DNA of 64,000 bases from the NCBI GenBank assembly GCA_029945445.1, contig JAQSCO010000014.1, positions 161,755-225,754 on the forward strand. Direction: 5' to 3'. Positions within the stretch are counted from its first letter, which is position 1. The number at the start of each line of letters is the position of its first letter. Source of the stretch: Lacunisphaera sp. GTDB lineage: Bacteria; Verrucomicrobiota; Verrucomicrobiia; Opitutales; Opitutaceae. Positions 1 to 64,000 of this stretch are shown here, piece after piece. Position numbers and translations under genes: made by a program. The notes under the pieces were generated by a model. It did no database searches. It saw only the letters and a list, made by a program, of their open reading frames with translations, and was not told the origin of the DNA.

Positions 1-1745
1 AGGACGAGGGCGGCCAGCGCCTCGGGATCGGCGGCGGCGTGCCGGCGCCACAGCTCCACGCCCGCCGGAGAGCCGCTGCGCCACAGCGCGAGCGCGACGA
101 GCTTGGCCAGCCGGGGCGGCGCGCCCGCGGGCGGTTGCTCGTGGAGCACCCGGGCGAGAAACAGCCACTCGGCCTCGGGCGGCCGGGCCGGGGCGCCGGT
201 CAGGAGCAGGTTGAAATAACTGGTCAGTCCGAGCGCCAGGGCATCGGGATGTCCCGGCCGGAGCGCGAGCGCGGCGTGCGCCTCGTCCCAGGTGATCCGG
301 TCCGCGCCGGTGCGTTCCGCGGCGAGGGCGACCAACAGGTGGTCCTGCACGACGGTGGACTGGTCGGCGGCACCGAACCAGTTGCTGTAGGCCAGCACGC
401 CGAGCAGCAGCACCACCAGGGAAGTTTTCCAGCGGCCGCGGAAATCATCCGGCCACCACGCACGCGGCGCCGCGACCGCGCCGCCAGCCAGCGCGCACAG
501 CAGCGCGGCGAGCGGCAGGCGGAACCGGGCGCTGACGTAGCCGACCGCGATGCTCGCGGCCACGGCCGCCGCCGTGAGCAGCACGGCACCGCCCAGCGCC
601 CGCGAGGTGCGTGCGAGCGCGAGCCATCCGAGGGTGCCGCCGAGCAGCAGGGCGCCCCAGCCGAGCGGGTTGAAGCGCAGCCACGGGGAGAGCGCCTGGT
701 GGAAGGCGTAGGTCTTGTTGTTATACTGCTCCGCATTGTTCGCGAGGTAGTAGAGCTTGCGCAGCATCAGCCGCAGCCAGGCGGCGGGATGGGCGAGGGT
801 TTCGTGCACGAGCCGGTCGCGCCAGTAACGGTTGAACACGGCGACGCGCAGCGGACCGGTGTCGCCGGTCTCGCGCTGGTAGAGCAGGACGGACTCCATT
901 CGCGCGGGGTTCTCCTGCAACCCGTCCGGCGGCGCGGTGAGCACCAGGGTCTGCGTGTAGTAACGGCCATTGGCGCCGGGGTGGTTGGCCGCCCACAGGT
1001 TGTAGGGCCCCTGCCAGGGCAGCAGCCGGAATTCGCCGCTCACGCGCCAGGACCACGCGCCGGTCGCGAGCCAGAGCGCGCCGCCGGCCGCGAGCGCAAG
1101 GAGCAACGGCCGGAGCTGCGCGCGCCGGTCGCGCCACTCGCCAACTGCGATCAGCCAGACGAACGGCAGCGCCAGCCAGACGAGGAGGAATTGCGGTCGC
1201 ACCAGGGCCGCGCCGGTCCAGGCCAGCGAAAGCCAGCCGGCGCTGCGGCGGGCGCCGGGTTCAGCGCGCCCGGGCAGCGCCAGCAGGCCCGCGAGGAAGA
1301 GGCTGTTCGCCAGCGTGCCGTCGAGAACCTGCGTGGCGTAATGGAGGAGCACGGGGTTGAAGCCGTGCAGCAGGCCCGCGACCAATCCGGCGCGGGGCGC
1401 GCCGAACCAGCGGGCCGCCAGTCGCGCGACGAGCACGGTGTTGAGGGCATGGAGCAGCAGCCCGAGGAAGGTGGCGGCGTAAGGCGCTTTCTCGGATGCC
1501 AGACCGGCCGCACTCAGCCCGGCCAGCACGAGCGGGTATCCCATCGCGCGGTAGAACGGTTCGGGCGGCAGCCGGCCGGCCGCGATCTGCGCGGCGAGCT
1601 GCAGGTTCTCGCGCTCGTCGAGCACGGCGCTCTGGCCAAGCGGCGTGCCCCAATACCAGGCGAGGTGTCCGCCTCCGTAGAGCAGCGCCAGCAGGGCGAT
1701 GATCCACAGCGTGGGACGCGTCAGGGTGCGGGGGCCGGCTTCCAT
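1..1745 (-). CDS. ArnT/PMT-like (GT-C fold) integral membrane glycosyltransferase, 3' end outside window
   Basis: Not in the ORF track because its stop lies outside the window. Manual translation from ATG at 1745 ([57 protein letters not shown]...) stays open to the window edge. Many TM segments, an acidic DE pair after TM1, HGFNP, LVRPQ and SARFRLP motifs typical of GT-C enzymes. Confidence 0.8.
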
Positions 1746-1877
1746 CCGGGCCAAGCGCACGCGAGGGCGCCGTGCGGGGCAACAGGTTTCTGGCGGAATA
1801 AACCCGGGGCCGCCGGCTCTCACGTCCGGCATCCGCCCGGTTTGCCAAAACGTAATTTCCACATAACTCCTCTCCCC

Positions 1878-2507
1878 ATGAAGCAGTGGCTCCCCCCCGT
1901 CCTCATTCTCCTCGCGACCACCGCGTTCACCGCGACCGGCGGGCTGCGCGCTGCCGATTCCACCATGAAATCCACGAAACCCGCCCCCGCCAAGGATGCC
2001 CTCCAGTGCGCCCCCGGTGAAATCTCCGCCTGCGGCCTGCCCTCGAATGTCGTCATCGACATGAGCAAGGCCCGCGTGCAGCGCCCCGATGCCGAGTGGA
2101 AAAATCTGCTCACCTCGCGGCAATTCGAGGTGGCCCGGAAGCAAGGCACCGAGCCGCCGTTCCAGAACGAATACTGGAACCACCACGCCGACGGCGTCTA
2201 TTTCTCGGTGTGCAGCGACACGCCGCTGTTCGACAGCCGCGACAAGTTCGACTCCGGCACCGGCTGGCCGAGCTTCACCAAGGCGATCGAGAAGGCCCTC
2301 GTCGGCGAGACGACCGACCGCAGCTACGGCATGACCCGCGTCGAGGTGCACTCGAACGTGGACGGCGCGCACCTCGGGCATGTCTTCGACGACGGCCCGG
2401 CGCCGACCGGGCTGCGTTACTGCATCAACTCCGCGTCGCTCCGCTTCATGCCCCGCGCCGAATACGACGCGTGGGTGGCGAAGAACAGCGCCGCCGGTAA
2501 ACAGTAG
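1878..2507 (+). CDS. msrB: Peptide-methionine (R)-S-oxide reductase MsrB with N-terminal signal peptide
   Basis: C-terminal part of ORF 39..2507; likely start ATG 1878 ([12 protein letters not shown]). Motifs [33 protein letters not shown]. Confidence 0.93.
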
Positions 2508-2550
2508 TCGGGCGCCATGGGCCGCCCACCGGCGGGGGCCCTGAAATCGC

Positions 2551-2629
2551 ATGTCAACTAATAGTATACTAAGACCCGGGCGCCGTGACCCGGGATCGGC
2601 CCGGGCTTTAGTATACTATTAGTTGACAT
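2551..2629. repeat. AT-rich 22-bp perfect inverted repeat doublet
   Basis: ATGTCAACTAATAGTATACTAA (2551-2572) and its exact reverse complement (2608-2629) flank a 35-bp GC-rich spacer with three CCCGGG. Confidence 0.95.
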
Positions 2630-2661
2630 TGCCCGGGAGGGAGCCCGCGGGTTTGCGGAGC

Positions 2662-3960
2662 CTATTTCGTTTCGGCCGGCCGGTCCGGCATCCGGATCTC
2701 GGGGTCGTGCTCGGCCTTCCAGCGCATCGCCATTAGAATCCGCTGGTAGCCGCTCGGGTGGTCGAAGAAGATGATCTCCTCCCACTTGCCGGGGGCGAGC
2801 TTGCGGTATTCGGCGAGCTTGAGCGCGGTGCTCGCAAAGCCGTCGGGCTGGCGCGCGGCGTTGAGGCCGAAGATGTCGGCCTCGGCCTCCTGCGTGCGGG
2901 TGAGCGTGTTGCGCATGGGGGTGGCCAGGAACATGAACACGCCGAGCCCGGCCAGGAGCAGCGGCAGGCCGGCGAAATCGTCGATCCCGCGCAGGCCCCA
3001 GCCGGCGCCGAACCGGCGGTTGACCGCGCCGAAAAACCAATGCGAGAACCAGAAGCCGGCGGCGATCAACAGCGAGAGAAAGACGACGCCCTTGTAGCCA
3101 TGGTTCAGCACGTAGTGGCCCAGCTCGTGGCCCATGACGGCCTGCACCTCGGCGGGCGTGCAGCGGTTGAGCAGGTTGTCGTTGAGCGAGACGCGGATGG
3201 TGTTGAGCGCGCCGCTGACGTTGGCGCTGACGCGCTTGGACTGTTTCGAGGCATCAAACTGGTAGACGTTGGTCACCGGCACGCCGTTGGCGCGGGCCAT
3301 CGACAGGATCGGATCGCGCACCTTGGCGTCGGTGAGCGGCGTGTAGTGGTTGAAGAGCGGCGCGACGAACACCGGGGCCAGCACGATGAAGAAGAGCAGG
3401 AAGAACGGCGTGGCGAGCGACGCGCGCACCCACCAGCGCTCCGGGGATTTGCGGATGCCCCGATACAGCAGCGAACCGACGAGGCTGAACACGATCAGCG
3501 CGACCACGAGCCCCTTCACCTGCTCGCCCAGCCAGGCGCCGGTGGTCAGGTTGGACAACCCGAAGCGGTGCTCCCGGATGAAGCCGGTGTAGTAGTCGTT
3601 GGGCAGGTCGAGGAGACTCGAGATGAGCACAAACAGGCCGATGAACAGCACGCCCTGCAGGTAGCGGGCCTGGAACCACCGTTCGGCGAGGTCCCGCAGC
3701 TTCACGGTGACGCGGAACTTCAGCAGGCCCCACGTGATGACGAGGGAGAGTGCCAGATTCCAGACCTGAATGATGTAGCCGCCCTCGAAATAGGCGTCGG
3801 ATTTCGCGCGGGTTTCGGCCGGCAGCGTGTGCAACAGCTTCTCGGTCTCGGCAACCGGATCGAAGGCCGCCGGCGCGGCGTGCGCGAGCGCGGCGAAACC
3901 CAACAGCAGCAAAAGCCAGGACAGCATCCGGGCGGGGGACGGACGGGGCGGGGGTGTCAT
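2662..3960 (-). CDS. M48 family (Ste24/HtpX-like) membrane zinc metallopeptidase
   Basis: HELGH zinc motif, downstream EAEAD glutamate, C-terminal DHPS..RI, several TM helices. Confidence 0.9.
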   Translation of the reverse strand: MTPPPRPSPARMLSWLLLLLGFAALAHAAPAAFDPVAETEKLLHTLPAETRAKSDAYFEGGYIIQVWNLALSLVITWGLLKFRVTVKLRDLAERWFQARYLQGVLFIGLFVLISSLLDLPNDYYTGFIREHRFGLSNLTTGAWLGEQVKGLVVALIVFSLVGSLLYRGIRKSPERWWVRASLATPFFLLFFIVLAPVFVAPLFNHYTPLTDAKVRDPILSMARANGVPVTNVYQFDASKQSKRVSANVSGALNTIRVSLNDNLLNRCTPAEVQAVMGHELGHYVLNHGYKGVVFLSLLIAAGFWFSHWFFGAVNRRFGAGWGLRGIDDFAGLPLLLAGLGVFMFLATPMRNTLTRTQEAEADIFGLNAARQPDGFASTALKLAEYRKLAPGKWEEIIFFDHPSGYQRILMAMRWKAEHDPEIRMPDRPAETK

Positions 3961-4012
3961 GCCCGTATAAATCCGCCGGCGCGGCGCGGCGCAAACCCGA
4001 AGCGGCGCCGCT

Positions 4013-5362
4013 CTACTGATACAGCCAGAATTTCCTCGTCTCCTGCTGGTAGATTCTCGCGCGGTCGGCCCAGTTTTTCAGGAACGACGCAATGTCGATG
4101 CGCGCGCCCTCGCGCTTGAGGGCGTCGTGCCACGCCGTGGACCCGACGTGGATCTTGAAGCTGCGCGCCTCGTCCGTCGTCAGGACAGCGAACGGGTTCA
4201 GCCGCGACCACTTCGCGTCCTGCTTGTGCATGTAGAAGGAAAGTTCGGTCGGATTCCATTTGTCCCAGTCGCTGAGCTCCACGTAGACGCCGGTAATGAG
4301 CTTGTCGTCACGGTCGCGGCCCTGGCGTTTCAGGAACGTGACGCCGGGAATCTTCCAGGCGTCCATGGCCTTGATGATCTCGTCGGGCGCCTTCTTCGGG
4401 AAACCGATGCCGCGGAACGGAAAGTCGCGGCCGATGCCCCAGGTCCAGTCGCTGTTCTGCGTGCCGAGGCCGACCATGGCGTAGCCGATGACCGACTCGT
4501 AGCTCGGGATGTTGGGCGAGGTGGCGACCCACCTCAGGCCGGTGTCGGGCCAGCGCATGGCGCGGTTCCAACCGCGCATCGGGACGACGGTGAGCCGGCC
4601 TTTTTCGCGCACCTTGTCGGTCACGCTCAGGCCGGAAATGGCGCGCGAGCCATCCTTGGTCATTTGCGCGATCTCGCCGATCGTGAGCCCGTGCACATAG
4701 GGCATGCGCGGGTAGGCGCCGACGCCGCTCATGTTCTCCGGGTCGAGCGGCGGGCCGTCGACCTTGAGGCCGCCGAGCGGGTTGGGCCGGTCGAGGATGA
4801 TGACCTCCACGTTGTTTTGGAAACAGGCCTCCATCGCGTGCTCCATCACCACGTTGAACGTGTAGGAACGCACGCCGATGTCCTGCAGGTCGATTACGAG
4901 CGCGTCGAGGCCCTTGAGCTGGGCCGGCGTGGGGCGGATGTTTTTTCCGTAGAGCGAATACGCCGGCAGCCCGGTGGCCGGGTCGATGGTGTCGGCCACA
5001 TGGTCGCCGGCCTTCGCGGTGCCGGAGATGCCGTGCTCGGGGCCGAAGAGGGCGACGAGCTTGGCGTTCGGCGCGCGGCGCAGGACGCTGACCGTGGGCT
5101 CGCCGCGGCGGTTGACGCCGGCGGGGTGGGTAAGCAGGCCGATTTTCTTGCCGGCGATCGCCTTGAAGCCGTCCGCCTCGAGCACGTCGATGCCGAGCAG
5201 GACCGGCGGCAGTTTTTCCGGCGGCGGGACCGGGGCCGCCGCGACAGGCGCGGCCGGTTTTTCCGCGGCCTTGACCGGCTTGCTGGTGCAGCCGAGCAGC
5301 AGGGCAAACAGACTGGCGGCGACGGCTCCTAGGGAAATTTTCATAAGTGCCCGACGGGACAT
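4013..5362 (-). CDS. namZ: Exo-beta-N-acetylmuramidase NamZ (DUF1343) family lipoprotein
   Basis: Motifs ALFGPEHG, YSLYG, DLQDIGVRSYTF, LDRPNPLGG, HGLTIGE, TSPNIP; lipobox LLLGC. Start is 5362 or 5344, not 5887. Confidence 0.87.
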   Translation of the reverse strand: MSRRALMKISLGAVAASLFALLLGCTSKPVKAAEKPAAPVAAAPVPPPEKLPPVLLGIDVLEADGFKAIAGKKIGLLTHPAGVNRRGEPTVSVLRRAPNAKLVALFGPEHGISGTAKAGDHVADTIDPATGLPAYSLYGKNIRPTPAQLKGLDALVIDLQDIGVRSYTFNVVMEHAMEACFQNNVEVIILDRPNPLGGLKVDGPPLDPENMSGVGAYPRMPYVHGLTIGEIAQMTKDGSRAISGLSVTDKVREKGRLTVVPMRGWNRAMRWPDTGLRWVATSPNIPSYESVIGYAMVGLGTQNSDWTWGIGRDFPFRGIGFPKKAPDEIIKAMDAWKIPGVTFLKRQGRDRDDKLITGVYVELSDWDKWNPTELSFYMHKQDAKWSRLNPFAVLTTDEARSFKIHVGSTAWHDALKREGARIDIASFLKNWADRARIYQQETRKFWLYQ

Positions 5363-5479
5363 GGACGTGATTTGGTGAAGGCGCGACCGGCTTGGCGAGG
5401 AGAAACCGGATGGGAAATCCGCGGGCGCGCGGCCCGAGCGCGGGCTTGCGTCCGTCCGTCCGGAAAGTTCTCGTGAACC

Positions 5480-7222
5480 ATGGAACCGCCCCCGACCAAT
5501 CCGGCCGCTCGCATCCGCGGGCGCGCGGTGGTCGCCTGGCTTGCCTTGGTGTTGGCGGTCGCCGTGGTGTATCACGGGATCGGGCGGCACCGCTTCGTCA
5601 ATTTCGACGACCCGGTGTATCTGTTTGAAAACGGGCACGTGACACCCGGCCTGACCGCTGACGGAGTGGTTTGGGCGTTCACCAATAAGGAGACGGGATT
5701 GTGGCAGCCATCGGTGTGGATTGCGCATATGCTGGTTAGCGAGCTGGCCGGGATGCAGCCGGCGCCCCACCTGATGACGAACCTCCTGCTGCATGCACTC
5801 AATGCCGGGCTGCTTTTCCTCCTCCTCAGGACACTGACTGGCGTCACGGGGCGCAGTTTCGTCGTTGCCCTGCTGTTCGCCGTGCATCCGGCGAACGTCG
5901 AGGCGGTGGCATGGGCTTCGCAGCTGAAAAGCACCCTCAGCACGGCATTTTTCCTATTCGGTTTGCTGGCTTACGCCCGTGAGGCGCGCCGTGGCGGTGG
6001 GGTCAGCTTCGTCGCTCTGCTGGCCTTGTTGCTGAGCCTGCTGGCCAAGCCGATGCTGGTCTCGTTTCCGCTGCTGCTGGTGCTGATGGATTTCTGGCCG
6101 TTGCAACGCTTGCCTGCCGAGCGCGGGCGGATGGCGGGTGCCGCGTGGGGCCGGTGGCTGGTGGGCAAGCTTCCCTTCGTGCTGCTGGTGGGCGTGATCG
6201 CGATCCTGACGGTGGTGCCGTGGGATCTGAGTCCGGAAATGCCAGTCGTGCACGGCCCCGAATGGGCGCGCGTTGCAGCCTTGCCGCTCAATTACCTCTC
6301 CTACGTTGGTTGCTTTTTCTGGCCGGCCGGACTGGCGGTGCTTTACCCCGAGAGACTTGATTACCCACCGCTCGTTGAGGTCGGAGCCCTGTTGCTCATG
6401 CTCGTGATCAGCGCGGTGGTCTGGCGGCGGCGCAAGCCGCAACCGGCACTCCTGGTCGGGTGGAGTTGGTTCCTCATCACGTTGGTCCCTGTGTCGGGCA
6501 TCGTTCAGCTTGGTCCGCACGGTCTGGCGGACCGTTACCTTTATGTTCCCGGCATCGGCTTGCTCATCGCCGCGGTCTGGCTCGTTGCCGATGCGCTGGC
6601 CGGCCAGTGGCGCGGATGGCAGCCGGTCCTGGCTGGATTCGCCGTGATGATCAGCGGCGGCCTGGCCCACCGTCAGGTTAGCTACTGGGAAAATTCACTG
6701 ACGCTCTGGCAGCATGCGGCGGCCGTTACCCGGCCAAGTTACGTCAGGCATGTGAATCTCGGCAATGCCCTGCTCGAGGCGGGACGGGAGCCCGAGGCGG
6801 AAGCGGAATTTGTGGCAGCCATCAATCTCCAGGGGAATAATCCGCGGCCCTACGTGAACCTCGCCGTCATCGCGCAACGCCGGGGCGACTTAGCCAAGGC
6901 CGTCGCGCTGTTGCGGCAGGCGCGGGCCCTGGCGCCGGCGGATGCCCGGATCTATTCCAACCTCGGTTCGCTGCTGGATGACCGCGGCGAAAAGACCGAG
7001 GCCCGTGCGCTGCTGGAAAAAGCGGTGCGGCTGCGCCCGGACCTGCTGGAGGCCCGCATCAATCTTGGCGTGCTGCTGGCGCGAGCCGGAAACTTGGATG
7101 AAGCGCTCGCCAATTTTGAGACCGCGGCGCGCCTGAAGCCGGGCGATCCCGCGGTGATGCGCAATCTGCAGCTGGTGCGCCAGCAGCTGGCGGCGCGTCA
7201 GCCCAAGCTCATCCGCGACTAG
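5480..7222 (+). CDS. TMTC-like membrane protein (putative protein O-mannosyltransferase) with C-terminal TPRs
   Basis: NFDDPVY acidic motif, LLFAVHP..VE.V.W, LLAKP, ADRYLY.P, then about five TPR repeats. Confidence 0.8.
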   Translation: MEPPPTNPAARIRGRAVVAWLALVLAVAVVYHGIGRHRFVNFDDPVYLFENGHVTPGLTADGVVWAFTNKETGLWQPSVWIAHMLVSELAGMQPAPHLMTNLLLHALNAGLLFLLLRTLTGVTGRSFVVALLFAVHPANVEAVAWASQLKSTLSTAFFLFGLLAYAREARRGGGVSFVALLALLLSLLAKPMLVSFPLLLVLMDFWPLQRLPAERGRMAGAAWGRWLVGKLPFVLLVGVIAILTVVPWDLSPEMPVVHGPEWARVAALPLNYLSYVGCFFWPAGLAVLYPERLDYPPLVEVGALLLMLVISAVVWRRRKPQPALLVGWSWFLITLVPVSGIVQLGPHGLADRYLYVPGIGLLIAAVWLVADALAGQWRGWQPVLAGFAVMISGGLAHRQVSYWENSLTLWQHAAAVTRPSYVRHVNLGNALLEAGREPEAEAEFVAAINLQGNNPRPYVNLAVIAQRRGDLAKAVALLRQARALAPADARIYSNLGSLLDDRGEKTEARALLEKAVRLRPDLLEARINLGVLLARAGNLDEALANFETAARLKPGDPAVMRNLQLVRQQLAARQPKLIRD

Positions 7223-8355
7223 AATTGCCGCGCGACAGCCGCCGCCAGCAGCTCCGCCGTGCGCGGCAGCGCCTCGGCCAGCGGCAGGCCGGGCGGCGTG
7301 ATGGCATGGTGGGCGCCGTCGGGCGTCACGCCGAGGCTGCCGGCGAAGACGTGCGCGGGTTTGCCGAGTTGCCGCGCCTGATGCACCAATGCCCCCGGGC
7401 CCTTGCCGCCGAGCGACGTGGCGTCGAACCGGCCTTCGCCGGTGATCACCAGGTCCGCCGCCGCGAGACGCGTCGGCAGATCGAGCCAGGCCGACACGAG
7501 CTCGAAACCCGGCACGAGGCGCGCGTTGACCGCGACCATGAGGCCGAAGGCGATGCCGCCGGCCGCGCCGGCGCCGGGCGTGGCGGCGAGGGAGAGCGGT
7601 TGGCCGCACGCCGCGCACAGCAGCGCGGCCATGCGCGCCATCTGCGCCTCGAGCCGCGGCACGTCGGCCGCCGCCAAACCTTTTTGCGGCCCGAAGGTCG
7701 CGGTCGCGCCGCGCGGCCCGAGCAGGGGATTGGTCACATCGCACGCGATGAAGATGGGCGGCAGATCCAGCGTGGGTCGTTCGATCCGGATGATTCGCTC
7801 CCATTGGTCGGGGGTCGGCACCGCGACGGACGTGCCGTCGTTTTTGAAAAACCTGAAACCCAGCGCCGCGAGCGCGCCGAGGCCGAGGTCGTTGGTCGCA
7901 CTGCCGCCCACGCCGAGCAGGATGAGCCCGACCTTCGGCGCGGCGCGCGCGAGCAGTTCGCCCGTGCCGAGGGTCGTCGTGCGCCACGGGTCGCGCTCCT
8001 CGCGGGCCAGCAGCTCGAGGCCGCTGGCCGAGGCCAGCCCGATCACCGCCCCGCGGCCATTCGCCGGCGTTCCGGGCAGGGCGGCGCGCGCGGCCGGCGG
8101 CACGTTGCCCCAGTCGATGATGCCAGTCGGCGCGGGGATTTGCCGTCCGCGCGCGCCGGTGACTTCCGCCAACCCGAGCCGGCCCGCCGCGGCCAAGGTC
8201 AGCGCTTCCGCAAATCCCTCGCCGCCGTCGGTGAGCGGGCAGAGGTCGAGCGTCCAGGCGGGATGTTTCGCGCGCAGTGCGACCGCGGCGGCCTCGCCGG
8301 CCGCGCGGGCGGAGAGGGCGTCCTTGAATTTGTCGAAGGCGACGAGGACGCGCAT
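7219..8355 (-). CDS. glxK: Glycerate kinase (GlxK/GarK family)
   Basis: VAFDKFKDALSA, PLTDGGEG, GGSATND.G.G, GAGAAGG, ITGEG.FD..SL.GK. Confidence 0.92.
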   Translation of the reverse strand: MRVLVAFDKFKDALSARAAGEAAAVALRAKHPAWTLDLCPLTDGGEGFAEALTLAAAGRLGLAEVTGARGRQIPAPTGIIDWGNVPPAARAALPGTPANGRGAVIGLASASGLELLAREERDPWRTTTLGTGELLARAAPKVGLILLGVGGSATNDLGLGALAALGFRFFKNDGTSVAVPTPDQWERIIRIERPTLDLPPIFIACDVTNPLLGPRGATATFGPQKGLAAADVPRLEAQMARMAALLCAACGQPLSLAATPGAGAAGGIAFGLMVAVNARLVPGFELVSAWLDLPTRLAAADLVITGEGRFDATSLGGKGPGALVHQARQLGKPAHVFAGSLGVTPDGAHHAITPPGLPLAEALPRTAELLAAAVARQF

Positions 8356-8358
8356 GGG

Positions 8359-8437
8359 TCAAGGTTTCAAGGGTCAGGTATCAAGTGACAAGGCGAAGGC
8401 GGGCAGCTCCTGATACTTGGAACTTGCTACTTGTTAC
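8359..8437. repeat. Imperfect inverted repeat with heptamer-periodic arms (NNCAAG[T/G])
   Basis: Left arm tcaaggt-ttcaagg-gtcaggt-atcaagt-gacaagg (8359-8393); right arm reverse complement aacaagt-agcaagt-tccaagt-atcagg (8409-8437). Confidence 0.7.
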
Positions 8438-9507
8438 TTCGCGCGCGGCAGCGCGCGCCGGGCCGCGGCGGCCTGCGCGAGTTTTTCCAGCAGGGGCACG
8501 GTCTCCTCGAAGCCGAGGCACCCGTCGGTGATGCTCTGCCCGTAGGTGAGTTTCCGGCTGGCCTCGTGGGTCTGGGCGCCGCCGACCAGGTTGCTCTCGA
8601 GCATGAAGCCGATGATCGCGCGCTCGCCGCCCGCCACCTGCGCGGCGAGGTCGGCTGCGACCAGCATCTGCTGCTCGTGCTTCCTGCCGCTGTTGCCGTG
8701 GCTGCAGTCCACCAGCACGACCGGCAGCGCGCCGGATTTCTTCAACAGGTCCGCCGCCGCGTGCACGGACGGCCGGTCGAAGTTCGGGCCGGTGCGGCTG
8801 CCGCCGCGCAGCACGAGGTGGCACTCGGGGTTGCCGGTGGTGGCGAGCACCGCGGGCGCGCCTTCGCGCGTGAGCGAGGGGAAGCAATGCGGGTGCCGCG
8901 CCGACACGATGGCGTCGACCGCCACCTGCAGGTCGCCGTCCGTGCGGTTCTTGAAGCCCACGGGCATCGAGAGGCCCGACGCCAGCTCGCGGTGGATCTG
9001 GCTCTCGGTGGTGCGCGCGCCGATGGCGGCCCACGAGACGAGGTCGGCGTAATACTGGCCGAGCGTCGTGTCGAGGAACTCGGTGCCGATGGGCAGGCCG
9101 GCGGCGTTGATGTCGAGCATCAGCCGGCGGGCGAGGCGCAGGCCGTGGTTGACCTGGAAGCTGCCGTCGAGGTGCGGGTCGTTGATCAGGCCCTTCCAGC
9201 CGACGGTTGTGCGGGGCTTTTCAAAATAGACGCGCATCACGACCAGCAGGTCGCGCGCGAGGCGGTCGGCCACCGGCTTGAGTTTCTTCGCGTAGTCAAG
9301 CGCCGCCGCCGGGTCGTGGATGGAGCAGGGGCCCACGACGGCGATCAGGCGGTCGTCGCGGCCGGCGAGGATGTCGCCGACGGTCCGCCGGGCAGACTGC
9401 ACCAGCGCGGCGCCGGCCTCGGGCAGTGGCAGATCCTCCTCGAGGATCGCCGGCGAAAGGAGCGGGCGGGCGGTGCTGATGCGAAGGTCGGCGGTCGGCT
9501 GGCGCAT
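8434..9507 (-). CDS. aroG: DAHP synthase, class I-alpha (AroF/G/H type)
   Basis: GPCSIHD, RVYFEKPRTTVGWKGLINDP, AIGARTTESQIHRELASGLS, DCSHGNS, YGQSITDGC. Allosteric subtype cannot be assigned by eye. Confidence 0.93.
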   Translation of the reverse strand: MRQPTADLRISTARPLLSPAILEEDLPLPEAGAALVQSARRTVGDILAGRDDRLIAVVGPCSIHDPAAALDYAKKLKPVADRLARDLLVVMRVYFEKPRTTVGWKGLINDPHLDGSFQVNHGLRLARRLMLDINAAGLPIGTEFLDTTLGQYYADLVSWAAIGARTTESQIHRELASGLSMPVGFKNRTDGDLQVAVDAIVSARHPHCFPSLTREGAPAVLATTGNPECHLVLRGGSRTGPNFDRPSVHAAADLLKKSGALPVVLVDCSHGNSGRKHEQQMLVAADLAAQVAGGERAIIGFMLESNLVGGAQTHEASRKLTYGQSITDGCLGFEETVPLLEKLAQAAAARRALPRAK

Positions 9508-9593
9508 GGTGAAAGATCAGTGAACGCACCCCGCCGGAAAAGGCACGGAGATTTTCGTCGCACCCCGCCGCGGCCGGCCGGTAGCTTCCGCGG

Positions 9594-10604
9594 ATGCTAT
9601 TCCTCTGCCAGCACGGCTATGAAGCCCTCCTTGAGCGCGAGCTCGTGGAGGCCGGCCGGCCCGTGGTGGAGAAGGGCGCGGGCTGGGCGTTGGCGACGGA
9701 GGGTTCCGCCGCCGCGGGACTGGCGGAGCTGGCGTTTCCGCACCTGACCCTGCTGGCGCCGCGCGAGTTCAAGGGCGAATCGGTCAACGCGCTCGCGTCG
9801 CAGCTGGCGGACTTTTTCCTCGAAAGCCTGCGCGGCGAGCGGATCGACGCGGCGTGGCCGTGCGTGTTCCAGACCGTGCCGGAGGTCGTCGGCCTCGGGC
9901 GGCGCGCCACCGGCGTGGCGAAGGCCTTCGACGAGCTCCTGCGCAAGAAACTTTCGCGCATCGCCAAGCTGGCCCTGCCGGAGCTGCCGCGCGGCGCGGG
10001 CCCGGCGCGCGGGCTGTTTGTGTTCTTCGCGGATTTCGGCCGGGTGTTCGCGGCGCGCGAGGCCTTCCTCGGCGGGCAGCGCCGCATGGCCGACGACGAC
10101 GCGGCCCCGTCGCGCTCCTACCTGAAGGTCGAGGAGGCCTACATCGTCCTCGGCCGCGAGCCGGCGCCGGGTGAGACCGTCGTGGACCTCGGCGCGGCGC
10201 CGGGCGGGTGGAGCTACAGCGCGGCCAAGCGCGGCGCCAGGGTCATCGCGATCGACAACGGCCCGCTCAAGGGCGGCGCGTTCAACCATCCGCTGATCGA
10301 GCACCGGTTGGAGGATGCGTTCAAGTTCGCGCCGCCGGCCGGCGAGGTATTCGACTGGCTCTTCTGCGATCTCGTCGAGGAGCCGCACCACGTGATGCAG
10401 AACATCGTCGCCCCGTGGCTGGCCCGCCGCTGGTGCCGGCACTTCGTCATCAACCTGAAGTTCGGCCACGTGGACTCGCTCGGCCTGCTCAAGGAGGTGC
10501 GCGCGATTGGCTCGCCCTGCGCCGCGCACGCCGCCAACCTCCGCATCCGCCACCTCTATCACGACCGCGAGGAACTCACGCTGGTCGGCGACACGCGCCC
10601 ATGA
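9594..10604 (+). CDS. rlmM: RlmM-like (FtsJ-family) 23S rRNA 2'-O-ribose methyltransferase
   Basis: SRSYLKVEEA, VDLGAAPGGWS, AIDNGP, DAFKF, WLFCDLVEEP correspond to the RlmM motifs. Confidence 0.78.
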   Translation: MLFLCQHGYEALLERELVEAGRPVVEKGAGWALATEGSAAAGLAELAFPHLTLLAPREFKGESVNALASQLADFFLESLRGERIDAAWPCVFQTVPEVVGLGRRATGVAKAFDELLRKKLSRIAKLALPELPRGAGPARGLFVFFADFGRVFAAREAFLGGQRRMADDDAAPSRSYLKVEEAYIVLGREPAPGETVVDLGAAPGGWSYSAAKRGARVIAIDNGPLKGGAFNHPLIEHRLEDAFKFAPPAGEVFDWLFCDLVEEPHHVMQNIVAPWLARRWCRHFVINLKFGHVDSLGLLKEVRAIGSPCAAHAANLRIRHLYHDREELTLVGDTRP

Positions 10605-11365
10605 AACTCCACGTCCACGCCAAGCAACAGGAACTCAACGTCTGCGGCTGGCAGGCGGTCTCGATGCTGTTCGCCCGGCACCCGGACGACGTGCGGCGGC
10701 TGTTCTTCGACGCGGCGACCGGCAAGCGCGCGGGCGGGTTCTGCTCGCAGCTGGCGGCGCAGAAGAAGGTTTACCGGCAGGTCGAGGCGGCCGAGCTTGA
10801 GAAAGTCGCCGGCACCAAGCTGCACGGCGGCATCGTCGCCGTCATCGGCGAGCGGCCGCTCAAGAAGGTGACGCGCGAGGTTCTCGCGGAATGGGGCCGG
10901 GCGCGCGCGCCGCTGCTGCTGCTCGACCGCGTGAGCAATGCCAACAACGTCGGCGCCATCGTGCGCACCGCGGCGTTCTTCGGCGTGCGGGCGATCATCG
11001 TGCCCGACCACCCGGCGCAGGCGTTGCCGGGCGAGGCGGCCTACCGCGTGGCGGAGGGCGGCATGGAGTTCGTGGATTTCTACCGCGTGCCGGCGCTGCC
11101 GGTGATCTGCGCGGAGCTGAAGCGCCACCATTTCCTCATCGGCACGAGCCTGACCGGCAACCAGCTGTCGCCCGCCCAGGCCAAGGCGCGCGGCATCCCG
11201 CGGCCGCCCGCGATCATCCTTGGTAACGAGGAGCGCGGCATGGCGCCCGAGCTGGCGGCACAGTGCGACCGGCTGGTCAAGATCCCGGGCGTGGACGCGG
11301 TCGAGTCGCTCAACGTCTCCGCGGCCGCCGCGGTGCTGTGCTGGGAGTTTTTCGGCCAGCGCTGA
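10601..11365 (+). CDS. TrmH/SpoU family RNA methyltransferase
   Basis: Start ATG 10601 overlaps the previous stop (ATGA). SPOUT motifs LDRVSNANNVGAIVRTA, LGNEERG, VESLNVSAAAAV. Confidence 0.9.
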   Translation: MKLHVHAKQQELNVCGWQAVSMLFARHPDDVRRLFFDAATGKRAGGFCSQLAAQKKVYRQVEAAELEKVAGTKLHGGIVAVIGERPLKKVTREVLAEWGRARAPLLLLDRVSNANNVGAIVRTAAFFGVRAIIVPDHPAQALPGEAAYRVAEGGMEFVDFYRVPALPVICAELKRHHFLIGTSLTGNQLSPAQAKARGIPRPPAIILGNEERGMAPELAAQCDRLVKIPGVDAVESLNVSAAAAVLCWEFFGQR

Positions 11366-12172
11366 TCAACGCCCGAGCAGCCAGTCGGTGAAGCCATACT
11401 TCGTCGCGGGCGCGGCGGGGGGCACGGGTTCGAACCAGCCCGCCTTCTTGTAGAGGATGACGACATCCTGCATGCCCCAGGCTTCCTCGAGGTAAGCGCG
11501 CAGGATGATGTCGGGGTAGCGCTGCAGCGTGCGCATGAGCCACTCGGGCGACGTGACGGCGAGGCCGTAGTCGCCGTGCTCCGGCTCGAAATATTTCTGG
11601 TAGGCGAAGCCGGTGCGCGCGAAGTCCGCCAGCAGCGCGGGCTTGTCGATGTTCTCGGCGATCTGCTTGTGGCCGCGGGCGAGCAGGCTGGCCACGCCAC
11701 GGCCCTGCGTGGTGAAGACGATAACGCCGCACTCGCGGGTCCACCGCACGAGGCAATCGAGCGTGGCGAGCCAGCGGTCCCGGCTCAGGTGCGTGACGAG
11801 CGAGCCGACCCAGATGAGATCGAACTGCGCCGTGAACGGCAGCTGGGGCAGGTCCGGCACCGAATACACGGGCACCGCGCCGAATTGCTTCGCGCAAAAG
11901 TCCACGCCGTCGCGGTCGAGGTCGCACGCGGTGATTTTGGCGTAGCCGTAATGGGCGCGCAGCCAGCGCAGGACGCGCCCGTGGCCGCAGGGCAGGTCGA
12001 GGATGTCGGGGTAGTGCGGCTTGTCGCAGAGCACAGAGGAGAAATGGATCAGTTCCAGCGCGCGGCGGCCAAGGTCGAAGTATTGCTCCGGATTTTCCGC
12101 CGCGACCATACCGTCGCGGAGCGCGATGGTGCGGTCAACCGTCAGCGAGCCGAAATCATAAAGGGGCTTCAT
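11366..12172 (-). CDS. Class I SAM-dependent methyltransferase
   Basis: Motif I ILDLPCGHGR, motif II TACDLD, FDLIWVGSLVTH. Confidence 0.85.
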   Translation of the reverse strand: MKPLYDFGSLTVDRTIALRDGMVAAENPEQYFDLGRRALELIHFSSVLCDKPHYPDILDLPCGHGRVLRWLRAHYGYAKITACDLDRDGVDFCAKQFGAVPVYSVPDLPQLPFTAQFDLIWVGSLVTHLSRDRWLATLDCLVRWTRECGVIVFTTQGRGVASLLARGHKQIAENIDKPALLADFARTGFAYQKYFEPEHGDYGLAVTSPEWLMRTLQRYPDIILRAYLEEAWGMQDVVILYKKAGWFEPVPPAAPATKYGFTDWLLGR

Positions 12173-12200
12173 CTTGTCCTGCGAATCCGGTTAAGCCTGT

Positions 12201-12824
12201 CTACTCGAGCGTCCGCAGCACGGCGCGGATCGGCGAGCCGTCGCCGCCGCGGATCCGCAGCGGCAGGGCGATGAGTTCGTAGACTCCCGGCGCCACCGCG
12301 CGCAGGTCGAGGTTTTCCAGGATGACAATGCCCGCGGCGGCGCAGGCGTGGTGGATCGGCAGGTCCTTGCTCTCGCGGTGGTCGACCGAGGGGACATCAA
12401 AGCCGACGAGCTTAACGCCGCGGGCCGCGAGCCACGCGGGGAGATCGGGCGTCATCAGCGGCCAGCCGGGCGGGAAGACCGCCGGGTCGGGCCACGAATC
12501 GCTCTTGAAGAGCACGCGCGGCGTCGCGGCGAAATCGTGCGCGGCGAGCTGGGCCGGCGTGATGGTGGCGTGGCCGCGGAGGTCAACGACGCGCGCCGGA
12601 CCGACGTAGGTCCCGACCGGCACCTCGTCGATCTTCGCGCCGGCGTCATTGTAGTGGAAAGGGGCGTCGGCGTGCGTGCCGGTATGCACGCTCAGGGTGA
12701 GCCGCCCGACATTGACGGCCGCGCCTTGCGGGATGGTGACGACCAGCTTGAACTCGGCGGCGGTGTCACCCGGCCAGACGGGCATGCCGGTGTGGATGGG
12801 GCGGGAGATGTCGATGAACTTCAT
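12201..12824 (-). CDS. kynB: Kynurenine formamidase (cyclase family)
   Basis: Start ATG 12824 (MKFIDISRPI) overlaps the kynU stop. HTGTHADAPFH metal motif, GFDVPSVD, ILENLDL, PLRIRGGDGSPIRAV. Confidence 0.88.
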   Translation of the reverse strand: MKFIDISRPIHTGMPVWPGDTAAEFKLVVTIPQGAAVNVGRLTLSVHTGTHADAPFHYNDAGAKIDEVPVGTYVGPARVVDLRGHATITPAQLAAHDFAATPRVLFKSDSWPDPAVFPPGWPLMTPDLPAWLAARGVKLVGFDVPSVDHRESKDLPIHHACAAAGIVILENLDLRAVAPGVYELIALPLRIRGGDGSPIRAVLRTLE

Positions 12825-14083
12825 GTGACAATGGGGCGGGCAGCGGAAAATTTCTCGTGGGCCTTGGTGCGCATGATTTTTTGCAGGCGGGCGATGGCTT
12901 CCGCGCAGTCGGCGAAGCTGGTGTAGAGCGGCGCGGGCGCGAGCCGGATCATGTCGGGCGGGCGGAAATCGGGCACGACACCCGCGGCCTTGAGCGCCGC
13001 GCAGATGCGCCAGGCGTCGGGGTGGGCGAGGGTGATGTGCCCGCCGCGTTCGGCGTCCGCGCGTGGACTGACGAGAGCAAACCCGCAGCCGGCCAGCTCG
13101 CTTTCCACCTGCTCCATTAGGTAGGTTGTCTGGGCGAGCGACTTGGCGCGCAGCGCGGCAATGCCGCCCGCCTCCGTGATGATCTCGAGCGAACCCGCTA
13201 GCGGCGCGAGGCTCAGCAGGTGCGGCGTGCCGATGTGCAGCGCGGAGGCGCCGGCGGCGGGTTCGTGCAGTGCGGTGAGTGCGAAACGCCGGTCGGGCCG
13301 CACGCCCCACCAGCCCGCGAGACCAGGTGCGCGGTGGAAGTGGCGGCGGTTGAGATACAGGCCGCCGACGGCCCCGGGCCCGGCGTTGAGGTATTTGTAG
13401 GAACACCAGAACGCGAAATCCACGCCGTCCGCATCGAGCGCATGCGGCACCGCGCCGATGGAGTGCGAGCAGTCGAAGCCGATGAGGAGGCCGCGGGCGT
13501 GCGCCGCGCGGGTGAGCGCGGCGGCATCGAGCAGCTGCCCGCTGGTGAACTGCACGAGCGAGAGCACCAGCAACTGCACGTCGGGCGCGAGGGCGGCAAG
13601 GATGTCCGCGGGGCGCAGCGTGCGGCCGTCGTGGCTGCGGACGAGGCGCAGGTGCCGCGCCGGGTCGAGTCCGCGCTGCCGCAGGTGGCTCTGCAACGCA
13701 TGCAGGTCGGAGGGAAAGTTCAGCTCGTCGGCGACGATGATATTGCGCGGATTTGCCGGATCAAAAAACGTGGCGAGCAACTGGTGCAGGTTCGTCGTGG
13801 TCGAACCCGTGACGGCGACCTCGTCGGACGCGGCGCCGATGAGCGGGGCGAGTTGCGCGGCGATCGTCTCGCTGAGGCTGATCCAGGGCGGGGCGGCGTC
13901 GGTCCAGCCGCTGATGCCGAGCGCGCGCCACTCGCCGATGACGCGCTGCAGGTGCCCCTCGGCGCGGCGGCTGAGCAGGCCGAGCGAGTTGCCGTCGAGG
14001 TAGACCTGCCCGGACGGCAGGTGGAACTCGGCGCGGAAACGTGCGAGCGGGTCGGCTTGATCGAGCGCTTGGGCGGAACGCAT
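12821..14083 (-). CDS. kynU: Kynureninase (PLP-dependent)
   Basis: Likely start ATG 14083. YLDGNSLGL, FPSD, FDCSHSIGAVP, WCSYKYLNAGPG (PLP lysine), GWWG, RGGH, DFRPP..IRLAPAPLY. Confidence 0.93.
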   Translation of the reverse strand: MRSAQALDQADPLARFRAEFHLPSGQVYLDGNSLGLLSRRAEGHLQRVIGEWRALGISGWTDAAPPWISLSETIAAQLAPLIGAASDEVAVTGSTTTNLHQLLATFFDPANPRNIIVADELNFPSDLHALQSHLRQRGLDPARHLRLVRSHDGRTLRPADILAALAPDVQLLVLSLVQFTSGQLLDAAALTRAAHARGLLIGFDCSHSIGAVPHALDADGVDFAFWCSYKYLNAGPGAVGGLYLNRRHFHRAPGLAGWWGVRPDRRFALTALHEPAAGASALHIGTPHLLSLAPLAGSLEIITEAGGIAALRAKSLAQTTYLMEQVESELAGCGFALVSPRADAERGGHITLAHPDAWRICAALKAAGVVPDFRPPDMIRLAPAPLYTSFADCAEAIARLQKIMRTKAHEKFSAARPIVT

Positions 14084-14171
14084 GGGCGTGAGCGTCGCGA
14101 GAAACGCCGGCGGCGCAAATGCGAAAGCAAATTGGCTGGCCGGGGCCGCGCCGGGCCGCACAATCACCGCC

Positions 14172-15308
14172 GTGAACATTCCCGCCTGGGACGACCGTGA
14201 GTGGACCCCGCTGCCGCGCCTCGCGGGCACGGTGCGCGCGGACATCTGCGTCGTCGGGCTCGGCGGCTCGGGGCTCGCGGCGCTGGAGGAGCTGATGGCG
14301 CTCGGCGTCAGCGCCGTCGGCGTCGACGCGGTGGCGGTCGGCGCGGGCGCGGCGGGTCGCAACGGCGGCTTCGTGCTCGCGGGGCTGGCGAAATTTTTCC
14401 ACGAGAACGTGGCGGATTTCGGGCGCGACACGGCGGCGGCGCTTTATCGGCTGACGGCGGAGGAGATCCAGCGCCAGGCCGGCGCGTTGCCCGGCATCAT
14501 CCGGCTGACCGGTTCGCTGCGCATCGCCGCCGACGAGGCCGAGCGCGCGGACTGCCGGCGGCATCTCGCGGCGTTGCGGGCGGCGGGCTTCGCCGCCGAA
14601 GCCTACGCCGGGCCGGAAGGCGAGGGAATCCTGCTGCCGGCCGACGGCGTCATGCAGCCGCTGCAGCGCGTGCGGACGCTCGCGCAAAGGCTGCGGACGG
14701 ACGGCGCGCGGCTCTATGAAAGCTCGCCCGTGAAAAAAATCGTGCCCGGCTCGGTCATCACCGAGACGGGCACGGTGCGGTGCGAAGCGGTCGTTGTCGC
14801 GGTGGACGGACGGTTGGAGCAAATCTTTCCGGAGCTCAGCCCCCGCGTGCGCACGGCGCGGCTGCAGATGCTCGCGACCGCGCCGGCGCCGGAGGTCAAT
14901 TTTCCGCGGCCGGTCTACTGGCGGCACGGCTACGAATACTGGCAGCAGCAGCCCGACCACACGGTGGCGCTCGGCGGTTTCCGCGACCACGCCCTGAAGG
15001 CCGAGTGGACGGCCAGCGCCGAGCCGACGGAATTAATCCAGGGCCGGCTCGACAAATTCCTGCGCGAGCACCTGCGGGTCAAGGCGCGCGTCACGCACCG
15101 CTGGGCCGCGTCAGTCGCCTACACGAAAGACGGCCTGCCGGTGATGGAGGAGGTGCGCGCCAAGGTGTGGGCCGCCGGCGCCTATTGCGGCACCGGCAAC
15201 ATCGTCGGCGCGCTGTGCGCGCGGGCCGCGGCGCGGCTGGCGTGCGGGCAGTCCTCGGACTGGGCGGAGCTGCTGGCCATCGCGCGGGCGCACGCGGCCA
15301 AGTCATAA
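14172..15308 (+). CDS. FAD-dependent oxidoreductase (DAO/PuuB-like family)
   Basis: Probable GTG start 14172. ADICVVGLGGSGL dinucleotide fold, GAGAAGRNGG, C-terminal AYCGTG. Confidence 0.82.
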   Translation: MNIPAWDDREWTPLPRLAGTVRADICVVGLGGSGLAALEELMALGVSAVGVDAVAVGAGAAGRNGGFVLAGLAKFFHENVADFGRDTAAALYRLTAEEIQRQAGALPGIIRLTGSLRIAADEAERADCRRHLAALRAAGFAAEAYAGPEGEGILLPADGVMQPLQRVRTLAQRLRTDGARLYESSPVKKIVPGSVITETGTVRCEAVVVAVDGRLEQIFPELSPRVRTARLQMLATAPAPEVNFPRPVYWRHGYEYWQQQPDHTVALGGFRDHALKAEWTASAEPTELIQGRLDKFLREHLRVKARVTHRWAASVAYTKDGLPVMEEVRAKVWAAGAYCGTGNIVGALCARAAARLACGQSSDWAELLAIARAHAAKS

Positions 15309-15320
15309 ACGGCTCCGGAA

Positions 15321-15326
15321 TTGACA
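15321..15326 (+). promoter_or_regulatory. Consensus sigma70 -35 hexamer upstream of the leader peptide
   Basis: TTGACA 33 bp before the leader ATG; no convincing -10 hexamer seen. Confidence 0.4.
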
Positions 15327-15358
15327 GCGGCCGGGCGGGGCGTCACCTGTTGCACCCG

Positions 15359-15448
15359 ATGAATCGCTTTGCCGCCACCTTTTACTTTAGCTTTGCGGTC
15401 TATTTTGCCCCGCAAACCCGAGGCGGCTTGGCCTCACGCAAATCCTGA
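15359..15448 (+). CDS. Phe/Tyr-rich attenuator leader peptide (29 aa)
   Basis: MNRFAATFYFSFAVYFAPQTRGGLASRKS; 5 Phe (all TTT) and 2 Tyr in codons 4-16, directly upstream of aroF-pheA. Confidence 0.85.
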   Translation: MNRFAATFYFSFAVYFAPQTRGGLASRKS

Positions 15449-15469
15449 CCTGAAACCAGAACCAATTTG

Positions 15470-15507
15470 CAAAGAAGCCGCCCAAGCCAGGGCGGCTTCT
15501 TTGTTTT
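15470..15507 (+). terminator. Intrinsic terminator of the attenuator
   Basis: 14-bp stem CAAAGAAGCCGCCC (15470-15483) / GGGCGGCTTCTTTG (15490-15503), 6-nt loop, then TTTT; ends 14 bp before the aroF ATG. Confidence 0.88.
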
Positions 15508-15521
15508 AACCCCCGCCCGCC

Positions 15522-16568
15522 ATGATCCTCCCCAAGAACCATCGTCTCACGGATGCCCAGGTCGCCGAGCTGACCGCGATCGTCACTGAGTTCGGCTGCC
15601 GCATCCAGCCGATCGTCGGCGACGTCCGCACGATCTACGCGATCGTGGGCGACGAGCGCCACGAGCTGATGATCAACCGGCTCGAGGGCCTGCCGTATGT
15701 CGACCGCGTCGATACCATCCAGTCGCCGCACAAGCTGATGGACATCAAGTCCGACCTCGCCAGCCACCGGGTGAAGGTCGGCGGCGTGACCCTCGGCAAC
15801 GGGCAGCTGTTGATCATGGCCGGCCACTGCACGATCGACCCGAAGAACCCGCACCTCTTCTACGAGACCGCGCAGGCCGTGAAGGAGGCCGGTGCCCACG
15901 CGCTCCGCGGCGGCGTGTGGAAGCCGCGCACCAATCCCTACGCGTTCCAGGGCGACCACAAGTCGCTCGATATCCTGATGGAGGGCGCGCGCCGCACCGG
16001 CCTGCCGGTGGACACCGAGGTGATGGACGAGGAGCAGTTGAAGCTCGCGCTCGCCGCCGGGGTGCACGTGCTGCAGATCGGCGCGCGCAACGCGCTGAAC
16101 TACTCCCTCCTCCGCCAGGTCGGCGCGGCCATCGCCGGCAAACCGGTCGCGGTGTTGCTCAAGCGCGGCATGCACACCGGCACGCTCAACGAGTTCATCT
16201 CCGCCGCGGAATACATCGTGAACTTCGGCAACCCCAACGTTATCCTCTGCCCGCGCGGCACGCAGCCCGGCCTCGACGGCTACCGCAACCAGCCCGACGA
16301 GGCCATCACCCCGCTGCTCAAGGAGCGCACCTGGGCCCCGGTCGTCGTCGACCCGTCCCATTCGGTCGGCAAGGCCGCCTATGTCCCGGCCTGCGCGCTC
16401 GCGGCCGTGGCCTATGGGGCGGACGGCCTCTGCATCGAGGCCCACGTCAGCCCGAGCCACGGGCTCGGCGACGACCCGAAGCAGGCCATCACGCCCACCG
16501 TGCTTGCGGGGTTGATTACGCAGGCCAAGGCCGTTCATGCTCTGCACCGTCCCGTCGCCGTGTCATGA
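15522..16568 (+). CDS. aroF: DAHP synthase, class I-beta with N-terminal ferredoxin-like regulatory domain
   Basis: About 70-aa N-terminal extension, then AGHC, KPRTNPYAFQG, QIGARN, LKRG, VDPSHS.G, IEAH. Confidence 0.92.
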   Translation: MILPKNHRLTDAQVAELTAIVTEFGCRIQPIVGDVRTIYAIVGDERHELMINRLEGLPYVDRVDTIQSPHKLMDIKSDLASHRVKVGGVTLGNGQLLIMAGHCTIDPKNPHLFYETAQAVKEAGAHALRGGVWKPRTNPYAFQGDHKSLDILMEGARRTGLPVDTEVMDEEQLKLALAAGVHVLQIGARNALNYSLLRQVGAAIAGKPVAVLLKRGMHTGTLNEFISAAEYIVNFGNPNVILCPRGTQPGLDGYRNQPDEAITPLLKERTWAPVVVDPSHSVGKAAYVPACALAAVAYGADGLCIEAHVSPSHGLGDDPKQAITPTVLAGLITQAKAVHALHRPVAVS

Positions 16569-17641
16569 AAAAACAACTCGCCAAAATCCGTGCCCAGATC
16601 GACGCCCTCGACCAGAAGGCCGTCAGGCTGCTCAACACGCGCCTGAAGTGCGCGCAGCGGATCGGCGAGCTCAAGCGCGGCGCGAAGACCCGCATCTACG
16701 TCGCCGAGCGCGAGGCCGACGTCCTCCGCCGGGTGCAGTCCGCGAACCAGGGTCCGCTCAAGCCGGCGGCGCTGACCGCCATCTACCGCGAGATCATGTC
16801 CGCCGCGCTCGCCTTGGAAAAGCCGCTCTGCATCGCCTACCTCGGGCCCGAGGCCACCAACACGCACCAGGCCGCGCTGCGGAAGTTCGGTTCGAGCGTG
16901 GACTACCGGCCGATGCCGACCATCGCCGACATCTTCACCGCCGTCGAGAAGGGCGAGGCCGACTACGGCGTCGTGCCCGTCGAGAATTCCACCGAGGGCT
17001 CCGTGCGCGACTCGCTCGACCTGTTCGTCGAGACACCGCTGAAGATTGTTGCCGAGATCCACCAGGAGATCGAGCACACGCTGCTGTCGCACGAGCCGCT
17101 GGCGAAGATCAAAAAGATCTACTCGAAGGACCAGGCGCTCGCGCAGTGCCGCCGCTGGCTGCAGCGCAACCTGCCGCACGCGCAGCTGGTCGACGTCGAC
17201 AGCACCGCGCTCGGCGTCCAGATTGCCGCGAAGACGAAGGGCGCTGCGGCCATCGCGCCGCGCCTCGCCGGCGAGCGCTACGGCGTGCCGGTCGCCGCGA
17301 CGCACATCCAGGACCTCAAGAACAACACCTCGCGCTTCGTGTTCCTCGGGCGCGAGGCCTCGGGCTCGGCCGGCAGCGGCCACGACAAGACGAGCCTGCT
17401 TGTCTCGCTCCACCACGAGCCCGGCGCGCTGCTGCACGCGCTGCAGCCGTTCAACCGCCGCAGGCTCAACCTCACGCGCATCGAGTCGCGCCCGAGCCGG
17501 CTGAAACCGTGGGACTACATTTTTTTCCTCGATGTCACCGGCCACTACGACGACCCGGCGATGCAGGCCGCGCTCAAGGAGCTGAGCCGGAAGTGCCCGC
17601 TCGTGAAGTGGCTCGGGAGCTACCCCGTCGCCAAGCGGTAG
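16565..17641 (+). CDS. pheA: Bifunctional chorismate mutase/prephenate dehydratase (P-protein)
   Basis: Start ATG 16565 overlaps the aroF stop. IRAQIDALD (CM), YLGPEATNTH, PVENSTEG, NNTSRF (PDT), LTRIESRP (ACT). Confidence 0.95.
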   Translation: MKKQLAKIRAQIDALDQKAVRLLNTRLKCAQRIGELKRGAKTRIYVAEREADVLRRVQSANQGPLKPAALTAIYREIMSAALALEKPLCIAYLGPEATNTHQAALRKFGSSVDYRPMPTIADIFTAVEKGEADYGVVPVENSTEGSVRDSLDLFVETPLKIVAEIHQEIEHTLLSHEPLAKIKKIYSKDQALAQCRRWLQRNLPHAQLVDVDSTALGVQIAAKTKGAAAIAPRLAGERYGVPVAATHIQDLKNNTSRFVFLGREASGSAGSGHDKTSLLVSLHHEPGALLHALQPFNRRRLNLTRIESRPSRLKPWDYIFFLDVTGHYDDPAMQAALKELSRKCPLVKWLGSYPVAKR

Positions 17642-17774
17642 GAAGGTGAAACCCGACCTCCGGGCGGGTTGGTTGAAGGTGCGTCCTGAAATCCCGTCCG
17701 GAAGCCGGGTTATACCAATTGAAGACAGCCAATTTTAGCTGGGCACGCTTGGCCGCTTGGGGTTTTGTCGCATT

Positions 17775-19256
17775 GTGCGCGCGCTGAAGATCCTTTTCGT
17801 CACGCCCGAGGTCGAGCCGTTCGTCAAGGTCGGCGGGCTGGCGGACATGGTCGGCGCGCTGCCCAAGGAGTTGGCGGCGCTGGGCCACGACGTGCGCATT
17901 GTCTGCCCGGCCTATGGCTCGGTGAAGCGGGTGGGCGAGTGGCGCGCGCGGCCGGACGCGCTCGGGGTCGACGTCGGCCGGACGGCGCAGTGGGCCCGGA
18001 CCTGGGAGACGGTGCTGCCCGGCTCGGCGGTGCCGGTGTATTTCCTGGAAAACCAGGATTTCTTCGGGGCGGCCGAGGTCTACGACAGCCCGTGGGGCGC
18101 GCGGGAGGACAACGACATGCGGTTTGCCTTTTTGTCGCGCGGCGCGCTCGCGCTCTGCCAGCAGCTGGGGTGGGTGCCCGACGTGATGCACTGCCACGAC
18201 TGGACGACCGGCCTCCTGCCCGTGATGCTCAACACGATCTTGCGCGACACGCCGCTCGGCCGCGCCGCGACGGTCTTCACCATCCACAACCTCGAGCACC
18301 AGGGCTACTCGCCGGCCCGCGTGGTCAATTTCGCGCGGCTGCCGTGGGGGGATTTTCACCGCGACCAGCTCGTGGTGGGCGGCGAGGTGAACCTGATGAA
18401 GACGGGGCTCTTCCACGCCACGAAGCTCACGACCGTCAGCCCGACCTACGCCAACGAGATCCGGACGCGGGGCGGCGGCTTCGGGCTCGACCCGGTGCTG
18501 CGCTTCCGCGCGGGCGACCTCGTGGGCATCGTCAACGGCATCGACGACACCGCGTGGGACCCGGCGCGCGACCCGGCGCTGCCCGCGAACTATTCCGCCG
18601 CGGACCTGGCGGGCAAGGCCGTCTGCAAGGCGGCGCTGCAGGAGCATTTTGCCCTCGAGGTGAATCCCCGCGTGCCGCTCTTCGGCGTGGTGTCGCGGCT
18701 GGCCACGCAGAAGGGCCTCGACCTGCTGGCCGACGCGCTGCCGCACATCATGGACCGGATGAAGGTGCAGATCGTCCTGCTCGGCAGCGGCGATCATGGG
18801 CTCGAGGGCAGTTTCAAGTGGGCGACGCACGCCTACCGCGGGCGGTTCGGGGCGCACCTCGGCTTTGACGGCAAGCTCGCGCGGCGCATCCAGGCCGGCG
18901 GCGATTTTTTCCTCATGCCGAGCCGGGCCGAGCCGTGCGGGCTCACGCAGATGTATGCCATGCGCTACGGGACGCTCCCGATCGTGCGCGCGACCGGCGG
19001 GCTGGTGGACACCGTCGAGAACTTCGCGCAAGGCCAGGGGCGCGGCACGGGCTTTGTTTTCCAGGATCCGACCGCCGCCGCGATCTTCAATACCGTGGGC
19101 TGGGCCTGCGCGACCTACTACGACCGGCCGGCGGAAATCGCCGGGCTGCAGCAGCGCGCCATGGCGCAGGATTTTTCGTGGCGCCGGAGCGCGGCCGAGT
19201 ATGTCCAGACCTACGGCTGGGCCATCGAGCGCCGCACCGGACGCAAACCGGGGTAA
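17775..19256 (+). CDS. glgA: Glycogen synthase (GT5)
   Basis: KVGGLADMVGALP, HCHDW, FTIHNLEHQG, VSRLATQKG, MPSRAEPCGLTQMYAMRYGT, TGGLVDTV. GTG start 17775 preferred. Confidence 0.95.
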   Translation: MRALKILFVTPEVEPFVKVGGLADMVGALPKELAALGHDVRIVCPAYGSVKRVGEWRARPDALGVDVGRTAQWARTWETVLPGSAVPVYFLENQDFFGAAEVYDSPWGAREDNDMRFAFLSRGALALCQQLGWVPDVMHCHDWTTGLLPVMLNTILRDTPLGRAATVFTIHNLEHQGYSPARVVNFARLPWGDFHRDQLVVGGEVNLMKTGLFHATKLTTVSPTYANEIRTRGGGFGLDPVLRFRAGDLVGIVNGIDDTAWDPARDPALPANYSAADLAGKAVCKAALQEHFALEVNPRVPLFGVVSRLATQKGLDLLADALPHIMDRMKVQIVLLGSGDHGLEGSFKWATHAYRGRFGAHLGFDGKLARRIQAGGDFFLMPSRAEPCGLTQMYAMRYGTLPIVRATGGLVDTVENFAQGQGRGTGFVFQDPTAAAIFNTVGWACATYYDRPAEIAGLQQRAMAQDFSWRRSAAEYVQTYGWAIERRTGRKPG

Positions 19257-19339
19257 TCCCCCGGGGAACGTAACCCCGGGGAAATGGTCTCGTCATAACC
19301 AACGCCGGTGCCCTAGCCTGTGTGCACCGTCCTCCCTGC

Positions 19340-20002
19340 ATGAACACCCCATCCTTATCGCGCCTTGCCCTGCTGCTTTTGGCGGGATTGCCCGGGGCGG
19401 CCGGGGCGGCCGACTGGCAGTCGCTGCTGGGCAATTCCCCGTTCGGGGCGACGGGGCCGGCGACCACGGCGGCGACCGGCGACCTCGAGTTCCGCGGCGT
19501 GGTGCAGGAGGAGGGGGTTTATCTCGTCAATCTCTACAACCCCGCGACCAAGACCTCGCAATGGGTCCCCGTCAGCGGCAAGGTCCCGGGCCTCGAGGTG
19601 AAGTCCTACGACGCCGACGCCGACAAGGTGTCGATCACCCAGGCCGGCCGCGCACTTACCCTGCCGATGAAACAGGCGCGGGTCACTTTGGTCGCCGCGG
19701 CCGCGGCTCCCGCCGGGGGCAAGGGGGCGGAAGGCGAGAACGCCAACGGCAATGCTCCTGGCGATGACCAGGAGACACGCCGCGCCCAGATCCGCGACAT
19801 GATCCGCGCGCGCCTGCAAGGCGGCCCGAACGGCGAGCCCTCGCCGCTCATGCGCAACCTGCCGCCCGAGGCGCAGGCAATGATCGAGGAATACCGCCGC
19901 CGCCGCGCCGAGAGTGGCGGCAACGGCAACAACGGTGAGCCGGCGGTCCCGGGCCAGGGTCAGCAGGGCCAGCGGGTTCGCCGCGAGCGCCCGCAAAAAT
20001 GA
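19340..20002 (+). CDS. Exported hypothetical protein, candidate GspC/PilP-like T2SS component
   Basis: Signal peptide, NSPFG, then beta-rich LEFRGVV...YLVNLYN...WV segment; first gene of the pseudopilin operon. Confidence 0.6.
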   Translation: MNTPSLSRLALLLLAGLPGAAGAADWQSLLGNSPFGATGPATTAATGDLEFRGVVQEEGVYLVNLYNPATKTSQWVPVSGKVPGLEVKSYDADADKVSITQAGRALTLPMKQARVTLVAAAAAPAGGKGAEGENANGNAPGDDQETRRAQIRDMIRARLQGGPNGEPSPLMRNLPPEAQAMIEEYRRRRAESGGNGNNGEPAVPGQGQQGQRVRRERPQK

Positions 20003-20009
20003 TTTTCCC

Positions 20010-20456
20010 ATGATGCGTTCCACTCTTCTGCGCCCCGGTGCCCGCCGCCGCGGTTTCACGGTCCTCGAAATCCTGGTGGTGCTCGCCATCATCGGCCTGA
20101 TGCTCGGCCTGGTCGTGACCAACACCGACAAGCTCTTCGGCCAGGGCCAGGAGGCGGTCGCGCGGATCTTTGTGCGCGACTCCATCAAGACCCCGCTCAC
20201 CCGCTACCGCATTGACGTGGGCGACTACCCGGCGACCAACGAGGGCCTGGCGGCTCTGCTCGTCGCGCCCGCCAACGTGGCCGACAAGTGGCACGGCCCC
20301 TACCTGGATCTCCCCGGCGGCAAGGCGCCGGTCGATCCCTGGGGCCAGCCCTACGAATACCGTTACCCCGGCGTGAAGAACGTCGGCGGCTACGACGTGT
20401 ATTCCAAGGGCGTCGACAAGACGGCCGACACCGCCGACGACATCGGCAACTGGTGA
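20010..20456 (+). CDS. gspG: T2SS major pseudopilin
   Basis: RRRG|FTVLEILVVLAIIG prepilin motif; YRIDVGDYP, W.GPYL, DPWGQPYEY, SKGVD. Confidence 0.93.
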   Translation: MMRSTLLRPGARRRGFTVLEILVVLAIIGLMLGLVVTNTDKLFGQGQEAVARIFVRDSIKTPLTRYRIDVGDYPATNEGLAALLVAPANVADKWHGPYLDLPGGKAPVDPWGQPYEYRYPGVKNVGGYDVYSKGVDKTADTADDIGNW

Positions 20457-20959
20457 TGTTCCGCGGCCGCTCCAGCGGGGGCCTGCACCGCTCCAGGGCC
20501 TTTTCGCTGCTGGAGATCCTGGTGGTGCTCGCGTTGTTCGGGCTCATCTCCGCGCTGCTCATCGGCGGCAGCAGCGCGCTGTTGAAGACGGTCACGACCG
20601 ACGACGTCCAGAACACCACGCTCAGCGCCATCGCCGCCGCGCGCCACAGCTCCGTGCTGGCCGGCCGCCCGCTGGAGTTCCGCTACGACGACAAGGCCCG
20701 CGTGCTCAACTGGGGCGCGGGCTCGGCCGCGCTCGCGGGTGAGGGCCACGTGCGGTTGCTGCCGGTGGTGAAGACCTCCTCGATCCTGGTCGGCGGCCAG
20801 TTGCTCGAGTCGCCGCTGGCCCGCGTGCGCTTTTACCCCGACGGCACCTGCGATCCCTTCCGGCTCGAGATCGTGCGCGATGCCGTCAGCCAGATCCTGA
20901 GCATCGACCCGTGGACCTGCACCGCGCTCTCCCCGGAGGCCAGCCCGGGGCACCACTGA
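20456..20959 (+). CDS. gspH: T2SS minor pseudopilin (GspH-like)
   Basis: RSRA|FSLLEILVVLALFG; VRFYPDGT; follows gspG. Confidence 0.75.
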   Translation: MFRGRSSGGLHRSRAFSLLEILVVLALFGLISALLIGGSSALLKTVTTDDVQNTTLSAIAAARHSSVLAGRPLEFRYDDKARVLNWGAGSAALAGEGHVRLLPVVKTSSILVGGQLLESPLARVRFYPDGTCDPFRLEIVRDAVSQILSIDPWTCTALSPEASPGHH

Positions 20960-20960
20960 G

Positions 20961-21425
20961 ATGCGCGCGTTCTCGTCCAGTCTTTCGCTTCGGGCCTTCA
21001 CCTTCATCGAGGTGATGGTGGCGCTGATGATCTTCGCCCTCTCGGGCGTCGTGCTGGCCTCGTCCTACGTCAACGTCCTCAACGCCCACCAGGCCGCGCT
21101 GCACCGCGACGACCATGCCGGCGACCGCCGGCTCGTGCGCGAGGCGCTGCGGGCCGAGCCCGCGGTCGACAAGGTCACCGCCTGGAACGCGCTCACGCTG
21201 CCCGACGATCGCTCCGCCCGCTGGCGCGCCACCCTGACGCCAACCCCGGTGGCCGACCTCTTCGATGTCTCGCTCGAGATCGAGCTGACCGACGGCGACG
21301 GCAAGAAGCTCCCGACCATCACCGAGACCTGCCGGCTGCTCCGGCCGACCTGGTCCCAACCCGCCGACCGCGAGACCCTGCGCGCCGCCGCCCGCAGCAA
21401 CCTCGCCAAGCGCACCTACCAATGA
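20961..21425 (+). CDS. gspI: T2SS minor pseudopilin (GspI-like)
   Basis: SLRA|FTFIEVMVALMIFA prepilin motif and operon position. Confidence 0.72.
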   Translation: MRAFSSSLSLRAFTFIEVMVALMIFALSGVVLASSYVNVLNAHQAALHRDDHAGDRRLVREALRAEPAVDKVTAWNALTLPDDRSARWRATLTPTPVADLFDVSLEIELTDGDGKKLPTITETCRLLRPTWSQPADRETLRAAARSNLAKRTYQ

Positions 21426-22111
21426 AGCGCTATCGTAGCAGCGCGCTTGCCGCGCCGAAGCTCCGCCGGAGCGCAGGCGGGTTCACCCTCATCGAGGTCC
21501 TGCTCGCGCTCGCGCTGCTGGCGGCGCTGCTGCTGTCGATCAACCAGTTCGTCTTCTCCATCACCGAGGCGTGGACCAAGAACCAGGACCAGTTCATTTT
21601 CGTGCAGCACACGCGCGCGGTCACCCGCCACATCGACGAGCTGCTCCAGGTTGCCGTGGCCAACGCCCGCGCCGGGTCGCCCGCCGCCGGCGCGCCCGCG
21701 GGGGCCGAGGTGAAGACGCCCGAGGGCTCCAGCGCCGACCTGATCACTTTCGACCTGCCGATGGGCGACCGGCTGTTCGTCTGGCCGGCCGCGCCGCTGC
21801 CCGAGGTGCAATGCGCGCTCGCCTGGCGCAAGGACGACGGGCTCGTCCTCTACTGGAAGTCCCGCCTCGAGGCCGACTTTGCCGACGCGAACCCGCGCAT
21901 GGCGGTGCTCTCGCCGTTCGTGACCGCGCTGACCTACGACTACTACGACGCGACGACGGACACCTGGTCTACCGAGGAGGCGCTGCAGAAGGATTCCGGC
22001 GGCAACTTCGAGGCGCCGAAGCGCATCCGCCTGAAATTCCACCGCAAGGACCGTGACTACGAGGAGATCATCACGCTCCCCGTGATCACGCAGGGGTTGC
22101 CGGCTTACTGA
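21422..22111 (+). CDS. gspJ: T2SS minor pseudopilin (GspJ-like)
   Basis: AGG|FTLIEVLLALALLA; C-terminal P.RIRLKF; operon position. Confidence 0.75.
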   Translation: MKRYRSSALAAPKLRRSAGGFTLIEVLLALALLAALLLSINQFVFSITEAWTKNQDQFIFVQHTRAVTRHIDELLQVAVANARAGSPAAGAPAGAEVKTPEGSSADLITFDLPMGDRLFVWPAAPLPEVQCALAWRKDDGLVLYWKSRLEADFADANPRMAVLSPFVTALTYDYYDATTDTWSTEEALQKDSGGNFEAPKRIRLKFHRKDRDYEEIITLPVITQGLPAY

Positions 22112-22113
22112 CG

Positions 22114-23253
22114 ATGAAGCGGCATCGATTCATTTCCTGTCTTTTTGCCGTGCGTCCCCGCGGCTCCGTCGTCGTCGTCGTGCTCGTCACGCTGCTCTTC
22201 GCCTCGCTGCTGCTCACGCGCCTGATCGAGACCAGCAGCACCGACCTGCTCATCGCCATGCGCGTGGCGGACCGCGACCGGCTGCGGGCCGACGCCTACG
22301 GCGCGATGGAGACCACGCTCGCGGCGCTGGTGGATTTCCGCACGATCGACGGCGGACTCTACGCGCCGGTGCAGGGCTGGGGCGATCCGCTCACCTACGC
22401 CGGTTACACGCCGCGCGAGGGCGTGACCGTGGCGGTCGCCTTCGAGGATGAGAGCGCCAAGCTCTCGCTGCCGCGCATCAACCTCGACACGCTCAACACG
22501 CTGCTCGTCCAGCTCGGCCTGTCGGTGCCCGACGCCGCGCGTGTAGCCGACGCGATGTTCGTCTGGATGCGCACCGGCCACATTGCGGCGGAGACGGCGA
22601 CCAGCGCGACGGTGTATGAGCGGCAGGATCCGCCCTCGCAGCCGCCCTACCGGTCGCTGCGCTCGTTCGACGAGGTCGCGGACATCGCGGTGGCGAAGGA
22701 TTTCTTCTACGACGCCGACGGCCAGCCGAAGCAGCTGCTGGCCGACTTCATAGCGGCCGTGTCGCTCTACCAGTTCAACTCGACCAACCTCAATTCCGCC
22801 AACCCGACCGTGCTCGCCGCGACGGGCTGGGACACCACGCAGACCGGCTCGCTGCAGAAATACCTGGCCACGCCGGTGAGCGCGACGAAGACCCGGCCCT
22901 ACATCCGCACGCTGGCAGAGGCGCGCCGGCAGGTGGGCAACGCGCCCGGCCGCAACCTCGGCGCGCAGATCCAGCTCCTCCGCATCACCGTGACCGCCCG
23001 CCAGGGTGCGGCGCAGCTGAAGGTGTCCACGCTGGTCACCTGGGCCGGGCAGGCGGCGTTCCCGGCGTCGCTCGCCGCCACCGCCGCGAGCGCTGCGGGT
23101 GCAACCAACCAGCGCACCACGGCGTCTAACAATACCCAGGCCCAGACGGCGGCCGCCAACTCGAATACATTGCGGTATCCGTATACGGTGTTAGAACTTT
23201 CCGAAACCAGCCTTCCCGACCCACCGCCCCCGCCCGATGCGCCTGCTGCCTAA
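22114..23253 (+). CDS. gspK: T2SS minor pseudopilin GspK
   Basis: RPRG|SVVVVVLVTLL lacking Glu+5 (GspK hallmark); DESAKLSL, LRSFDEV, NLNSAN..VL. Confidence 0.85.
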   Translation: MKRHRFISCLFAVRPRGSVVVVVLVTLLFASLLLTRLIETSSTDLLIAMRVADRDRLRADAYGAMETTLAALVDFRTIDGGLYAPVQGWGDPLTYAGYTPREGVTVAVAFEDESAKLSLPRINLDTLNTLLVQLGLSVPDAARVADAMFVWMRTGHIAAETATSATVYERQDPPSQPPYRSLRSFDEVADIAVAKDFFYDADGQPKQLLADFIAAVSLYQFNSTNLNSANPTVLAATGWDTTQTGSLQKYLATPVSATKTRPYIRTLAEARRQVGNAPGRNLGAQIQLLRITVTARQGAAQLKVSTLVTWAGQAAFPASLAATAASAAGATNQRTTASNNTQAQTAAANSNTLRYPYTVLELSETSLPDPPPPPDAPAA

Positions 23254-24379
23254 TTTCACGCTCCGCTCCTCCGTCGCGGCGCAATTCGCCCCGGCCGACC
23301 GGTTCTTCCTGCGCTTCGTGCCGCTCGCACCCGACCTGCCCGCGCTGGCGCAGGCGGAACTCGCACTCGAGGGTCTCGCGCCGTTCCCGCCGGCCCAGCT
23401 CTACTGGGGCTGCTGCGTGTCGCCCGACCGCACGTCGGCGCTGGTCTACGCCGCGCACCGCCGCCGCTTCACGCCGGAGGAGACCACCGCGTGGGAGACC
23501 GCCGCCCTCGCCGTGCCCGACCTGCTCCCGCTGCTCGGTGCGCCGACCAGCGGCTATGGTTTGCTCATTCACGCCGGGGAAACCCGCCTGGGCGGCGCGG
23601 CCTGGACTGCCGGGGCGGCGTGGCCGGCCGCGGTGCACGCGCGCGATTACGGCGCGGCGCCCACCGAGGACAACCGGCGCGCCTTTGCGGCCGAGCTCGC
23701 GGCGAAGGCCCGGCTCGCCGATGCGCCGGCCCGGTTCGTCACCGGCACGCCGCGCGCGCGGCGCGAGGGCGACAAGCTGATCTTTGAACTGGCCGACGCC
23801 GCGGGCGCGGTCGTCGCCGCCACGACCGTGGCGCTCGCCGACCAGGATGCGCTCGATGTCCGCGACCGCGCCTTCCTCGACCGGCGCCGGCGCGACCGGC
23901 GCCGCGGCGAGTTCATCTGGCGGCTCTTCCTCGCCGGCGGGGCCGCGGCCGCGCTCGCGCTGCTGCTCGAGCTCGGCGCGGTGACCTTCGGCCTGCTCGA
24001 CCGCGCGCTGCACGGGCGCATCGCCGCGCAGGCCCCGGGCGTCGAGAAACTCGAAACCGCCCACGGGCTCACCAGCCGCATCGACGAGCTGACGCACCGC
24101 CGGCTCCACTTTTTTGAGATGCTCGCGGCCATCAACGCTCCGCGGCCCAAGTCCATCAGCTTCAACCGCACCGGCACCAGCGGGCGCAACACGCTCGAGA
24201 TCGAGGCGCAGACCGGCAGCGCGGACGACGTCGGCCTCTACGAGACGACCCTGCGGGCGATGGCCGTGCTCGACAGGGTCGAGATCAGGGACCTCCGCGC
24301 CCGCGACGGCGTGACGACCTTTGTCCTGACCGTGGCCTTCAAGCCGGAAACGAACGCCGGCACGGGAGGGGCCCCATGA
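23237..24379 (+). CDS. gspL: GspL/PilN-like assembly platform protein
   Basis: Cytoplasmic domain, single TM, PilN-like C-terminal domain; lies between gspK and gspM. Confidence 0.65.
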   Translation: MRLLPNFTLRSSVAAQFAPADRFFLRFVPLAPDLPALAQAELALEGLAPFPPAQLYWGCCVSPDRTSALVYAAHRRRFTPEETTAWETAALAVPDLLPLLGAPTSGYGLLIHAGETRLGGAAWTAGAAWPAAVHARDYGAAPTEDNRRAFAAELAAKARLADAPARFVTGTPRARREGDKLIFELADAAGAVVAATTVALADQDALDVRDRAFLDRRRRDRRRGEFIWRLFLAGGAAAALALLLELGAVTFGLLDRALHGRIAAQAPGVEKLETAHGLTSRIDELTHRRLHFFEMLAAINAPRPKSISFNRTGTSGRNTLEIEAQTGSADDVGLYETTLRAMAVLDRVEIRDLRARDGVTTFVLTVAFKPETNAGTGGAP

Positions 24380-24900
24380 GTAGCTGGTTCCAATCCCGCA
24401 ACCGCCGCGAGCAGCTGCTCGTGACGCTCTTCGTCATCATGGGCGCGCTCATCTGGCTGAGCAGCGCCGCCGGCCGCCTGAACACGCGCCTGTCGACCTG
24501 GCGCTCGACGCACACCGACCTCGGCGCGCAGCAGCTCTGGCTCGACCGGCAGAAGGAGATTGAGGAGTCGTCGCTCGCCGCCGTGCGCAACCTCGACCCC
24601 GCGCGCACCTTCGACGCCACGAAGCTCGTCGCGACCGTCACGTCGCTCGCCAGCGGCGCGAGCCTGCAGCCCACGATCGACTCGCCGGTGACGCAGCGCA
24701 CGAACCAATTCGCCCTGCACACGATCAAGGTCACGTTCCGCCGCGCCAACCTGCCGGCGCTGCTGAATTTCTACGACGAGCTGAGCAAGCAGGCGCCCTA
24801 CCTGAACCTGGAGTCTGTGGCCCTGCAGACTGACCGCAGCGCCGCCGGCGCGCTCAACGCGACGCTGCAGATCTCGGCGACGCAGATCGTGAAGCCGTGA
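24376..24900 (+). CDS. gspM: GspM/PilO-like protein
   Basis: RNRREQLLV N-terminal motif, TM, coiled coil, ferredoxin-like C-terminus. Confidence 0.75.
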   Translation: MSSWFQSRNRREQLLVTLFVIMGALIWLSSAAGRLNTRLSTWRSTHTDLGAQQLWLDRQKEIEESSLAAVRNLDPARTFDATKLVATVTSLASGASLQPTIDSPVTQRTNQFALHTIKVTFRRANLPALLNFYDELSKQAPYLNLESVALQTDRSAAGALNATLQISATQIVKP

Positions 24901-24975
24901 AGTAAGACACTTGTAGGTCTAACGGCCTTTCTTTTGCGCTCCCCTAAGCGAATCAGTAGACGGCTAAACTCTGGC

Positions 24976-25178
24976 ATGAAAAACGAAGCAGTTTATCTTA
25001 CCATTATTCCGTAGGTACTATTCTACTCCTTGGATTTGGCATTCGCGGGATTATGCGAAAGGGGCGGGATTTTATAAAGAAAGAACTCCAGCAAGCCGCT
25101 GTAATATTAGCAGTAGGCGAGTTGGTCTCTGGGCTCATGTATCTCGGATATTTAATATACGTTTTTTGGTTTCGCTAA
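24976..25178 (+). pseudogene. Frameshifted AT-rich small two-TM ORF
   Basis: ATG 24976 gives MKNEAVYLTIIP*; a -1 shift near 25008 continues SVGTILLLGFGIRGIMRKGRDFIKKELQQAAVILAVGELVSGLMYLGYLIYVFWFR* (TAA 25176-25178). Confidence 0.45.
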
Positions 25179-25209
25179 GACCGAGCCAACAGACGCAGCA
25201 AAAAGAGGA

Positions 25210-26433
25210 TCACAGCCGGAAGCTCGCGCTGACCTGGAAGAGCGCGGTGACGATCGCGTAGGCTAGAAAAGCGACGAAGCCGAAGGTGGCGAAGAGCACG
25301 GTGCCGGACATCAGGCGCGTGGCGTTCTGCAGTCGGCGGGAGAGGTCCGCCTGGTAGGATTGCGCGATCTGCCGGAGGCTGGGGGCGAGGTGGCCGGTCT
25401 GCTCGCCGACGGCGAGGCGGTCGAGGAAGAGCGGCGGCATCAGGTTGGTGCGTTGCAGCGACGCGCAGAGGCTGGCGCCCTCGATCACGCGGTCGGTCGC
25501 CTCGTGGAGGATTTCCTGCACCTTGGTGTTTTCCACCGCGCGCTCGGTCAGGCGCAGCGCCTCGGCGGTCGTCACGCCGTTCTCGATCAGCACGGCGAGC
25601 GTGTGGGCGAAGTTGAGGACGGCGGCCTGGATGACGAAGTCCTTCACGATGGGCACCCGCAGCAGCCACGCGTCGGACTGCCTGCGGCCCTCGGGCGTCA
25701 GCCGCCAGCGCAGGAAGAATGCGCCCGTGATGAAGGCCGCGACCGCGACGAACGGCCCAACGTAGAGGATGAAGTGCGAGCCGTTGACCAGCAGCCGGGT
25801 GGCGAAGGGCAGGTGGCCGCCGAGCGAGCCGAGCAGCGTCTGCAGGCGCGGCACGAGGAAGATGAGCAGGAACACCACCACGCCGCCGCCGAGGCAGCAG
25901 ATAAATGCCGGGTAGGCGAGGGTCGCGAGGAACTTCTGGCGCAGATCGCGCTGCTCGGTGAAATGCTGGATGAGCCGCGCGAGCACTTCCTTCAGGTTGC
26001 CGGTGGCCTCGCCGGCGGCGATGAGGTTGACCGTCTGCCGGTCGAACACCTCGGGGTGCGCACCCATCGCCTGGGAGAGCGTGCTGCCTTCGCCGAGGCG
26101 GCCCCAAAGCGAGGCGCAGAGGGATTTCAATTTTGGCTCCTGCAGGCGCACGCCGAGCAGGCGCACGGCCTCGCCGGCGGAAAGGCCGGCGTTGACGAGA
26201 TCCACGAGTGCCTCGAGGAAAGGCAGGCGCTCCTTCGTGGTCAGACGCTTGGTCGTGACGGCGTCACTGGATCCGGCGGCCGGTCGTGCCGCGCTGCCTT
26301 CCTCGTCGAGCCGGACGACCTGCAGGCCGCGGGCCTGGAGAATGTGCAGGGCCTCGCGCCGCGAAAGGGCGTCGAGCTTGCCGTCGGCGGCGGGCGAACC
26401 CGGAGAGCGGGCGGTATAGGTGTAGCGAGGCAT
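25210..26433 (-). CDS. gspF: T2SS inner-membrane platform protein GspF/PilC
   Basis: Two T2SSF repeats (AGEATGNL, VGEQTGHL), LAYP, three TM segments. Confidence 0.92.
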   Translation of the reverse strand: MPRYTYTARSPGSPAADGKLDALSRREALHILQARGLQVVRLDEEGSAARPAAGSSDAVTTKRLTTKERLPFLEALVDLVNAGLSAGEAVRLLGVRLQEPKLKSLCASLWGRLGEGSTLSQAMGAHPEVFDRQTVNLIAAGEATGNLKEVLARLIQHFTEQRDLRQKFLATLAYPAFICCLGGGVVVFLLIFLVPRLQTLLGSLGGHLPFATRLLVNGSHFILYVGPFVAVAAFITGAFFLRWRLTPEGRRQSDAWLLRVPIVKDFVIQAAVLNFAHTLAVLIENGVTTAEALRLTERAVENTKVQEILHEATDRVIEGASLCASLQRTNLMPPLFLDRLAVGEQTGHLAPSLRQIAQSYQADLSRRLQNATRLMSGTVLFATFGFVAFLAYAIVTALFQVSASFRL

Positions 26434-26439
26434 GCCGAG

Positions 26440-26503
26440 AGGTTTAAGGGATAAGGTTTAAGCTGTAAGGGTTCTTAAAACTTAAACCTTAAAACTTACA
26501 GCT
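26440..26503. repeat. AT-rich inverted repeat with heptamer-periodic arms (NNTAAG)
   Basis: tttaagg-gataagg-tttaagc-tgtaagg versus cttaaaa-cttaaac-cttaaaa-cttacag; perfect AGCTGTAAG (26461-26469) / CTTACAGCT (26495-26503). Confidence 0.8.
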
Positions 26504-26505
26504 GA

Positions 26506-40475: not shown

Positions 40476-40615
40476 GAATAAAGTTTCGTCAGCACCGTGA
40501 GCAGCACGACCCACCCGACGAAAATGCCGGCCACGATCAGGTAGACGGAACGCCAGCGCGGGATGCCCGGCAGGCCGGTGGCGTCGTCTTCGGGTTCGGG
40601 TCCGGGCGAGTTCAT
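40472..40615 (-). CDS. 47-aa single-TM micro-protein coupled to the symporter
   Basis: MNSPGPEPEDDATGLPGIPRWRSVYLIVAGIFVGWVVLLTVLTKLYS*; its TGA overlaps the SSS GTG. Below the ORF-track length cutoff. Confidence 0.75.
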   Translation of the reverse strand: MNSPGPEPEDDATGLPGIPRWRSVYLIVAGIFVGWVVLLTVLTKLYS

Positions 40616-40625
40616 GCGGCTTGGG

Positions 40626-40705
40626 TTGTGGGCGGGGTGCCCTTACCCCGCGAGCTGTGGGCAGCAAACGCGAAAACCAGCGGGGTGAGGGCACCCCGCC
40701 CACAA
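40626..40705. repeat. GTRG-type REP doublet (REPIN-like)
   Basis: TTGTGGGCGGGGTGCCCTTACCCCGC (40626-40651) and inverted copy (40680-40705), 25/26 identical; each unit is GTGG plus a hairpin with a CCCT loop. Confidence 0.85.
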
Positions 40706-40727
40706 AGAGAAGGATAAAGCCCGCAGT

Positions 40728-43199
40728 TCATTTTCCGAGCGAGACGAGATTGGCGAACAGCCGGTAGGCGCCCGGCACGCCGGCCGGCAGCTGGCGGAAG
40801 AAACCGATGCCGGTGTAGACGTAGTGGCCCTTGCCGTGTTTCGCGACGAGGATGCTGCTCTCGAGCGGCGTCTCGCCCGGGTCGTTCATCGCGAGGATGG
40901 CGGTGTAGTGCTCCTTGTCCCAGCTGCCCGGGAAATACGCGCCGCGTTCCTGCACCCAGCCGTCGAAATCCGCGGGCCCGATCTTGTTGGGCGCATTGAC
41001 CACCGTGTGGTCGGGCGCGAGCACGGTGATGGGGGCTTTCTCATCAGTCACGCGCAGTTGCGGCGCGGGACCCTCGATCGAGAGGGCGTAAGGGCCGAGC
41101 ACGGGCGCGCGCAGGCCGTTGGGCCGGTTGTATTGCGCGACGACGGTGCCACCGGCCTCGACCCAGGCCAGCAGGCCGGGCAGCGCATCCTTGAGATCAT
41201 CGCGCTCGTTGAAGGCTCGCACGCCGATGACGACAGCATCGAGCCCGGCGAGCTTCTCCGGCGTGAGATCGGCGCCGGTCAGACGGCGGACGAAGTAACC
41301 CATCTGCTCAAGGCACTCGGCCACGTAATCGCCGGCGCCAGGCAGGTAGCCGACGTTGAGTCCGCGCGTAGCCAGCTCGAAGCTCGCGACGCGGGCGCGG
41401 GCCGGCGGCTGCAGCAACTGGAGCGGGAGGTGGGCGTAATTGATTTCCTGGCGCTGGTTGGAATATTTGCGACCGGCCACCTCGGCGATCGCGTTAAAGC
41501 GACCGGACCCCGGCGAAGCCGCGGCGGTGACCTGGAACGTGACCAGCGTTTTCTCGCCTACGGTCGTCAGGCGAAAATCCTGCGCGGCCGGCGCGACCTG
41601 CCAGCCCGCGGGCGCCTCGAGGCGGAGCTGGCCGTGGATATTTACCCGGGCCGTGGTGACCTCGATGGTCACGGCCTTGGTTTTGCCCGGCGCGACAAGG
41701 TAGATCTCGGAGCTGAACGCCAGCGAGACCGGCGGGATGACGGCAAGCGGGCGGCGGCTCGCTTCACCGGGCCGGGCGTGCAGCGGTTGCACGGGCACGT
41801 CCGCCACCACGAGGGTCTGACCCCCGACGGTGAAGACATGCTCGAGCGGGACGGGCGGCGGGCTCTCGGCCCGGCCGATGAGCGACGGATCGTCCACGCG
41901 GGAAATGCCCGCGGCGCCGTCGGCGCGCAGCCAATAGGGCTGGGTGAAGGGAGTCTCCAGCGGCAGCACGCCGGTCAATTCGCCGGGCTGAGAGCTGGAA
42001 AGTTTCAACGCGGAACTCCGCGACTCGACATAGCGCACGTTTCCGGCCGTGGATTTATAGGTGAAGGACAACACGAGCGGTTCGCCCGGCACGACCTCGG
42101 CGTTGGCGATGATGGTTTCGACCTGGAGCCCGAGGCACGCCTGCAGGATGCGGTCGAGTTGCGCGCGCTTGTCGGCGACAAGCGGGTCGGTGGGCAGCGC
42201 GGCGAGCTTGGCGCGGATCGCCAGCAGGGCAGGCACGGCGGCGGCGGGATCCTCGGCCTTGAACTGCGCGAGGGCGTCCGCGGCGAGCGAACCGATCCCG
42301 GCGCCACCGGGCACGCGGGCCCACGTGACGTCGACACCGTCCATCAGGTCGTTCACGGCGGGCGCCCCACCTAGCAGCAGGAAGGTTTGCAGGTTCGGCC
42401 CCGTCGCGGTGCGGTTGGAAAATCCGCCGAGGCCCTGCGTCTTGTGCATGCCGCGGCTGAGGTTGGCGATGGTGCCGAAGGTCTGGCCGCTCACGGGGTC
42501 GGTGCCGGCGATGTCCAGTTTCACGGTCGGGCCGCTCAGGCCGGCGACGGGGCCGCCGAAGGAATTCCAGACGACGCGTTTTGGCTGCCACACGGTGAGG
42601 CCCTGCGCGAGCTGCTCGGGATAGGCCAGGGGATCGCCCGCGAGCTTGAAGGCCTCGACGGCGAGGATGGCCGAGGCGGTGTGATGGCCGTGGCCGCCAC
42701 TGCCGGGGGGGACGGGAAAGCGCGTGACGATGACGTCGGGCCGGAACTGGCGGATGATGCGGACGACGTCGCCGAGCACCGCGTCGCGGTCCCAGAAACG
42801 CAGCGTTTCCTCGGAGGACTTGGAGTAGCCGAAGTCAATGGCGCGGGTGAAGAACTGCCGGCCGTGGTCGAAGCGGCGCGCGGCGAGCAGTTCCTGCGTG
42901 CGGGCGACGCCGAGCTTCTCGTCGAAGTCGCGGCCGAGTTCGTTCTGGCCGCCGTCGCCGCGCGTCAGCGAGAGGTAGGCCGCGCGGTAGCCGCGGCCGA
43001 GCGAGAGGTAGGTGATGAGCTGGGTGTTCTCGTCGTCGGGATGCGCGCCGATGTGGAGCACGGTGCCCAGGGTGCCGAAGCTCTTCAAGTCCTGCGCGAT
43101 CGCGGCAGGGGCAGGGGTCTCGGCTGCCGGGAGCGATGCGGCGAGAACGAGCGCGGCGCCGACGAGGGCCGGAAATCGACGCCAATGCAGGGGAAGCAT
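40728..43199 (-). CDS. Exported multidomain PIG-L/LmbE-family deacetylase
   Basis: Signal peptide; HIGAHPDDEN, TRGDGGQN, FTRAIDFGYSK, GHGHH; central Ig-like region; C-terminal class I glutamine amidotransferase-like region. Confidence 0.88.
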   Translation of the reverse strand: MLPLHWRRFPALVGAALVLAASLPAAETPAPAAIAQDLKSFGTLGTVLHIGAHPDDENTQLITYLSLGRGYRAAYLSLTRGDGGQNELGRDFDEKLGVARTQELLAARRFDHGRQFFTRAIDFGYSKSSEETLRFWDRDAVLGDVVRIIRQFRPDVIVTRFPVPPGSGGHGHHTASAILAVEAFKLAGDPLAYPEQLAQGLTVWQPKRVVWNSFGGPVAGLSGPTVKLDIAGTDPVSGQTFGTIANLSRGMHKTQGLGGFSNRTATGPNLQTFLLLGGAPAVNDLMDGVDVTWARVPGGAGIGSLAADALAQFKAEDPAAAVPALLAIRAKLAALPTDPLVADKRAQLDRILQACLGLQVETIIANAEVVPGEPLVLSFTYKSTAGNVRYVESRSSALKLSSSQPGELTGVLPLETPFTQPYWLRADGAAGISRVDDPSLIGRAESPPPVPLEHVFTVGGQTLVVADVPVQPLHARPGEASRRPLAVIPPVSLAFSSEIYLVAPGKTKAVTIEVTTARVNIHGQLRLEAPAGWQVAPAAQDFRLTTVGEKTLVTFQVTAAASPGSGRFNAIAEVAGRKYSNQRQEINYAHLPLQLLQPPARARVASFELATRGLNVGYLPGAGDYVAECLEQMGYFVRRLTGADLTPEKLAGLDAVVIGVRAFNERDDLKDALPGLLAWVEAGGTVVAQYNRPNGLRAPVLGPYALSIEGPAPQLRVTDEKAPITVLAPDHTVVNAPNKIGPADFDGWVQERGAYFPGSWDKEHYTAILAMNDPGETPLESSILVAKHGKGHYVYTGIGFFRQLPAGVPGAYRLFANLVSLGK

Positions 43200-43208
43200 G
43201 ACGTGCGG

Positions 43209-43817
43209 TTATTTTTTAACGGTGTAGCTGACGGAATACTGCGTCGTCTCCCACGCCAGCTTGAGCACGGCGCCGCCGGCGGGATTTTTCTCCAGGGCCA
43301 TGACAAACTGGTCCAGCGAGGTGTTGAGCGGGTCTTTCTTCAGGTCGATGCGGGCGAGCTCGTTTGCCTCGTGGTAGGGATCGACGCCCCACTGGCCAGA
43401 CTCCTTGTTGACGACGAGTTTCGCGCTGCCGTCCGCCAGGGGCACGGTGAAGAGCGTGTAGGTGCCGGCGGGGACGACCGTGCCGCCAAGGTCGATCGCC
43501 TGCTGCGTGATGAGGGTCGTGGCCTCGTCGGAGCCGGTGCGCCAGACCTTGCCGTAAGGAACGAGGGTGCCCCAGATCTTGCGGATTTCGCCGGACTTCG
43601 GGTCCTTCGAGTAGGGCCGGCCGTAGATGAGCGTGACGCGGTTGCCGTCGACCTTGAGGCTGATGATCTCGTGCGGACTCACGCGCGCGCGCGCGGTGGC
43701 GGGAGGCGCGACGGTGGTGGCAGGCGGCGGGACCGGGGCCGCGGCGGCAGGCTGCGCGCAGAGTGAGGTAAACAAGGTGGCGCCGGCGACAGCGGCGAGA
43801 AGGACGCGGGATTTCAT
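43209..43817 (-). CDS. DUF2911 domain exported protein
   Basis: Start ATG 43817. RVSP, YGRP, LVPYGKVWRTGSDEAT, AGTYTLFT.P, QWG. Confidence 0.88.
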   Translation of the reverse strand: MKSRVLLAAVAGATLFTSLCAQPAAAAPVPPPATTVAPPATARARVSPHEIISLKVDGNRVTLIYGRPYSKDPKSGEIRKIWGTLVPYGKVWRTGSDEATTLITQQAIDLGGTVVPAGTYTLFTVPLADGSAKLVVNKESGQWGVDPYHEANELARIDLKKDPLNTSLDQFVMALEKNPAGGAVLKLAWETTQYSVSYTVKK

Positions 43818-43938
43818 GAGGGGATTCCGGGTTGCAGGGCTGGGCGGGATGCGAAGCACCGACGGGGTGACGCCGTCGGTGCAGGGAGGTTGCGGAAGCG
43901 GGCCGTCCGAAACGGACCGGCCCGCGGGGGATGGGCTG

Positions 43939-44832
43939 TTATTTCTGGCTGGCGATGAGGGCTTCGTTCAGGCGGATGTATTCCGTCTTCAGGGCGGCGG
44001 GGGCTTTATCCGCCGGGGCGTTCCGGACCAATTCGAGTGATTTCTGGGCGGCGGCGATAGCCCCGGCCTTGTCGCCCTTTTTCGCGAGCAGCAGGCCCTT
44101 GCGGTAGATCATCCAGAAGGCATCGGGCTGCTCGGCGAGACCGGCCTCCATCCACGCGAGGGCCTTGGTGAGGTCGAGGTTGTTCTCATAATAGAACATC
44201 GCGGCGGGGAAGTAGGGTTTCTTGGGTTCGGCGGAGGCCATGACGGCCTCGATCTGCGGGACGAGGATGTGCGCGACATCGACCTCGATTTTCACCGGCA
44301 CGCGGGTGTTCTCCCAGGTGAGGTAGAGCGTGGCGGCCGACTCGTTGGCGAGGTCATTGAAGGCGATGGAAAGAGTCTCAAAGGTCATGGATGTCTTGCC
44401 GGGAACGGCCTTGACGCGGGCGATGTCGTTCTTGGCGTCGTAGGAGTAGGTGCCCCACTGGCCCGGGATCTTGTTAAGGATCACAGTCCACTCGGTCTCA
44501 CCGGGAATGGAGAAGAGGGCGTAGGTGCCGGCCGGGACGTCGACGCCACCGAACTTCACGGCGGTGCTGAAGGTCATGCGGGTCGCCTGATTGGCGCCGG
44601 TGCGCCAGATCTCGCCGTAGGGCTGGAGCCCGCCGAAGATCTTCCGGCCGCGCATGCTTGGGCGGCCGTAATCGATTGTTATGTCGGTGAGGCCGACGCG
44701 TTGCTTGAGGCTGGCGGCGGGGCTGGGGGCGGGGAACTCGATCTTGGGGGCTGCCGGCTGGGCAAAAAGGCCGGTCACGAGGACCGACCCGGCAAACAAG
44801 GACAGGGCGGGACGTAGCATGCGGGGGATCAT
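43939..44832 (-). CDS. DUF2911 domain exported protein with C-terminal TPR-like helices
   Basis: Start ATG 44832. SPAASLKQRVG, YGRP...GR.IFG.L.PYG.IWRTGAN, AGTYALF, QWG. Confidence 0.88.
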   Translation of the reverse strand: MIPRMLRPALSLFAGSVLVTGLFAQPAAPKIEFPAPSPAASLKQRVGLTDITIDYGRPSMRGRKIFGGLQPYGEIWRTGANQATRMTFSTAVKFGGVDVPAGTYALFSIPGETEWTVILNKIPGQWGTYSYDAKNDIARVKAVPGKTSMTFETLSIAFNDLANESAATLYLTWENTRVPVKIEVDVAHILVPQIEAVMASAEPKKPYFPAAMFYYENNLDLTKALAWMEAGLAEQPDAFWMIYRKGLLLAKKGDKAGAIAAAQKSLELVRNAPADKAPAALKTEYIRLNEALIASQK

Positions 44833-44954
44833 AGCAAGGGTAAGAGAACCCAGCGCGGGAAAAGATTCCAACCAAATCAGGCAAAGCGCGGAAACATTGC
44901 GGTGACGCAAAAGGGCAGCAAAAGCGGCTGCCGGGGGCGGGGCCCGGCGCAGCG

Positions 44955-45935
44955 TCAGGCTGTGCGGGCGAGCGGGCGCAGGTGGGGGAGTTTCCCCACG
45001 GTGCGGTCCAGCCGGTGGCGATAGGCGGAGGGGGATTCACCGACCACGTGGCGGAACACGCGGTTGAACTGGGACAGCGACTGGAATCCTGCATCGTAGG
45101 CCGCCTGGGTGATCCGGACGTGCCGCTGGCGCAGCGACAGCTTGACCTGCTCGATGCGCTGGCGGGCGAGGTGACGGGTGAACGTGAGGCCCGTCTCTCG
45201 CTTGAACATCCGGCAGAAATAAAACTGGCTCAGGTGGACGACCGCGGCCACCGCGGCGACGGTCAATTCCTCGTTGAGGTGCGCGGCGATGAACAGCCGC
45301 GCCTTGGCGATCGGGGGCGACTCCAGCGCGGACTCCGCGAGCATCAGCTGGTTGCCCAGCAGCGCGAGGTGCTGCGAGAAAATCACCAGCAGCCGGAGCA
45401 CGGCGTCGTATTGCGGTGGCGGGAGCACGCGGGTGGCAAGATAGGCGGACCGGAGCCGGGCGACCGCCAGGCTGTCGGGCCGGCCGTGCAGCCGGCGGAG
45501 CAAAGCGGCAAACCGCGCCGAGGTGGGCGGGTGCGACAGCACCGGGCCGGTCCGCAGGCAGCCGACGGCGCGCAACCCGAGCCGGATCGGCACGGCGGAC
45601 TCGCGGAGACCCGCGGGGCAGGCGAGCACGAGGGTTTCGCGCGCGCGGCCGGCCGCGTTCCACGGCGCGTCGGGAATATCGGTGGAGTTCGCCTGGTCCT
45701 GCGCGGCGAGGAGCAGGCAGTAGGCGCTGAGCTGCTCCGACTCCGGGAGCGGAGCGAAGACCGCCCCGGCCGGCTGGAGCACCAGCGGCAATCCGGTCGT
45801 CGCCCGGAAGGCCCGCTGGTAATCCTGAAAGATGGGCGACGCCTCAAGGCGCGCGAGCAAGTCATGATCGCCCTGCCCGGGGTCAACCTTACTCGCCGCA
45901 AAAGCGGGGCACGCGCGATAGAGGTGGATGATCAT
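44955..45935 (-). CDS. AraC-family regulator with PocR-type sensor domain
   Basis: N-terminal F..ATGLPL, CPAGL.ESAVPI, TGPV; C-terminal HLSQFYFCRMFK, AAYDAGFQSLSQFNRVF. Exact start uncertain. Confidence 0.85.
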   Translation of the reverse strand: MIIHLYRACPAFAASKVDPGQGDHDLLARLEASPIFQDYQRAFRATTGLPLVLQPAGAVFAPLPESEQLSAYCLLLAAQDQANSTDIPDAPWNAAGRARETLVLACPAGLRESAVPIRLGLRAVGCLRTGPVLSHPPTSARFAALLRRLHGRPDSLAVARLRSAYLATRVLPPPQYDAVLRLLVIFSQHLALLGNQLMLAESALESPPIAKARLFIAAHLNEELTVAAVAAVVHLSQFYFCRMFKRETGLTFTRHLARQRIEQVKLSLRQRHVRITQAAYDAGFQSLSQFNRVFRHVVGESPSAYRHRLDRTVGKLPHLRPLARTA

Positions 45936-45953
45936 GTCAGCAGGCCGGACCGC

Positions 45954-46985
45954 CTAGTTGGTGAGGATCACCTTCAGCGCGCGTTCCCGGGCGGCGTTGC
46001 CGAAGACATCGTAGGCTTTCATGATCTCGTTGAGCGGGAACCGGTGCGTGATGAGCTGCGCGGGTTTCACTTTGCCGGACCGGACCGTCTTCATCAGCAG
46101 CGGGATGGTCACGGTGTCGACGAGACGGGTCGTGAGGGTGAGGTTGCGGTCCCAGAGTGATTCCAGGTGCAGCTCGACGCTCCGGCCGTGCACGCCGATG
46201 TTGGCGAGGTGGCCGCCGGCCGCGACGATGTCCTGGCAGATCTGGAAGGTCGCGGGCAGGCCCACGGCCTCGATAGCCACGTCGACACCCTTGCCGCCGG
46301 TGAGCTTCATGATCTTGGCTGCGGCGTTGGTGGTGACGGTGTGAGTGGCCCCGAAGGTTTTTGCCACCTCGAGGCGGTTTTCGTCCAGGTCGACCATGAT
46401 GATGACTGCGGGGGCATAGAACTGGGCGGTGAGCAACGTGGAGAGGCCCACGGGCCCGGCGCCGATGATCGCCACCGTGTCGCCGGGCTTGATGCAGCCG
46501 TTGAGCACGCCGCATTCGAAGCCGGTCGGCAGGATGTCGCTCACCATCACGAGCGGTTCCTCGTCGGTGACATCCGCGGGAATGTGGTGGAGGCTGCCGT
46601 CCGCATGCGGGATCCGCACGAATTCCGCCTGGGTGCCGTCGATGAGATACCCGAGAATCCAGCCGCCGTCGGCGCAATGCGAGGGCATGCCCCGTTTGCA
46701 CTCGGGGCATTTGCCGCAGGAGGTGACGCATGAGATCACCACGCGGTCCCCGGGCTTGAAATTCGTCACGGCCGCCCCGGCCTCGACCACGACGCCCACG
46801 CCTTCGTGGCCCAGGGTGAGTCCGTCCACGACCTTCGGCAGGTCGCCCTTCATGATGTGGAGATCGGTGCCGCAGATCGTGGTCTTGGAAATGCGGATGA
46901 TCGCATCCGTCGGTTTCCGCAGGGCAGGCTGGGGTTTTTCCTCCCAGGCGCGGTGGTTCGCGCCATGATAGACCAGTGCTCTCAT
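45954..46985 (-). CDS. Zinc-dependent alcohol dehydrogenase (MDR family)
   Basis: ICGTDLH, GHEG.G, structural Zn CGKCPEC...C, GAGPVG. Confidence 0.92.
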   Translation of the reverse strand: MRALVYHGANHRAWEEKPQPALRKPTDAIIRISKTTICGTDLHIMKGDLPKVVDGLTLGHEGVGVVVEAGAAVTNFKPGDRVVISCVTSCGKCPECKRGMPSHCADGGWILGYLIDGTQAEFVRIPHADGSLHHIPADVTDEEPLVMVSDILPTGFECGVLNGCIKPGDTVAIIGAGPVGLSTLLTAQFYAPAVIIMVDLDENRLEVAKTFGATHTVTTNAAAKIMKLTGGKGVDVAIEAVGLPATFQICQDIVAAGGHLANIGVHGRSVELHLESLWDRNLTLTTRLVDTVTIPLLMKTVRSGKVKPAQLITHRFPLNEIMKAYDVFGNAARERALKVILTN

Positions 46986-47094
46986 GAAGGGGCCTTAAGT
47001 TCGTGGATTGCGGACGGTGCAGGACGCACCATCCGTCCCAGCATGCCGGTTCCAGCCGGCACCTGCCATGGGTTGTAAACCTACCGTGACCGGA

Positions 47095-47628
47095 TCAGCG
47101 GGCGCGGAAATTGCGCACAAAGCGCTTCATGCCGAACTGCCAGCCGGACAGGCCGTAGGCCTGCGCCTCGGCCAGGGCGCGCTCGGCCGTCCAGCCGTCA
47201 TGCCGGATCCGATAGCAGGCCACGATGGTACCCGTCCGGTCCGCGCCGTGCTGGCAATGTAGAAACACCGGGGCGGGCGCCGAGGCGAGGAGCGACAGCA
47301 CGCGTGCCACGGCGGCGGCGTCCGGCGCGCTCCAACCGGGCAGCGGCACGCTCACATAGCCGAGGCCCAGCCGGCGCGCAGCCGCTTCCTCACCGGGCGC
47401 GACATCCGCGGCCATGCGCAGGTTGATGATCGTCGCCACCCCCAGCTTTTTCAAGGTGGCGAGGCCGCGCTCATCGGGTTGCGCCCCGCGCCAAAGCGCG
47501 GGGCTCACCCGGCCGAAATTGGCGAGGCCCTCGGACGCCGGCACGCCGCGCTGGCCGCTCGCGCAACCGGCGGTGAGCAGGGCCAGAGCGGAAACCCCGG
47601 CGACCAACCAGCGAAATTTTGAGAGCAC
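47095..47628 (-). CDS. Dual-specificity/tyrosine phosphatase family lipoprotein
   Basis: NFGRV, RGAQP, P-loop HCQHGADRTG; lipobox LTAGC. Confidence 0.88.
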   Translation of the reverse strand: MLSKFRWLVAGVSALALLTAGCASGQRGVPASEGLANFGRVSPALWRGAQPDERGLATLKKLGVATIINLRMAADVAPGEEAAARRLGLGYVSVPLPGWSAPDAAAVARVLSLLASAPAPVFLHCQHGADRTGTIVACYRIRHDGWTAERALAEAQAYGLSGWQFGMKRFVRNFRAR

Positions 47629-47660
47629 AGCCGCAGCCTATACGGCCGGGCCGCGGGCTG

Positions 47661-49913
47661 TCACTCCCGGACGGTTGTTTCGGCCCCGCGGCTCCGCCAG
47701 ATTCCGAGCAGCAGCAACGCGGTGGCGGCGGAAACCGCCAGGCCGGCGAGGCGGCCTTCCTGCTCGTAGCGCAGCCGCACCAGCGAATGCCCGGCCGGGA
47801 CCGCGACCCCGCGCATCCAGCCGTTCACGGGCCGGCAGGGGACGTCCCGCCCGTCGATCGACGCGCGCCAGCCGGGATACCACGCCTCCGCCACGACCAG
47901 CACGGCGGTGCCGGGACTGTCCACGTCGAGCTCGACCGAGTTCAGGGAGAAACGCGGGATGCTCACGGAGCCCGCCGGCTTTTCCGGCGTGACGCTGATC
48001 CCGGCGGCAAACGGCTCCTCCACCAGGACATCCTCATGGAAGCGATGCCCCGCGACCATCCGGGCGATGGCCGTGGCGGCGTCGGGCACGAGGGTCAGGC
48101 GGGTGGCGAGGTAGGCGCGCGGATCGGGCTGCGCATTGAGGCGCAGCGTGCTCGATCCGGCGGGGAGCGACACGGTCAGGCTGACGGCATTCATTTGTTC
48201 GGCCGCGGCATAGATGCGCCCGTCCGGCGTGGTGTTGAAGGCGTGATTCGGCTCGGCCCCCGCCGCGCGGTGCAGGTAGACCCACACCCGTTGCAACGAG
48301 AGCGACTCGAAGCCCGTCAAGGTGGCGTAGCGCCGGACCATGCCGCTGTTGTCGCGGATCATGTCCGGCGGCAGGCACACCCGGGCCGGCGCGGCTGAGC
48401 GATCGAGCCCGCGGCGGTGCAGCGCCTCCTGCACCACGGTTTCAACGGGAAACTCCACCGGAAATCCCGGCAGCTGCTTCAGGCTCCAGATCGCGAGGGC
48501 GAACTGCCCGGCGATCACAGCCGGCAACAACAGGCGGCGGCTGCGGGAAACGGCCGGGGATTGTCCGTCGTTCCGGCCGAGCCACAGCCACCAGCCTCCG
48601 ACCGAGGCCGCCAGCCAGACGAGCTGGGTGATCAGCCACGACGGGCCACCGGGCAATCCCGCGAGCCGGCGGACATAGTAGCCGACGACCAGCGCGGCCA
48701 CCAGCAGGCCGGCGAGCAGGACCGGAGTGCGGGTGGACGCATGCGACGGCTTGGTGCCGGCCAGGTATGAAGCGGCGAAGACCAGGCCCAGCACGACCAG
48801 CACGCCGGCCCGCGCGGGCACACGGAAACTCGCGAGCCCGGGGAGGATTTTGTAGAGCAGGCCGAAGAAGGGCGTCGCCTCGCCGGCCATGATCAAGGCG
48901 CTCACGATGATCATCAGCCCGGCGCCGCGGATGACGGGCTCGCGCCACCGGGTCAGTGCAACCAGTCCGCCGATGAGGCCGGCCACGCTGAGGTGGATGT
49001 CGTATTCCCAATTCGTCGCCATGGTCCCGCTCGCCGTGGTGAACAGGGACATCCAGTGATCGACGCTCATGGCAAACGAGGCGGAGAACGCCAGCGAGGG
49101 CACCGCCCGGTTGCTTTGCCCGATCAGTCCGGCAAAGGGCACGAGCACAAATCCGATCAGCGCCATCCCGGCCACGCACGCCAGGACCAACCCGCCCGCG
49201 GTGCGCACCCACGCGCGTAGGGCGGCGGGCCACGGCGGCTGCAGCACCAGGCCGGTGACAAACAATCCGGCGCCGAGCGCTGAGAGCCAGAACACCTGCG
49301 GGTGGCAGCTGAGCAATTGCAGCCCCCACACCACGGCCAGCCCGACCCAGCCCCGGCGCGTCGGCGCCTGCGCATAGCGCGCGGCGAGGCCCAGCACGAG
49401 GGGCAGGTAGCACAGCGAATACACATAGTTGACCTGCCCGGCCTGCATCCGCGCCAGCAGCGGGGCGCTGAACAGGAACACCAGCGCGCCACCCCACGCG
49501 GCGGGCCGCGAGTCCGACCACGTTTGCACCAGTTTGGTGAAACCGAGCAACGCGAGCATGCCGTGCAGGAAAGTGATCGCGACAAATCCGGCGCGCACGC
49601 CCAGCACCACGGTCAGCAGCATCGGCGGGTAGAACGACGCCGTCTGCAGATCCGCGAGGAAGGGCCGGCCGAGGCTGGCGTAGGGATTCCACCAGGGCAT
49701 TTCGCCCTGCCGCAGGCTGTCACCGAGAAAATGCAGATACGGCTCGGAGATCCGGACGAAATCCAGCCCCGCGAACGGCGTCGGCCGGACCGCCATCAGC
49801 GCCAGCACCCACAGCAGCGACCCGCCTGCCGCCCACCACCAATCGGCCGCGAGCGGTGGCGCTGGCGGGGCGCCCGAGGCCGGCGGGGAAGATGGCGCCA
49901 AGTTTGCGGGCAC
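47661..49913 (-). CDS. YfhO-family GT-C-like membrane protein
   Basis: PWWNPY...GRPF.AD.Q...FYP, many TM helices, C-terminal EAWYPGW.A.IDG...NGWMRGV.VPAG. Confidence 0.82.
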   Translation of the reverse strand: MPANLAPSSPPASGAPPAPPLAADWWWAAGGSLLWVLALMAVRPTPFAGLDFVRISEPYLHFLGDSLRQGEMPWWNPYASLGRPFLADLQTASFYPPMLLTVVLGVRAGFVAITFLHGMLALLGFTKLVQTWSDSRPAAWGGALVFLFSAPLLARMQAGQVNYVYSLCYLPLVLGLAARYAQAPTRRGWVGLAVVWGLQLLSCHPQVFWLSALGAGLFVTGLVLQPPWPAALRAWVRTAGGLVLACVAGMALIGFVLVPFAGLIGQSNRAVPSLAFSASFAMSVDHWMSLFTTASGTMATNWEYDIHLSVAGLIGGLVALTRWREPVIRGAGLMIIVSALIMAGEATPFFGLLYKILPGLASFRVPARAGVLVVLGLVFAASYLAGTKPSHASTRTPVLLAGLLVAALVVGYYVRRLAGLPGGPSWLITQLVWLAASVGGWWLWLGRNDGQSPAVSRSRRLLLPAVIAGQFALAIWSLKQLPGFPVEFPVETVVQEALHRRGLDRSAAPARVCLPPDMIRDNSGMVRRYATLTGFESLSLQRVWVYLHRAAGAEPNHAFNTTPDGRIYAAAEQMNAVSLTVSLPAGSSTLRLNAQPDPRAYLATRLTLVPDAATAIARMVAGHRFHEDVLVEEPFAAGISVTPEKPAGSVSIPRFSLNSVELDVDSPGTAVLVVAEAWYPGWRASIDGRDVPCRPVNGWMRGVAVPAGHSLVRLRYEQEGRLAGLAVSAATALLLLGIWRSRGAETTVRE

Positions 49914-50005
49914 GAGGACAGGGAAAAGAAAATCGCGGCCGGCTCAAGCGGGATTGGCCGCAAAAACGCCGACCGGTTTAACCGCGACCCAAGGTCGCTC
50001 TGTGC

Positions 50006-51196
50006 TCAGTGCAGCAGTTCCGCGGACGAGAGTTCGAACGTGATGACCTTGAGCGGCCACCGCGGCTCCTCCACCGCGTTCAGGCGTCCGTAAAGTGACA
50101 CGGTTGCTCCCTTGGCCAATCGCGCGGCCAGATCCTTGTCGTTGCGGGCCGCGGGCGAGAGTTCCGCCATGATGCGATACCGGGACAAGTCGCCGGCCTG
50201 CTCGGCAAATTCGACGCGCCCCTTCTCCGGATCGTAGGCCTTGATCGTCGCGGAATAGCGGTAGGTCTTCCGCAGCCAGTTTTCGTAAAGCCGCTTCCGA
50301 TTCAGATTTTTGACGACGCCGTTCTTCGGTTCGTAGCGACCCACCGAGTCAACGCGGGGCGCGAGCTGGTTCGGGTCGTCCGGCACCCAGACGGCCTGCA
50401 GCAGGGCCGAAGGATCGAGTTCCGGGAAACCGGCCCCCAACTCCCGGCTGACCTTCACGTCGCCGCGGTCGTCCACCGGGACGGAAACTTCCAGCGGGGG
50501 AAAATCCTTGGCCTGCAGCGTGAGCTTGGTGAGCCCGGCCGGAAGGGGATCGAAGAACAGCGGGGTCTTGCTGTAGGCCTTGCCGCCCAGCAGGACCGTC
50601 GCACCCGCCGGGATGGTTTCCACCGTCAGTTTCCCGTGGGGCAGGCGCACCGTCTCGGTGGCTTCCCCGTTCTCCGTGATGCTGATCTTCACGGGCAGAG
50701 CCGGCCAGGAAGGGTAGGCGAGGGAGAGCGAGCATTCGCCCACGGGCAGCTGGGGAATCACCAGCGGCGTCTTGCCGAGGACAGCCCCGGCGAGCGACAC
50801 CGCGGCGCCCGTGGGGTCGGAGTCCAGGCGCAGCGAGCCGCTTTTGAAATTGATCACGGCCTCGGTCTGGGCCCCGGCGGTCACGTTCGCCTCGCCATGT
50901 GCGTCCGGCCAGCCCTCGGCATGAAGCGTGACGGCGTATTTGCCCGGCGGCAGACCGGACAAGACCTGATCGGTGGTGCCCTTGATGCCGGCGGACGGGC
51001 TGTGCGTCGCTTCCACCGTCGCGCCGGCGCGGTTGGATTTCACGAGCAGACGACCGGTGGTCTCGGCCTCGTGCTTGGCCGCGGCAACCTTCACCTCCTC
51101 GGGCGATTTGCCGCAACCGGCCAGGCTGACGACGAGCAGAACCGCGGCAGCTAAAGTTGCGGGACCTGACCGGGTGGCGTATTTCTGGAAGTCCAT
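50006..51196 (-). CDS. PEGA-domain lipoprotein
   Basis: Start ATG 51196; lipobox SLAGC; repeated GSLRLDSDPTGA..LGKTPL and GKLTVETIPAGA..SKTPL units. Confidence 0.8.
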   Translation of the reverse strand: MDFQKYATRSGPATLAAAVLLVVSLAGCGKSPEEVKVAAAKHEAETTGRLLVKSNRAGATVEATHSPSAGIKGTTDQVLSGLPPGKYAVTLHAEGWPDAHGEANVTAGAQTEAVINFKSGSLRLDSDPTGAAVSLAGAVLGKTPLVIPQLPVGECSLSLAYPSWPALPVKISITENGEATETVRLPHGKLTVETIPAGATVLLGGKAYSKTPLFFDPLPAGLTKLTLQAKDFPPLEVSVPVDDRGDVKVSRELGAGFPELDPSALLQAVWVPDDPNQLAPRVDSVGRYEPKNGVVKNLNRKRLYENWLRKTYRYSATIKAYDPEKGRVEFAEQAGDLSRYRIMAELSPAARNDKDLAARLAKGATVSLYGRLNAVEEPRWPLKVITFELSSAELLH

Positions 51197-51319
51197 GAGA
51201 GGTTGGCCCGGCCACCTGTCTAGTTCAGCCCGCTGTCGGGGCAACGGGTATTTTCGTCAAAACTGTCTCAAACCCGAGTCTCACGTGAAGGAGCGAAGAC
51301 GCGAAGTTGGACAAAAAAG

Positions 51320-51371
51320 GTAGGGGCGCTTGCCCTCAAGCGCCCGGGCCGTTGAGGGCAATGGACCCTAC
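51320..51371. repeat. Abutting GTAG-type REP doublet
   Basis: GTAGGGGCGCTTGCCCTCAAGCGCCC (51320-51345) and inverted GTAGGGTCCATTGCCCTCAACGGCCC (51346-51371). An adjacent A-run makes the left hairpin a plausible minus-strand terminator. Confidence 0.82.
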
Positions 51372-51385
51372 CCATTCCGCGTGGC

Positions 51386-51847
51386 TCAGACCGAATCCCA
51401 CGCGCGCGTGGCGACGGGGTCGCGACTTTCGTCGTATTCGATGTGGTCGACGATGGTCTCGATGGGCTTGCCGCTCAGGCCGCTGTCGAGGATGCGCTGG
51501 GGCAGGACGGCGGAGCGCTCGTCGCGCCAGCCGAGTTTCAAGATGAAGCGGTTCCACATGTGGCATTCCTCGTCCGGGCGCGGCGTGCCGCGGGCGTGGC
51601 CCCACGCGAGGATCTCCTCGTCGGTGCCGCCGGCCAGGGTGCGCTCCCGCAGGTCGGCGTAGCGGACGCCGAGGAAGCGGCAGCAGCGGCCGTCGAGGGT
51701 GAGGTTTTTCTCGTCACCCAGGTTGGCCACGTATTCGACGGGCAATTGTCCGGCAGCATGCAGCTGGAGCTTGTCGAGCATGCGGCCGAAGTAAACGAGC
51801 CGGCCGACCTTCGCATAACAACTCCGTAAACCGGGAACGTGAGGCAT
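51386..51847 (-). CDS. DUF5069 domain protein
   Basis: LRS.Y.KVG.LVYFGRMLDK, LDGRCCRFLGV.Y, DEEILAW. Confidence 0.8.
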   Translation of the reverse strand: MPHVPGLRSCYAKVGRLVYFGRMLDKLQLHAAGQLPVEYVANLGDEKNLTLDGRCCRFLGVRYADLRERTLAGGTDEEILAWGHARGTPRPDEECHMWNRFILKLGWRDERSAVLPQRILDSGLSGKPIETIVDHIEYDESRDPVATRAWDSV

Positions 51848-51913
51848 GGTCAGTAAGTTTGCCCGATCATCACGTGACGCCAGACGAAAGCCGGTGTGAT
51901 GGCCGAAGAAGAC

Positions 51914-51943
51914 GAGACCTGAAAGCTGAGACTTGAAGCTGAG
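51914..51943. repeat. Solo heptamer-periodic CTGAG arm
   Basis: GAGACCTGAAAGCTGAGACTTGAAGCTGAG; first 18 nt match 27904-27921 inside gspE at 17/18. Confidence 0.6.
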
Positions 51944-51958
51944 CAGGGCATCGAGGGA

Positions 51959-52060
51959 GCGGCCAATGTTCGTAATACGAACATTCTACTCCCGGCATCG
52001 GGCCGTCAGCCAAGGCGCTGCGCGTCGAAAGGCGGCCAATGTTCGTATTACGAACATTGG
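51959..52060. repeat. Two 27-bp palindromic repeats (TAWTA-centred)
   Basis: GCGGCCAATGTTCGTA[A/T]TACGAACATT at 51959-51985 and 52032-52058, 26/27 identical, 46-bp spacer. Confidence 0.92.
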
Positions 52061-52073
52061 CTCCAAGCACCGC

Positions 52074-52469
52074 TCACCGACGATACTGTTCGTCGCTGAC
52101 TTTCTCCAGCCAGTCGACGGCCTTGCCGGCGAGGGCTTCCTGGATGGCGAGGTGCGTAATGGCCGTGGTGGGCGCGGCGCCGTGCCAGTGCTTCTCGCCC
52201 GGCGGGAACCAGACCACGTCGCCCGGCCGGATTTCCTCGACCGGGCCGCCTTCGCGCTGCGCGCGACCGCAGCCGGCGGTCACGATCAGCGTCTGGCCCA
52301 GCGGGTGAGTGTGCCACGCGGTCCGGGCGCCGGGTTCAAACGTGACGCTCGCTCCGACCACGCGGGCCGGGGCGCCGGACTGAAACAGCGGCTCGATCCG
52401 CACCTCACCCGTGAACCAGTCGGCGAGACCTTTGTTGGAAGGGATTGAACCGGCGCGTTTGATTTCCAT
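52074..52469 (-). CDS. Cupin, close to the Mn-dependent hydroxynitrile lyase GtHNL type
   Basis: 131 aa; [46 protein letters not shown]. Confidence 0.88.
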
Positions 52470-52480
52470 GGGGAGCGCCG

Positions 52481-53056
52481 TTGGGCGCGGTTATTTGTTT
52501 CAGCTGGTATGGCCCCCGGTTTGGGAAGGGCGAATACGTCGAAAATGGTATCCCCACAATCCGGACAACCGACATGAGTAGCGGGACACTTAACCTGTTG
52601 CCTGATGTGCCTCGGGTTAAGGTCACCGACCCAAAGAAAATACGGCTCTACGAATTGCTCGATAACGATCTGCTCATTACTCGGACTGGCTCAATCGGCG
52701 TGATGGCCTTGTTCCCCGGCGGATACCAAGCGTTTCCTTCTGCATACCTAATCCGTTGTCGATTGATGGACCGACGCCTTGGCACTTATGTTTTTATGCT
52801 CCTCCAGTCGCCCTTCGGGCAGGCTCACCTTGGGCTAAACACCAAGACTGGAAACAGGCCCAACATCAATTCAGGGGGCATTGTTTCGGCGCTTGTCCCC
52901 CTCCCTCCGCTTGCTGAGCAAGCCGCAATCGTCGCGCGAGTGGAGGCGCTGATGACGACCTGCCTTACGCTGGAAGCGGAGGTCGATAACTCCCGCACCC
53001 ACGCCGCCCACCTCCTACAGGCCGTGCTCAAAGAGGCCTTCTCGCCCGCGGCGTGA
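52481..53056 (+). pseudogene. hsdS: Orphan 3' half of a type I restriction-modification specificity subunit
   Basis: One TRD (IPTIRTTDM, DLLITRTGSIG, YLIR, NIN) plus conserved VPLPPLAEQAAIVARVEAL and AVLKEAF; no plausible RBS or 5' half; lower GC; no hsdM/hsdR in window. Confidence 0.82.
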
Positions 53057-53069
53057 TGTAGGCGTGTAT

Positions 53070-53098
53070 AAAAAGACCCGGCCTTGAAGGGCCGGGTC
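53070..53098 (-). terminator. Intrinsic terminator downstream of the Rne/Rng gene
   Basis: GACCCGGCC (53075-53083) / GGCCGGGTC (53090-53098) stem next to A5 (U5 on the minus strand). Confidence 0.75.
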
Positions 53099-53150
53099 GC
53101 GAAAACAGAATTAACCCCTCGGACTAGCGGGCTGTAATAGCTCGAATCCG

Positions 53151-53228
53151 GAATTCGTGTCAGCTTGTCATTGAATTCATGTCACCAACACGGAATTCGT
53201 GTCACCAACACGGATTTAATGTAACCAT
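53151..53228. repeat. 20-bp tandem repeat GAATTCRTGTCACCAACACG
   Basis: Copies at 53173-53192 and 53193-53212, a partial copy at 53151-53162 and a degenerate copy from 53213. Confidence 0.85.
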
Positions 53229-53235
53229 ACAAAAA

Positions 53236-54981
53236 TTAGCGGTATTCCTCGTTCGTGTTCGCGTTGATGATCTTGAAGTTTTCGACGTGGTAGTTCGGGT
53301 CGGCGCGGAAGGCCAACTTCACGCCGAAGGTTTTCTCCACGCGCACGAGCAGTTCCGAATCCTCGGAGCGCAGGCGCTCGAGGATCGAGGGGTGCACGTG
53401 GATGCGGAGCGAATACTCCTTGCCGTCCTTCCGCGCCTGGAGGCGGCGGGCGACGGAGGAGAGCTTGCGCTGGAGTTCGACCGACATCGTCGTCGCGGAT
53501 TTCACCATCGCGCGGCCGCGGCAATACGGGCAGCTGGTGTAGAGGTTGGCCGAGAGCGACTCCTGCTGGCGCTGGCGCGTCATCTGCATGATGCCGAGCG
53601 ACGAGATGGGCAGGATGTGCGTCTTGGCCTTGTCCTCCGACATGAGCTCGACCATGCGGTCGTAGACGGAGTTCCGGTGGCGGCGCTCCTTCATGTCGAT
53701 GAAGTCCATGATCACGAGGCCGCCGATGTTGCGCAGGCGGATCTGGCGCGAGATCTCGGTGGCGGCCTCCATGTTGACCTGGAAGATGGTGTTCTTCTCG
53801 TCGCCGGAGCGGCTCTTGTGGGAGCCGGTGTTGACGTCGATGGAGATGAGGGCCTCCGTCTCGTCGATCACGATCTCGCCGCCGGAGGGCAGCGGGACGC
53901 GGCGCTGGAAGGTCTGCTCGATCTGGCGCTCGATGTTGTAGCGCTCGAAGACCGGGATGGAGTCCTTGTAGTAGACGATCTTGCCGCGGGAGCGGTTGGA
54001 GATCTGGCCGACGTAGTCCTGGGTGCGCTTGTAGTCGTCCTCGTTGTCGACGAGCACGCGGTCGATGTCCTCGGTGAGGAAGTCGCGCACGGTGCGCTCG
54101 ACAATGTCGGGCTCCTGGTAGAGGCAGGCGGGGGCGCGGTCGTGCTCCATCTTGCGCATGATCTCGGTCCACTTGGCGAGGAGGAGATGGAGATCGCGGA
54201 CGAAGTAACGCGGCTTCTTGCCCTCGCCGGCGGTGCGGACGATGACGCCCATGCCCTCGGGGATGGTGAGCTCGTTGATGAGGGTCTTGAGGCGCTTGCG
54301 CTCCTGCGGGTCCTCGATCTTGCGGGAGATGCCGCAGCCGTCGGAGAACGGCGTGAGGATGAGGTAGCGGCCGGGGAGGGAGAGGTTCGTCGTGGTGCGC
54401 GGGCCCTTGGTGCCGATGGGGCCCTTGGTGACCTGGATGACGATCTCGCTGCCGGGCGGGTAGAGGCCGGGGATGTCCTTGACGGTCGGCTGCGCGGTGC
54501 GCGGGCCGGCGTCCTTCTTCTTGTTGACGCGCACGACCTCGACGGAGGAGTCGGTGGCGGCCGGGAGCATGTCCCAGTAGTGGAGGAAGGCGTTCTTGTT
54601 ATAGCCGATGTCGACGAAGGCGGCCTTGAGGCCGGGGTCGAGGTTCTTGATGCGGCCCTTGTAGATGCCGCCGACCATGCGGCTGTCGGACTCGCGCTCG
54701 ATCTCGAAGCGGTCGAGGGTGCCGTCGACGAGGAGCGCGACGCGCTTCTCGAGCGGTTCCGAATTGATGACGAGTTCGCGGAAGGAGCCTTTCTCCTTGC
54801 GGAAGATGCTCAGGATTTTCTGGAGGATGGGCCGGTCGGCGGATCGTTCCTTGGATTCCTTGCGCAGTTGGTCGGCTGTGAGGGGCTCGGTGTGCTTCTG
54901 GGGCGGGGGCTGCTGAAGTTCCTCTTCATGGCGTGAGGCGGCGTCCGGGGGGACGCCAGCGTTGGAGGGTTGATCGTTCAT
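53236..54981 (-). CDS. rng: Rne/Rng family ribonuclease (RNase G-like length)
   Basis: S1 domain [35 protein letters not shown]; no long disordered C-terminal tail. Confidence 0.92.
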
Positions 54982-55088
54982 GGTGGGGTGTGTCCCGTTT
55001 GGTGGTTGTGACGGGGCAACCGTGCGCAGCGGGCTGTGTGCAGGAAATTCCGGCAGAGCGGTCCATATCGTGTGGCAGGAGACCCATG

Positions 55089-56321
55089 TTAGAAGTCCCT
55101 CCGAAACCGATAGACGCTTTGGACCAGTCCTTGCAGCAAGCAGCAGCTGAGCACAAAGGTGCCGCCGTAGCTAATGAAGGGAAGCGGTATGCCTTTAACC
55201 GGCACCAGGCCGATGGTCATGGCGATGTTGACGAACACGTGCACGGTGAAAAGCACCGTGACGCCCAGCGCCAGAAGCGCGCCGAGGCGGTCGCGGGCCA
55301 TCCCGGCGATCCGTAGTCCGTTCCACAGCACCACGCCAAACAGTCCGATGACGGTAATGCTTCCCAAAAATCCTTTTTCCTCCGCGATGACGGAGAAGAT
55401 GAAGTCGTTGTGCGCGACGGCGCGCGGCAGGTAGCCAAGCTTGGCCTGCGTGCCCTCGGTCCAGCCCTTGCCGGTGAGGCCGCCCGAGCCGACCGAGATG
55501 AGCGACTGCCGGCTGTTCCAGCCGATGCCCATGGGGTCGATCTTGTCCGGCATGGCGAATGCCAGCACGCGGTTCCGCTGGTAACCCCTCAGCGGCAGCC
55601 ACGAGTGGGAGTCGTAGGCGGCACTGTCCTTGAGATGGTCCAGGTGGTTTTTCTCCATGAAGTTGGAGTAGCACCAGATGTCGATCGCCACGATGCCGAC
55701 CAGCAGGGCGAACACGCCCAAGGCCCCGGCAAAAAAACGCATTGAGAGATTGGAGACATACAGCATGGCAAAGACCATCGGGGCGATTGCAAGGGCGCTG
55801 CCAAGGTCGGGTTCGGCGATTATCAACAGCATGGGTATGCCCACCGCAAGGGCCAATTTTACGAGCACCTGGAGCGAATCCCGCACCGTCCCGAGCTTCG
55901 ATCCGGTCAGGATCGAGGCCGTCGCGAAGAGCACCGCGACCTTGGCCAACTCGGAGGGTTGGAAGGCGCCCAGGCCGGGGATGTCGAGCCAGCGCCGCGC
56001 CCCCATGCCGTGCGTCGTGCCGATGCCGGGGATCAGCACCAGCAGCAGGAACAGGATCGCCGGCAGGTAGACGAAGTGCGCGTATTTCAGCCAGAGGCGG
56101 TAGTCCAGGAGGGAGGTCGTGACATAGACCACGGCGCCGAGGCCGAGCCACACGAGCTGCTTGGTCCAGTCATGCTGGTCGATGGCGAACTGCGCGCTGT
56201 AGATAAAGAAGACGCCGAACATCGCCAGCACGAGCAGGCAGGTCGGGTTGATCCAATCGAACCGCTCGCGCGTGGTGACCTTGAAAAAACTGGCGAGATC
56301 GATGCTGCGGGTGAGCTTCAC
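55089..56321 (-). CDS. rodA: SEDS protein RodA/FtsW
   Basis: [57 protein letters not shown]. Adjacency to rng favours rodA. Confidence 0.9.
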
Positions 56322-56532
56322 AAAAGGGGAGACCCGCCACTAAACACCCGCGGACCCCGCTGGCAACGGCGCAATGGGGGCGAAGGCCGGTCGCGTGGCT
56401 GCGGTTTCCAGCGGCAGGACTCACTGGCTGGAAGGCGGTGCCACTTTCCTGTGAGATTGTAAAACCATCGCGCCCGGCGGCCTTCTGTGGTGTTGCCAAG
56501 CGGGCCGCCGGAGGTAGGTTGGCCGGCCCTAG

Positions 56533-58119
56533 ATGATGACCGTCATCGCCGCCGCCGCCACCAAGCCAATCATTGCCGCCGCCACCGAGCCCTACGTCTG
56601 GGCCCTGCTGGCGGCCGGACTCGTGGGCGTGCTGGGCGGATTCGCCGCCGTCTGGTTCATCACCCGGCAGAACCGCCAACTGGCCGAGGCAAGCGCCAAG
56701 TCCCACCTCGAGCTCGCCAAGCGCGAGGCCGCCGTCGCCGCCCAGGAACTCATCAGCCAGGCCGAGGAGGAAATCCGGAGCCGCGAGGCCGAGCTGAACC
56801 GCGACCTCGACCGCCGCAAGATCGAGATCGAGCTCATGCTGCGCGAGATCCGCTCGCACGAGGAATCGCTCGCGCTGCTCGACTACCAGCTGGAACAGCG
56901 GCAGGACCGCCTCACGCGCGAGGCCGCCGCCATCACGCAGGCGCGCGACGCCATGCGGGACCTTTCGAAAAGCCTCCGCAAGCGCCTCGAGGGCGTTGCC
57001 TCGCTCGACGGCGAGGAAGTCCGCAAGCAGCTGCGCGAGGAGGTTGTGTTCGAATGCCAGGAGGAGCTGCGCATCCTGCGCAAGGAGCTGCTCGAGCGCT
57101 CGGAGCAGGACCTCGTGCAGGAGGGCAAGCGCATCCTCGTCGCCACCATGCAGCGGCTCGCGAGCAAGCCGAACAACGACCTCACCGCGACCATTGTCCA
57201 GCTGCCGAGCGAGGAAATGAAGGGCCGCATCATCGGCCGCGAGGGCCGCAACATCAAATCCTTCGAGGCCGCCACCGGCACCACGCTGCTCATCGACGAG
57301 TCGCCGCAGATGGTGCTCATCTCGTCGTTCGATCCCGTGCGCCGCGAGGTCGCCAAGCTTGCGCTCGAGGGCCTGGTCAAGGACGGTCGCATCCACCCGG
57401 CCAGCATCGAGGAGTTCGTCAACCGCGCGCGGGCCGACATGGACCTGCACGTCGCGCAGATCGGCGAGGAGGCGGTGGACCGCCTGAAGATTTCCGGCCT
57501 GCACCCCGAGGTCATCAAGCTGCTCGGCCGGCTGCGCTTCCGTTTTTCCTACACGCAGAACGTCCTCGACCACTCCATCGAGGTCGCGCAGCTCTGCTCG
57601 ATGCTCGCCTCGGAGATCGGCCTCGAGCCCAACGTCGCCAAGCGCGCCGGCCTGCTGCACGACATCGGCAAGTCCATCGAGGGCGAATACGAGGGCAGCC
57701 ACGCGATCATCGGCGCCGACTTCATCCGCCGCTACGGCGAGACCACGATCGTCGTCAACGCCGTCGCCGCGCACCACGCCGAGGTGAAGCCCGAGACCGT
57801 CTACGCGGGCCTCGTCATCCTCGCCGACGCCATCTCCGCCTCGCGCCCCGGCGCGCGGGCCGAGTCCATGACCTCCTACATCGAGCGGCTCGGCCGGCTT
57901 GAGAAACTCGCGCTGACCATGCCCGGCGTGCAGCAGGCCTTCGCCATCCAGGCCGGCCGTGAGGTGCGCGTCGTGGTGCAGCCGAGCATCGTCACCGACG
58001 AACAAGCGCATGCGCTCGCGAAGAACCTCCGCCTGAAGATCGAGCAGGAGCTCGATTACCCGAGCACCATCAAGGTCACGGTGATCCGCGAGCAGCGCTA
58101 TACGGAAACAGCCACCTGA
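56533..58119 (+). CDS. rny: Ribonuclease Y
   Basis: N-terminal TM, long coiled coil, KH domain KGRIIGREGRNI, HD domain HSIEVA...LLHDIGK, AIQAGREVRV. Confidence 0.95.
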   Translation: MMTVIAAAATKPIIAAATEPYVWALLAAGLVGVLGGFAAVWFITRQNRQLAEASAKSHLELAKREAAVAAQELISQAEEEIRSREAELNRDLDRRKIEIELMLREIRSHEESLALLDYQLEQRQDRLTREAAAITQARDAMRDLSKSLRKRLEGVASLDGEEVRKQLREEVVFECQEELRILRKELLERSEQDLVQEGKRILVATMQRLASKPNNDLTATIVQLPSEEMKGRIIGREGRNIKSFEAATGTTLLIDESPQMVLISSFDPVRREVAKLALEGLVKDGRIHPASIEEFVNRARADMDLHVAQIGEEAVDRLKISGLHPEVIKLLGRLRFRFSYTQNVLDHSIEVAQLCSMLASEIGLEPNVAKRAGLLHDIGKSIEGEYEGSHAIIGADFIRRYGETTIVVNAVAAHHAEVKPETVYAGLVILADAISASRPGARAESMTSYIERLGRLEKLALTMPGVQQAFAIQAGREVRVVVQPSIVTDEQAHALAKNLRLKIEQELDYPSTIKVTVIREQRYTETAT

Positions 58120-58121
58120 GG

Positions 58122-58198
58122 AAGTGACCAGTGATGAGTGATCAGTCATTCAACCGACATTTTCCGGTCTCGTCACTCGTCACTTATCACTTATCACT
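58122..58198. repeat. Inverted repeat with heptamer-periodic AGTGA arms
   Basis: agtgacc-agtgatg-agtgatc versus right-arm reverse complement agtgata-agtgata-agtgacg-agtgacg. Confidence 0.85.
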
Positions 58199-58204
58199 CC
58201 CCGT

Positions 58205-58564
58205 ATGGCCGATAAAAAAATTCTCGAGACCTTCCCGAATCCCGCGCCGGCGCGCGACTACGTGATCGAGCACACGCACCACGAGTTCACGTCGGTGTGC
58301 CCGATGACGGGCCACCCGGACTTCGCCGACATCACCGTCCGCTACGTGGCGGACAAGAAGTGCGTCGAGCTGAAGTCGCTGAAGCTTTACTTCCACGCCT
58401 ACCGCAACGAGGGCATCTTCTTCGAGGCGGCGACGAACCGGATCTGCGACGACCTCGGCGCGGCGCTGAAACCCCGCAGCCTCGCGATCATCGCGAAGTG
58501 GAAGGCACGCGGCGGCTTCTCGTCGGTCGTGACGGCCGAGTGGTCCGCGAAAAAGAAGCGCTGA
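58205..58564 (+). CDS. queF: PreQ0 reductase QueF (type 1)
   Basis: EFTSVCP.TG.PDF catalytic Cys, VELKSLKLY QueF motif, RGG. Confidence 0.92.
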   Translation: MADKKILETFPNPAPARDYVIEHTHHEFTSVCPMTGHPDFADITVRYVADKKCVELKSLKLYFHAYRNEGIFFEAATNRICDDLGAALKPRSLAIIAKWKARGGFSSVVTAEWSAKKKR

Positions 58565-58623
58565 CAAGACCGGCCGCAATCCCACTGTGATCGCACGCGA
58601 CCGGCTCCGCGCTGGTCCCGCCC

Positions 58624-59826
58624 ATGGACGCCCATTACGTTGAATTCCTGAGCATGCTGGTGCGCTGGCTGCACGTGATCGCCGGCATCGCGTGGATCGG
58701 CTCGTCCTTCTACTTCATCTGGCTCGACAACTCGCTCGACGCGCCGGCGCCCGGCTCCGACCTGGCGAAGAAGGGCGTGGGCGGCGAACTCTGGGCCGTG
58801 CACGGCGGCGGCTTCTACAATCCCCAGAAATACCTCGTCGCGCCGGCCGCGCTGCCGGAAAAGCTCCATTGGTTCAAGTGGGAGGCCTACACGACGTGGC
58901 TCTCCGGTACCGCGCTGCTCGTGTTCGTCTACTGGCTCAAGGCCGGAGCGATGATGGTCGACGCCAATGTCAGGGCGCTCACGCCGCTCCAGGCCGTCGG
59001 CATCGGGGCGGCGAGCATGGTGGGTTCGTGGGTCTTCTACGACCTGCTCTGCAAATCCCCGCTCGGCCGGCGCGACGGCCTGCTCGGCCTCGTGGTCTTC
59101 GTCTTCATCGGCGCGCTGAGCTGGGCGCTCGCGCGCACGCTCGGCGGCCGCGCGGCGTTCATCCACGTCGGCACGGCCATCGGCACCATCATGGCGGCGA
59201 ACGTCGCGATGGTCATCATCCCCGGCCAGCGGCGCATGGTCGCGGCGATGAAGGCGGGGCGGGCACCGAATCCCGAGGACGGCCAGCGCGCGAAGCAGCG
59301 CAGCGTGCACAACAACTACTTCACACTCCCAGTGATCTTCATCATGGTGAGCCACCACTACGCGTCGACCTACAGCCATCCCTATAACTGGGCGGTGCTG
59401 ATGCTGATCGTGGCCGCGGGCGTCGTCATCCGGCATTTTTTCAACCGCAAGCACAAGGGCGTCTACGCGTGGCAGTATCCCGCGCTCGGCGCCGGGTTGC
59501 TGGCGATCGTCGCGTGGTGGACCGCGCCGCACCCCTTGCCGCTGCCGCCGGTGGTGGGCCCGGTGACGTTCAACCGCGTGCGCGCCATCATCGGCGAGCG
59601 CTGCGTCACCTGCCATTCGCCGCAGCCGACCTTCCCGGGGTACACCGCGCCGCAGGCCGGCGTGCTGCTGCACACGCCCGCGGACATCGTGCAGAATTCG
59701 CAGCGGCTGTATCAGCAGGTCATCGTCACGCGCATCATGCCGCTCGGCAACCTGACCAAGATCACCGACGAGGAGCGCGCCGTCCTCGCCGCCTGGGTCA
59801 AGGCTGGCGCGAAGATGGAGCCGTGA
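58624..59826 (+). CDS. puuD: Membrane urate hydroxylase PuuD with C-terminal cytochrome c
   Basis: RWLHVIAGIAWIGSSFYF, WAVHGGGFY, LHWFKWEAY, SVHNNYFTLPV, heme motif CVTCH, MPLGN.T. Confidence 0.9.
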   Translation: MDAHYVEFLSMLVRWLHVIAGIAWIGSSFYFIWLDNSLDAPAPGSDLAKKGVGGELWAVHGGGFYNPQKYLVAPAALPEKLHWFKWEAYTTWLSGTALLVFVYWLKAGAMMVDANVRALTPLQAVGIGAASMVGSWVFYDLLCKSPLGRRDGLLGLVVFVFIGALSWALARTLGGRAAFIHVGTAIGTIMAANVAMVIIPGQRRMVAAMKAGRAPNPEDGQRAKQRSVHNNYFTLPVIFIMVSHHYASTYSHPYNWAVLMLIVAAGVVIRHFFNRKHKGVYAWQYPALGAGLLAIVAWWTAPHPLPLPPVVGPVTFNRVRAIIGERCVTCHSPQPTFPGYTAPQAGVLLHTPADIVQNSQRLYQQVIVTRIMPLGNLTKITDEERAVLAAWVKAGAKMEP

Positions 59827-59887
59827 GGGCGCTTAAGCCACGGTGCCGGCTCGACGCGGCGCGGGCGCCGCATTGAGTCTGACCACC

Positions 59888-61291
59888 GTGCCGACCATCG
59901 CCACCAGTCCCGCGCCTTGGGTGCGCCGCCAGCTCATTCGCCGCAGCATGCGCATGAGTGCGCTGGAAGGCGTGCTGGCCATGCCGCTCGTTTACATCTG
60001 CCTGCCCGGCAACCTGGTGCTCGCCGCGCTGCTTAGCCGCGGGCTCGGGCTGCCGCCGGACAGCTACGGGTGGATCGTGTCGCTGCCTTACTGGTGCAAC
60101 TGCGCGCAGCTGGCGCTGATGCCTTTCATCCTGCGCCGATTCTCGGCGCGGCAGGTGTTCCTCGGCCTGCTCTGGGCCAACTCGGCCTGCTGGCTGGTCT
60201 TCGCGGCGGTGCTTTGGTGGCACGGCGACTGGGTCAAGGCGCACGCGGTGAACGTCGCCGGCTGGTTCGTCTTCGCTGGCAGCCTCACCGTCGCGCTGGC
60301 CGGCGTGGCGTGGACAATGTGGATGCACGCGTGGGTGCCGCCGCGGATGCGCGGGGCCTATTTCTCGCAGCGCAACCGGCTGTGCCAGTGGTCCAACTTC
60401 CTCTTCCTGCTCGTGGCCGGCTGGCTGCTGGTCGACCCGACGCCGGCGGCCTTCGCGGTGGTGATCGGCGGGGCGGCGCTCGTGCGCGGCGCCTCCGCCG
60501 TGGCCGCGCACAACGCACCGGCGCCGGGCGACCCGCCGACCCCGGCCGGCCCTTCGCTGCGGGCGCAGTGGCAGGTGCTGAAGGCGGCAAAGTCCTTCCG
60601 GCAGTCGGTGGTGTTCGGCGCGGCGTGGGGCTTTGTGCTGAATGGCTTCGGTGCGTTCCAGCCGGTGTTCATGCTGCAAAGCCTCAGCGACTCGCCCCGC
60701 AGCGCGAGCCTGCCGCTGGCGCTCTCGCTGCTCTTCGGCGCGCTGGCGCTGCCGGCGTGGGGCCGGCTGATCGACCGCCATGGGGCGCGGCCGGTGCTGA
60801 TGTGCGCCGTGGGCTTCTGGGCGCTGGCGGGGCTGCCCTGGATCTTCGTCACGCATGAGACGGCGGGGCTCCTGTATGTGGCGTGGGCGCTGGCCGGCAC
60901 CGCCAACGCAGGCATTGCCCTCGGCCAGCTCAACCTGCTCATGAAGCTCGTGCCCGCCGGCGCGAAATCGCTGGCGGTGGGCCTCAACACCGCCGCGGCG
61001 GCGCTCGGCATGGCCGTGGCGCCCATCTTCGCGGGGCAGCTGCTCGCCTGGGCCCTCGGGCACGACTGGCCGGCCGACGTGGTCTTCCACGGGTTTTTCC
61101 TGACGCTGCCGCTGTTCGCCACGGGGGCGGTGCTGTTCCTGCGCCGCGTGCAGGAGCCGCGCTCGGCGCCGGTCGAGCATGTTCTCGGTGCGCTGCGCAA
61201 CTACCGCGTGCTGGCCGCGACGCTCGGCCTGGGCTTCCTGGCGCAGACGCTGTTCACGCCGCGCGGCGAGTCGAAGCGCAGCGAGTATTGA
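59888..61291 (+). CDS. MFS transporter
   Basis: About 12 TM segments, RGAYFSQRN and WGRLIDRHGARPV motifs. Start uncertain (59843, 59888 or 59948). Confidence 0.82.
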   Translation: MPTIATSPAPWVRRQLIRRSMRMSALEGVLAMPLVYICLPGNLVLAALLSRGLGLPPDSYGWIVSLPYWCNCAQLALMPFILRRFSARQVFLGLLWANSACWLVFAAVLWWHGDWVKAHAVNVAGWFVFAGSLTVALAGVAWTMWMHAWVPPRMRGAYFSQRNRLCQWSNFLFLLVAGWLLVDPTPAAFAVVIGGAALVRGASAVAAHNAPAPGDPPTPAGPSLRAQWQVLKAAKSFRQSVVFGAAWGFVLNGFGAFQPVFMLQSLSDSPRSASLPLALSLLFGALALPAWGRLIDRHGARPVLMCAVGFWALAGLPWIFVTHETAGLLYVAWALAGTANAGIALGQLNLLMKLVPAGAKSLAVGLNTAAAALGMAVAPIFAGQLLAWALGHDWPADVVFHGFFLTLPLFATGAVLFLRRVQEPRSAPVEHVLGALRNYRVLAATLGLGFLAQTLFTPRGESKRSEY

Positions 61292-61297
61292 GCGGGG

Positions 61298-61460
61298 TCA
61301 GGGTTTCAACGCGGCCAGCACGGCCGCGTGCAATTCCGGGGTGGCAGCGGCAACCGTGGACTCCGCCGGGTCGGCCGCGCCGGCCGAAGAGCGGACGGAT
61401 GAAATCCCCGCTGGCCCGGGCGAGCCCATGGGTGAAGTCGCGGTAAGGCGTCAGATCCAT
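61298..61460 (-). pseudogene. hisN: Internally deleted hisN-like (inositol monophosphatase family) gene
   Basis: ATG 61460 reads MDLTPYRDFTHGLARASGDFIRPLFG; a different frame ends ADPAESTVAAATPELHAAVLAALKP* (TGA 61298-61300). Both resemble IMPase-family termini; the catalytic middle is missing. Confidence 0.62.
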
Positions 61461-61470
61461 GGCAGAGGAT

Positions 61471-61532
61471 GGCCCACGAAATGCACGAAAGGGACACGAA
61501 TATTTTCGTGGGTTTCGTGGGTTTCGTGGGCC
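61471..61532. repeat. Inverted repeat with nonamer-periodic CACGAAA arms
   Basis: GGCCCACGAAATGCACGAAAGGGACACGAA, TATT loop, then (TTCGTGGG[T/C]) x3; outer 11 bp are a perfect inverted repeat. Confidence 0.85.
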
Positions 61533-61544
61533 ATAACTTTGGGA

Positions 61545-62210
61545 ATGCCTTGGTCCGACACACCGATCCACTTCATCGACTTCGAGGGCAGCACCGGCTC
61601 GGGCATCCTTGAATTTGGGGTGGTGACGCTGCGCGGGAGCGCCATCGTGGAAACCCGCACGCGACTCTGCCGCGCCACCGGGTGCGTGGCGGCGGAAGAC
61701 ACGGCGGTGCACGGGCTGCGGGCGGAATCCGTCGCGGCGCAGGCGCCCTACAGGGACGAGTGGGAATACTTCGCGGGGTTGCGCGAAACCGGCCCGTTGG
61801 CGGCGCACTTCGCGCACGCGGAGAACCACCTGCTCAAGTCGGTGTGGGCCTATCCGCGCACCGCGCCGGACTTCGCGCGGCCGGGCGGGACCGCGACCGA
61901 GTGGGGCCCGTGGATCGACACCGGCCGGCTCTACCCGCAATTCTTCCCGCAGCTCGGCGACGGCAAGCTCGAGCAGCTCGTCGCCGGGACGGGCCGGCAG
62001 GCGGAGCTCGACGCGCTCGCCGCCGCGCACTGCCCGGCGGGCCGCCGGCAATATCACGCGGCGCTCTACGATGCGCTCGGCGGCGCGCTGCTGTTGCGCG
62101 CGCTGCTCCAGCGGCCGGAGTTCGCCGCGGCGACCATTCCATGGCTGCTCCAGATGAGCACGCTCGACGCGGACAAGCGTGGGGCGCTGCAGCAGGGGGA
62201 TTTATTCTAA
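61545..62210 (+). CDS. DnaQ-like DEDDh 3'-5' exonuclease
   Basis: Start ATG 61545; ExoI FIDFEGS, AVHGL, ExoIII HAALYDA. Confidence 0.85.
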   Translation: MPWSDTPIHFIDFEGSTGSGILEFGVVTLRGSAIVETRTRLCRATGCVAAEDTAVHGLRAESVAAQAPYRDEWEYFAGLRETGPLAAHFAHAENHLLKSVWAYPRTAPDFARPGGTATEWGPWIDTGRLYPQFFPQLGDGKLEQLVAGTGRQAELDALAAAHCPAGRRQYHAALYDALGGALLLRALLQRPEFAAATIPWLLQMSTLDADKRGALQQGDLF

Positions 62211-62313
62211 GCAGAGGTCACGGAAACGCGGAAGAGGATGTTTATGGTCTTTCCCGCGAGCGTGCCGCGCCTTCTGGCTGGAAAGAATGGGTCGTGTGCT
62301 TCTAGATACGAAA

Positions 62314-63249
62314 ATGAAAAAGGCTTGGATCGTGGGCATATGGTTTCTGTTTGTAAGCGGTCACTTGCTCGTGAGCGCAAAGGATGAGCGCAACGAATTT
62401 CTTGATGAGGCGCGCAAGTTAGAAGCGCGCAAAGCCACGATAGAGGCTGAACAAAGTTATCGATTGGCAATCGGTCATGCACGGCAAAAGCTGTCCGAAC
62501 AGGCGCTCTCCGATGCGATGTATTCCTTAGGCCAGTTTTATCGGAGAATCGGCCGGCACTCCGATGCAGTGACCGAATTGAGCGATTCGTTGCGCATTCA
62601 GGAGCATTTGACGGGCGGCGAGGATGTGCGCACGGGGCGACGCCTGGCCGAACTGGCTGCCGCTTACCTGCAGAATCGCGAAGTGGGCGAAGCCCGGGCG
62701 GTGTTGGGGAAACTTAAGCCGATCGCGTCCAAATATCGGGGAGAAGAAAAGAAATTTGTGGATGGGTTGTTCAAGGCCATGGATGAGCTGACGAAGTCGA
62801 CCGATAAATTCTTGGAAATTTCCGCTGCGGCAGCCAAGGGAGACCGCGAAGCTCGCTACGCATTGGCGGCGTGTTATGAAGATGGGATTGGTGTGACGGC
62901 CGACAGCCGCAAGGCGCTCGAACTCTTCAGCGCCTTGGCGAATCAGGGACATCTCGAGTCGCAGTTTTACATGGGTGTCATGTATGACAAGGCGCGCGGC
63001 GTGTCGCGCGATGCGGTAAAAGCTGCGGAGTGGTATGGCAAGGCGGCAGAAGGTGGGCTAGCCGTCGCACAATACAATTACGCCGTTTTTCTCGCGGCCG
63101 GCGATGGTGTGCCGAAGAACTTGGCGGAAGCCTTGCATTGGGCGAAGAAAGCCCAAGAAGGCAAATATCCAGGAGCCACGCGCGCAGTCACTATCATTGA
63201 ACGCGACTTGGCCACACAGAACGCCGCGGCTCCAGGTTCAGCCCGATAA
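62314..63249 (+). CDS. Exported TPR + Sel1-repeat protein
   Basis: Likely start ATG 62314 (MKKAWIVGIWFLF signal); TPR-like LSDAMYSLGQFY; three Sel1 repeats; lower GC than flanks. Confidence 0.82.
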   Translation: MKKAWIVGIWFLFVSGHLLVSAKDERNEFLDEARKLEARKATIEAEQSYRLAIGHARQKLSEQALSDAMYSLGQFYRRIGRHSDAVTELSDSLRIQEHLTGGEDVRTGRRLAELAAAYLQNREVGEARAVLGKLKPIASKYRGEEKKFVDGLFKAMDELTKSTDKFLEISAAAAKGDREARYALAACYEDGIGVTADSRKALELFSALANQGHLESQFYMGVMYDKARGVSRDAVKAAEWYGKAAEGGLAVAQYNYAVFLAAGDGVPKNLAEALHWAKKAQEGKYPGATRAVTIIERDLATQNAAAPGSAR

Positions 63250-63263
63250 TATAACGACGAGAA

Positions 63264-64000
63264 TTACAGGCCGTGCTGGTCGACGAGGTAGACGAGCGAG
63301 GCCAGTGCGGCGGCGCCGAGCTGCAGCTCGCGCGGGTTCACCTTGTCGATGCTGTCCTCGGTCGTGTGGTGGAGGTCGAAATAGCGCTGCGAGTTCGGCA
63401 GCAGGCCCGCGATGGCGCCGCCTTGGGCCAGCAGCGGGTGGACATCCGAGCCGCCGAGGCCGGAGACGAAACTGGTGATGCCGTAGGGCTCGAAGAGCGG
63501 CAGCCAGCGGGCGGCGAGGCGGTGGGCGTTGTCCGTGGAGTTGCCGATGGCAAAGCTGTGGGGCTGGAAGCCGCCGGTGTCGGTCTCGAGGGCGAGCAGG
63601 TGGACCTCGCGTTTCTCGGCGGCCACGCGGGCGTATTCGGTCGCGCCGCGGAGGCCGTTCTCCTCGTTGACGAAGCAGACGCAGCGGATGGTGTGCTTCG
63701 GCACGTAGCCGGCGGCCTTGAGCAGGCGCAGGACTTCGATGGACTGGACAATGCCGGAGCCGTCATCGTGTGCGCCGGGGGCGATGTCCCACGAATCGAG
63801 ATGGCCGCCGACGAGGATGACCTGCTCGGGGTGCTCGGAGCCGCGGAGCTCGCCGATGACGTTGTGCGAGGGGGCGTCGTCGAACCACTGGGAATGAATC
63901 TCCATCGACACGCGCCGCGTGGCATCGGCCTTGAGCGCGGCGCTGAGTTTGTCCGCGGCCAGCGTGCTGAGGGCGGCGGCGGGGATGCGCGGGACGTCGG
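63264..64000 (-). CDS. M28 family aminopeptidase (carboxypeptidase Q-like), 5' end outside window
   Basis: GGHLDSWD, GAHDDGSG, NEENGLRG, LETD, YFDLHHT zinc ligands; frame continues to the window edge. Confidence 0.9.
   Translation of the reverse strand, partial: DVPRIPAAALSTLAADKLSAALKADATRRVSMEIHSQWFDDAPSHNVIGELRGSEHPEQVILVGGHLDSWDIAPGAHDDGSGIVQSIEVLRLLKAAGYVPKHTIRCVCFVNEENGLRGATEYARVAAEKREVHLLALETDTGGFQPHSFAIGNSTDNAHRLAARWLPLFEPYGITSFVSGLGGSDVHPLLAQGGAIAGLLPNSQRYFDLHHTTEDSIDKVNPRELQLGAAALASLVYLVDQHGL

Follow-up and report, generated by a model that had tools for sequence, protein, structure and literature searches.

We read the six hairpins found in the window (the whole stretch of 64,000 nucleotides analysed here, from an Opitutaceae MAG, Verrucomicrobia, 67.5% GC), with confidence somewhat above even, as gene-less members of two related classes of palindromic insertional cassette. 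Together, such hairpins and cassettes point to a widespread, barely described insertional element, and no description of this architecture was found in the literature searched. In its full form the element would carry one small gene in the loop between arms built from short tandem arrays. Where the units are 7-8 nt long and the 5' arm is G-rich, this would be a TIGR02436/PF05635 four-helix-bundle (DGR-Avd-like) gene; between arms of three 8-10-nt C(A/G)C..A. units, often ending in (A)ACC.../...GGT(T), it would be a TIGR04256/PF13366 GxxExxY gene of the PD-(D/E)XK type. Hairpins and cassettes share one architecture and window arms match gene-flanking arms; hairpins were gained, lost and replaced at orthologous junctions; the insertions were placed directly after the host stop codon, in host orientation; and other elements were nested in their loops.

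The first-pass annotation had claimed six inverted-repeat elements, and all six were present, with boundaries re-drawn as given in Table 1. They are AT-rich, with arms of 3-5 tandem units of 7-10 nt each. The two solo arms reported at 51914 and inside gspE were also confirmed and have the motif GAGACCTGAAA in common. Five of the six elements folded strongly, with RNAfold z-scores of -3.2 to -10.5 on at least one strand. The remaining one, 8357-8440, is a weakly pairing element, both arms of which are NNNCAAG/CTTGNNN heptamer arrays with the unit cores kept and the variable positions unpaired. Scanning the window for periodic inverted repeats returned 6 regions, whereas 40 dinucleotide-preserving shuffles averaged 0.17 and never gave more than 1; as the scan misses 8357-8440, one of these 6 is not a claimed element.

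Table 1. Periodic hairpins and solo arrays of the window, with repeat units, TRF arrays, folding and similarity to arms that flank genes in cassettes.
Feature	Position	Strand	Setting	Units	TRF arrays (period)	RNAfold z	Arm comparison
Heptamer-type element	8357-8440	-	between aroG stop (8434-8436) and glxK start (8355)	about five GGKNNCAA facing about four CTTGNNN	8414-8439 (7)	-1.5/-1.0	four-helix-bundle-flanking arms: 15.5 vs null 8.0, p<0.01
Heptamer-type hairpin	26440-26503	-	fills gap from gspE stop to gspF start	AGGTTTA/AGGGATA in one arm; CTTAAAA/CTTAAAC in the other	26440-26470, 26474-26498 (7)	-3.2/-5.4	four-helix-bundle-type arms: 10.5 vs shuffle mean of about 8, p=0.02
Heptamer-type hairpin	58120-58201	+	rny stop (58117-58119) to 3 nt before queF ATG (58205)	AGTGATC and GTCACTY	58123-58146, 58169-58199 (7)	-5.7/-6.3	four-helix-bundle-type arms, e.g. 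L136 AGTGATTAGTGATT: 14.0 vs about 8, p<0.01
CACGAA-type hairpin	37027-37105	-	between bshB1 and bshA	three per arm: TTCACCACGAAG / GCACGAAG / ACACAAAG and CTTGGTGC / CTCCGTGT / CTTGGTGGTGAA	37032-37054 (8)	-3.4/-5.3	GxxExxY-flanking arms (L163): 12 vs null of about 7, p<0.01
CACGAA-type hairpin	38736-38805	-	between Na/solute symporter and 257-aa protein	two to three 10-nt units		-5.1/-8.0	gene-flanking arms: match not significant
CACGAA-type hairpin	61469-61534	+	between MFS gene and exonuclease-like ORF, 10 nt before its start (61545)	CCCACGAAA / TGCACGAAA / GGGACACGAA and TTTCGTGGG x3	61504-61530 (9; three perfect units)	-10.5/-9.9	GxxExxY-type arms: 12 vs null of about 7, p=0.01
Solo heptamer array	27904-27934	-	in frame, N-terminal region of gspE	GAGACCTGAAACCTGAGAGCTGAGACCTGAAG			
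Solo heptamer array	51914-51943		intergenic; no partner arm within about 100 nt				

All six elements lie between co-oriented genes. Five of them fill the stop-to-start gap, as had been claimed from the sequence at first sight; the sixth (61469-61534) lies 177 nt past the previous stop codon. At 38736-38805 the right arm encodes the last approximately 10 residues and the stop codon (38775-38777) of the symporter. An identical copy of 58120-58201 is carried by a second contig (L001, GCA_029945605.1). Loops of the heptamer-type elements measure 4-38 nt, and the three CACGAA-type hairpins share the CACGAA core at different spacings (spacers of 8, 9 and 10 nt). Intrinsic terminators were ruled out: direct reading of the sense strand found no U-tract downstream of any of the six (ATGCGCG, CTCTCGGCATG, TTCTCTGTCGCATG, CACTCCCTTCC, CCGTATGG and AACTTTGGG), and the stems have a higher AT content than the genome. 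The build of the arms, in which tandem units recur every 7-10 nt and keep their cores (CACGAA included) while the spacers vary, would also suit serial binding sites of a DNA-binding or nucleoid protein of the host, regulatory or structural, conserved for that role and unrelated to mobility. We consider this very improbable, since unit sequences differ widely between close relatives at one junction, most relatives have no element there, and the units follow the enclosed gene and not the host.

Genes of the TIGR02436 family were analysed in metagenome loci taken as the top 80 hits of an alignment that had been seeded with a hand-written consensus, a sample which is thereby biased toward one part of the family. 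Inverted 7-8-nt arrays bracketed the four-helix-bundle gene in 47 of 66 loci. Flanking inverted repeats beat all shuffles in 51 of the 66, the 47 periodic ones among these 51 having period 8 (n=31) or period 7 (n=16). The median arm length was 33 nt, with a median of 15 nt from the end of the 5' arm to the start codon, and the gene ran in the same direction as its two neighbours in 30 loci, as against 3 in which it was antisense to both. Two cassettes with different units were found on one contig (L143). Heptamer arrays also flank four-helix-bundle genes on plasmids of Nostoc, Calothrix and Pseudanabaena, the latter being exceptional in that its arrays are direct and not inverted. Membership of the proteins in their family was confirmed. 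The four-helix-bundle proteins further matched bAvd (PF22296) and NF033474, both below the cut-off scores; from these matches they are probably small, basic, oligomeric nucleic-acid binders.

The 5' arm was G-rich in 46 of the 47 periodic four-helix-bundle cassettes. Such polarity agrees with a mechanism in which repeats are copied from a template onto the two 3' ends of a break (telomerase-like or by a reverse transcriptase), with help from an Avd-like protein, before the ends are joined; by its own logic, synthesis at both ends would yield facing arrays, a fixed strand polarity and variable filler. A locus with alike arms and different loops (L079), the arms of 8357-8440, which are one unit family with independent variable positions, and the relationship of the four-helix-bundle protein to the DGR accessory factor Avd are in line with this explanation. 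In contrast to DGR Avd, however, the four-helix-bundle genes stand alone inside repeat arms, with no template repeat or variable repeat adjoining them, and no linked reverse transcriptase was found in any locus read. Moreover, unit lengths vary among hairpins of one genome, GxxExxY cassettes show a similar geometry without an Avd-like protein, and one of them (L197) has the opposite polarity, its arms standing in reverse order. An origin by templated synthesis is accordingly regarded as highly unlikely.

For the TIGR04256 family, three-unit arms of 8-10-nt units were found within or adjoining the GxxExxY gene in 15 of 21 contexts, cultured isolates (Bacteroides finegoldii, Bernardetia, Gemmatirosa, Luteolibacter) included. 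The units are of the CACGAA/CACAGAG/CGCCAAG kind, and the design consists of a core C(A/G)C..A., outer ends like (TT)CACC or AACC, and three units per arm; it is matched by 37027-37105 and 61469-61534 (compare L163, L187, L189, L191, L210 and L211). In 9 of the 10 contexts with gene calls, it pointed the same way as the gene upstream of it. Some GxxExxY genes sit between complete hairpins and not inside one, and the tandem copy number differs between two strains (L177 and L179). The first-pass annotation had suggested that TIGR02436-like and GxxExxY genes are often flanked by such arms, and the counts for both families support this suggestion.

Comparing window arms with cassette arms, all three heptamer-type elements matched four-helix-bundle-type arms (p<=0.02) and none matched GxxExxY-type arms, while two of the three CACGAA-type hairpins matched GxxExxY-type arms (p<=0.01), 37027-37105 also being comparable with the Bacteroides finegoldii arms GTTCACCACAGAGGACGCAGAGGACACGGAGG. 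The initial division into a heptamer and a CACGAA type is real and also meaningful, as the types map onto two gene families. Period 7 of the heptamer elements falls within the range of the cassette arms (7-8). No PF05635 gene was found by hmmsearch among all six-frame ORFs of the window; the loops of the heptamer elements being without it, these are gene-less forms and not full members. A PF13366 GxxExxY gene was likewise absent from the window. In 80 related Opitutaceae-type loci (1.2 Mb) neither gene was found, save one GxxExxY-like gene (L020), so the hairpins are linked to the genes by arm similarity only in this genome. Among the cassettes, the arm unit co-varied with the enclosed protein (Spearman rho 0.71). 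Flanks were shared in 1 of 124 cassette pairs with proteins at least 70% identical and in 7 of 1081 pairs overall; related cassettes sit in unrelated genomic contexts. Given the gene-family association and the mapping of two types onto two families, the earlier suggestion that the window hairpins are empty or non-autonomous forms is a reasonable one.

Two orthologous junctions were compared in about 75 relatives, as had been proposed as a check, and presence/absence polymorphism was observed at both, also between strains of one environment. Stop and start were tight in most relatives; others contained a hairpin built on another unit, a pair of REP sequences or elements nested in one another. 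At the bshB1/bshA junction an overlapping TGAcATG was found in L015, L016, L020-L022, L035, L039 and L044 and L019 had a plain spacer. In the window, L003, L005, L007, L052, L063 and L079 it was occupied by periodic hairpins that differ in their units, in L009, L011 and L012 by a periodic hairpin with a nested palindrome, and in L004, L006, L014 and L018 by REP pairs. Some 50 relatives had a tight symporter/257-aa junction, while about 12 had an element there. Metatranscriptome contigs from relatives of L023 showed differing hairpin types at one junction, and one contig (X24) documents transcription through a hairpin, spanning L023 9496-10012. Nested elements were seen in the loops of L010, L022, L033 and L043. 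The unit CACGGATGNA was found repeatedly, at different loci and in different genera. Among copies in one genome, sharing of a unit core without the spacer length, or of arms without the loops, argues against simple whole-element copy-and-paste.

The position exactly between co-transcribed genes, the strong folding, the hairpin transcribed through and the acceptance of other insertions in loops would also be expected of host RNA elements evolved in place. Here slippage would duplicate units, selection would keep the long stem as a processing site (e.g. for RNase III), stabiliser or coupling device in the operon transcript, and small genes would settle there. Where 23S rRNA intervening sequences carry a gene of this protein family, their stems are cut by RNase III, which counts for this alternative. 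Nevertheless, it is unlikely: one unit recurs across loci and genera, arm units follow the enclosed protein, junctions that are tight in most relatives gain the whole element at once, 8357-8440 retains unit cores without pairing, and none of the six is followed by a U-tract. Furthermore, sense-strand G-U versus A-C mismatches numbered 57 versus 69 in cassettes and 38 versus 57 in empty hairpins, so that the wobble pairs of neither set pointed to selection acting on the RNA structure. By this one indirect test, with no sense-strand G-U excess, the suggestion of an RNA-processing system made alongside that of a mobile one was left unsupported.

REP/REPIN elements with RAYT are likewise short intergenic palindromes, often at gene 3' ends, nestable and polymorphic (PMC3733652, PMC3116915). 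GTAG-type REP pairs are present alongside the periodic hairpins in these genomes (for example at window 51319-51372 and in L014, L018 and L057), in some cases at the very same junctions. The periodic hairpins, however, are internally repetitive, not near-identical per genome and tied to two small non-transposase genes, and were rejected as REP/REPIN for want of the GTAG/CGTC tag (the first letters of the arms are, for instance, TTCACCAC, GGCCCAC, AGGTTTA or GGAAGTGA). As miniature inverted-repeat transposable elements they were rejected as well: no direct repeats indicative of target-site duplication were seen at the elements, their TTAA-like ends belonging to the palindrome, and the window copies share only a 6-nt core. 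That they are ordinary miniature or REP-like elements served in trans by a conventional transposase (RAYT/IS200-type or DDE), with the genes as passengers, would agree with terminal inverted repeats, intergenic sites, presence/absence polymorphism, the nesting with REP pairs and a faint Y1_Tnp match near one cassette. We consider it distinctly unlikely in view of the missing tag and duplication, the dissimilarity of the copies, arms which are internally repetitive and co-vary with the enclosed protein and not with any transposase, and the absence of a transposase adjoining the hairpins in the window. Correia/NEMIS and ERIC are palindromic insertions of about 100-150 bp, co-transcribed with flanking genes, whose stems are RNase III targets and alter mRNA stability. 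Unlike the window hairpins, they follow a defined consensus, are flanked by TA duplications and lack arms made of tandem units, and we know of no autonomous gene-bearing partner of this kind for them.

The protein family bracketed by heptamer-type arms is that of ORF-bearing 23S rRNA intervening sequences (Leptospira, Coxiella; 23S_rRNA_IVP, PF05635), in which a host transcript likewise contains a long stem with a small ORF in its loop. Members are also reported from rRNA gene insertions of CPR bacteria (PMC11270868). In contrast to these, the window hairpins lie between protein-coding genes and are ORF-less in most copies of this clade, and in the searched literature on intervening sequences arms built from tandem repeats were without mention. 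Rfam detected no rRNA in the window or in seven loci tested, and an rRNA intervening sequence was ruled out for the window hairpins by the lack of rRNA and by their setting. Near relatives in design are the heptamer repeats found between genes in Xanthomonas (GGGAATC) and in Nostoc (GGGGAYT), together with the cyanobacterial STRR. In the parts of Rehm et al. (2015; PMC4692102) available to us, the Xanthomonas/Nostoc arrays have mostly four units, are 89-93% intergenic, lie chiefly in gaps between ORFs of one orientation and not far from the upstream gene, form 70-75 convergent pairs per genome with stem-loop potential, differ in length and sequence between sister species, and are read as G-quadruplex motifs or simple-sequence repeats; those parts describe no gene-family link, cassette or mobility model. 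The 8-10-nt three-unit class, by contrast, falls outside these heptamers.

Under the reading as insertional cassettes, these would be selfish DNA-level insertions relying on read-through transcription of the host operon. Each protein, whether GxxExxY nuclease or oligomeric four-helix bundle, may recognise the repeat units of its own arms as cis sites and act there for spread or self-regulation, and empty hairpins may be non-autonomous copies, deletion products or landing pads having the same sites. Folding of the stem would loop the insert out and hold stop and start close, which would explain why tight stop/start junctions tolerate insertions. To our knowledge, no mobility function has been demonstrated for either protein family.

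More broadly, and only tentatively, at clearly less than an even chance, we suggest a new class of selfish element across many phyla, in which a protein of about 120 aa, an Avd-like four-helix bundle or a GxxExxY PD-(D/E)XK nuclease, recognises its own arm units and spreads or persists through them. It would extend over Verrucomicrobiota, Bacteroidota, Cyanobacteriota, Gemmatimonadota, Planctomycetota, Chloroflexota and Nitrospirota-like contigs. Within operons and rRNA genes, hairpin landing pads would receive or keep the protein gene, and the non-autonomous remains of the element would be the gene-less hairpins, the STRR arrays of cyanobacteria and the heptamer pairs of Xanthomonas. TIGR02436 and TIGR04256 are huge, with at least about 8000 proteins each among the matches listed, and we know of no function for either; nor do we know of an accepted explanation for the cyanobacterial and Xanthomonas heptamer repeats since their first description. 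These are joined by one architecture, namely inverted arms made of repeats, a small gene enclosed by them, insertion after the host stop codon in host orientation and many gene-less copies, which makes the problem directly testable. If true, the broad reading would give a role to two very large function-less families, and ORF-bearing rRNA intervening sequences would become one special case. Annotation is affected as well, as insertions can split genes (metH), rewrite C-termini (the window symporter) and lie within defence and CRISPR operons.

All six periodic inverted repeats described in the first-pass annotation were present on reading the sequence of the window (67.5% G+C; a queF look-up found an identical contig in GCA_029945605.1). 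Their arms are tandem arrays, with a period of 7 in three elements and of 8, 9, and 10 in the other three. A scan counted 6 periodic inverted repeats in the window versus a mean of 0.17 and a maximum of 1 in 40 dinucleotide shuffles; as it missed the element at 8357-8440, its six regions include one outside the described set. Most arms escaped a strict tandem-array finder, which gave way to a long-range inverted-repeat search. Folding predicted a strong hairpin, on one or both strands, for five of the six elements (z -3.2 to -10.5), while 8357-8440 paired poorly (z -1.5 and -1.0) and yet kept NNNCAAG/CTTGNNN units in both arms. Gene calls, made by family searches and a gene finder based on simple codon bias, place all six between co-oriented genes; five span from upstream stop to downstream start. 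The sense strand carried no U-tract after any hairpin (0/6, sequence reading), and reading of the flanks found no target-site duplications. Neither the window (at the gathering threshold) nor seven cassette loci, in which such arms bracket a small gene, matched any Rfam family. Among the 7-mers enriched in intergenic DNA, stop-codon words prevailed, and counts of single motifs gave a weak signal.

Comparing BshA of the window with species-representative genomes yielded 80 related loci (1.2 Mb), the best matches being 75-81% identical and coming from Lacunisphaera, Didemnitutus, Opitutus, and other Opitutaceae MAGs; this places the window in an uncultured member of the Opitutaceae (Verrucomicrobiota). 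The presence/absence variation to be looked for at orthologous junctions became visible. At bshB1/bshA, many relatives showed a stop/start overlap (TGAcATG), one genome a plain spacer, four genomes GTAG-type REP pairs, and several genomes periodic hairpins with differing units (CACGAAG, CACGAAT, CACTGAG, CGCGGAG, CACGGAG); in three genomes a GC-rich palindrome was nested in the loop of the periodic hairpin. The junction between the symporter gene and the 257-aa gene was tight (-10 to +20 nt) in about 50 relatives and held a periodic hairpin in about 12. Among metatranscriptome contigs matching locus L023, one spans bshB1, hairpin, and bshA. Loose ends of other contigs carry CACGGAT-type arms in place of the whole spacer, in co-occurring strains, or a CGCAAAG-type sequence that joins a short way upstream of the hairpin. 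Elements were gained, lost, and swapped.

Over all loci, the periodic class typically had 3 units of 8-10 nt or 4-5 units of 7 nt per arm, giving an arm of about 28-33 nt independent of the unit. Loop length ranged between 4 and about 150 nt, and loops frequently contained other elements, among them a second periodic hairpin in L022 and REP pairs in L010 and L033; in L043 a periodic hairpin was nested within a REP pair. Hairpin loops were hot spots of insertion. One rival explanation holds that the hairpins are host RNA elements which evolved in place. The unit CACGGATGNA was found at more than one junction and in more than one genus, which counts against an in-place origin by slippage. Conventional MITE or REP elements are another rival, and the GTAG-type pairs are a second palindromic family in the same genomes. 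Two hairpins of locus L079, 1.5 kb apart, have near-identical arms and unrelated loops of about 80 nt, so that whole-element copying in its simple form offers no explanation.

The first-pass annotation had proposed that four-helix-bundle and GxxExxY genes are often flanked by such arms. Offline HMM searches found no four-helix-bundle gene in the window and the 80 related loci, and a GxxExxY-like gene in one related locus only (L020) and none in the window. Neither TIGR02436 nor TIGR04256 occurred among the matches listed for 131 small predicted proteins of the related loci against NCBIfam. For each of the two families a hand-written consensus sequence served solely as bait for real members; the fetched members were confirmed as TIGR02436/PF05635, with sub-threshold bAvd/Avd matches, and as TIGR04256/PF13366. 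With an alignment of real four-helix-bundle proteins as query, the 80 best-matching loci were retrieved from metagenomes; the analysis covered the 66 that had 160 nt or more to either side. In 51 of these 66 the flanking inverted repeat was better than in all 20 shuffles, and the arms of 47 of the 51 were periodic (period 8 in 31, period 7 in 16), so the proposed link holds for 47/66 loci. The 5' arm was G-rich in 46 of the 47. Arms had a median length of 33 nt; the 5' arm usually began no more than a few nt from the upstream stop and ended a median of 15 nt before the start codon, and the 3' arm began a median of 7 nt past the match end.

Flanks were shared in 7 of 1081 pairs among the 47 cassettes and in 1 of the 124 pairs whose proteins were 70% or more identical; related four-helix-bundle cassettes therefore occupy unrelated places. 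Arms shared a fraction of 0.003 of their 6-mers where the proteins were less than 45% identical, and a fraction of 0.55 where identity reached 75% or above (Spearman 0.71). Arms and gene were inherited together. One contig (L143) carried two cassettes with different units. The gene ran in the direction of both neighbours in 30 loci and against both in 3; it depends on host orientation. At one site in three relatives (L126-L128), arm units all differed and the proteins had diverged, reflecting repeated insertion or else a long stay at the site with concerted evolution of the arms. An internal stop splits the gene into two ORFs in L100, L110, and L122 with the arms still there, making these loci candidates for decaying cassettes.

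For GxxExxY genes, a scan of viral contigs added 8 loci only, and arms were assessed by reading in 21 independent contexts. Arms were classed by unit motif, because G-C skew separates CACGGAG-type arms poorly. Here, too, the proposed link was supported: C(A/G)C..A.-type arms with units of 8-10 nt occurred in 15/21 contexts. They bracket the gene in L163, L170, L187, L189, L191, L210, and L211 and partly in L162 and L209, form complete hairpins on both sides in L177, L195, L199, L201, and L208, and stand in reversed order in L197. Other periodic arrays were present in 5/21, and L169 alone was devoid of any. Orientation and placement followed the pattern of the four-helix-bundle genes. Sites in finished genomes were fabD/fabG, ade/guanylyltransferase, and radA/next gene. 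In Bacteroides finegoldii the order is radA-TAG-GTTCACCACAGAGGACGCAGAGGACACGGAGG-[gene]-CTCTGTGACCTCTGTGTCCTCTGTGGTGAA-ATG, with arms in the same style as TTCACCACGAAGGCACGAAGACACAAAG...GGTGGTGAA of the window. In two different Verrucomicrobia the cassette lies between the halves of a split metH, exactly where the homocysteine-binding part (S-methyl_trans) and the pterin/B12 parts are separately called genes; either the cassette entered a pre-existing split, or its insertion made the split. Defence-type operons held GxxExxY genes in L191 (SNF2 helicase/DUF1156 protein) and L195 (unknown gene on one side, HEPN_Swt1/DUF499 protein on the other).

All three heptamer arms of the window matched the arms of four-helix-bundle genes (p<=0.02) and none matched those of GxxExxY genes. 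Of the three CACGAA arms, two matched the GxxExxY set (p<=0.01) but not the four-helix-bundle set. The proposed kinship with gene-flanking arms applies to these five, the third CACGAA arm being the exception. Overall, the interpretation of the first-pass annotation was largely borne out, and the result reaches well beyond the window.

A wobble-pair asymmetry test, an indirect probe of selection on the sense RNA, was negative: G-U pairs were not in excess over A-C mismatches on the sense strand (57 versus 69 in cassettes, 38 versus 57 in empty hairpins). Taken with 8357-8440, whose unit cores survive although the arms pair poorly, the result speaks for the repeat units themselves, and not the RNA stem, as the conserved feature. 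We favour a selfish cassette acting at the DNA level, whose own units would be recognised by its protein. Gene-less hairpins would then be non-autonomous copies or landing pads, and a folded stem might make an insertion bearable at tight stop/start junctions. Rival readings of the units are arrays bound by host proteins and arms made by templated repeat addition.

The closest described system are ORF-bearing 23S rRNA intervening sequences, which contain the four-helix-bundle protein family (PMC11270868), followed by intergenic heptamer arrays of Xanthomonas and Nostoc. According to Rehm et al. (2015; PMC4692102) these arrays mostly have four units, lie mainly between co-oriented ORFs, form 70-75 convergent pairs per genome, and are interpreted as G-quadruplex motifs. 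On plasmids of Nostoc, Calothrix, and Pseudanabaena heptamer arrays flank four-helix-bundle genes, so the cyanobacterial repeats belong to the same picture. A search for ORF-free flanks found no cassettes in rRNA. In the literature searched, we found no published description of repeat-built arms around either gene family; earlier notes, e.g., family-model comments, may exist. We rate hairpins and cassettes as akin to known kinds, namely intervening sequences and insertion elements of palindromic form, and not as categorically new.

Repeat elements and islands of the window, and selected loci of other genomes (L-numbers)
Location	Feature	Sequence or unit	Context
8357-8440; 26440-26503; 58120-58201	Periodic inverted repeats	Heptamer type
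37027-37105; 61469-61534	Periodic inverted repeats	CACGAA type
38736-38805	Periodic inverted repeat	CACGAA type	Right arm is last ten codons and stop of upstream symporter
27904-27934	In-frame heptamer array	GAGACCTGAAA	gspE coding sequence (..SSQVSGLH..)
51914-51943	Solo array	GAGACCTGAAA	Intergenic
40626-40705; 51319-51372	GC-rich REP-like inverted pairs	TTGTGGGCGGGGTGCCC...GGGCACCCCGCCCACAA; GGTAGGGGCGCTTGCCCTCAAGCGCCC...	Same family as next row
L004 9916-9981; L011 3590-3652	REP-like pairs		Orthologous junctions
2551-2629	Longest inverted repeat there, 31-nt arms, 94% complementary, AT-rich, non-periodic	ATGTCAACTAATAGTATACTAAGACCCGGGC	32 nt from gene 2662-3927 (-)
51962-52061	21-bp perfect palindrome x2, 76 bp apart	AATGTTCGTAATACGAACATT; AATGTTCGTATTACGAACATT	DUF5069 gene/cupin gene interval
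53173-53227	Direct repeat, 20 nt x2.8	GAATTCATGTCACCAACACG	Overlaps 3' end of 581-aa gene 53236-54981 (-) and 42% G+C stretch just downstream
24944-25194	Low-GC island, 250 nt, 43% G+C		Beside gspF; no called gene, no Rfam match
52481-53056	Low-GC island		ORF with partial type I restriction specificity (Methylase_S) domain
L079 8203-8331; 9854-9982	Hairpins	CACGGAG
L126-L128 (~1250-1920 each)	Four-helix-bundle cassettes	GGGTTCNN; AGGGANAN; GGTGACCN	PLP-dependent enzyme/threonine synthase
L170/L171 1113-1642; L187 195-702	GxxExxY cassettes		Split metH
L020 16330-17500	264-aa GxxExxY-like protein, three copies of another hairpin type around	~16-nt units, TCTTCCTGCCAATAAA... and ...GGTAGGAAGATTTTGT	Opitutaceae MAG

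The array within gspE is possibly an arm captured into a variable N-terminal linker. The two perfect palindromes look like a pair of operator sites, and the Methylase_S ORF is probably a fragment. In Pseudanabaena (L207), cas6 and cas4 of a defence-type operon enclose a four-helix-bundle gene; the long heptamer arrays on its flanks, with 17 and about 13 units, are direct and not inverted.

Follow-up and report, generated by a model that had tools for sequence, protein, structure and literature searches.

A putative ribosome-mediated attenuator with a phenylalanine- and tyrosine-rich leader peptide upstream of aroF-pheA in Opitutaceae

Transcription attenuation by leader peptides has been studied mainly in Proteobacteria and, further, in Actinobacteria. 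The classical proteobacterial examples, trpL, hisL, leuL and thrL, share with the attenuators predicted in Actinobacteria (PMC1262725; modelling in PMC1183508) a design of four RNA segments: both segment 1 and segment 3 are complementary to segment 2, which is freed when a ribosome stalls on the regulatory codons. The pheL-pheA system of Escherichia coli combines a short, Phe-rich leader ORF, the 1:2, 2:3 and 3:4 pairings and a Rho-independent terminator with a downstream gene for chorismate mutase/prephenate dehydratase. In Corynebacterium glutamicum, the aroR leader, which contains the sequence Phe-Tyr-Phe, attenuates aroF (Neshat et al. 2014, as summarised in PMC11802643). According to that summary, this mixed Phe/Tyr leader precedes an operon that starts with the DAHP synthase gene, stalling of the ribosome raises transcription of the operon under Phe limitation, and Tyr availability is without effect.

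A locus with all the components of this design, i.e., a short ORF rich in Phe and Tyr codons, a segment complementary to two others, a terminator, and genes for DAHP synthase and chorismate mutase/prephenate dehydratase, is present in Lacunisphaera sp. (Opitutaceae, Verrucomicrobiota; GCA_029945445.1, contig JAQSCO010000014.1, positions 161,755-225,754 of the forward strand). The whole stretch of 64,000 nt that was analysed, hereinafter the window, has a G+C content of 67.5%, and the nearest relatives of its aroF gene are those of Lacunisphaera, Opitutus and Oleiharenicola, all Opitutaceae. Judging from its position in front of aroF-pheA and its conservation in 46 related genomes, the element is very probably a ribosome-sensing attenuator. 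A first-pass annotation of this DNA, made from the sequence alone, had proposed such a function and noted the lack of a characterised example in this lineage. The latter remark agrees with the literature searched, the coverage of which is incomplete, where nothing relevant was found on attenuators or leader peptides from Verrucomicrobia or Opitutaceae. It also agrees with the Rfam searches: neither a permissive scan of the region nor a scan of the whole window at gathering thresholds yields a family at its gathering threshold.

Gene layout, leader ORF and distribution

The element is located downstream of a gene for a DAO-family FAD oxidoreductase (stop at 15308) and upstream of an aroF-like gene (15522-16568, plus strand), which would be the first regulated gene and encodes a type I-beta DAHP synthase with an N-terminal ferredoxin-like (FXD) regulatory domain (Pfam DAHP_synth_1, 1.7e-43; DAHP_snth_FXD, 1.8e-08). 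The start codon of the next gene, pheA (16565-17641, plus strand; chorismate mutase/prephenate dehydratase/ACT, with Pfam CM_2, PDT and ACT), lies on the aroF stop codon in an ATGA overlap, and a glycogen synthase gene follows pheA after a gap of 115 nt. Between the end of the U-tract of the terminator and the aroF ATG there are 14 nt (the distance from the terminator end to this codon is 11-15 nt in 26 of the 47 leaders compared). Such a gap leaves no room for a promoter, so that aroF-pheA would be transcribed solely by read-through of the terminator.

The leader transcript appears to have a promoter of its own. A -35-like box, TTGACA, is found at 15321-15326 (plus strand), and comparison of the loci shows TTGAC(A) ahead of all 47 leaders, at 36-41 nt from the start codon and at exactly 38 nt in 30 of them. 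A consensus scan, the consensus being of the E. coli type, did not recognise a -10 box or a sigma-70-type promoter. If the usual sigma-70 spacing applies, the position of TTGACA suggests that transcription starts a few nucleotides from the leader ATG. The leader ORF may thus be leaderless or nearly so, which fits the observation that no Shine-Dalgarno sequence is seen ahead of this ATG.

The leader ORF (15359-15448, plus strand; ATG at 15359, TGA at 15446-15448) consists of 29 codons followed by TGA and encodes the peptide MNRFAATFYFSFAVYFAPQTRGGLASRKS. Its putative regulatory run, F4, F8, Y9, F10, F12, Y15 and F16 (15368-15406, plus strand; five UUU, one UAC and one UAU), amounts to seven Phe or Tyr codons among 13 consecutive ones (codons 4-16), and the leader contains no Trp codon. 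Among the 792 small ORFs (15-45 aa) that the two strands of the window contain, this one ranks first for aromatic content. The first-pass annotation had listed precisely these residues and the absence of Trp, and had contrasted the exclusive use of UUU with the UUC of the flanking genes; both descriptions are accurate. All five Phe codons of the leader are TTT, compared with 79 of 533 (14.8%) in 28 genes of the window (the TTT/TTC counts are 0/5 in aroF and 1/7 in pheA), and at the genomic frequency five out of five would arise by chance with a probability of about 7e-5.

The same trend is apparent in the relatives: UUU accounts for 76% of the Phe codons in the pooled leaders vs 22% in the adjacent aroF genes. 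A slow, rare codon is rejected as the sole cause of this bias because the choice between UUU and UUC tracks the partner strand of a hairpin inside the ORF, denoted P1. In the leader subtype of the window, the pairing partner of the F12 codon UUU is the AAA in CCGCAAA (UUU-GCGG/CCGC-AAA); the other subtype has UUC-UUC where the partner strand is GAAG. The UUU bias therefore appears to be genuine but at least partly set by RNA pairing.

The distribution of the element was assessed in 80 related Opitutaceae loci, which were obtained by scanning a genome collection with the aroF protein and share 72-92% protein identity. A homologous leader ORF followed by a terminator is present in 46 of the 80. 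Where aroF is followed by pheA (42 loci), the leader is found in all but two, the contigs of which end before the leader position; in one of these (L029), the 3' arm of the terminator is still visible. In the loci with aroF only, six have the leader and 32 lack it. The DAO-family oxidoreductase gene is located upstream in 31 of the leader-bearing loci and was not found within the fetched flank in the other 15, which suggests that the element travels with aroF. In about a dozen loci, the terminator and aroF are separated by an inserted repeat element, 120-350 nt in length, with the attenuator intact; the window is free of the CACGGAT-type repeat that is inserted in relatives. A search of the window and the 80 loci for further attenuators, that is, runs of aromatic, Trp, His, Leu, branched-chain or Thr codons combined with a terminator, gave no credible candidates.

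The leaders evolve in the manner expected of translated sequences. All 47 homologues align at the start codon (ATG in 39, GTG in 8); over the 47 leaders, internal stops are absent from the frame of the ORF but number 45 and 26 in the two alternative frames; the ORF frame is the one richest in aromatic codons in 46 of the 47; and the two leader subtypes differ by indels with lengths divisible by three. The first-pass annotation had suggested examining the conservation of Phe and Tyr codons upstream of aroF orthologues, and such conservation is indeed observed. Among the 25 leaders of 29 aa, Phe is retained at positions 8, 10, 12 and 16 in 22-25 and Tyr at positions 9 and 15 in 20-21; UAU and UAC are freely exchanged at the Tyr positions, and across the leaders UUU and UUC interchange with Phe retained. 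Retention of aromatic residues combined with UAU/UAC alternation is indicative of selection on the amino-acid identity of the codon. Together, the start codon, the frame, the in-frame indels and the wobble pattern argue that this frame is read by ribosomes. Some leaders depart from the common form: four (L005, L008, L010 and L013) have Ser at both Tyr positions (FSFTF), L038 is truncated, and L040 is degenerate. Cultured relatives are among the carriers: Oleiharenicola lentus (L028) has the element, and Cephaloticoccus primus (L075) has it in the Trp-containing form.

Predicted alternative pairings in the leader RNA

The plus-strand transcript of the leader can be partitioned into four regions. 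Region 1, GCCGCC (15371-15376, plus strand; the codons of Ala5 and Ala6), is predicted to sequester region 2 and pairs with 15422-15427 in the minimum-energy fold. The 1:2 helix encloses P1, a UUUGCGG/CCGCAAA hairpin within the leader ORF (15392-15416, plus strand), for which a role as a pause hairpin or a stabilising hairpin is possible. Region 2, GGCGGCUU (15422-15429, plus strand; the codons of Gly22 and Gly23), is the candidate switch segment, able to pair with region 1 or, alternatively, with region 3. Region 3 (15470-15483, plus strand) is the 5' arm of the terminator and includes the antiterminator partner of region 2, AAGCCGCC (15475-15482). Region 4 (15490-15507, plus strand) comprises the 3' arm (15490-15503) and the U-tract, a T-run that extends to 15507. 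Another hairpin, P3 (15438-15470, plus strand; CGCAAA/UUUGCG with an inner CUG/CAG), spans the stop codon and is enclosed by the 2:3 helix in the antiterminated fold.

The terminator stem (15470-15483 paired with 15490-15503) is GC-rich, with 14 bp, the loop AAGCCA and a free energy of -26.6 kcal/mol; in our own scan of the 64 kb, there are three strong terminator-like hairpins in all, this one among them. The segment GGCGGCTT (15422-15429) is complementary to AAGCCGCC, with a duplex energy of -16.4 kcal/mol, and also to GCCGCC at 15371-15376, with a duplex energy, flanks included, of -18.6 kcal/mol. Thus, the 14-bp terminator with its U-tract (15470-15507), the complementarity of 15422-15429 to the terminator 5' arm and the ability of GCCGCC to sequester the same segment, all pointed out in the first-pass annotation, are borne out by these calculations. 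The fold of the 171-nt leader has a z-score of -4.3 relative to dinucleotide shuffles.

These structures are well conserved among the relatives. The terminator core is invariant across the 47 sequences, and GGCGGC, the core of region 2, is unchanged in 42 of the 47 leaders. In the leaders of 29 aa, each of the two Gly codons of region 2 is GGC in 24 of 25, whereas the codons of Gly 11, 14 and 21 drift among GGT, GGC, GGA and GGG. The 1:2 pairing is retained in 95% of the alignment cells, and the six core pairs of the antiterminator (2:3) helix in 44-47 of the 47 sequences. When 1:2, P1 and the terminator are taken together as the complete termination-state structure, 90% of the cells are paired, and sliding the partners by 1-3 columns lowers this value to 46-58%. 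The support for the 1:2, 2:3 and terminator-core pairings comes from invariance, so that these counts cannot separate pairing from conserved sequence. Conservation without covariation is expected for a region 2 that has two partners, although it is weaker evidence than covariation would be. The outer helix of P3, with 82% of the cells paired, likewise shows mostly conservation and weak covariation. The sole real compensatory change is found in P1, where one pair is changed from G-C to U-A in 13 sequences, which corresponds to approximately one event between the two leader subtypes.

When the 47-sequence alignment was submitted to RNAalifold, the terminator alone was recovered. The loss of the upstream helices is attributable to the two leader subtypes, which align with indels, and the counts given above for the named helices come from direct scoring in the alignment after this result.

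The position of region 2 relative to the regulatory codons is also conserved. The last aromatic codon, counted from its first base, is 18 nt away from the start of region 2 in 40 of 46 leaders, and in either subtype. Judging from the established dimensions of the ribosome footprint, a ribosome has its leading edge about 12-13 nt downstream of the first base of the codon in its A site. Taken together, these distances would place region 2 just clear of a ribosome that is stalled on the last aromatic codon.

Folding of the alternative states, which the first-pass annotation had suggested, yields a result that differs between the comparative set and the transcript of the window. If only the RNA downstream of a ribosome on the last aromatic codon is folded, up to the terminator loop, the 2:3 helix forms in 45 of the 47 leaders; when the full leader is folded without a ribosome, the 1:2 helix is present in 38 of the 47 and the terminator (3:4) in 42. 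The equilibrium folds of the truncated transcript of the window are mixed: the terminator 5' arm is engaged in competing pairings even without a ribosome, and a 30-nt ribosome mask placed at Y15 or F16 on the window's own sequence produces formal 1:2 pairing across the ribosome. Mask folding of truncated transcripts was accordingly replaced by folding of the downstream RNA. The mixed folds imply that a clean switch in this transcript depends on kinetic and steric assumptions.

Proposed mechanism and rival readings

The ORF, the codon run, the terminator and both pairings are conserved in the 46 related Opitutaceae loci, in support of the original suggestion of an attenuator. These observations are best compatible with a classical ribosome-mediated transcription attenuator that controls the bicistronic aroF-pheA operon, a reading that we regard as highly probable on the strength of comparative sequence evidence. 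Under this model, transcription would start at the promoter with the -35 box TTGACA at 15321, a few nucleotides before the leader ATG, and a ribosome would translate the 29-codon leader while RNA polymerase transcribes onward. When charged Phe-tRNA, and probably also Tyr-tRNA, is abundant, the ribosome would pass quickly through the Phe/Tyr run, region 2 would be held by region 1 or be partly covered by the terminating ribosome, and the terminator (15470-15503) with the U-tract would form, so that transcription would end 14 nt before aroF. When charged Phe- or Tyr-tRNA is scarce, the ribosome would stall on codons 4-16, covering region 1 or separating it from region 2 and melting P1, with region 2 left free about 5 nt past its leading edge. 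Region 2 could then pair with AAGCCGCC before the 3' arm is made, and the polymerase would read into aroF-pheA.

Two quite different explanations deserve consideration. The hairpin could be a constitutive or leaky terminator that insulates aroF-pheA from the oxidoreductase gene, the ORF being an unrelated, conserved hydrophobic micro-protein or untranslated. The location of the terminator downstream of the DAO-family gene (stop at 15308), the small ORF without a Shine-Dalgarno sequence and the fact that the pairings are invariant rather than covarying are all compatible with this explanation, but TTGACA is located between the upstream gene and the ORF in 47 of the 47 leaders, and an insulator separated from aroF by 14 nt would leave this gene without a promoter of its own. 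Furthermore, the element persists in loci where the oxidoreductase gene was not found upstream, the last aromatic codon keeps a fixed distance of 18 nt from region 2 (40 of 46), and region 2 is frozen at synonymous sites. Accordingly, the assignment of the hairpin as the terminator of the upstream oxidoreductase gene is rejected, given that insulation fails to explain TTGACA, the 14-nt gap, the spacing and the constraint on region 2, and insulation in general appears very improbable. The other explanation, the least probable of all, is a switch operated in trans, such as a riboswitch, a T-box-like tRNA sensor or an RNA-binding protein, with the ORF being incidental. A terminator/antiterminator architecture is indeed common to riboswitches and T-boxes, and translation of the leader is itself deduced from patterns in the sequences. 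Those patterns, namely the conserved start, stop and frame, the in-frame indels and the wobble variation of the aromatic codons, are what translation predicts and ligand binding does not. In addition, neither the region nor the whole window contains an Rfam match at threshold, whether to a T-box or riboswitch sensor domain or otherwise, the matches below it being unrelated, and the leader lacks a large conserved structured domain, P1 and P3 being short hairpins.

If the element is a ribosome-mediated attenuator, the question is which amino acids it senses. The conservation of the codons points to Phe as the dominant signal. Dual sensing of Phe and Tyr is plausible, with Tyr likely the weaker of the two, as suggested by codon retention and by analogy with Corynebacterium. 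A variant with the same mechanism, in which the charging of Phe-tRNA alone matters and the Tyr codons are tolerated neighbours, is conceivable but rather unlikely. Compatible with it are the nearly invariant Phe positions (22-25 of 25), the replacement of Tyr by Ser in the four FSFTF leaders, the lack of an effect of Tyr on C. glutamicum aroR-aroF (PMC11802643), and the identity of the second gene, pheA, which belongs to the Phe-specific branch. What speaks against it is the presence of Tyr at two positions in 20-21 of the 25 leaders, with UAU/UAC alternation, and the fact that DAHP synthase and chorismate mutase serve Tyr synthesis too. The Trp codons also bear on this variant: such a codon is present in five of the six aroF-only leaders and in none of the 41 aroF-pheA leaders, a distribution consistent with a codon content matched to the pathway that is controlled, even though on the aroF tree this split amounts to only about two lineages vs one. 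It suggests that codon content follows pathway demand, which counts against sensing confined to Phe.

Generalising from these patterns, we tentatively propose, as a possibility worth entertaining rather than as the expected outcome, that the leaders form an attenuator lineage specific to Opitutaceae, with leaderless or near-leaderless translation of the leader and with the codons retuned to the genes behind it, Phe and Tyr with aroF-pheA and Phe, Tyr and Trp with aroF alone. The (near-)leaderless part of this proposal follows from the fixed 38 nt between the -35 box and the start codon together with the lack of a Shine-Dalgarno sequence. Should the proposal be true, these leaders would represent a natural series suited to testing how the amino-acid specificity of attenuation depends on the codons that a leader contains.

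Comparison with known attenuators

The mechanism suggested here is a textbook one and leaves the understanding of attenuation unchanged; the logic, too, is known, a Phe/Tyr leader in front of a DAHP synthase gene having already been described in Corynebacterium. What the Opitutaceae leaders appear to represent is a new, well-conserved sequence family of a known attenuator type, the value of which lies mainly in the phylum, the probable leaderless leader ORF and the natural variation of the regulatory codons. The element would extend leader-peptide attenuation to Verrucomicrobiota and would provide annotators of Opitutaceae genomes with a regulatory feature to be recognised upstream of aroF. 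The natural variants, i.e., leaders with Phe and Tyr only, those with Phe, Tyr and Trp, those with Ser in place of Tyr, the truncated L038 and the degenerate L040, are suited to tests of specificity, and the fixed distance between the promoter and the start codon suggests leaderless translation of a regulatory ORF outside Actinobacteria.

With regard to Rfam, RF01859 (Phe_leader) scores 24.0 bits (E = 0.23) against the region, below the gathering score of 55, and the alignment covers a generic terminator hairpin only, leaving out 75 positions of the model. Judged by the criterion of the family itself, the element does not count as a homologue of Phe_leader in sequence or structure. The resemblance to E. 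coli pheL-pheA is one of logic, and the two differ in their codons and genes: pheL is Phe-only and controls pheA alone, whereas the leader described here contains both Phe and Tyr codons and the first gene encodes DAHP synthase. Compared with trpL, hisL, leuL and thrL, different amino acids would be sensed. Unlike in the classical attenuators, region 1 lies upstream of most of the regulatory codons, and there is an extra hairpin, P1, inside the 1:2 helix. Moreover, in contrast to the E. coli examples, the leader ORF may be near-leaderless, as suggested by the -35 box, which precedes the start codon by 38 nt.

The most similar system in gene content, and by analogy the closest functional precedent, appears to be aroR-aroF of C. 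glutamicum, which like the present locus has a mixed Phe/Tyr leader before an operon that starts with a DAHP synthase gene (PMC11802643). This organism belongs to another phylum, Actinomycetota, and the comparison is one of published descriptions. Relative to the Phe-Tyr-Phe of aroR, the aromatic run in the Opitutaceae leader of the window is longer, with five Phe and two Tyr codons over 13 codons, and the operon that it would control joins aroF with pheA.

Leader variants among related aroF loci

Among the related Opitutaceae aroF loci (denoted by L-numbers), those without a downstream pheA gene have homologous leaders that carry a Trp codon in addition to Phe and Tyr codons, e.g., MNRFAAYYFSFGFWAYFAPKHLGGCHDN. 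The Trp-containing leader ORFs are those of L053, L068, L070, L075 and L077 (at about positions 2790-2930 of the respective loci); the L079 leader, which has no Trp codon, is the exception among the leaders that precede aroF without pheA. No Trp codon was found in the leaders of the aroF-pheA loci. In the aroF tree, the loci with a leader but without pheA form one clade of five, with L053 standing alone.

Two relatives possess a changed leader together with an intact terminator. In L038 (leader at 2612-2674), a TGA stop codon directly precedes GGCGGC, the core of the switch segment, resulting in a leader of 20 aa; in L040 (2711-2791), the aromatic run is mostly gone (MIRVDRYAKKFFRFDVLKNMGGCPNA). 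These two might represent attenuators that are in decay or have been retuned.

Several of the aroF loci from which the attenuator leader is absent (L043, L044, L046, L054-L056 and L066) share a different conserved motif, TTTCTCCTGTTGCC, located about 40-70 nt upstream of aroF. It could function in place of the attenuator, either as a promoter or as a regulatory site of another type.

Genomic context and expression signals in the window

Canonical intrinsic terminators are scarce in the window (1-64000): our own scan identified only three, namely, the one at 15471-15502 and a weak terminator at 43918-43938, both on the plus strand, and one at 53075-53098 (minus strand), downstream of the gene that ends at 53236. 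Neither tRNA genes nor Rfam families were found in the 64 kb window. No recognizable Shine-Dalgarno sequence was seen before aroF (15508-15521), before pheA (16545-16564) or before the leader ORF, which suggests that this Lacunisphaera organism commonly initiates translation independently of Shine-Dalgarno sequences.

A tandem pair of Trp degradation genes (12201-14431, minus strand) lies a short distance upstream of the operon for aromatic biosynthesis, with a gene for a DAO-family oxidoreductase in between. The pair encodes a kynureninase (Aminotran_5 and KYNU_C domains) and a kynurenine formamidase-like protein of the cyclase family. The true starts of both genes are still provisional because the ORFs as listed overlap.

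A repeat element between the terminator and aroF

Roughly a dozen related genomes (L007, L013-L018, L022, L029, L038-L040 and L045) carry a repeat element inserted between the attenuator U-tract and the aroF start, e.g., at 2811-3000 in L014; the window has no such element. The insertions are 120-350 nt long, have inverted ends and are built of CACGGAT/ATCCGTG motifs, e.g., ATCCGTGAAATCCGTGG. It looks as if the gap between the terminator and aroF is either targeted by this repeat or tolerant of its insertion, and the element itself resembles small mobile, MITE-like elements.
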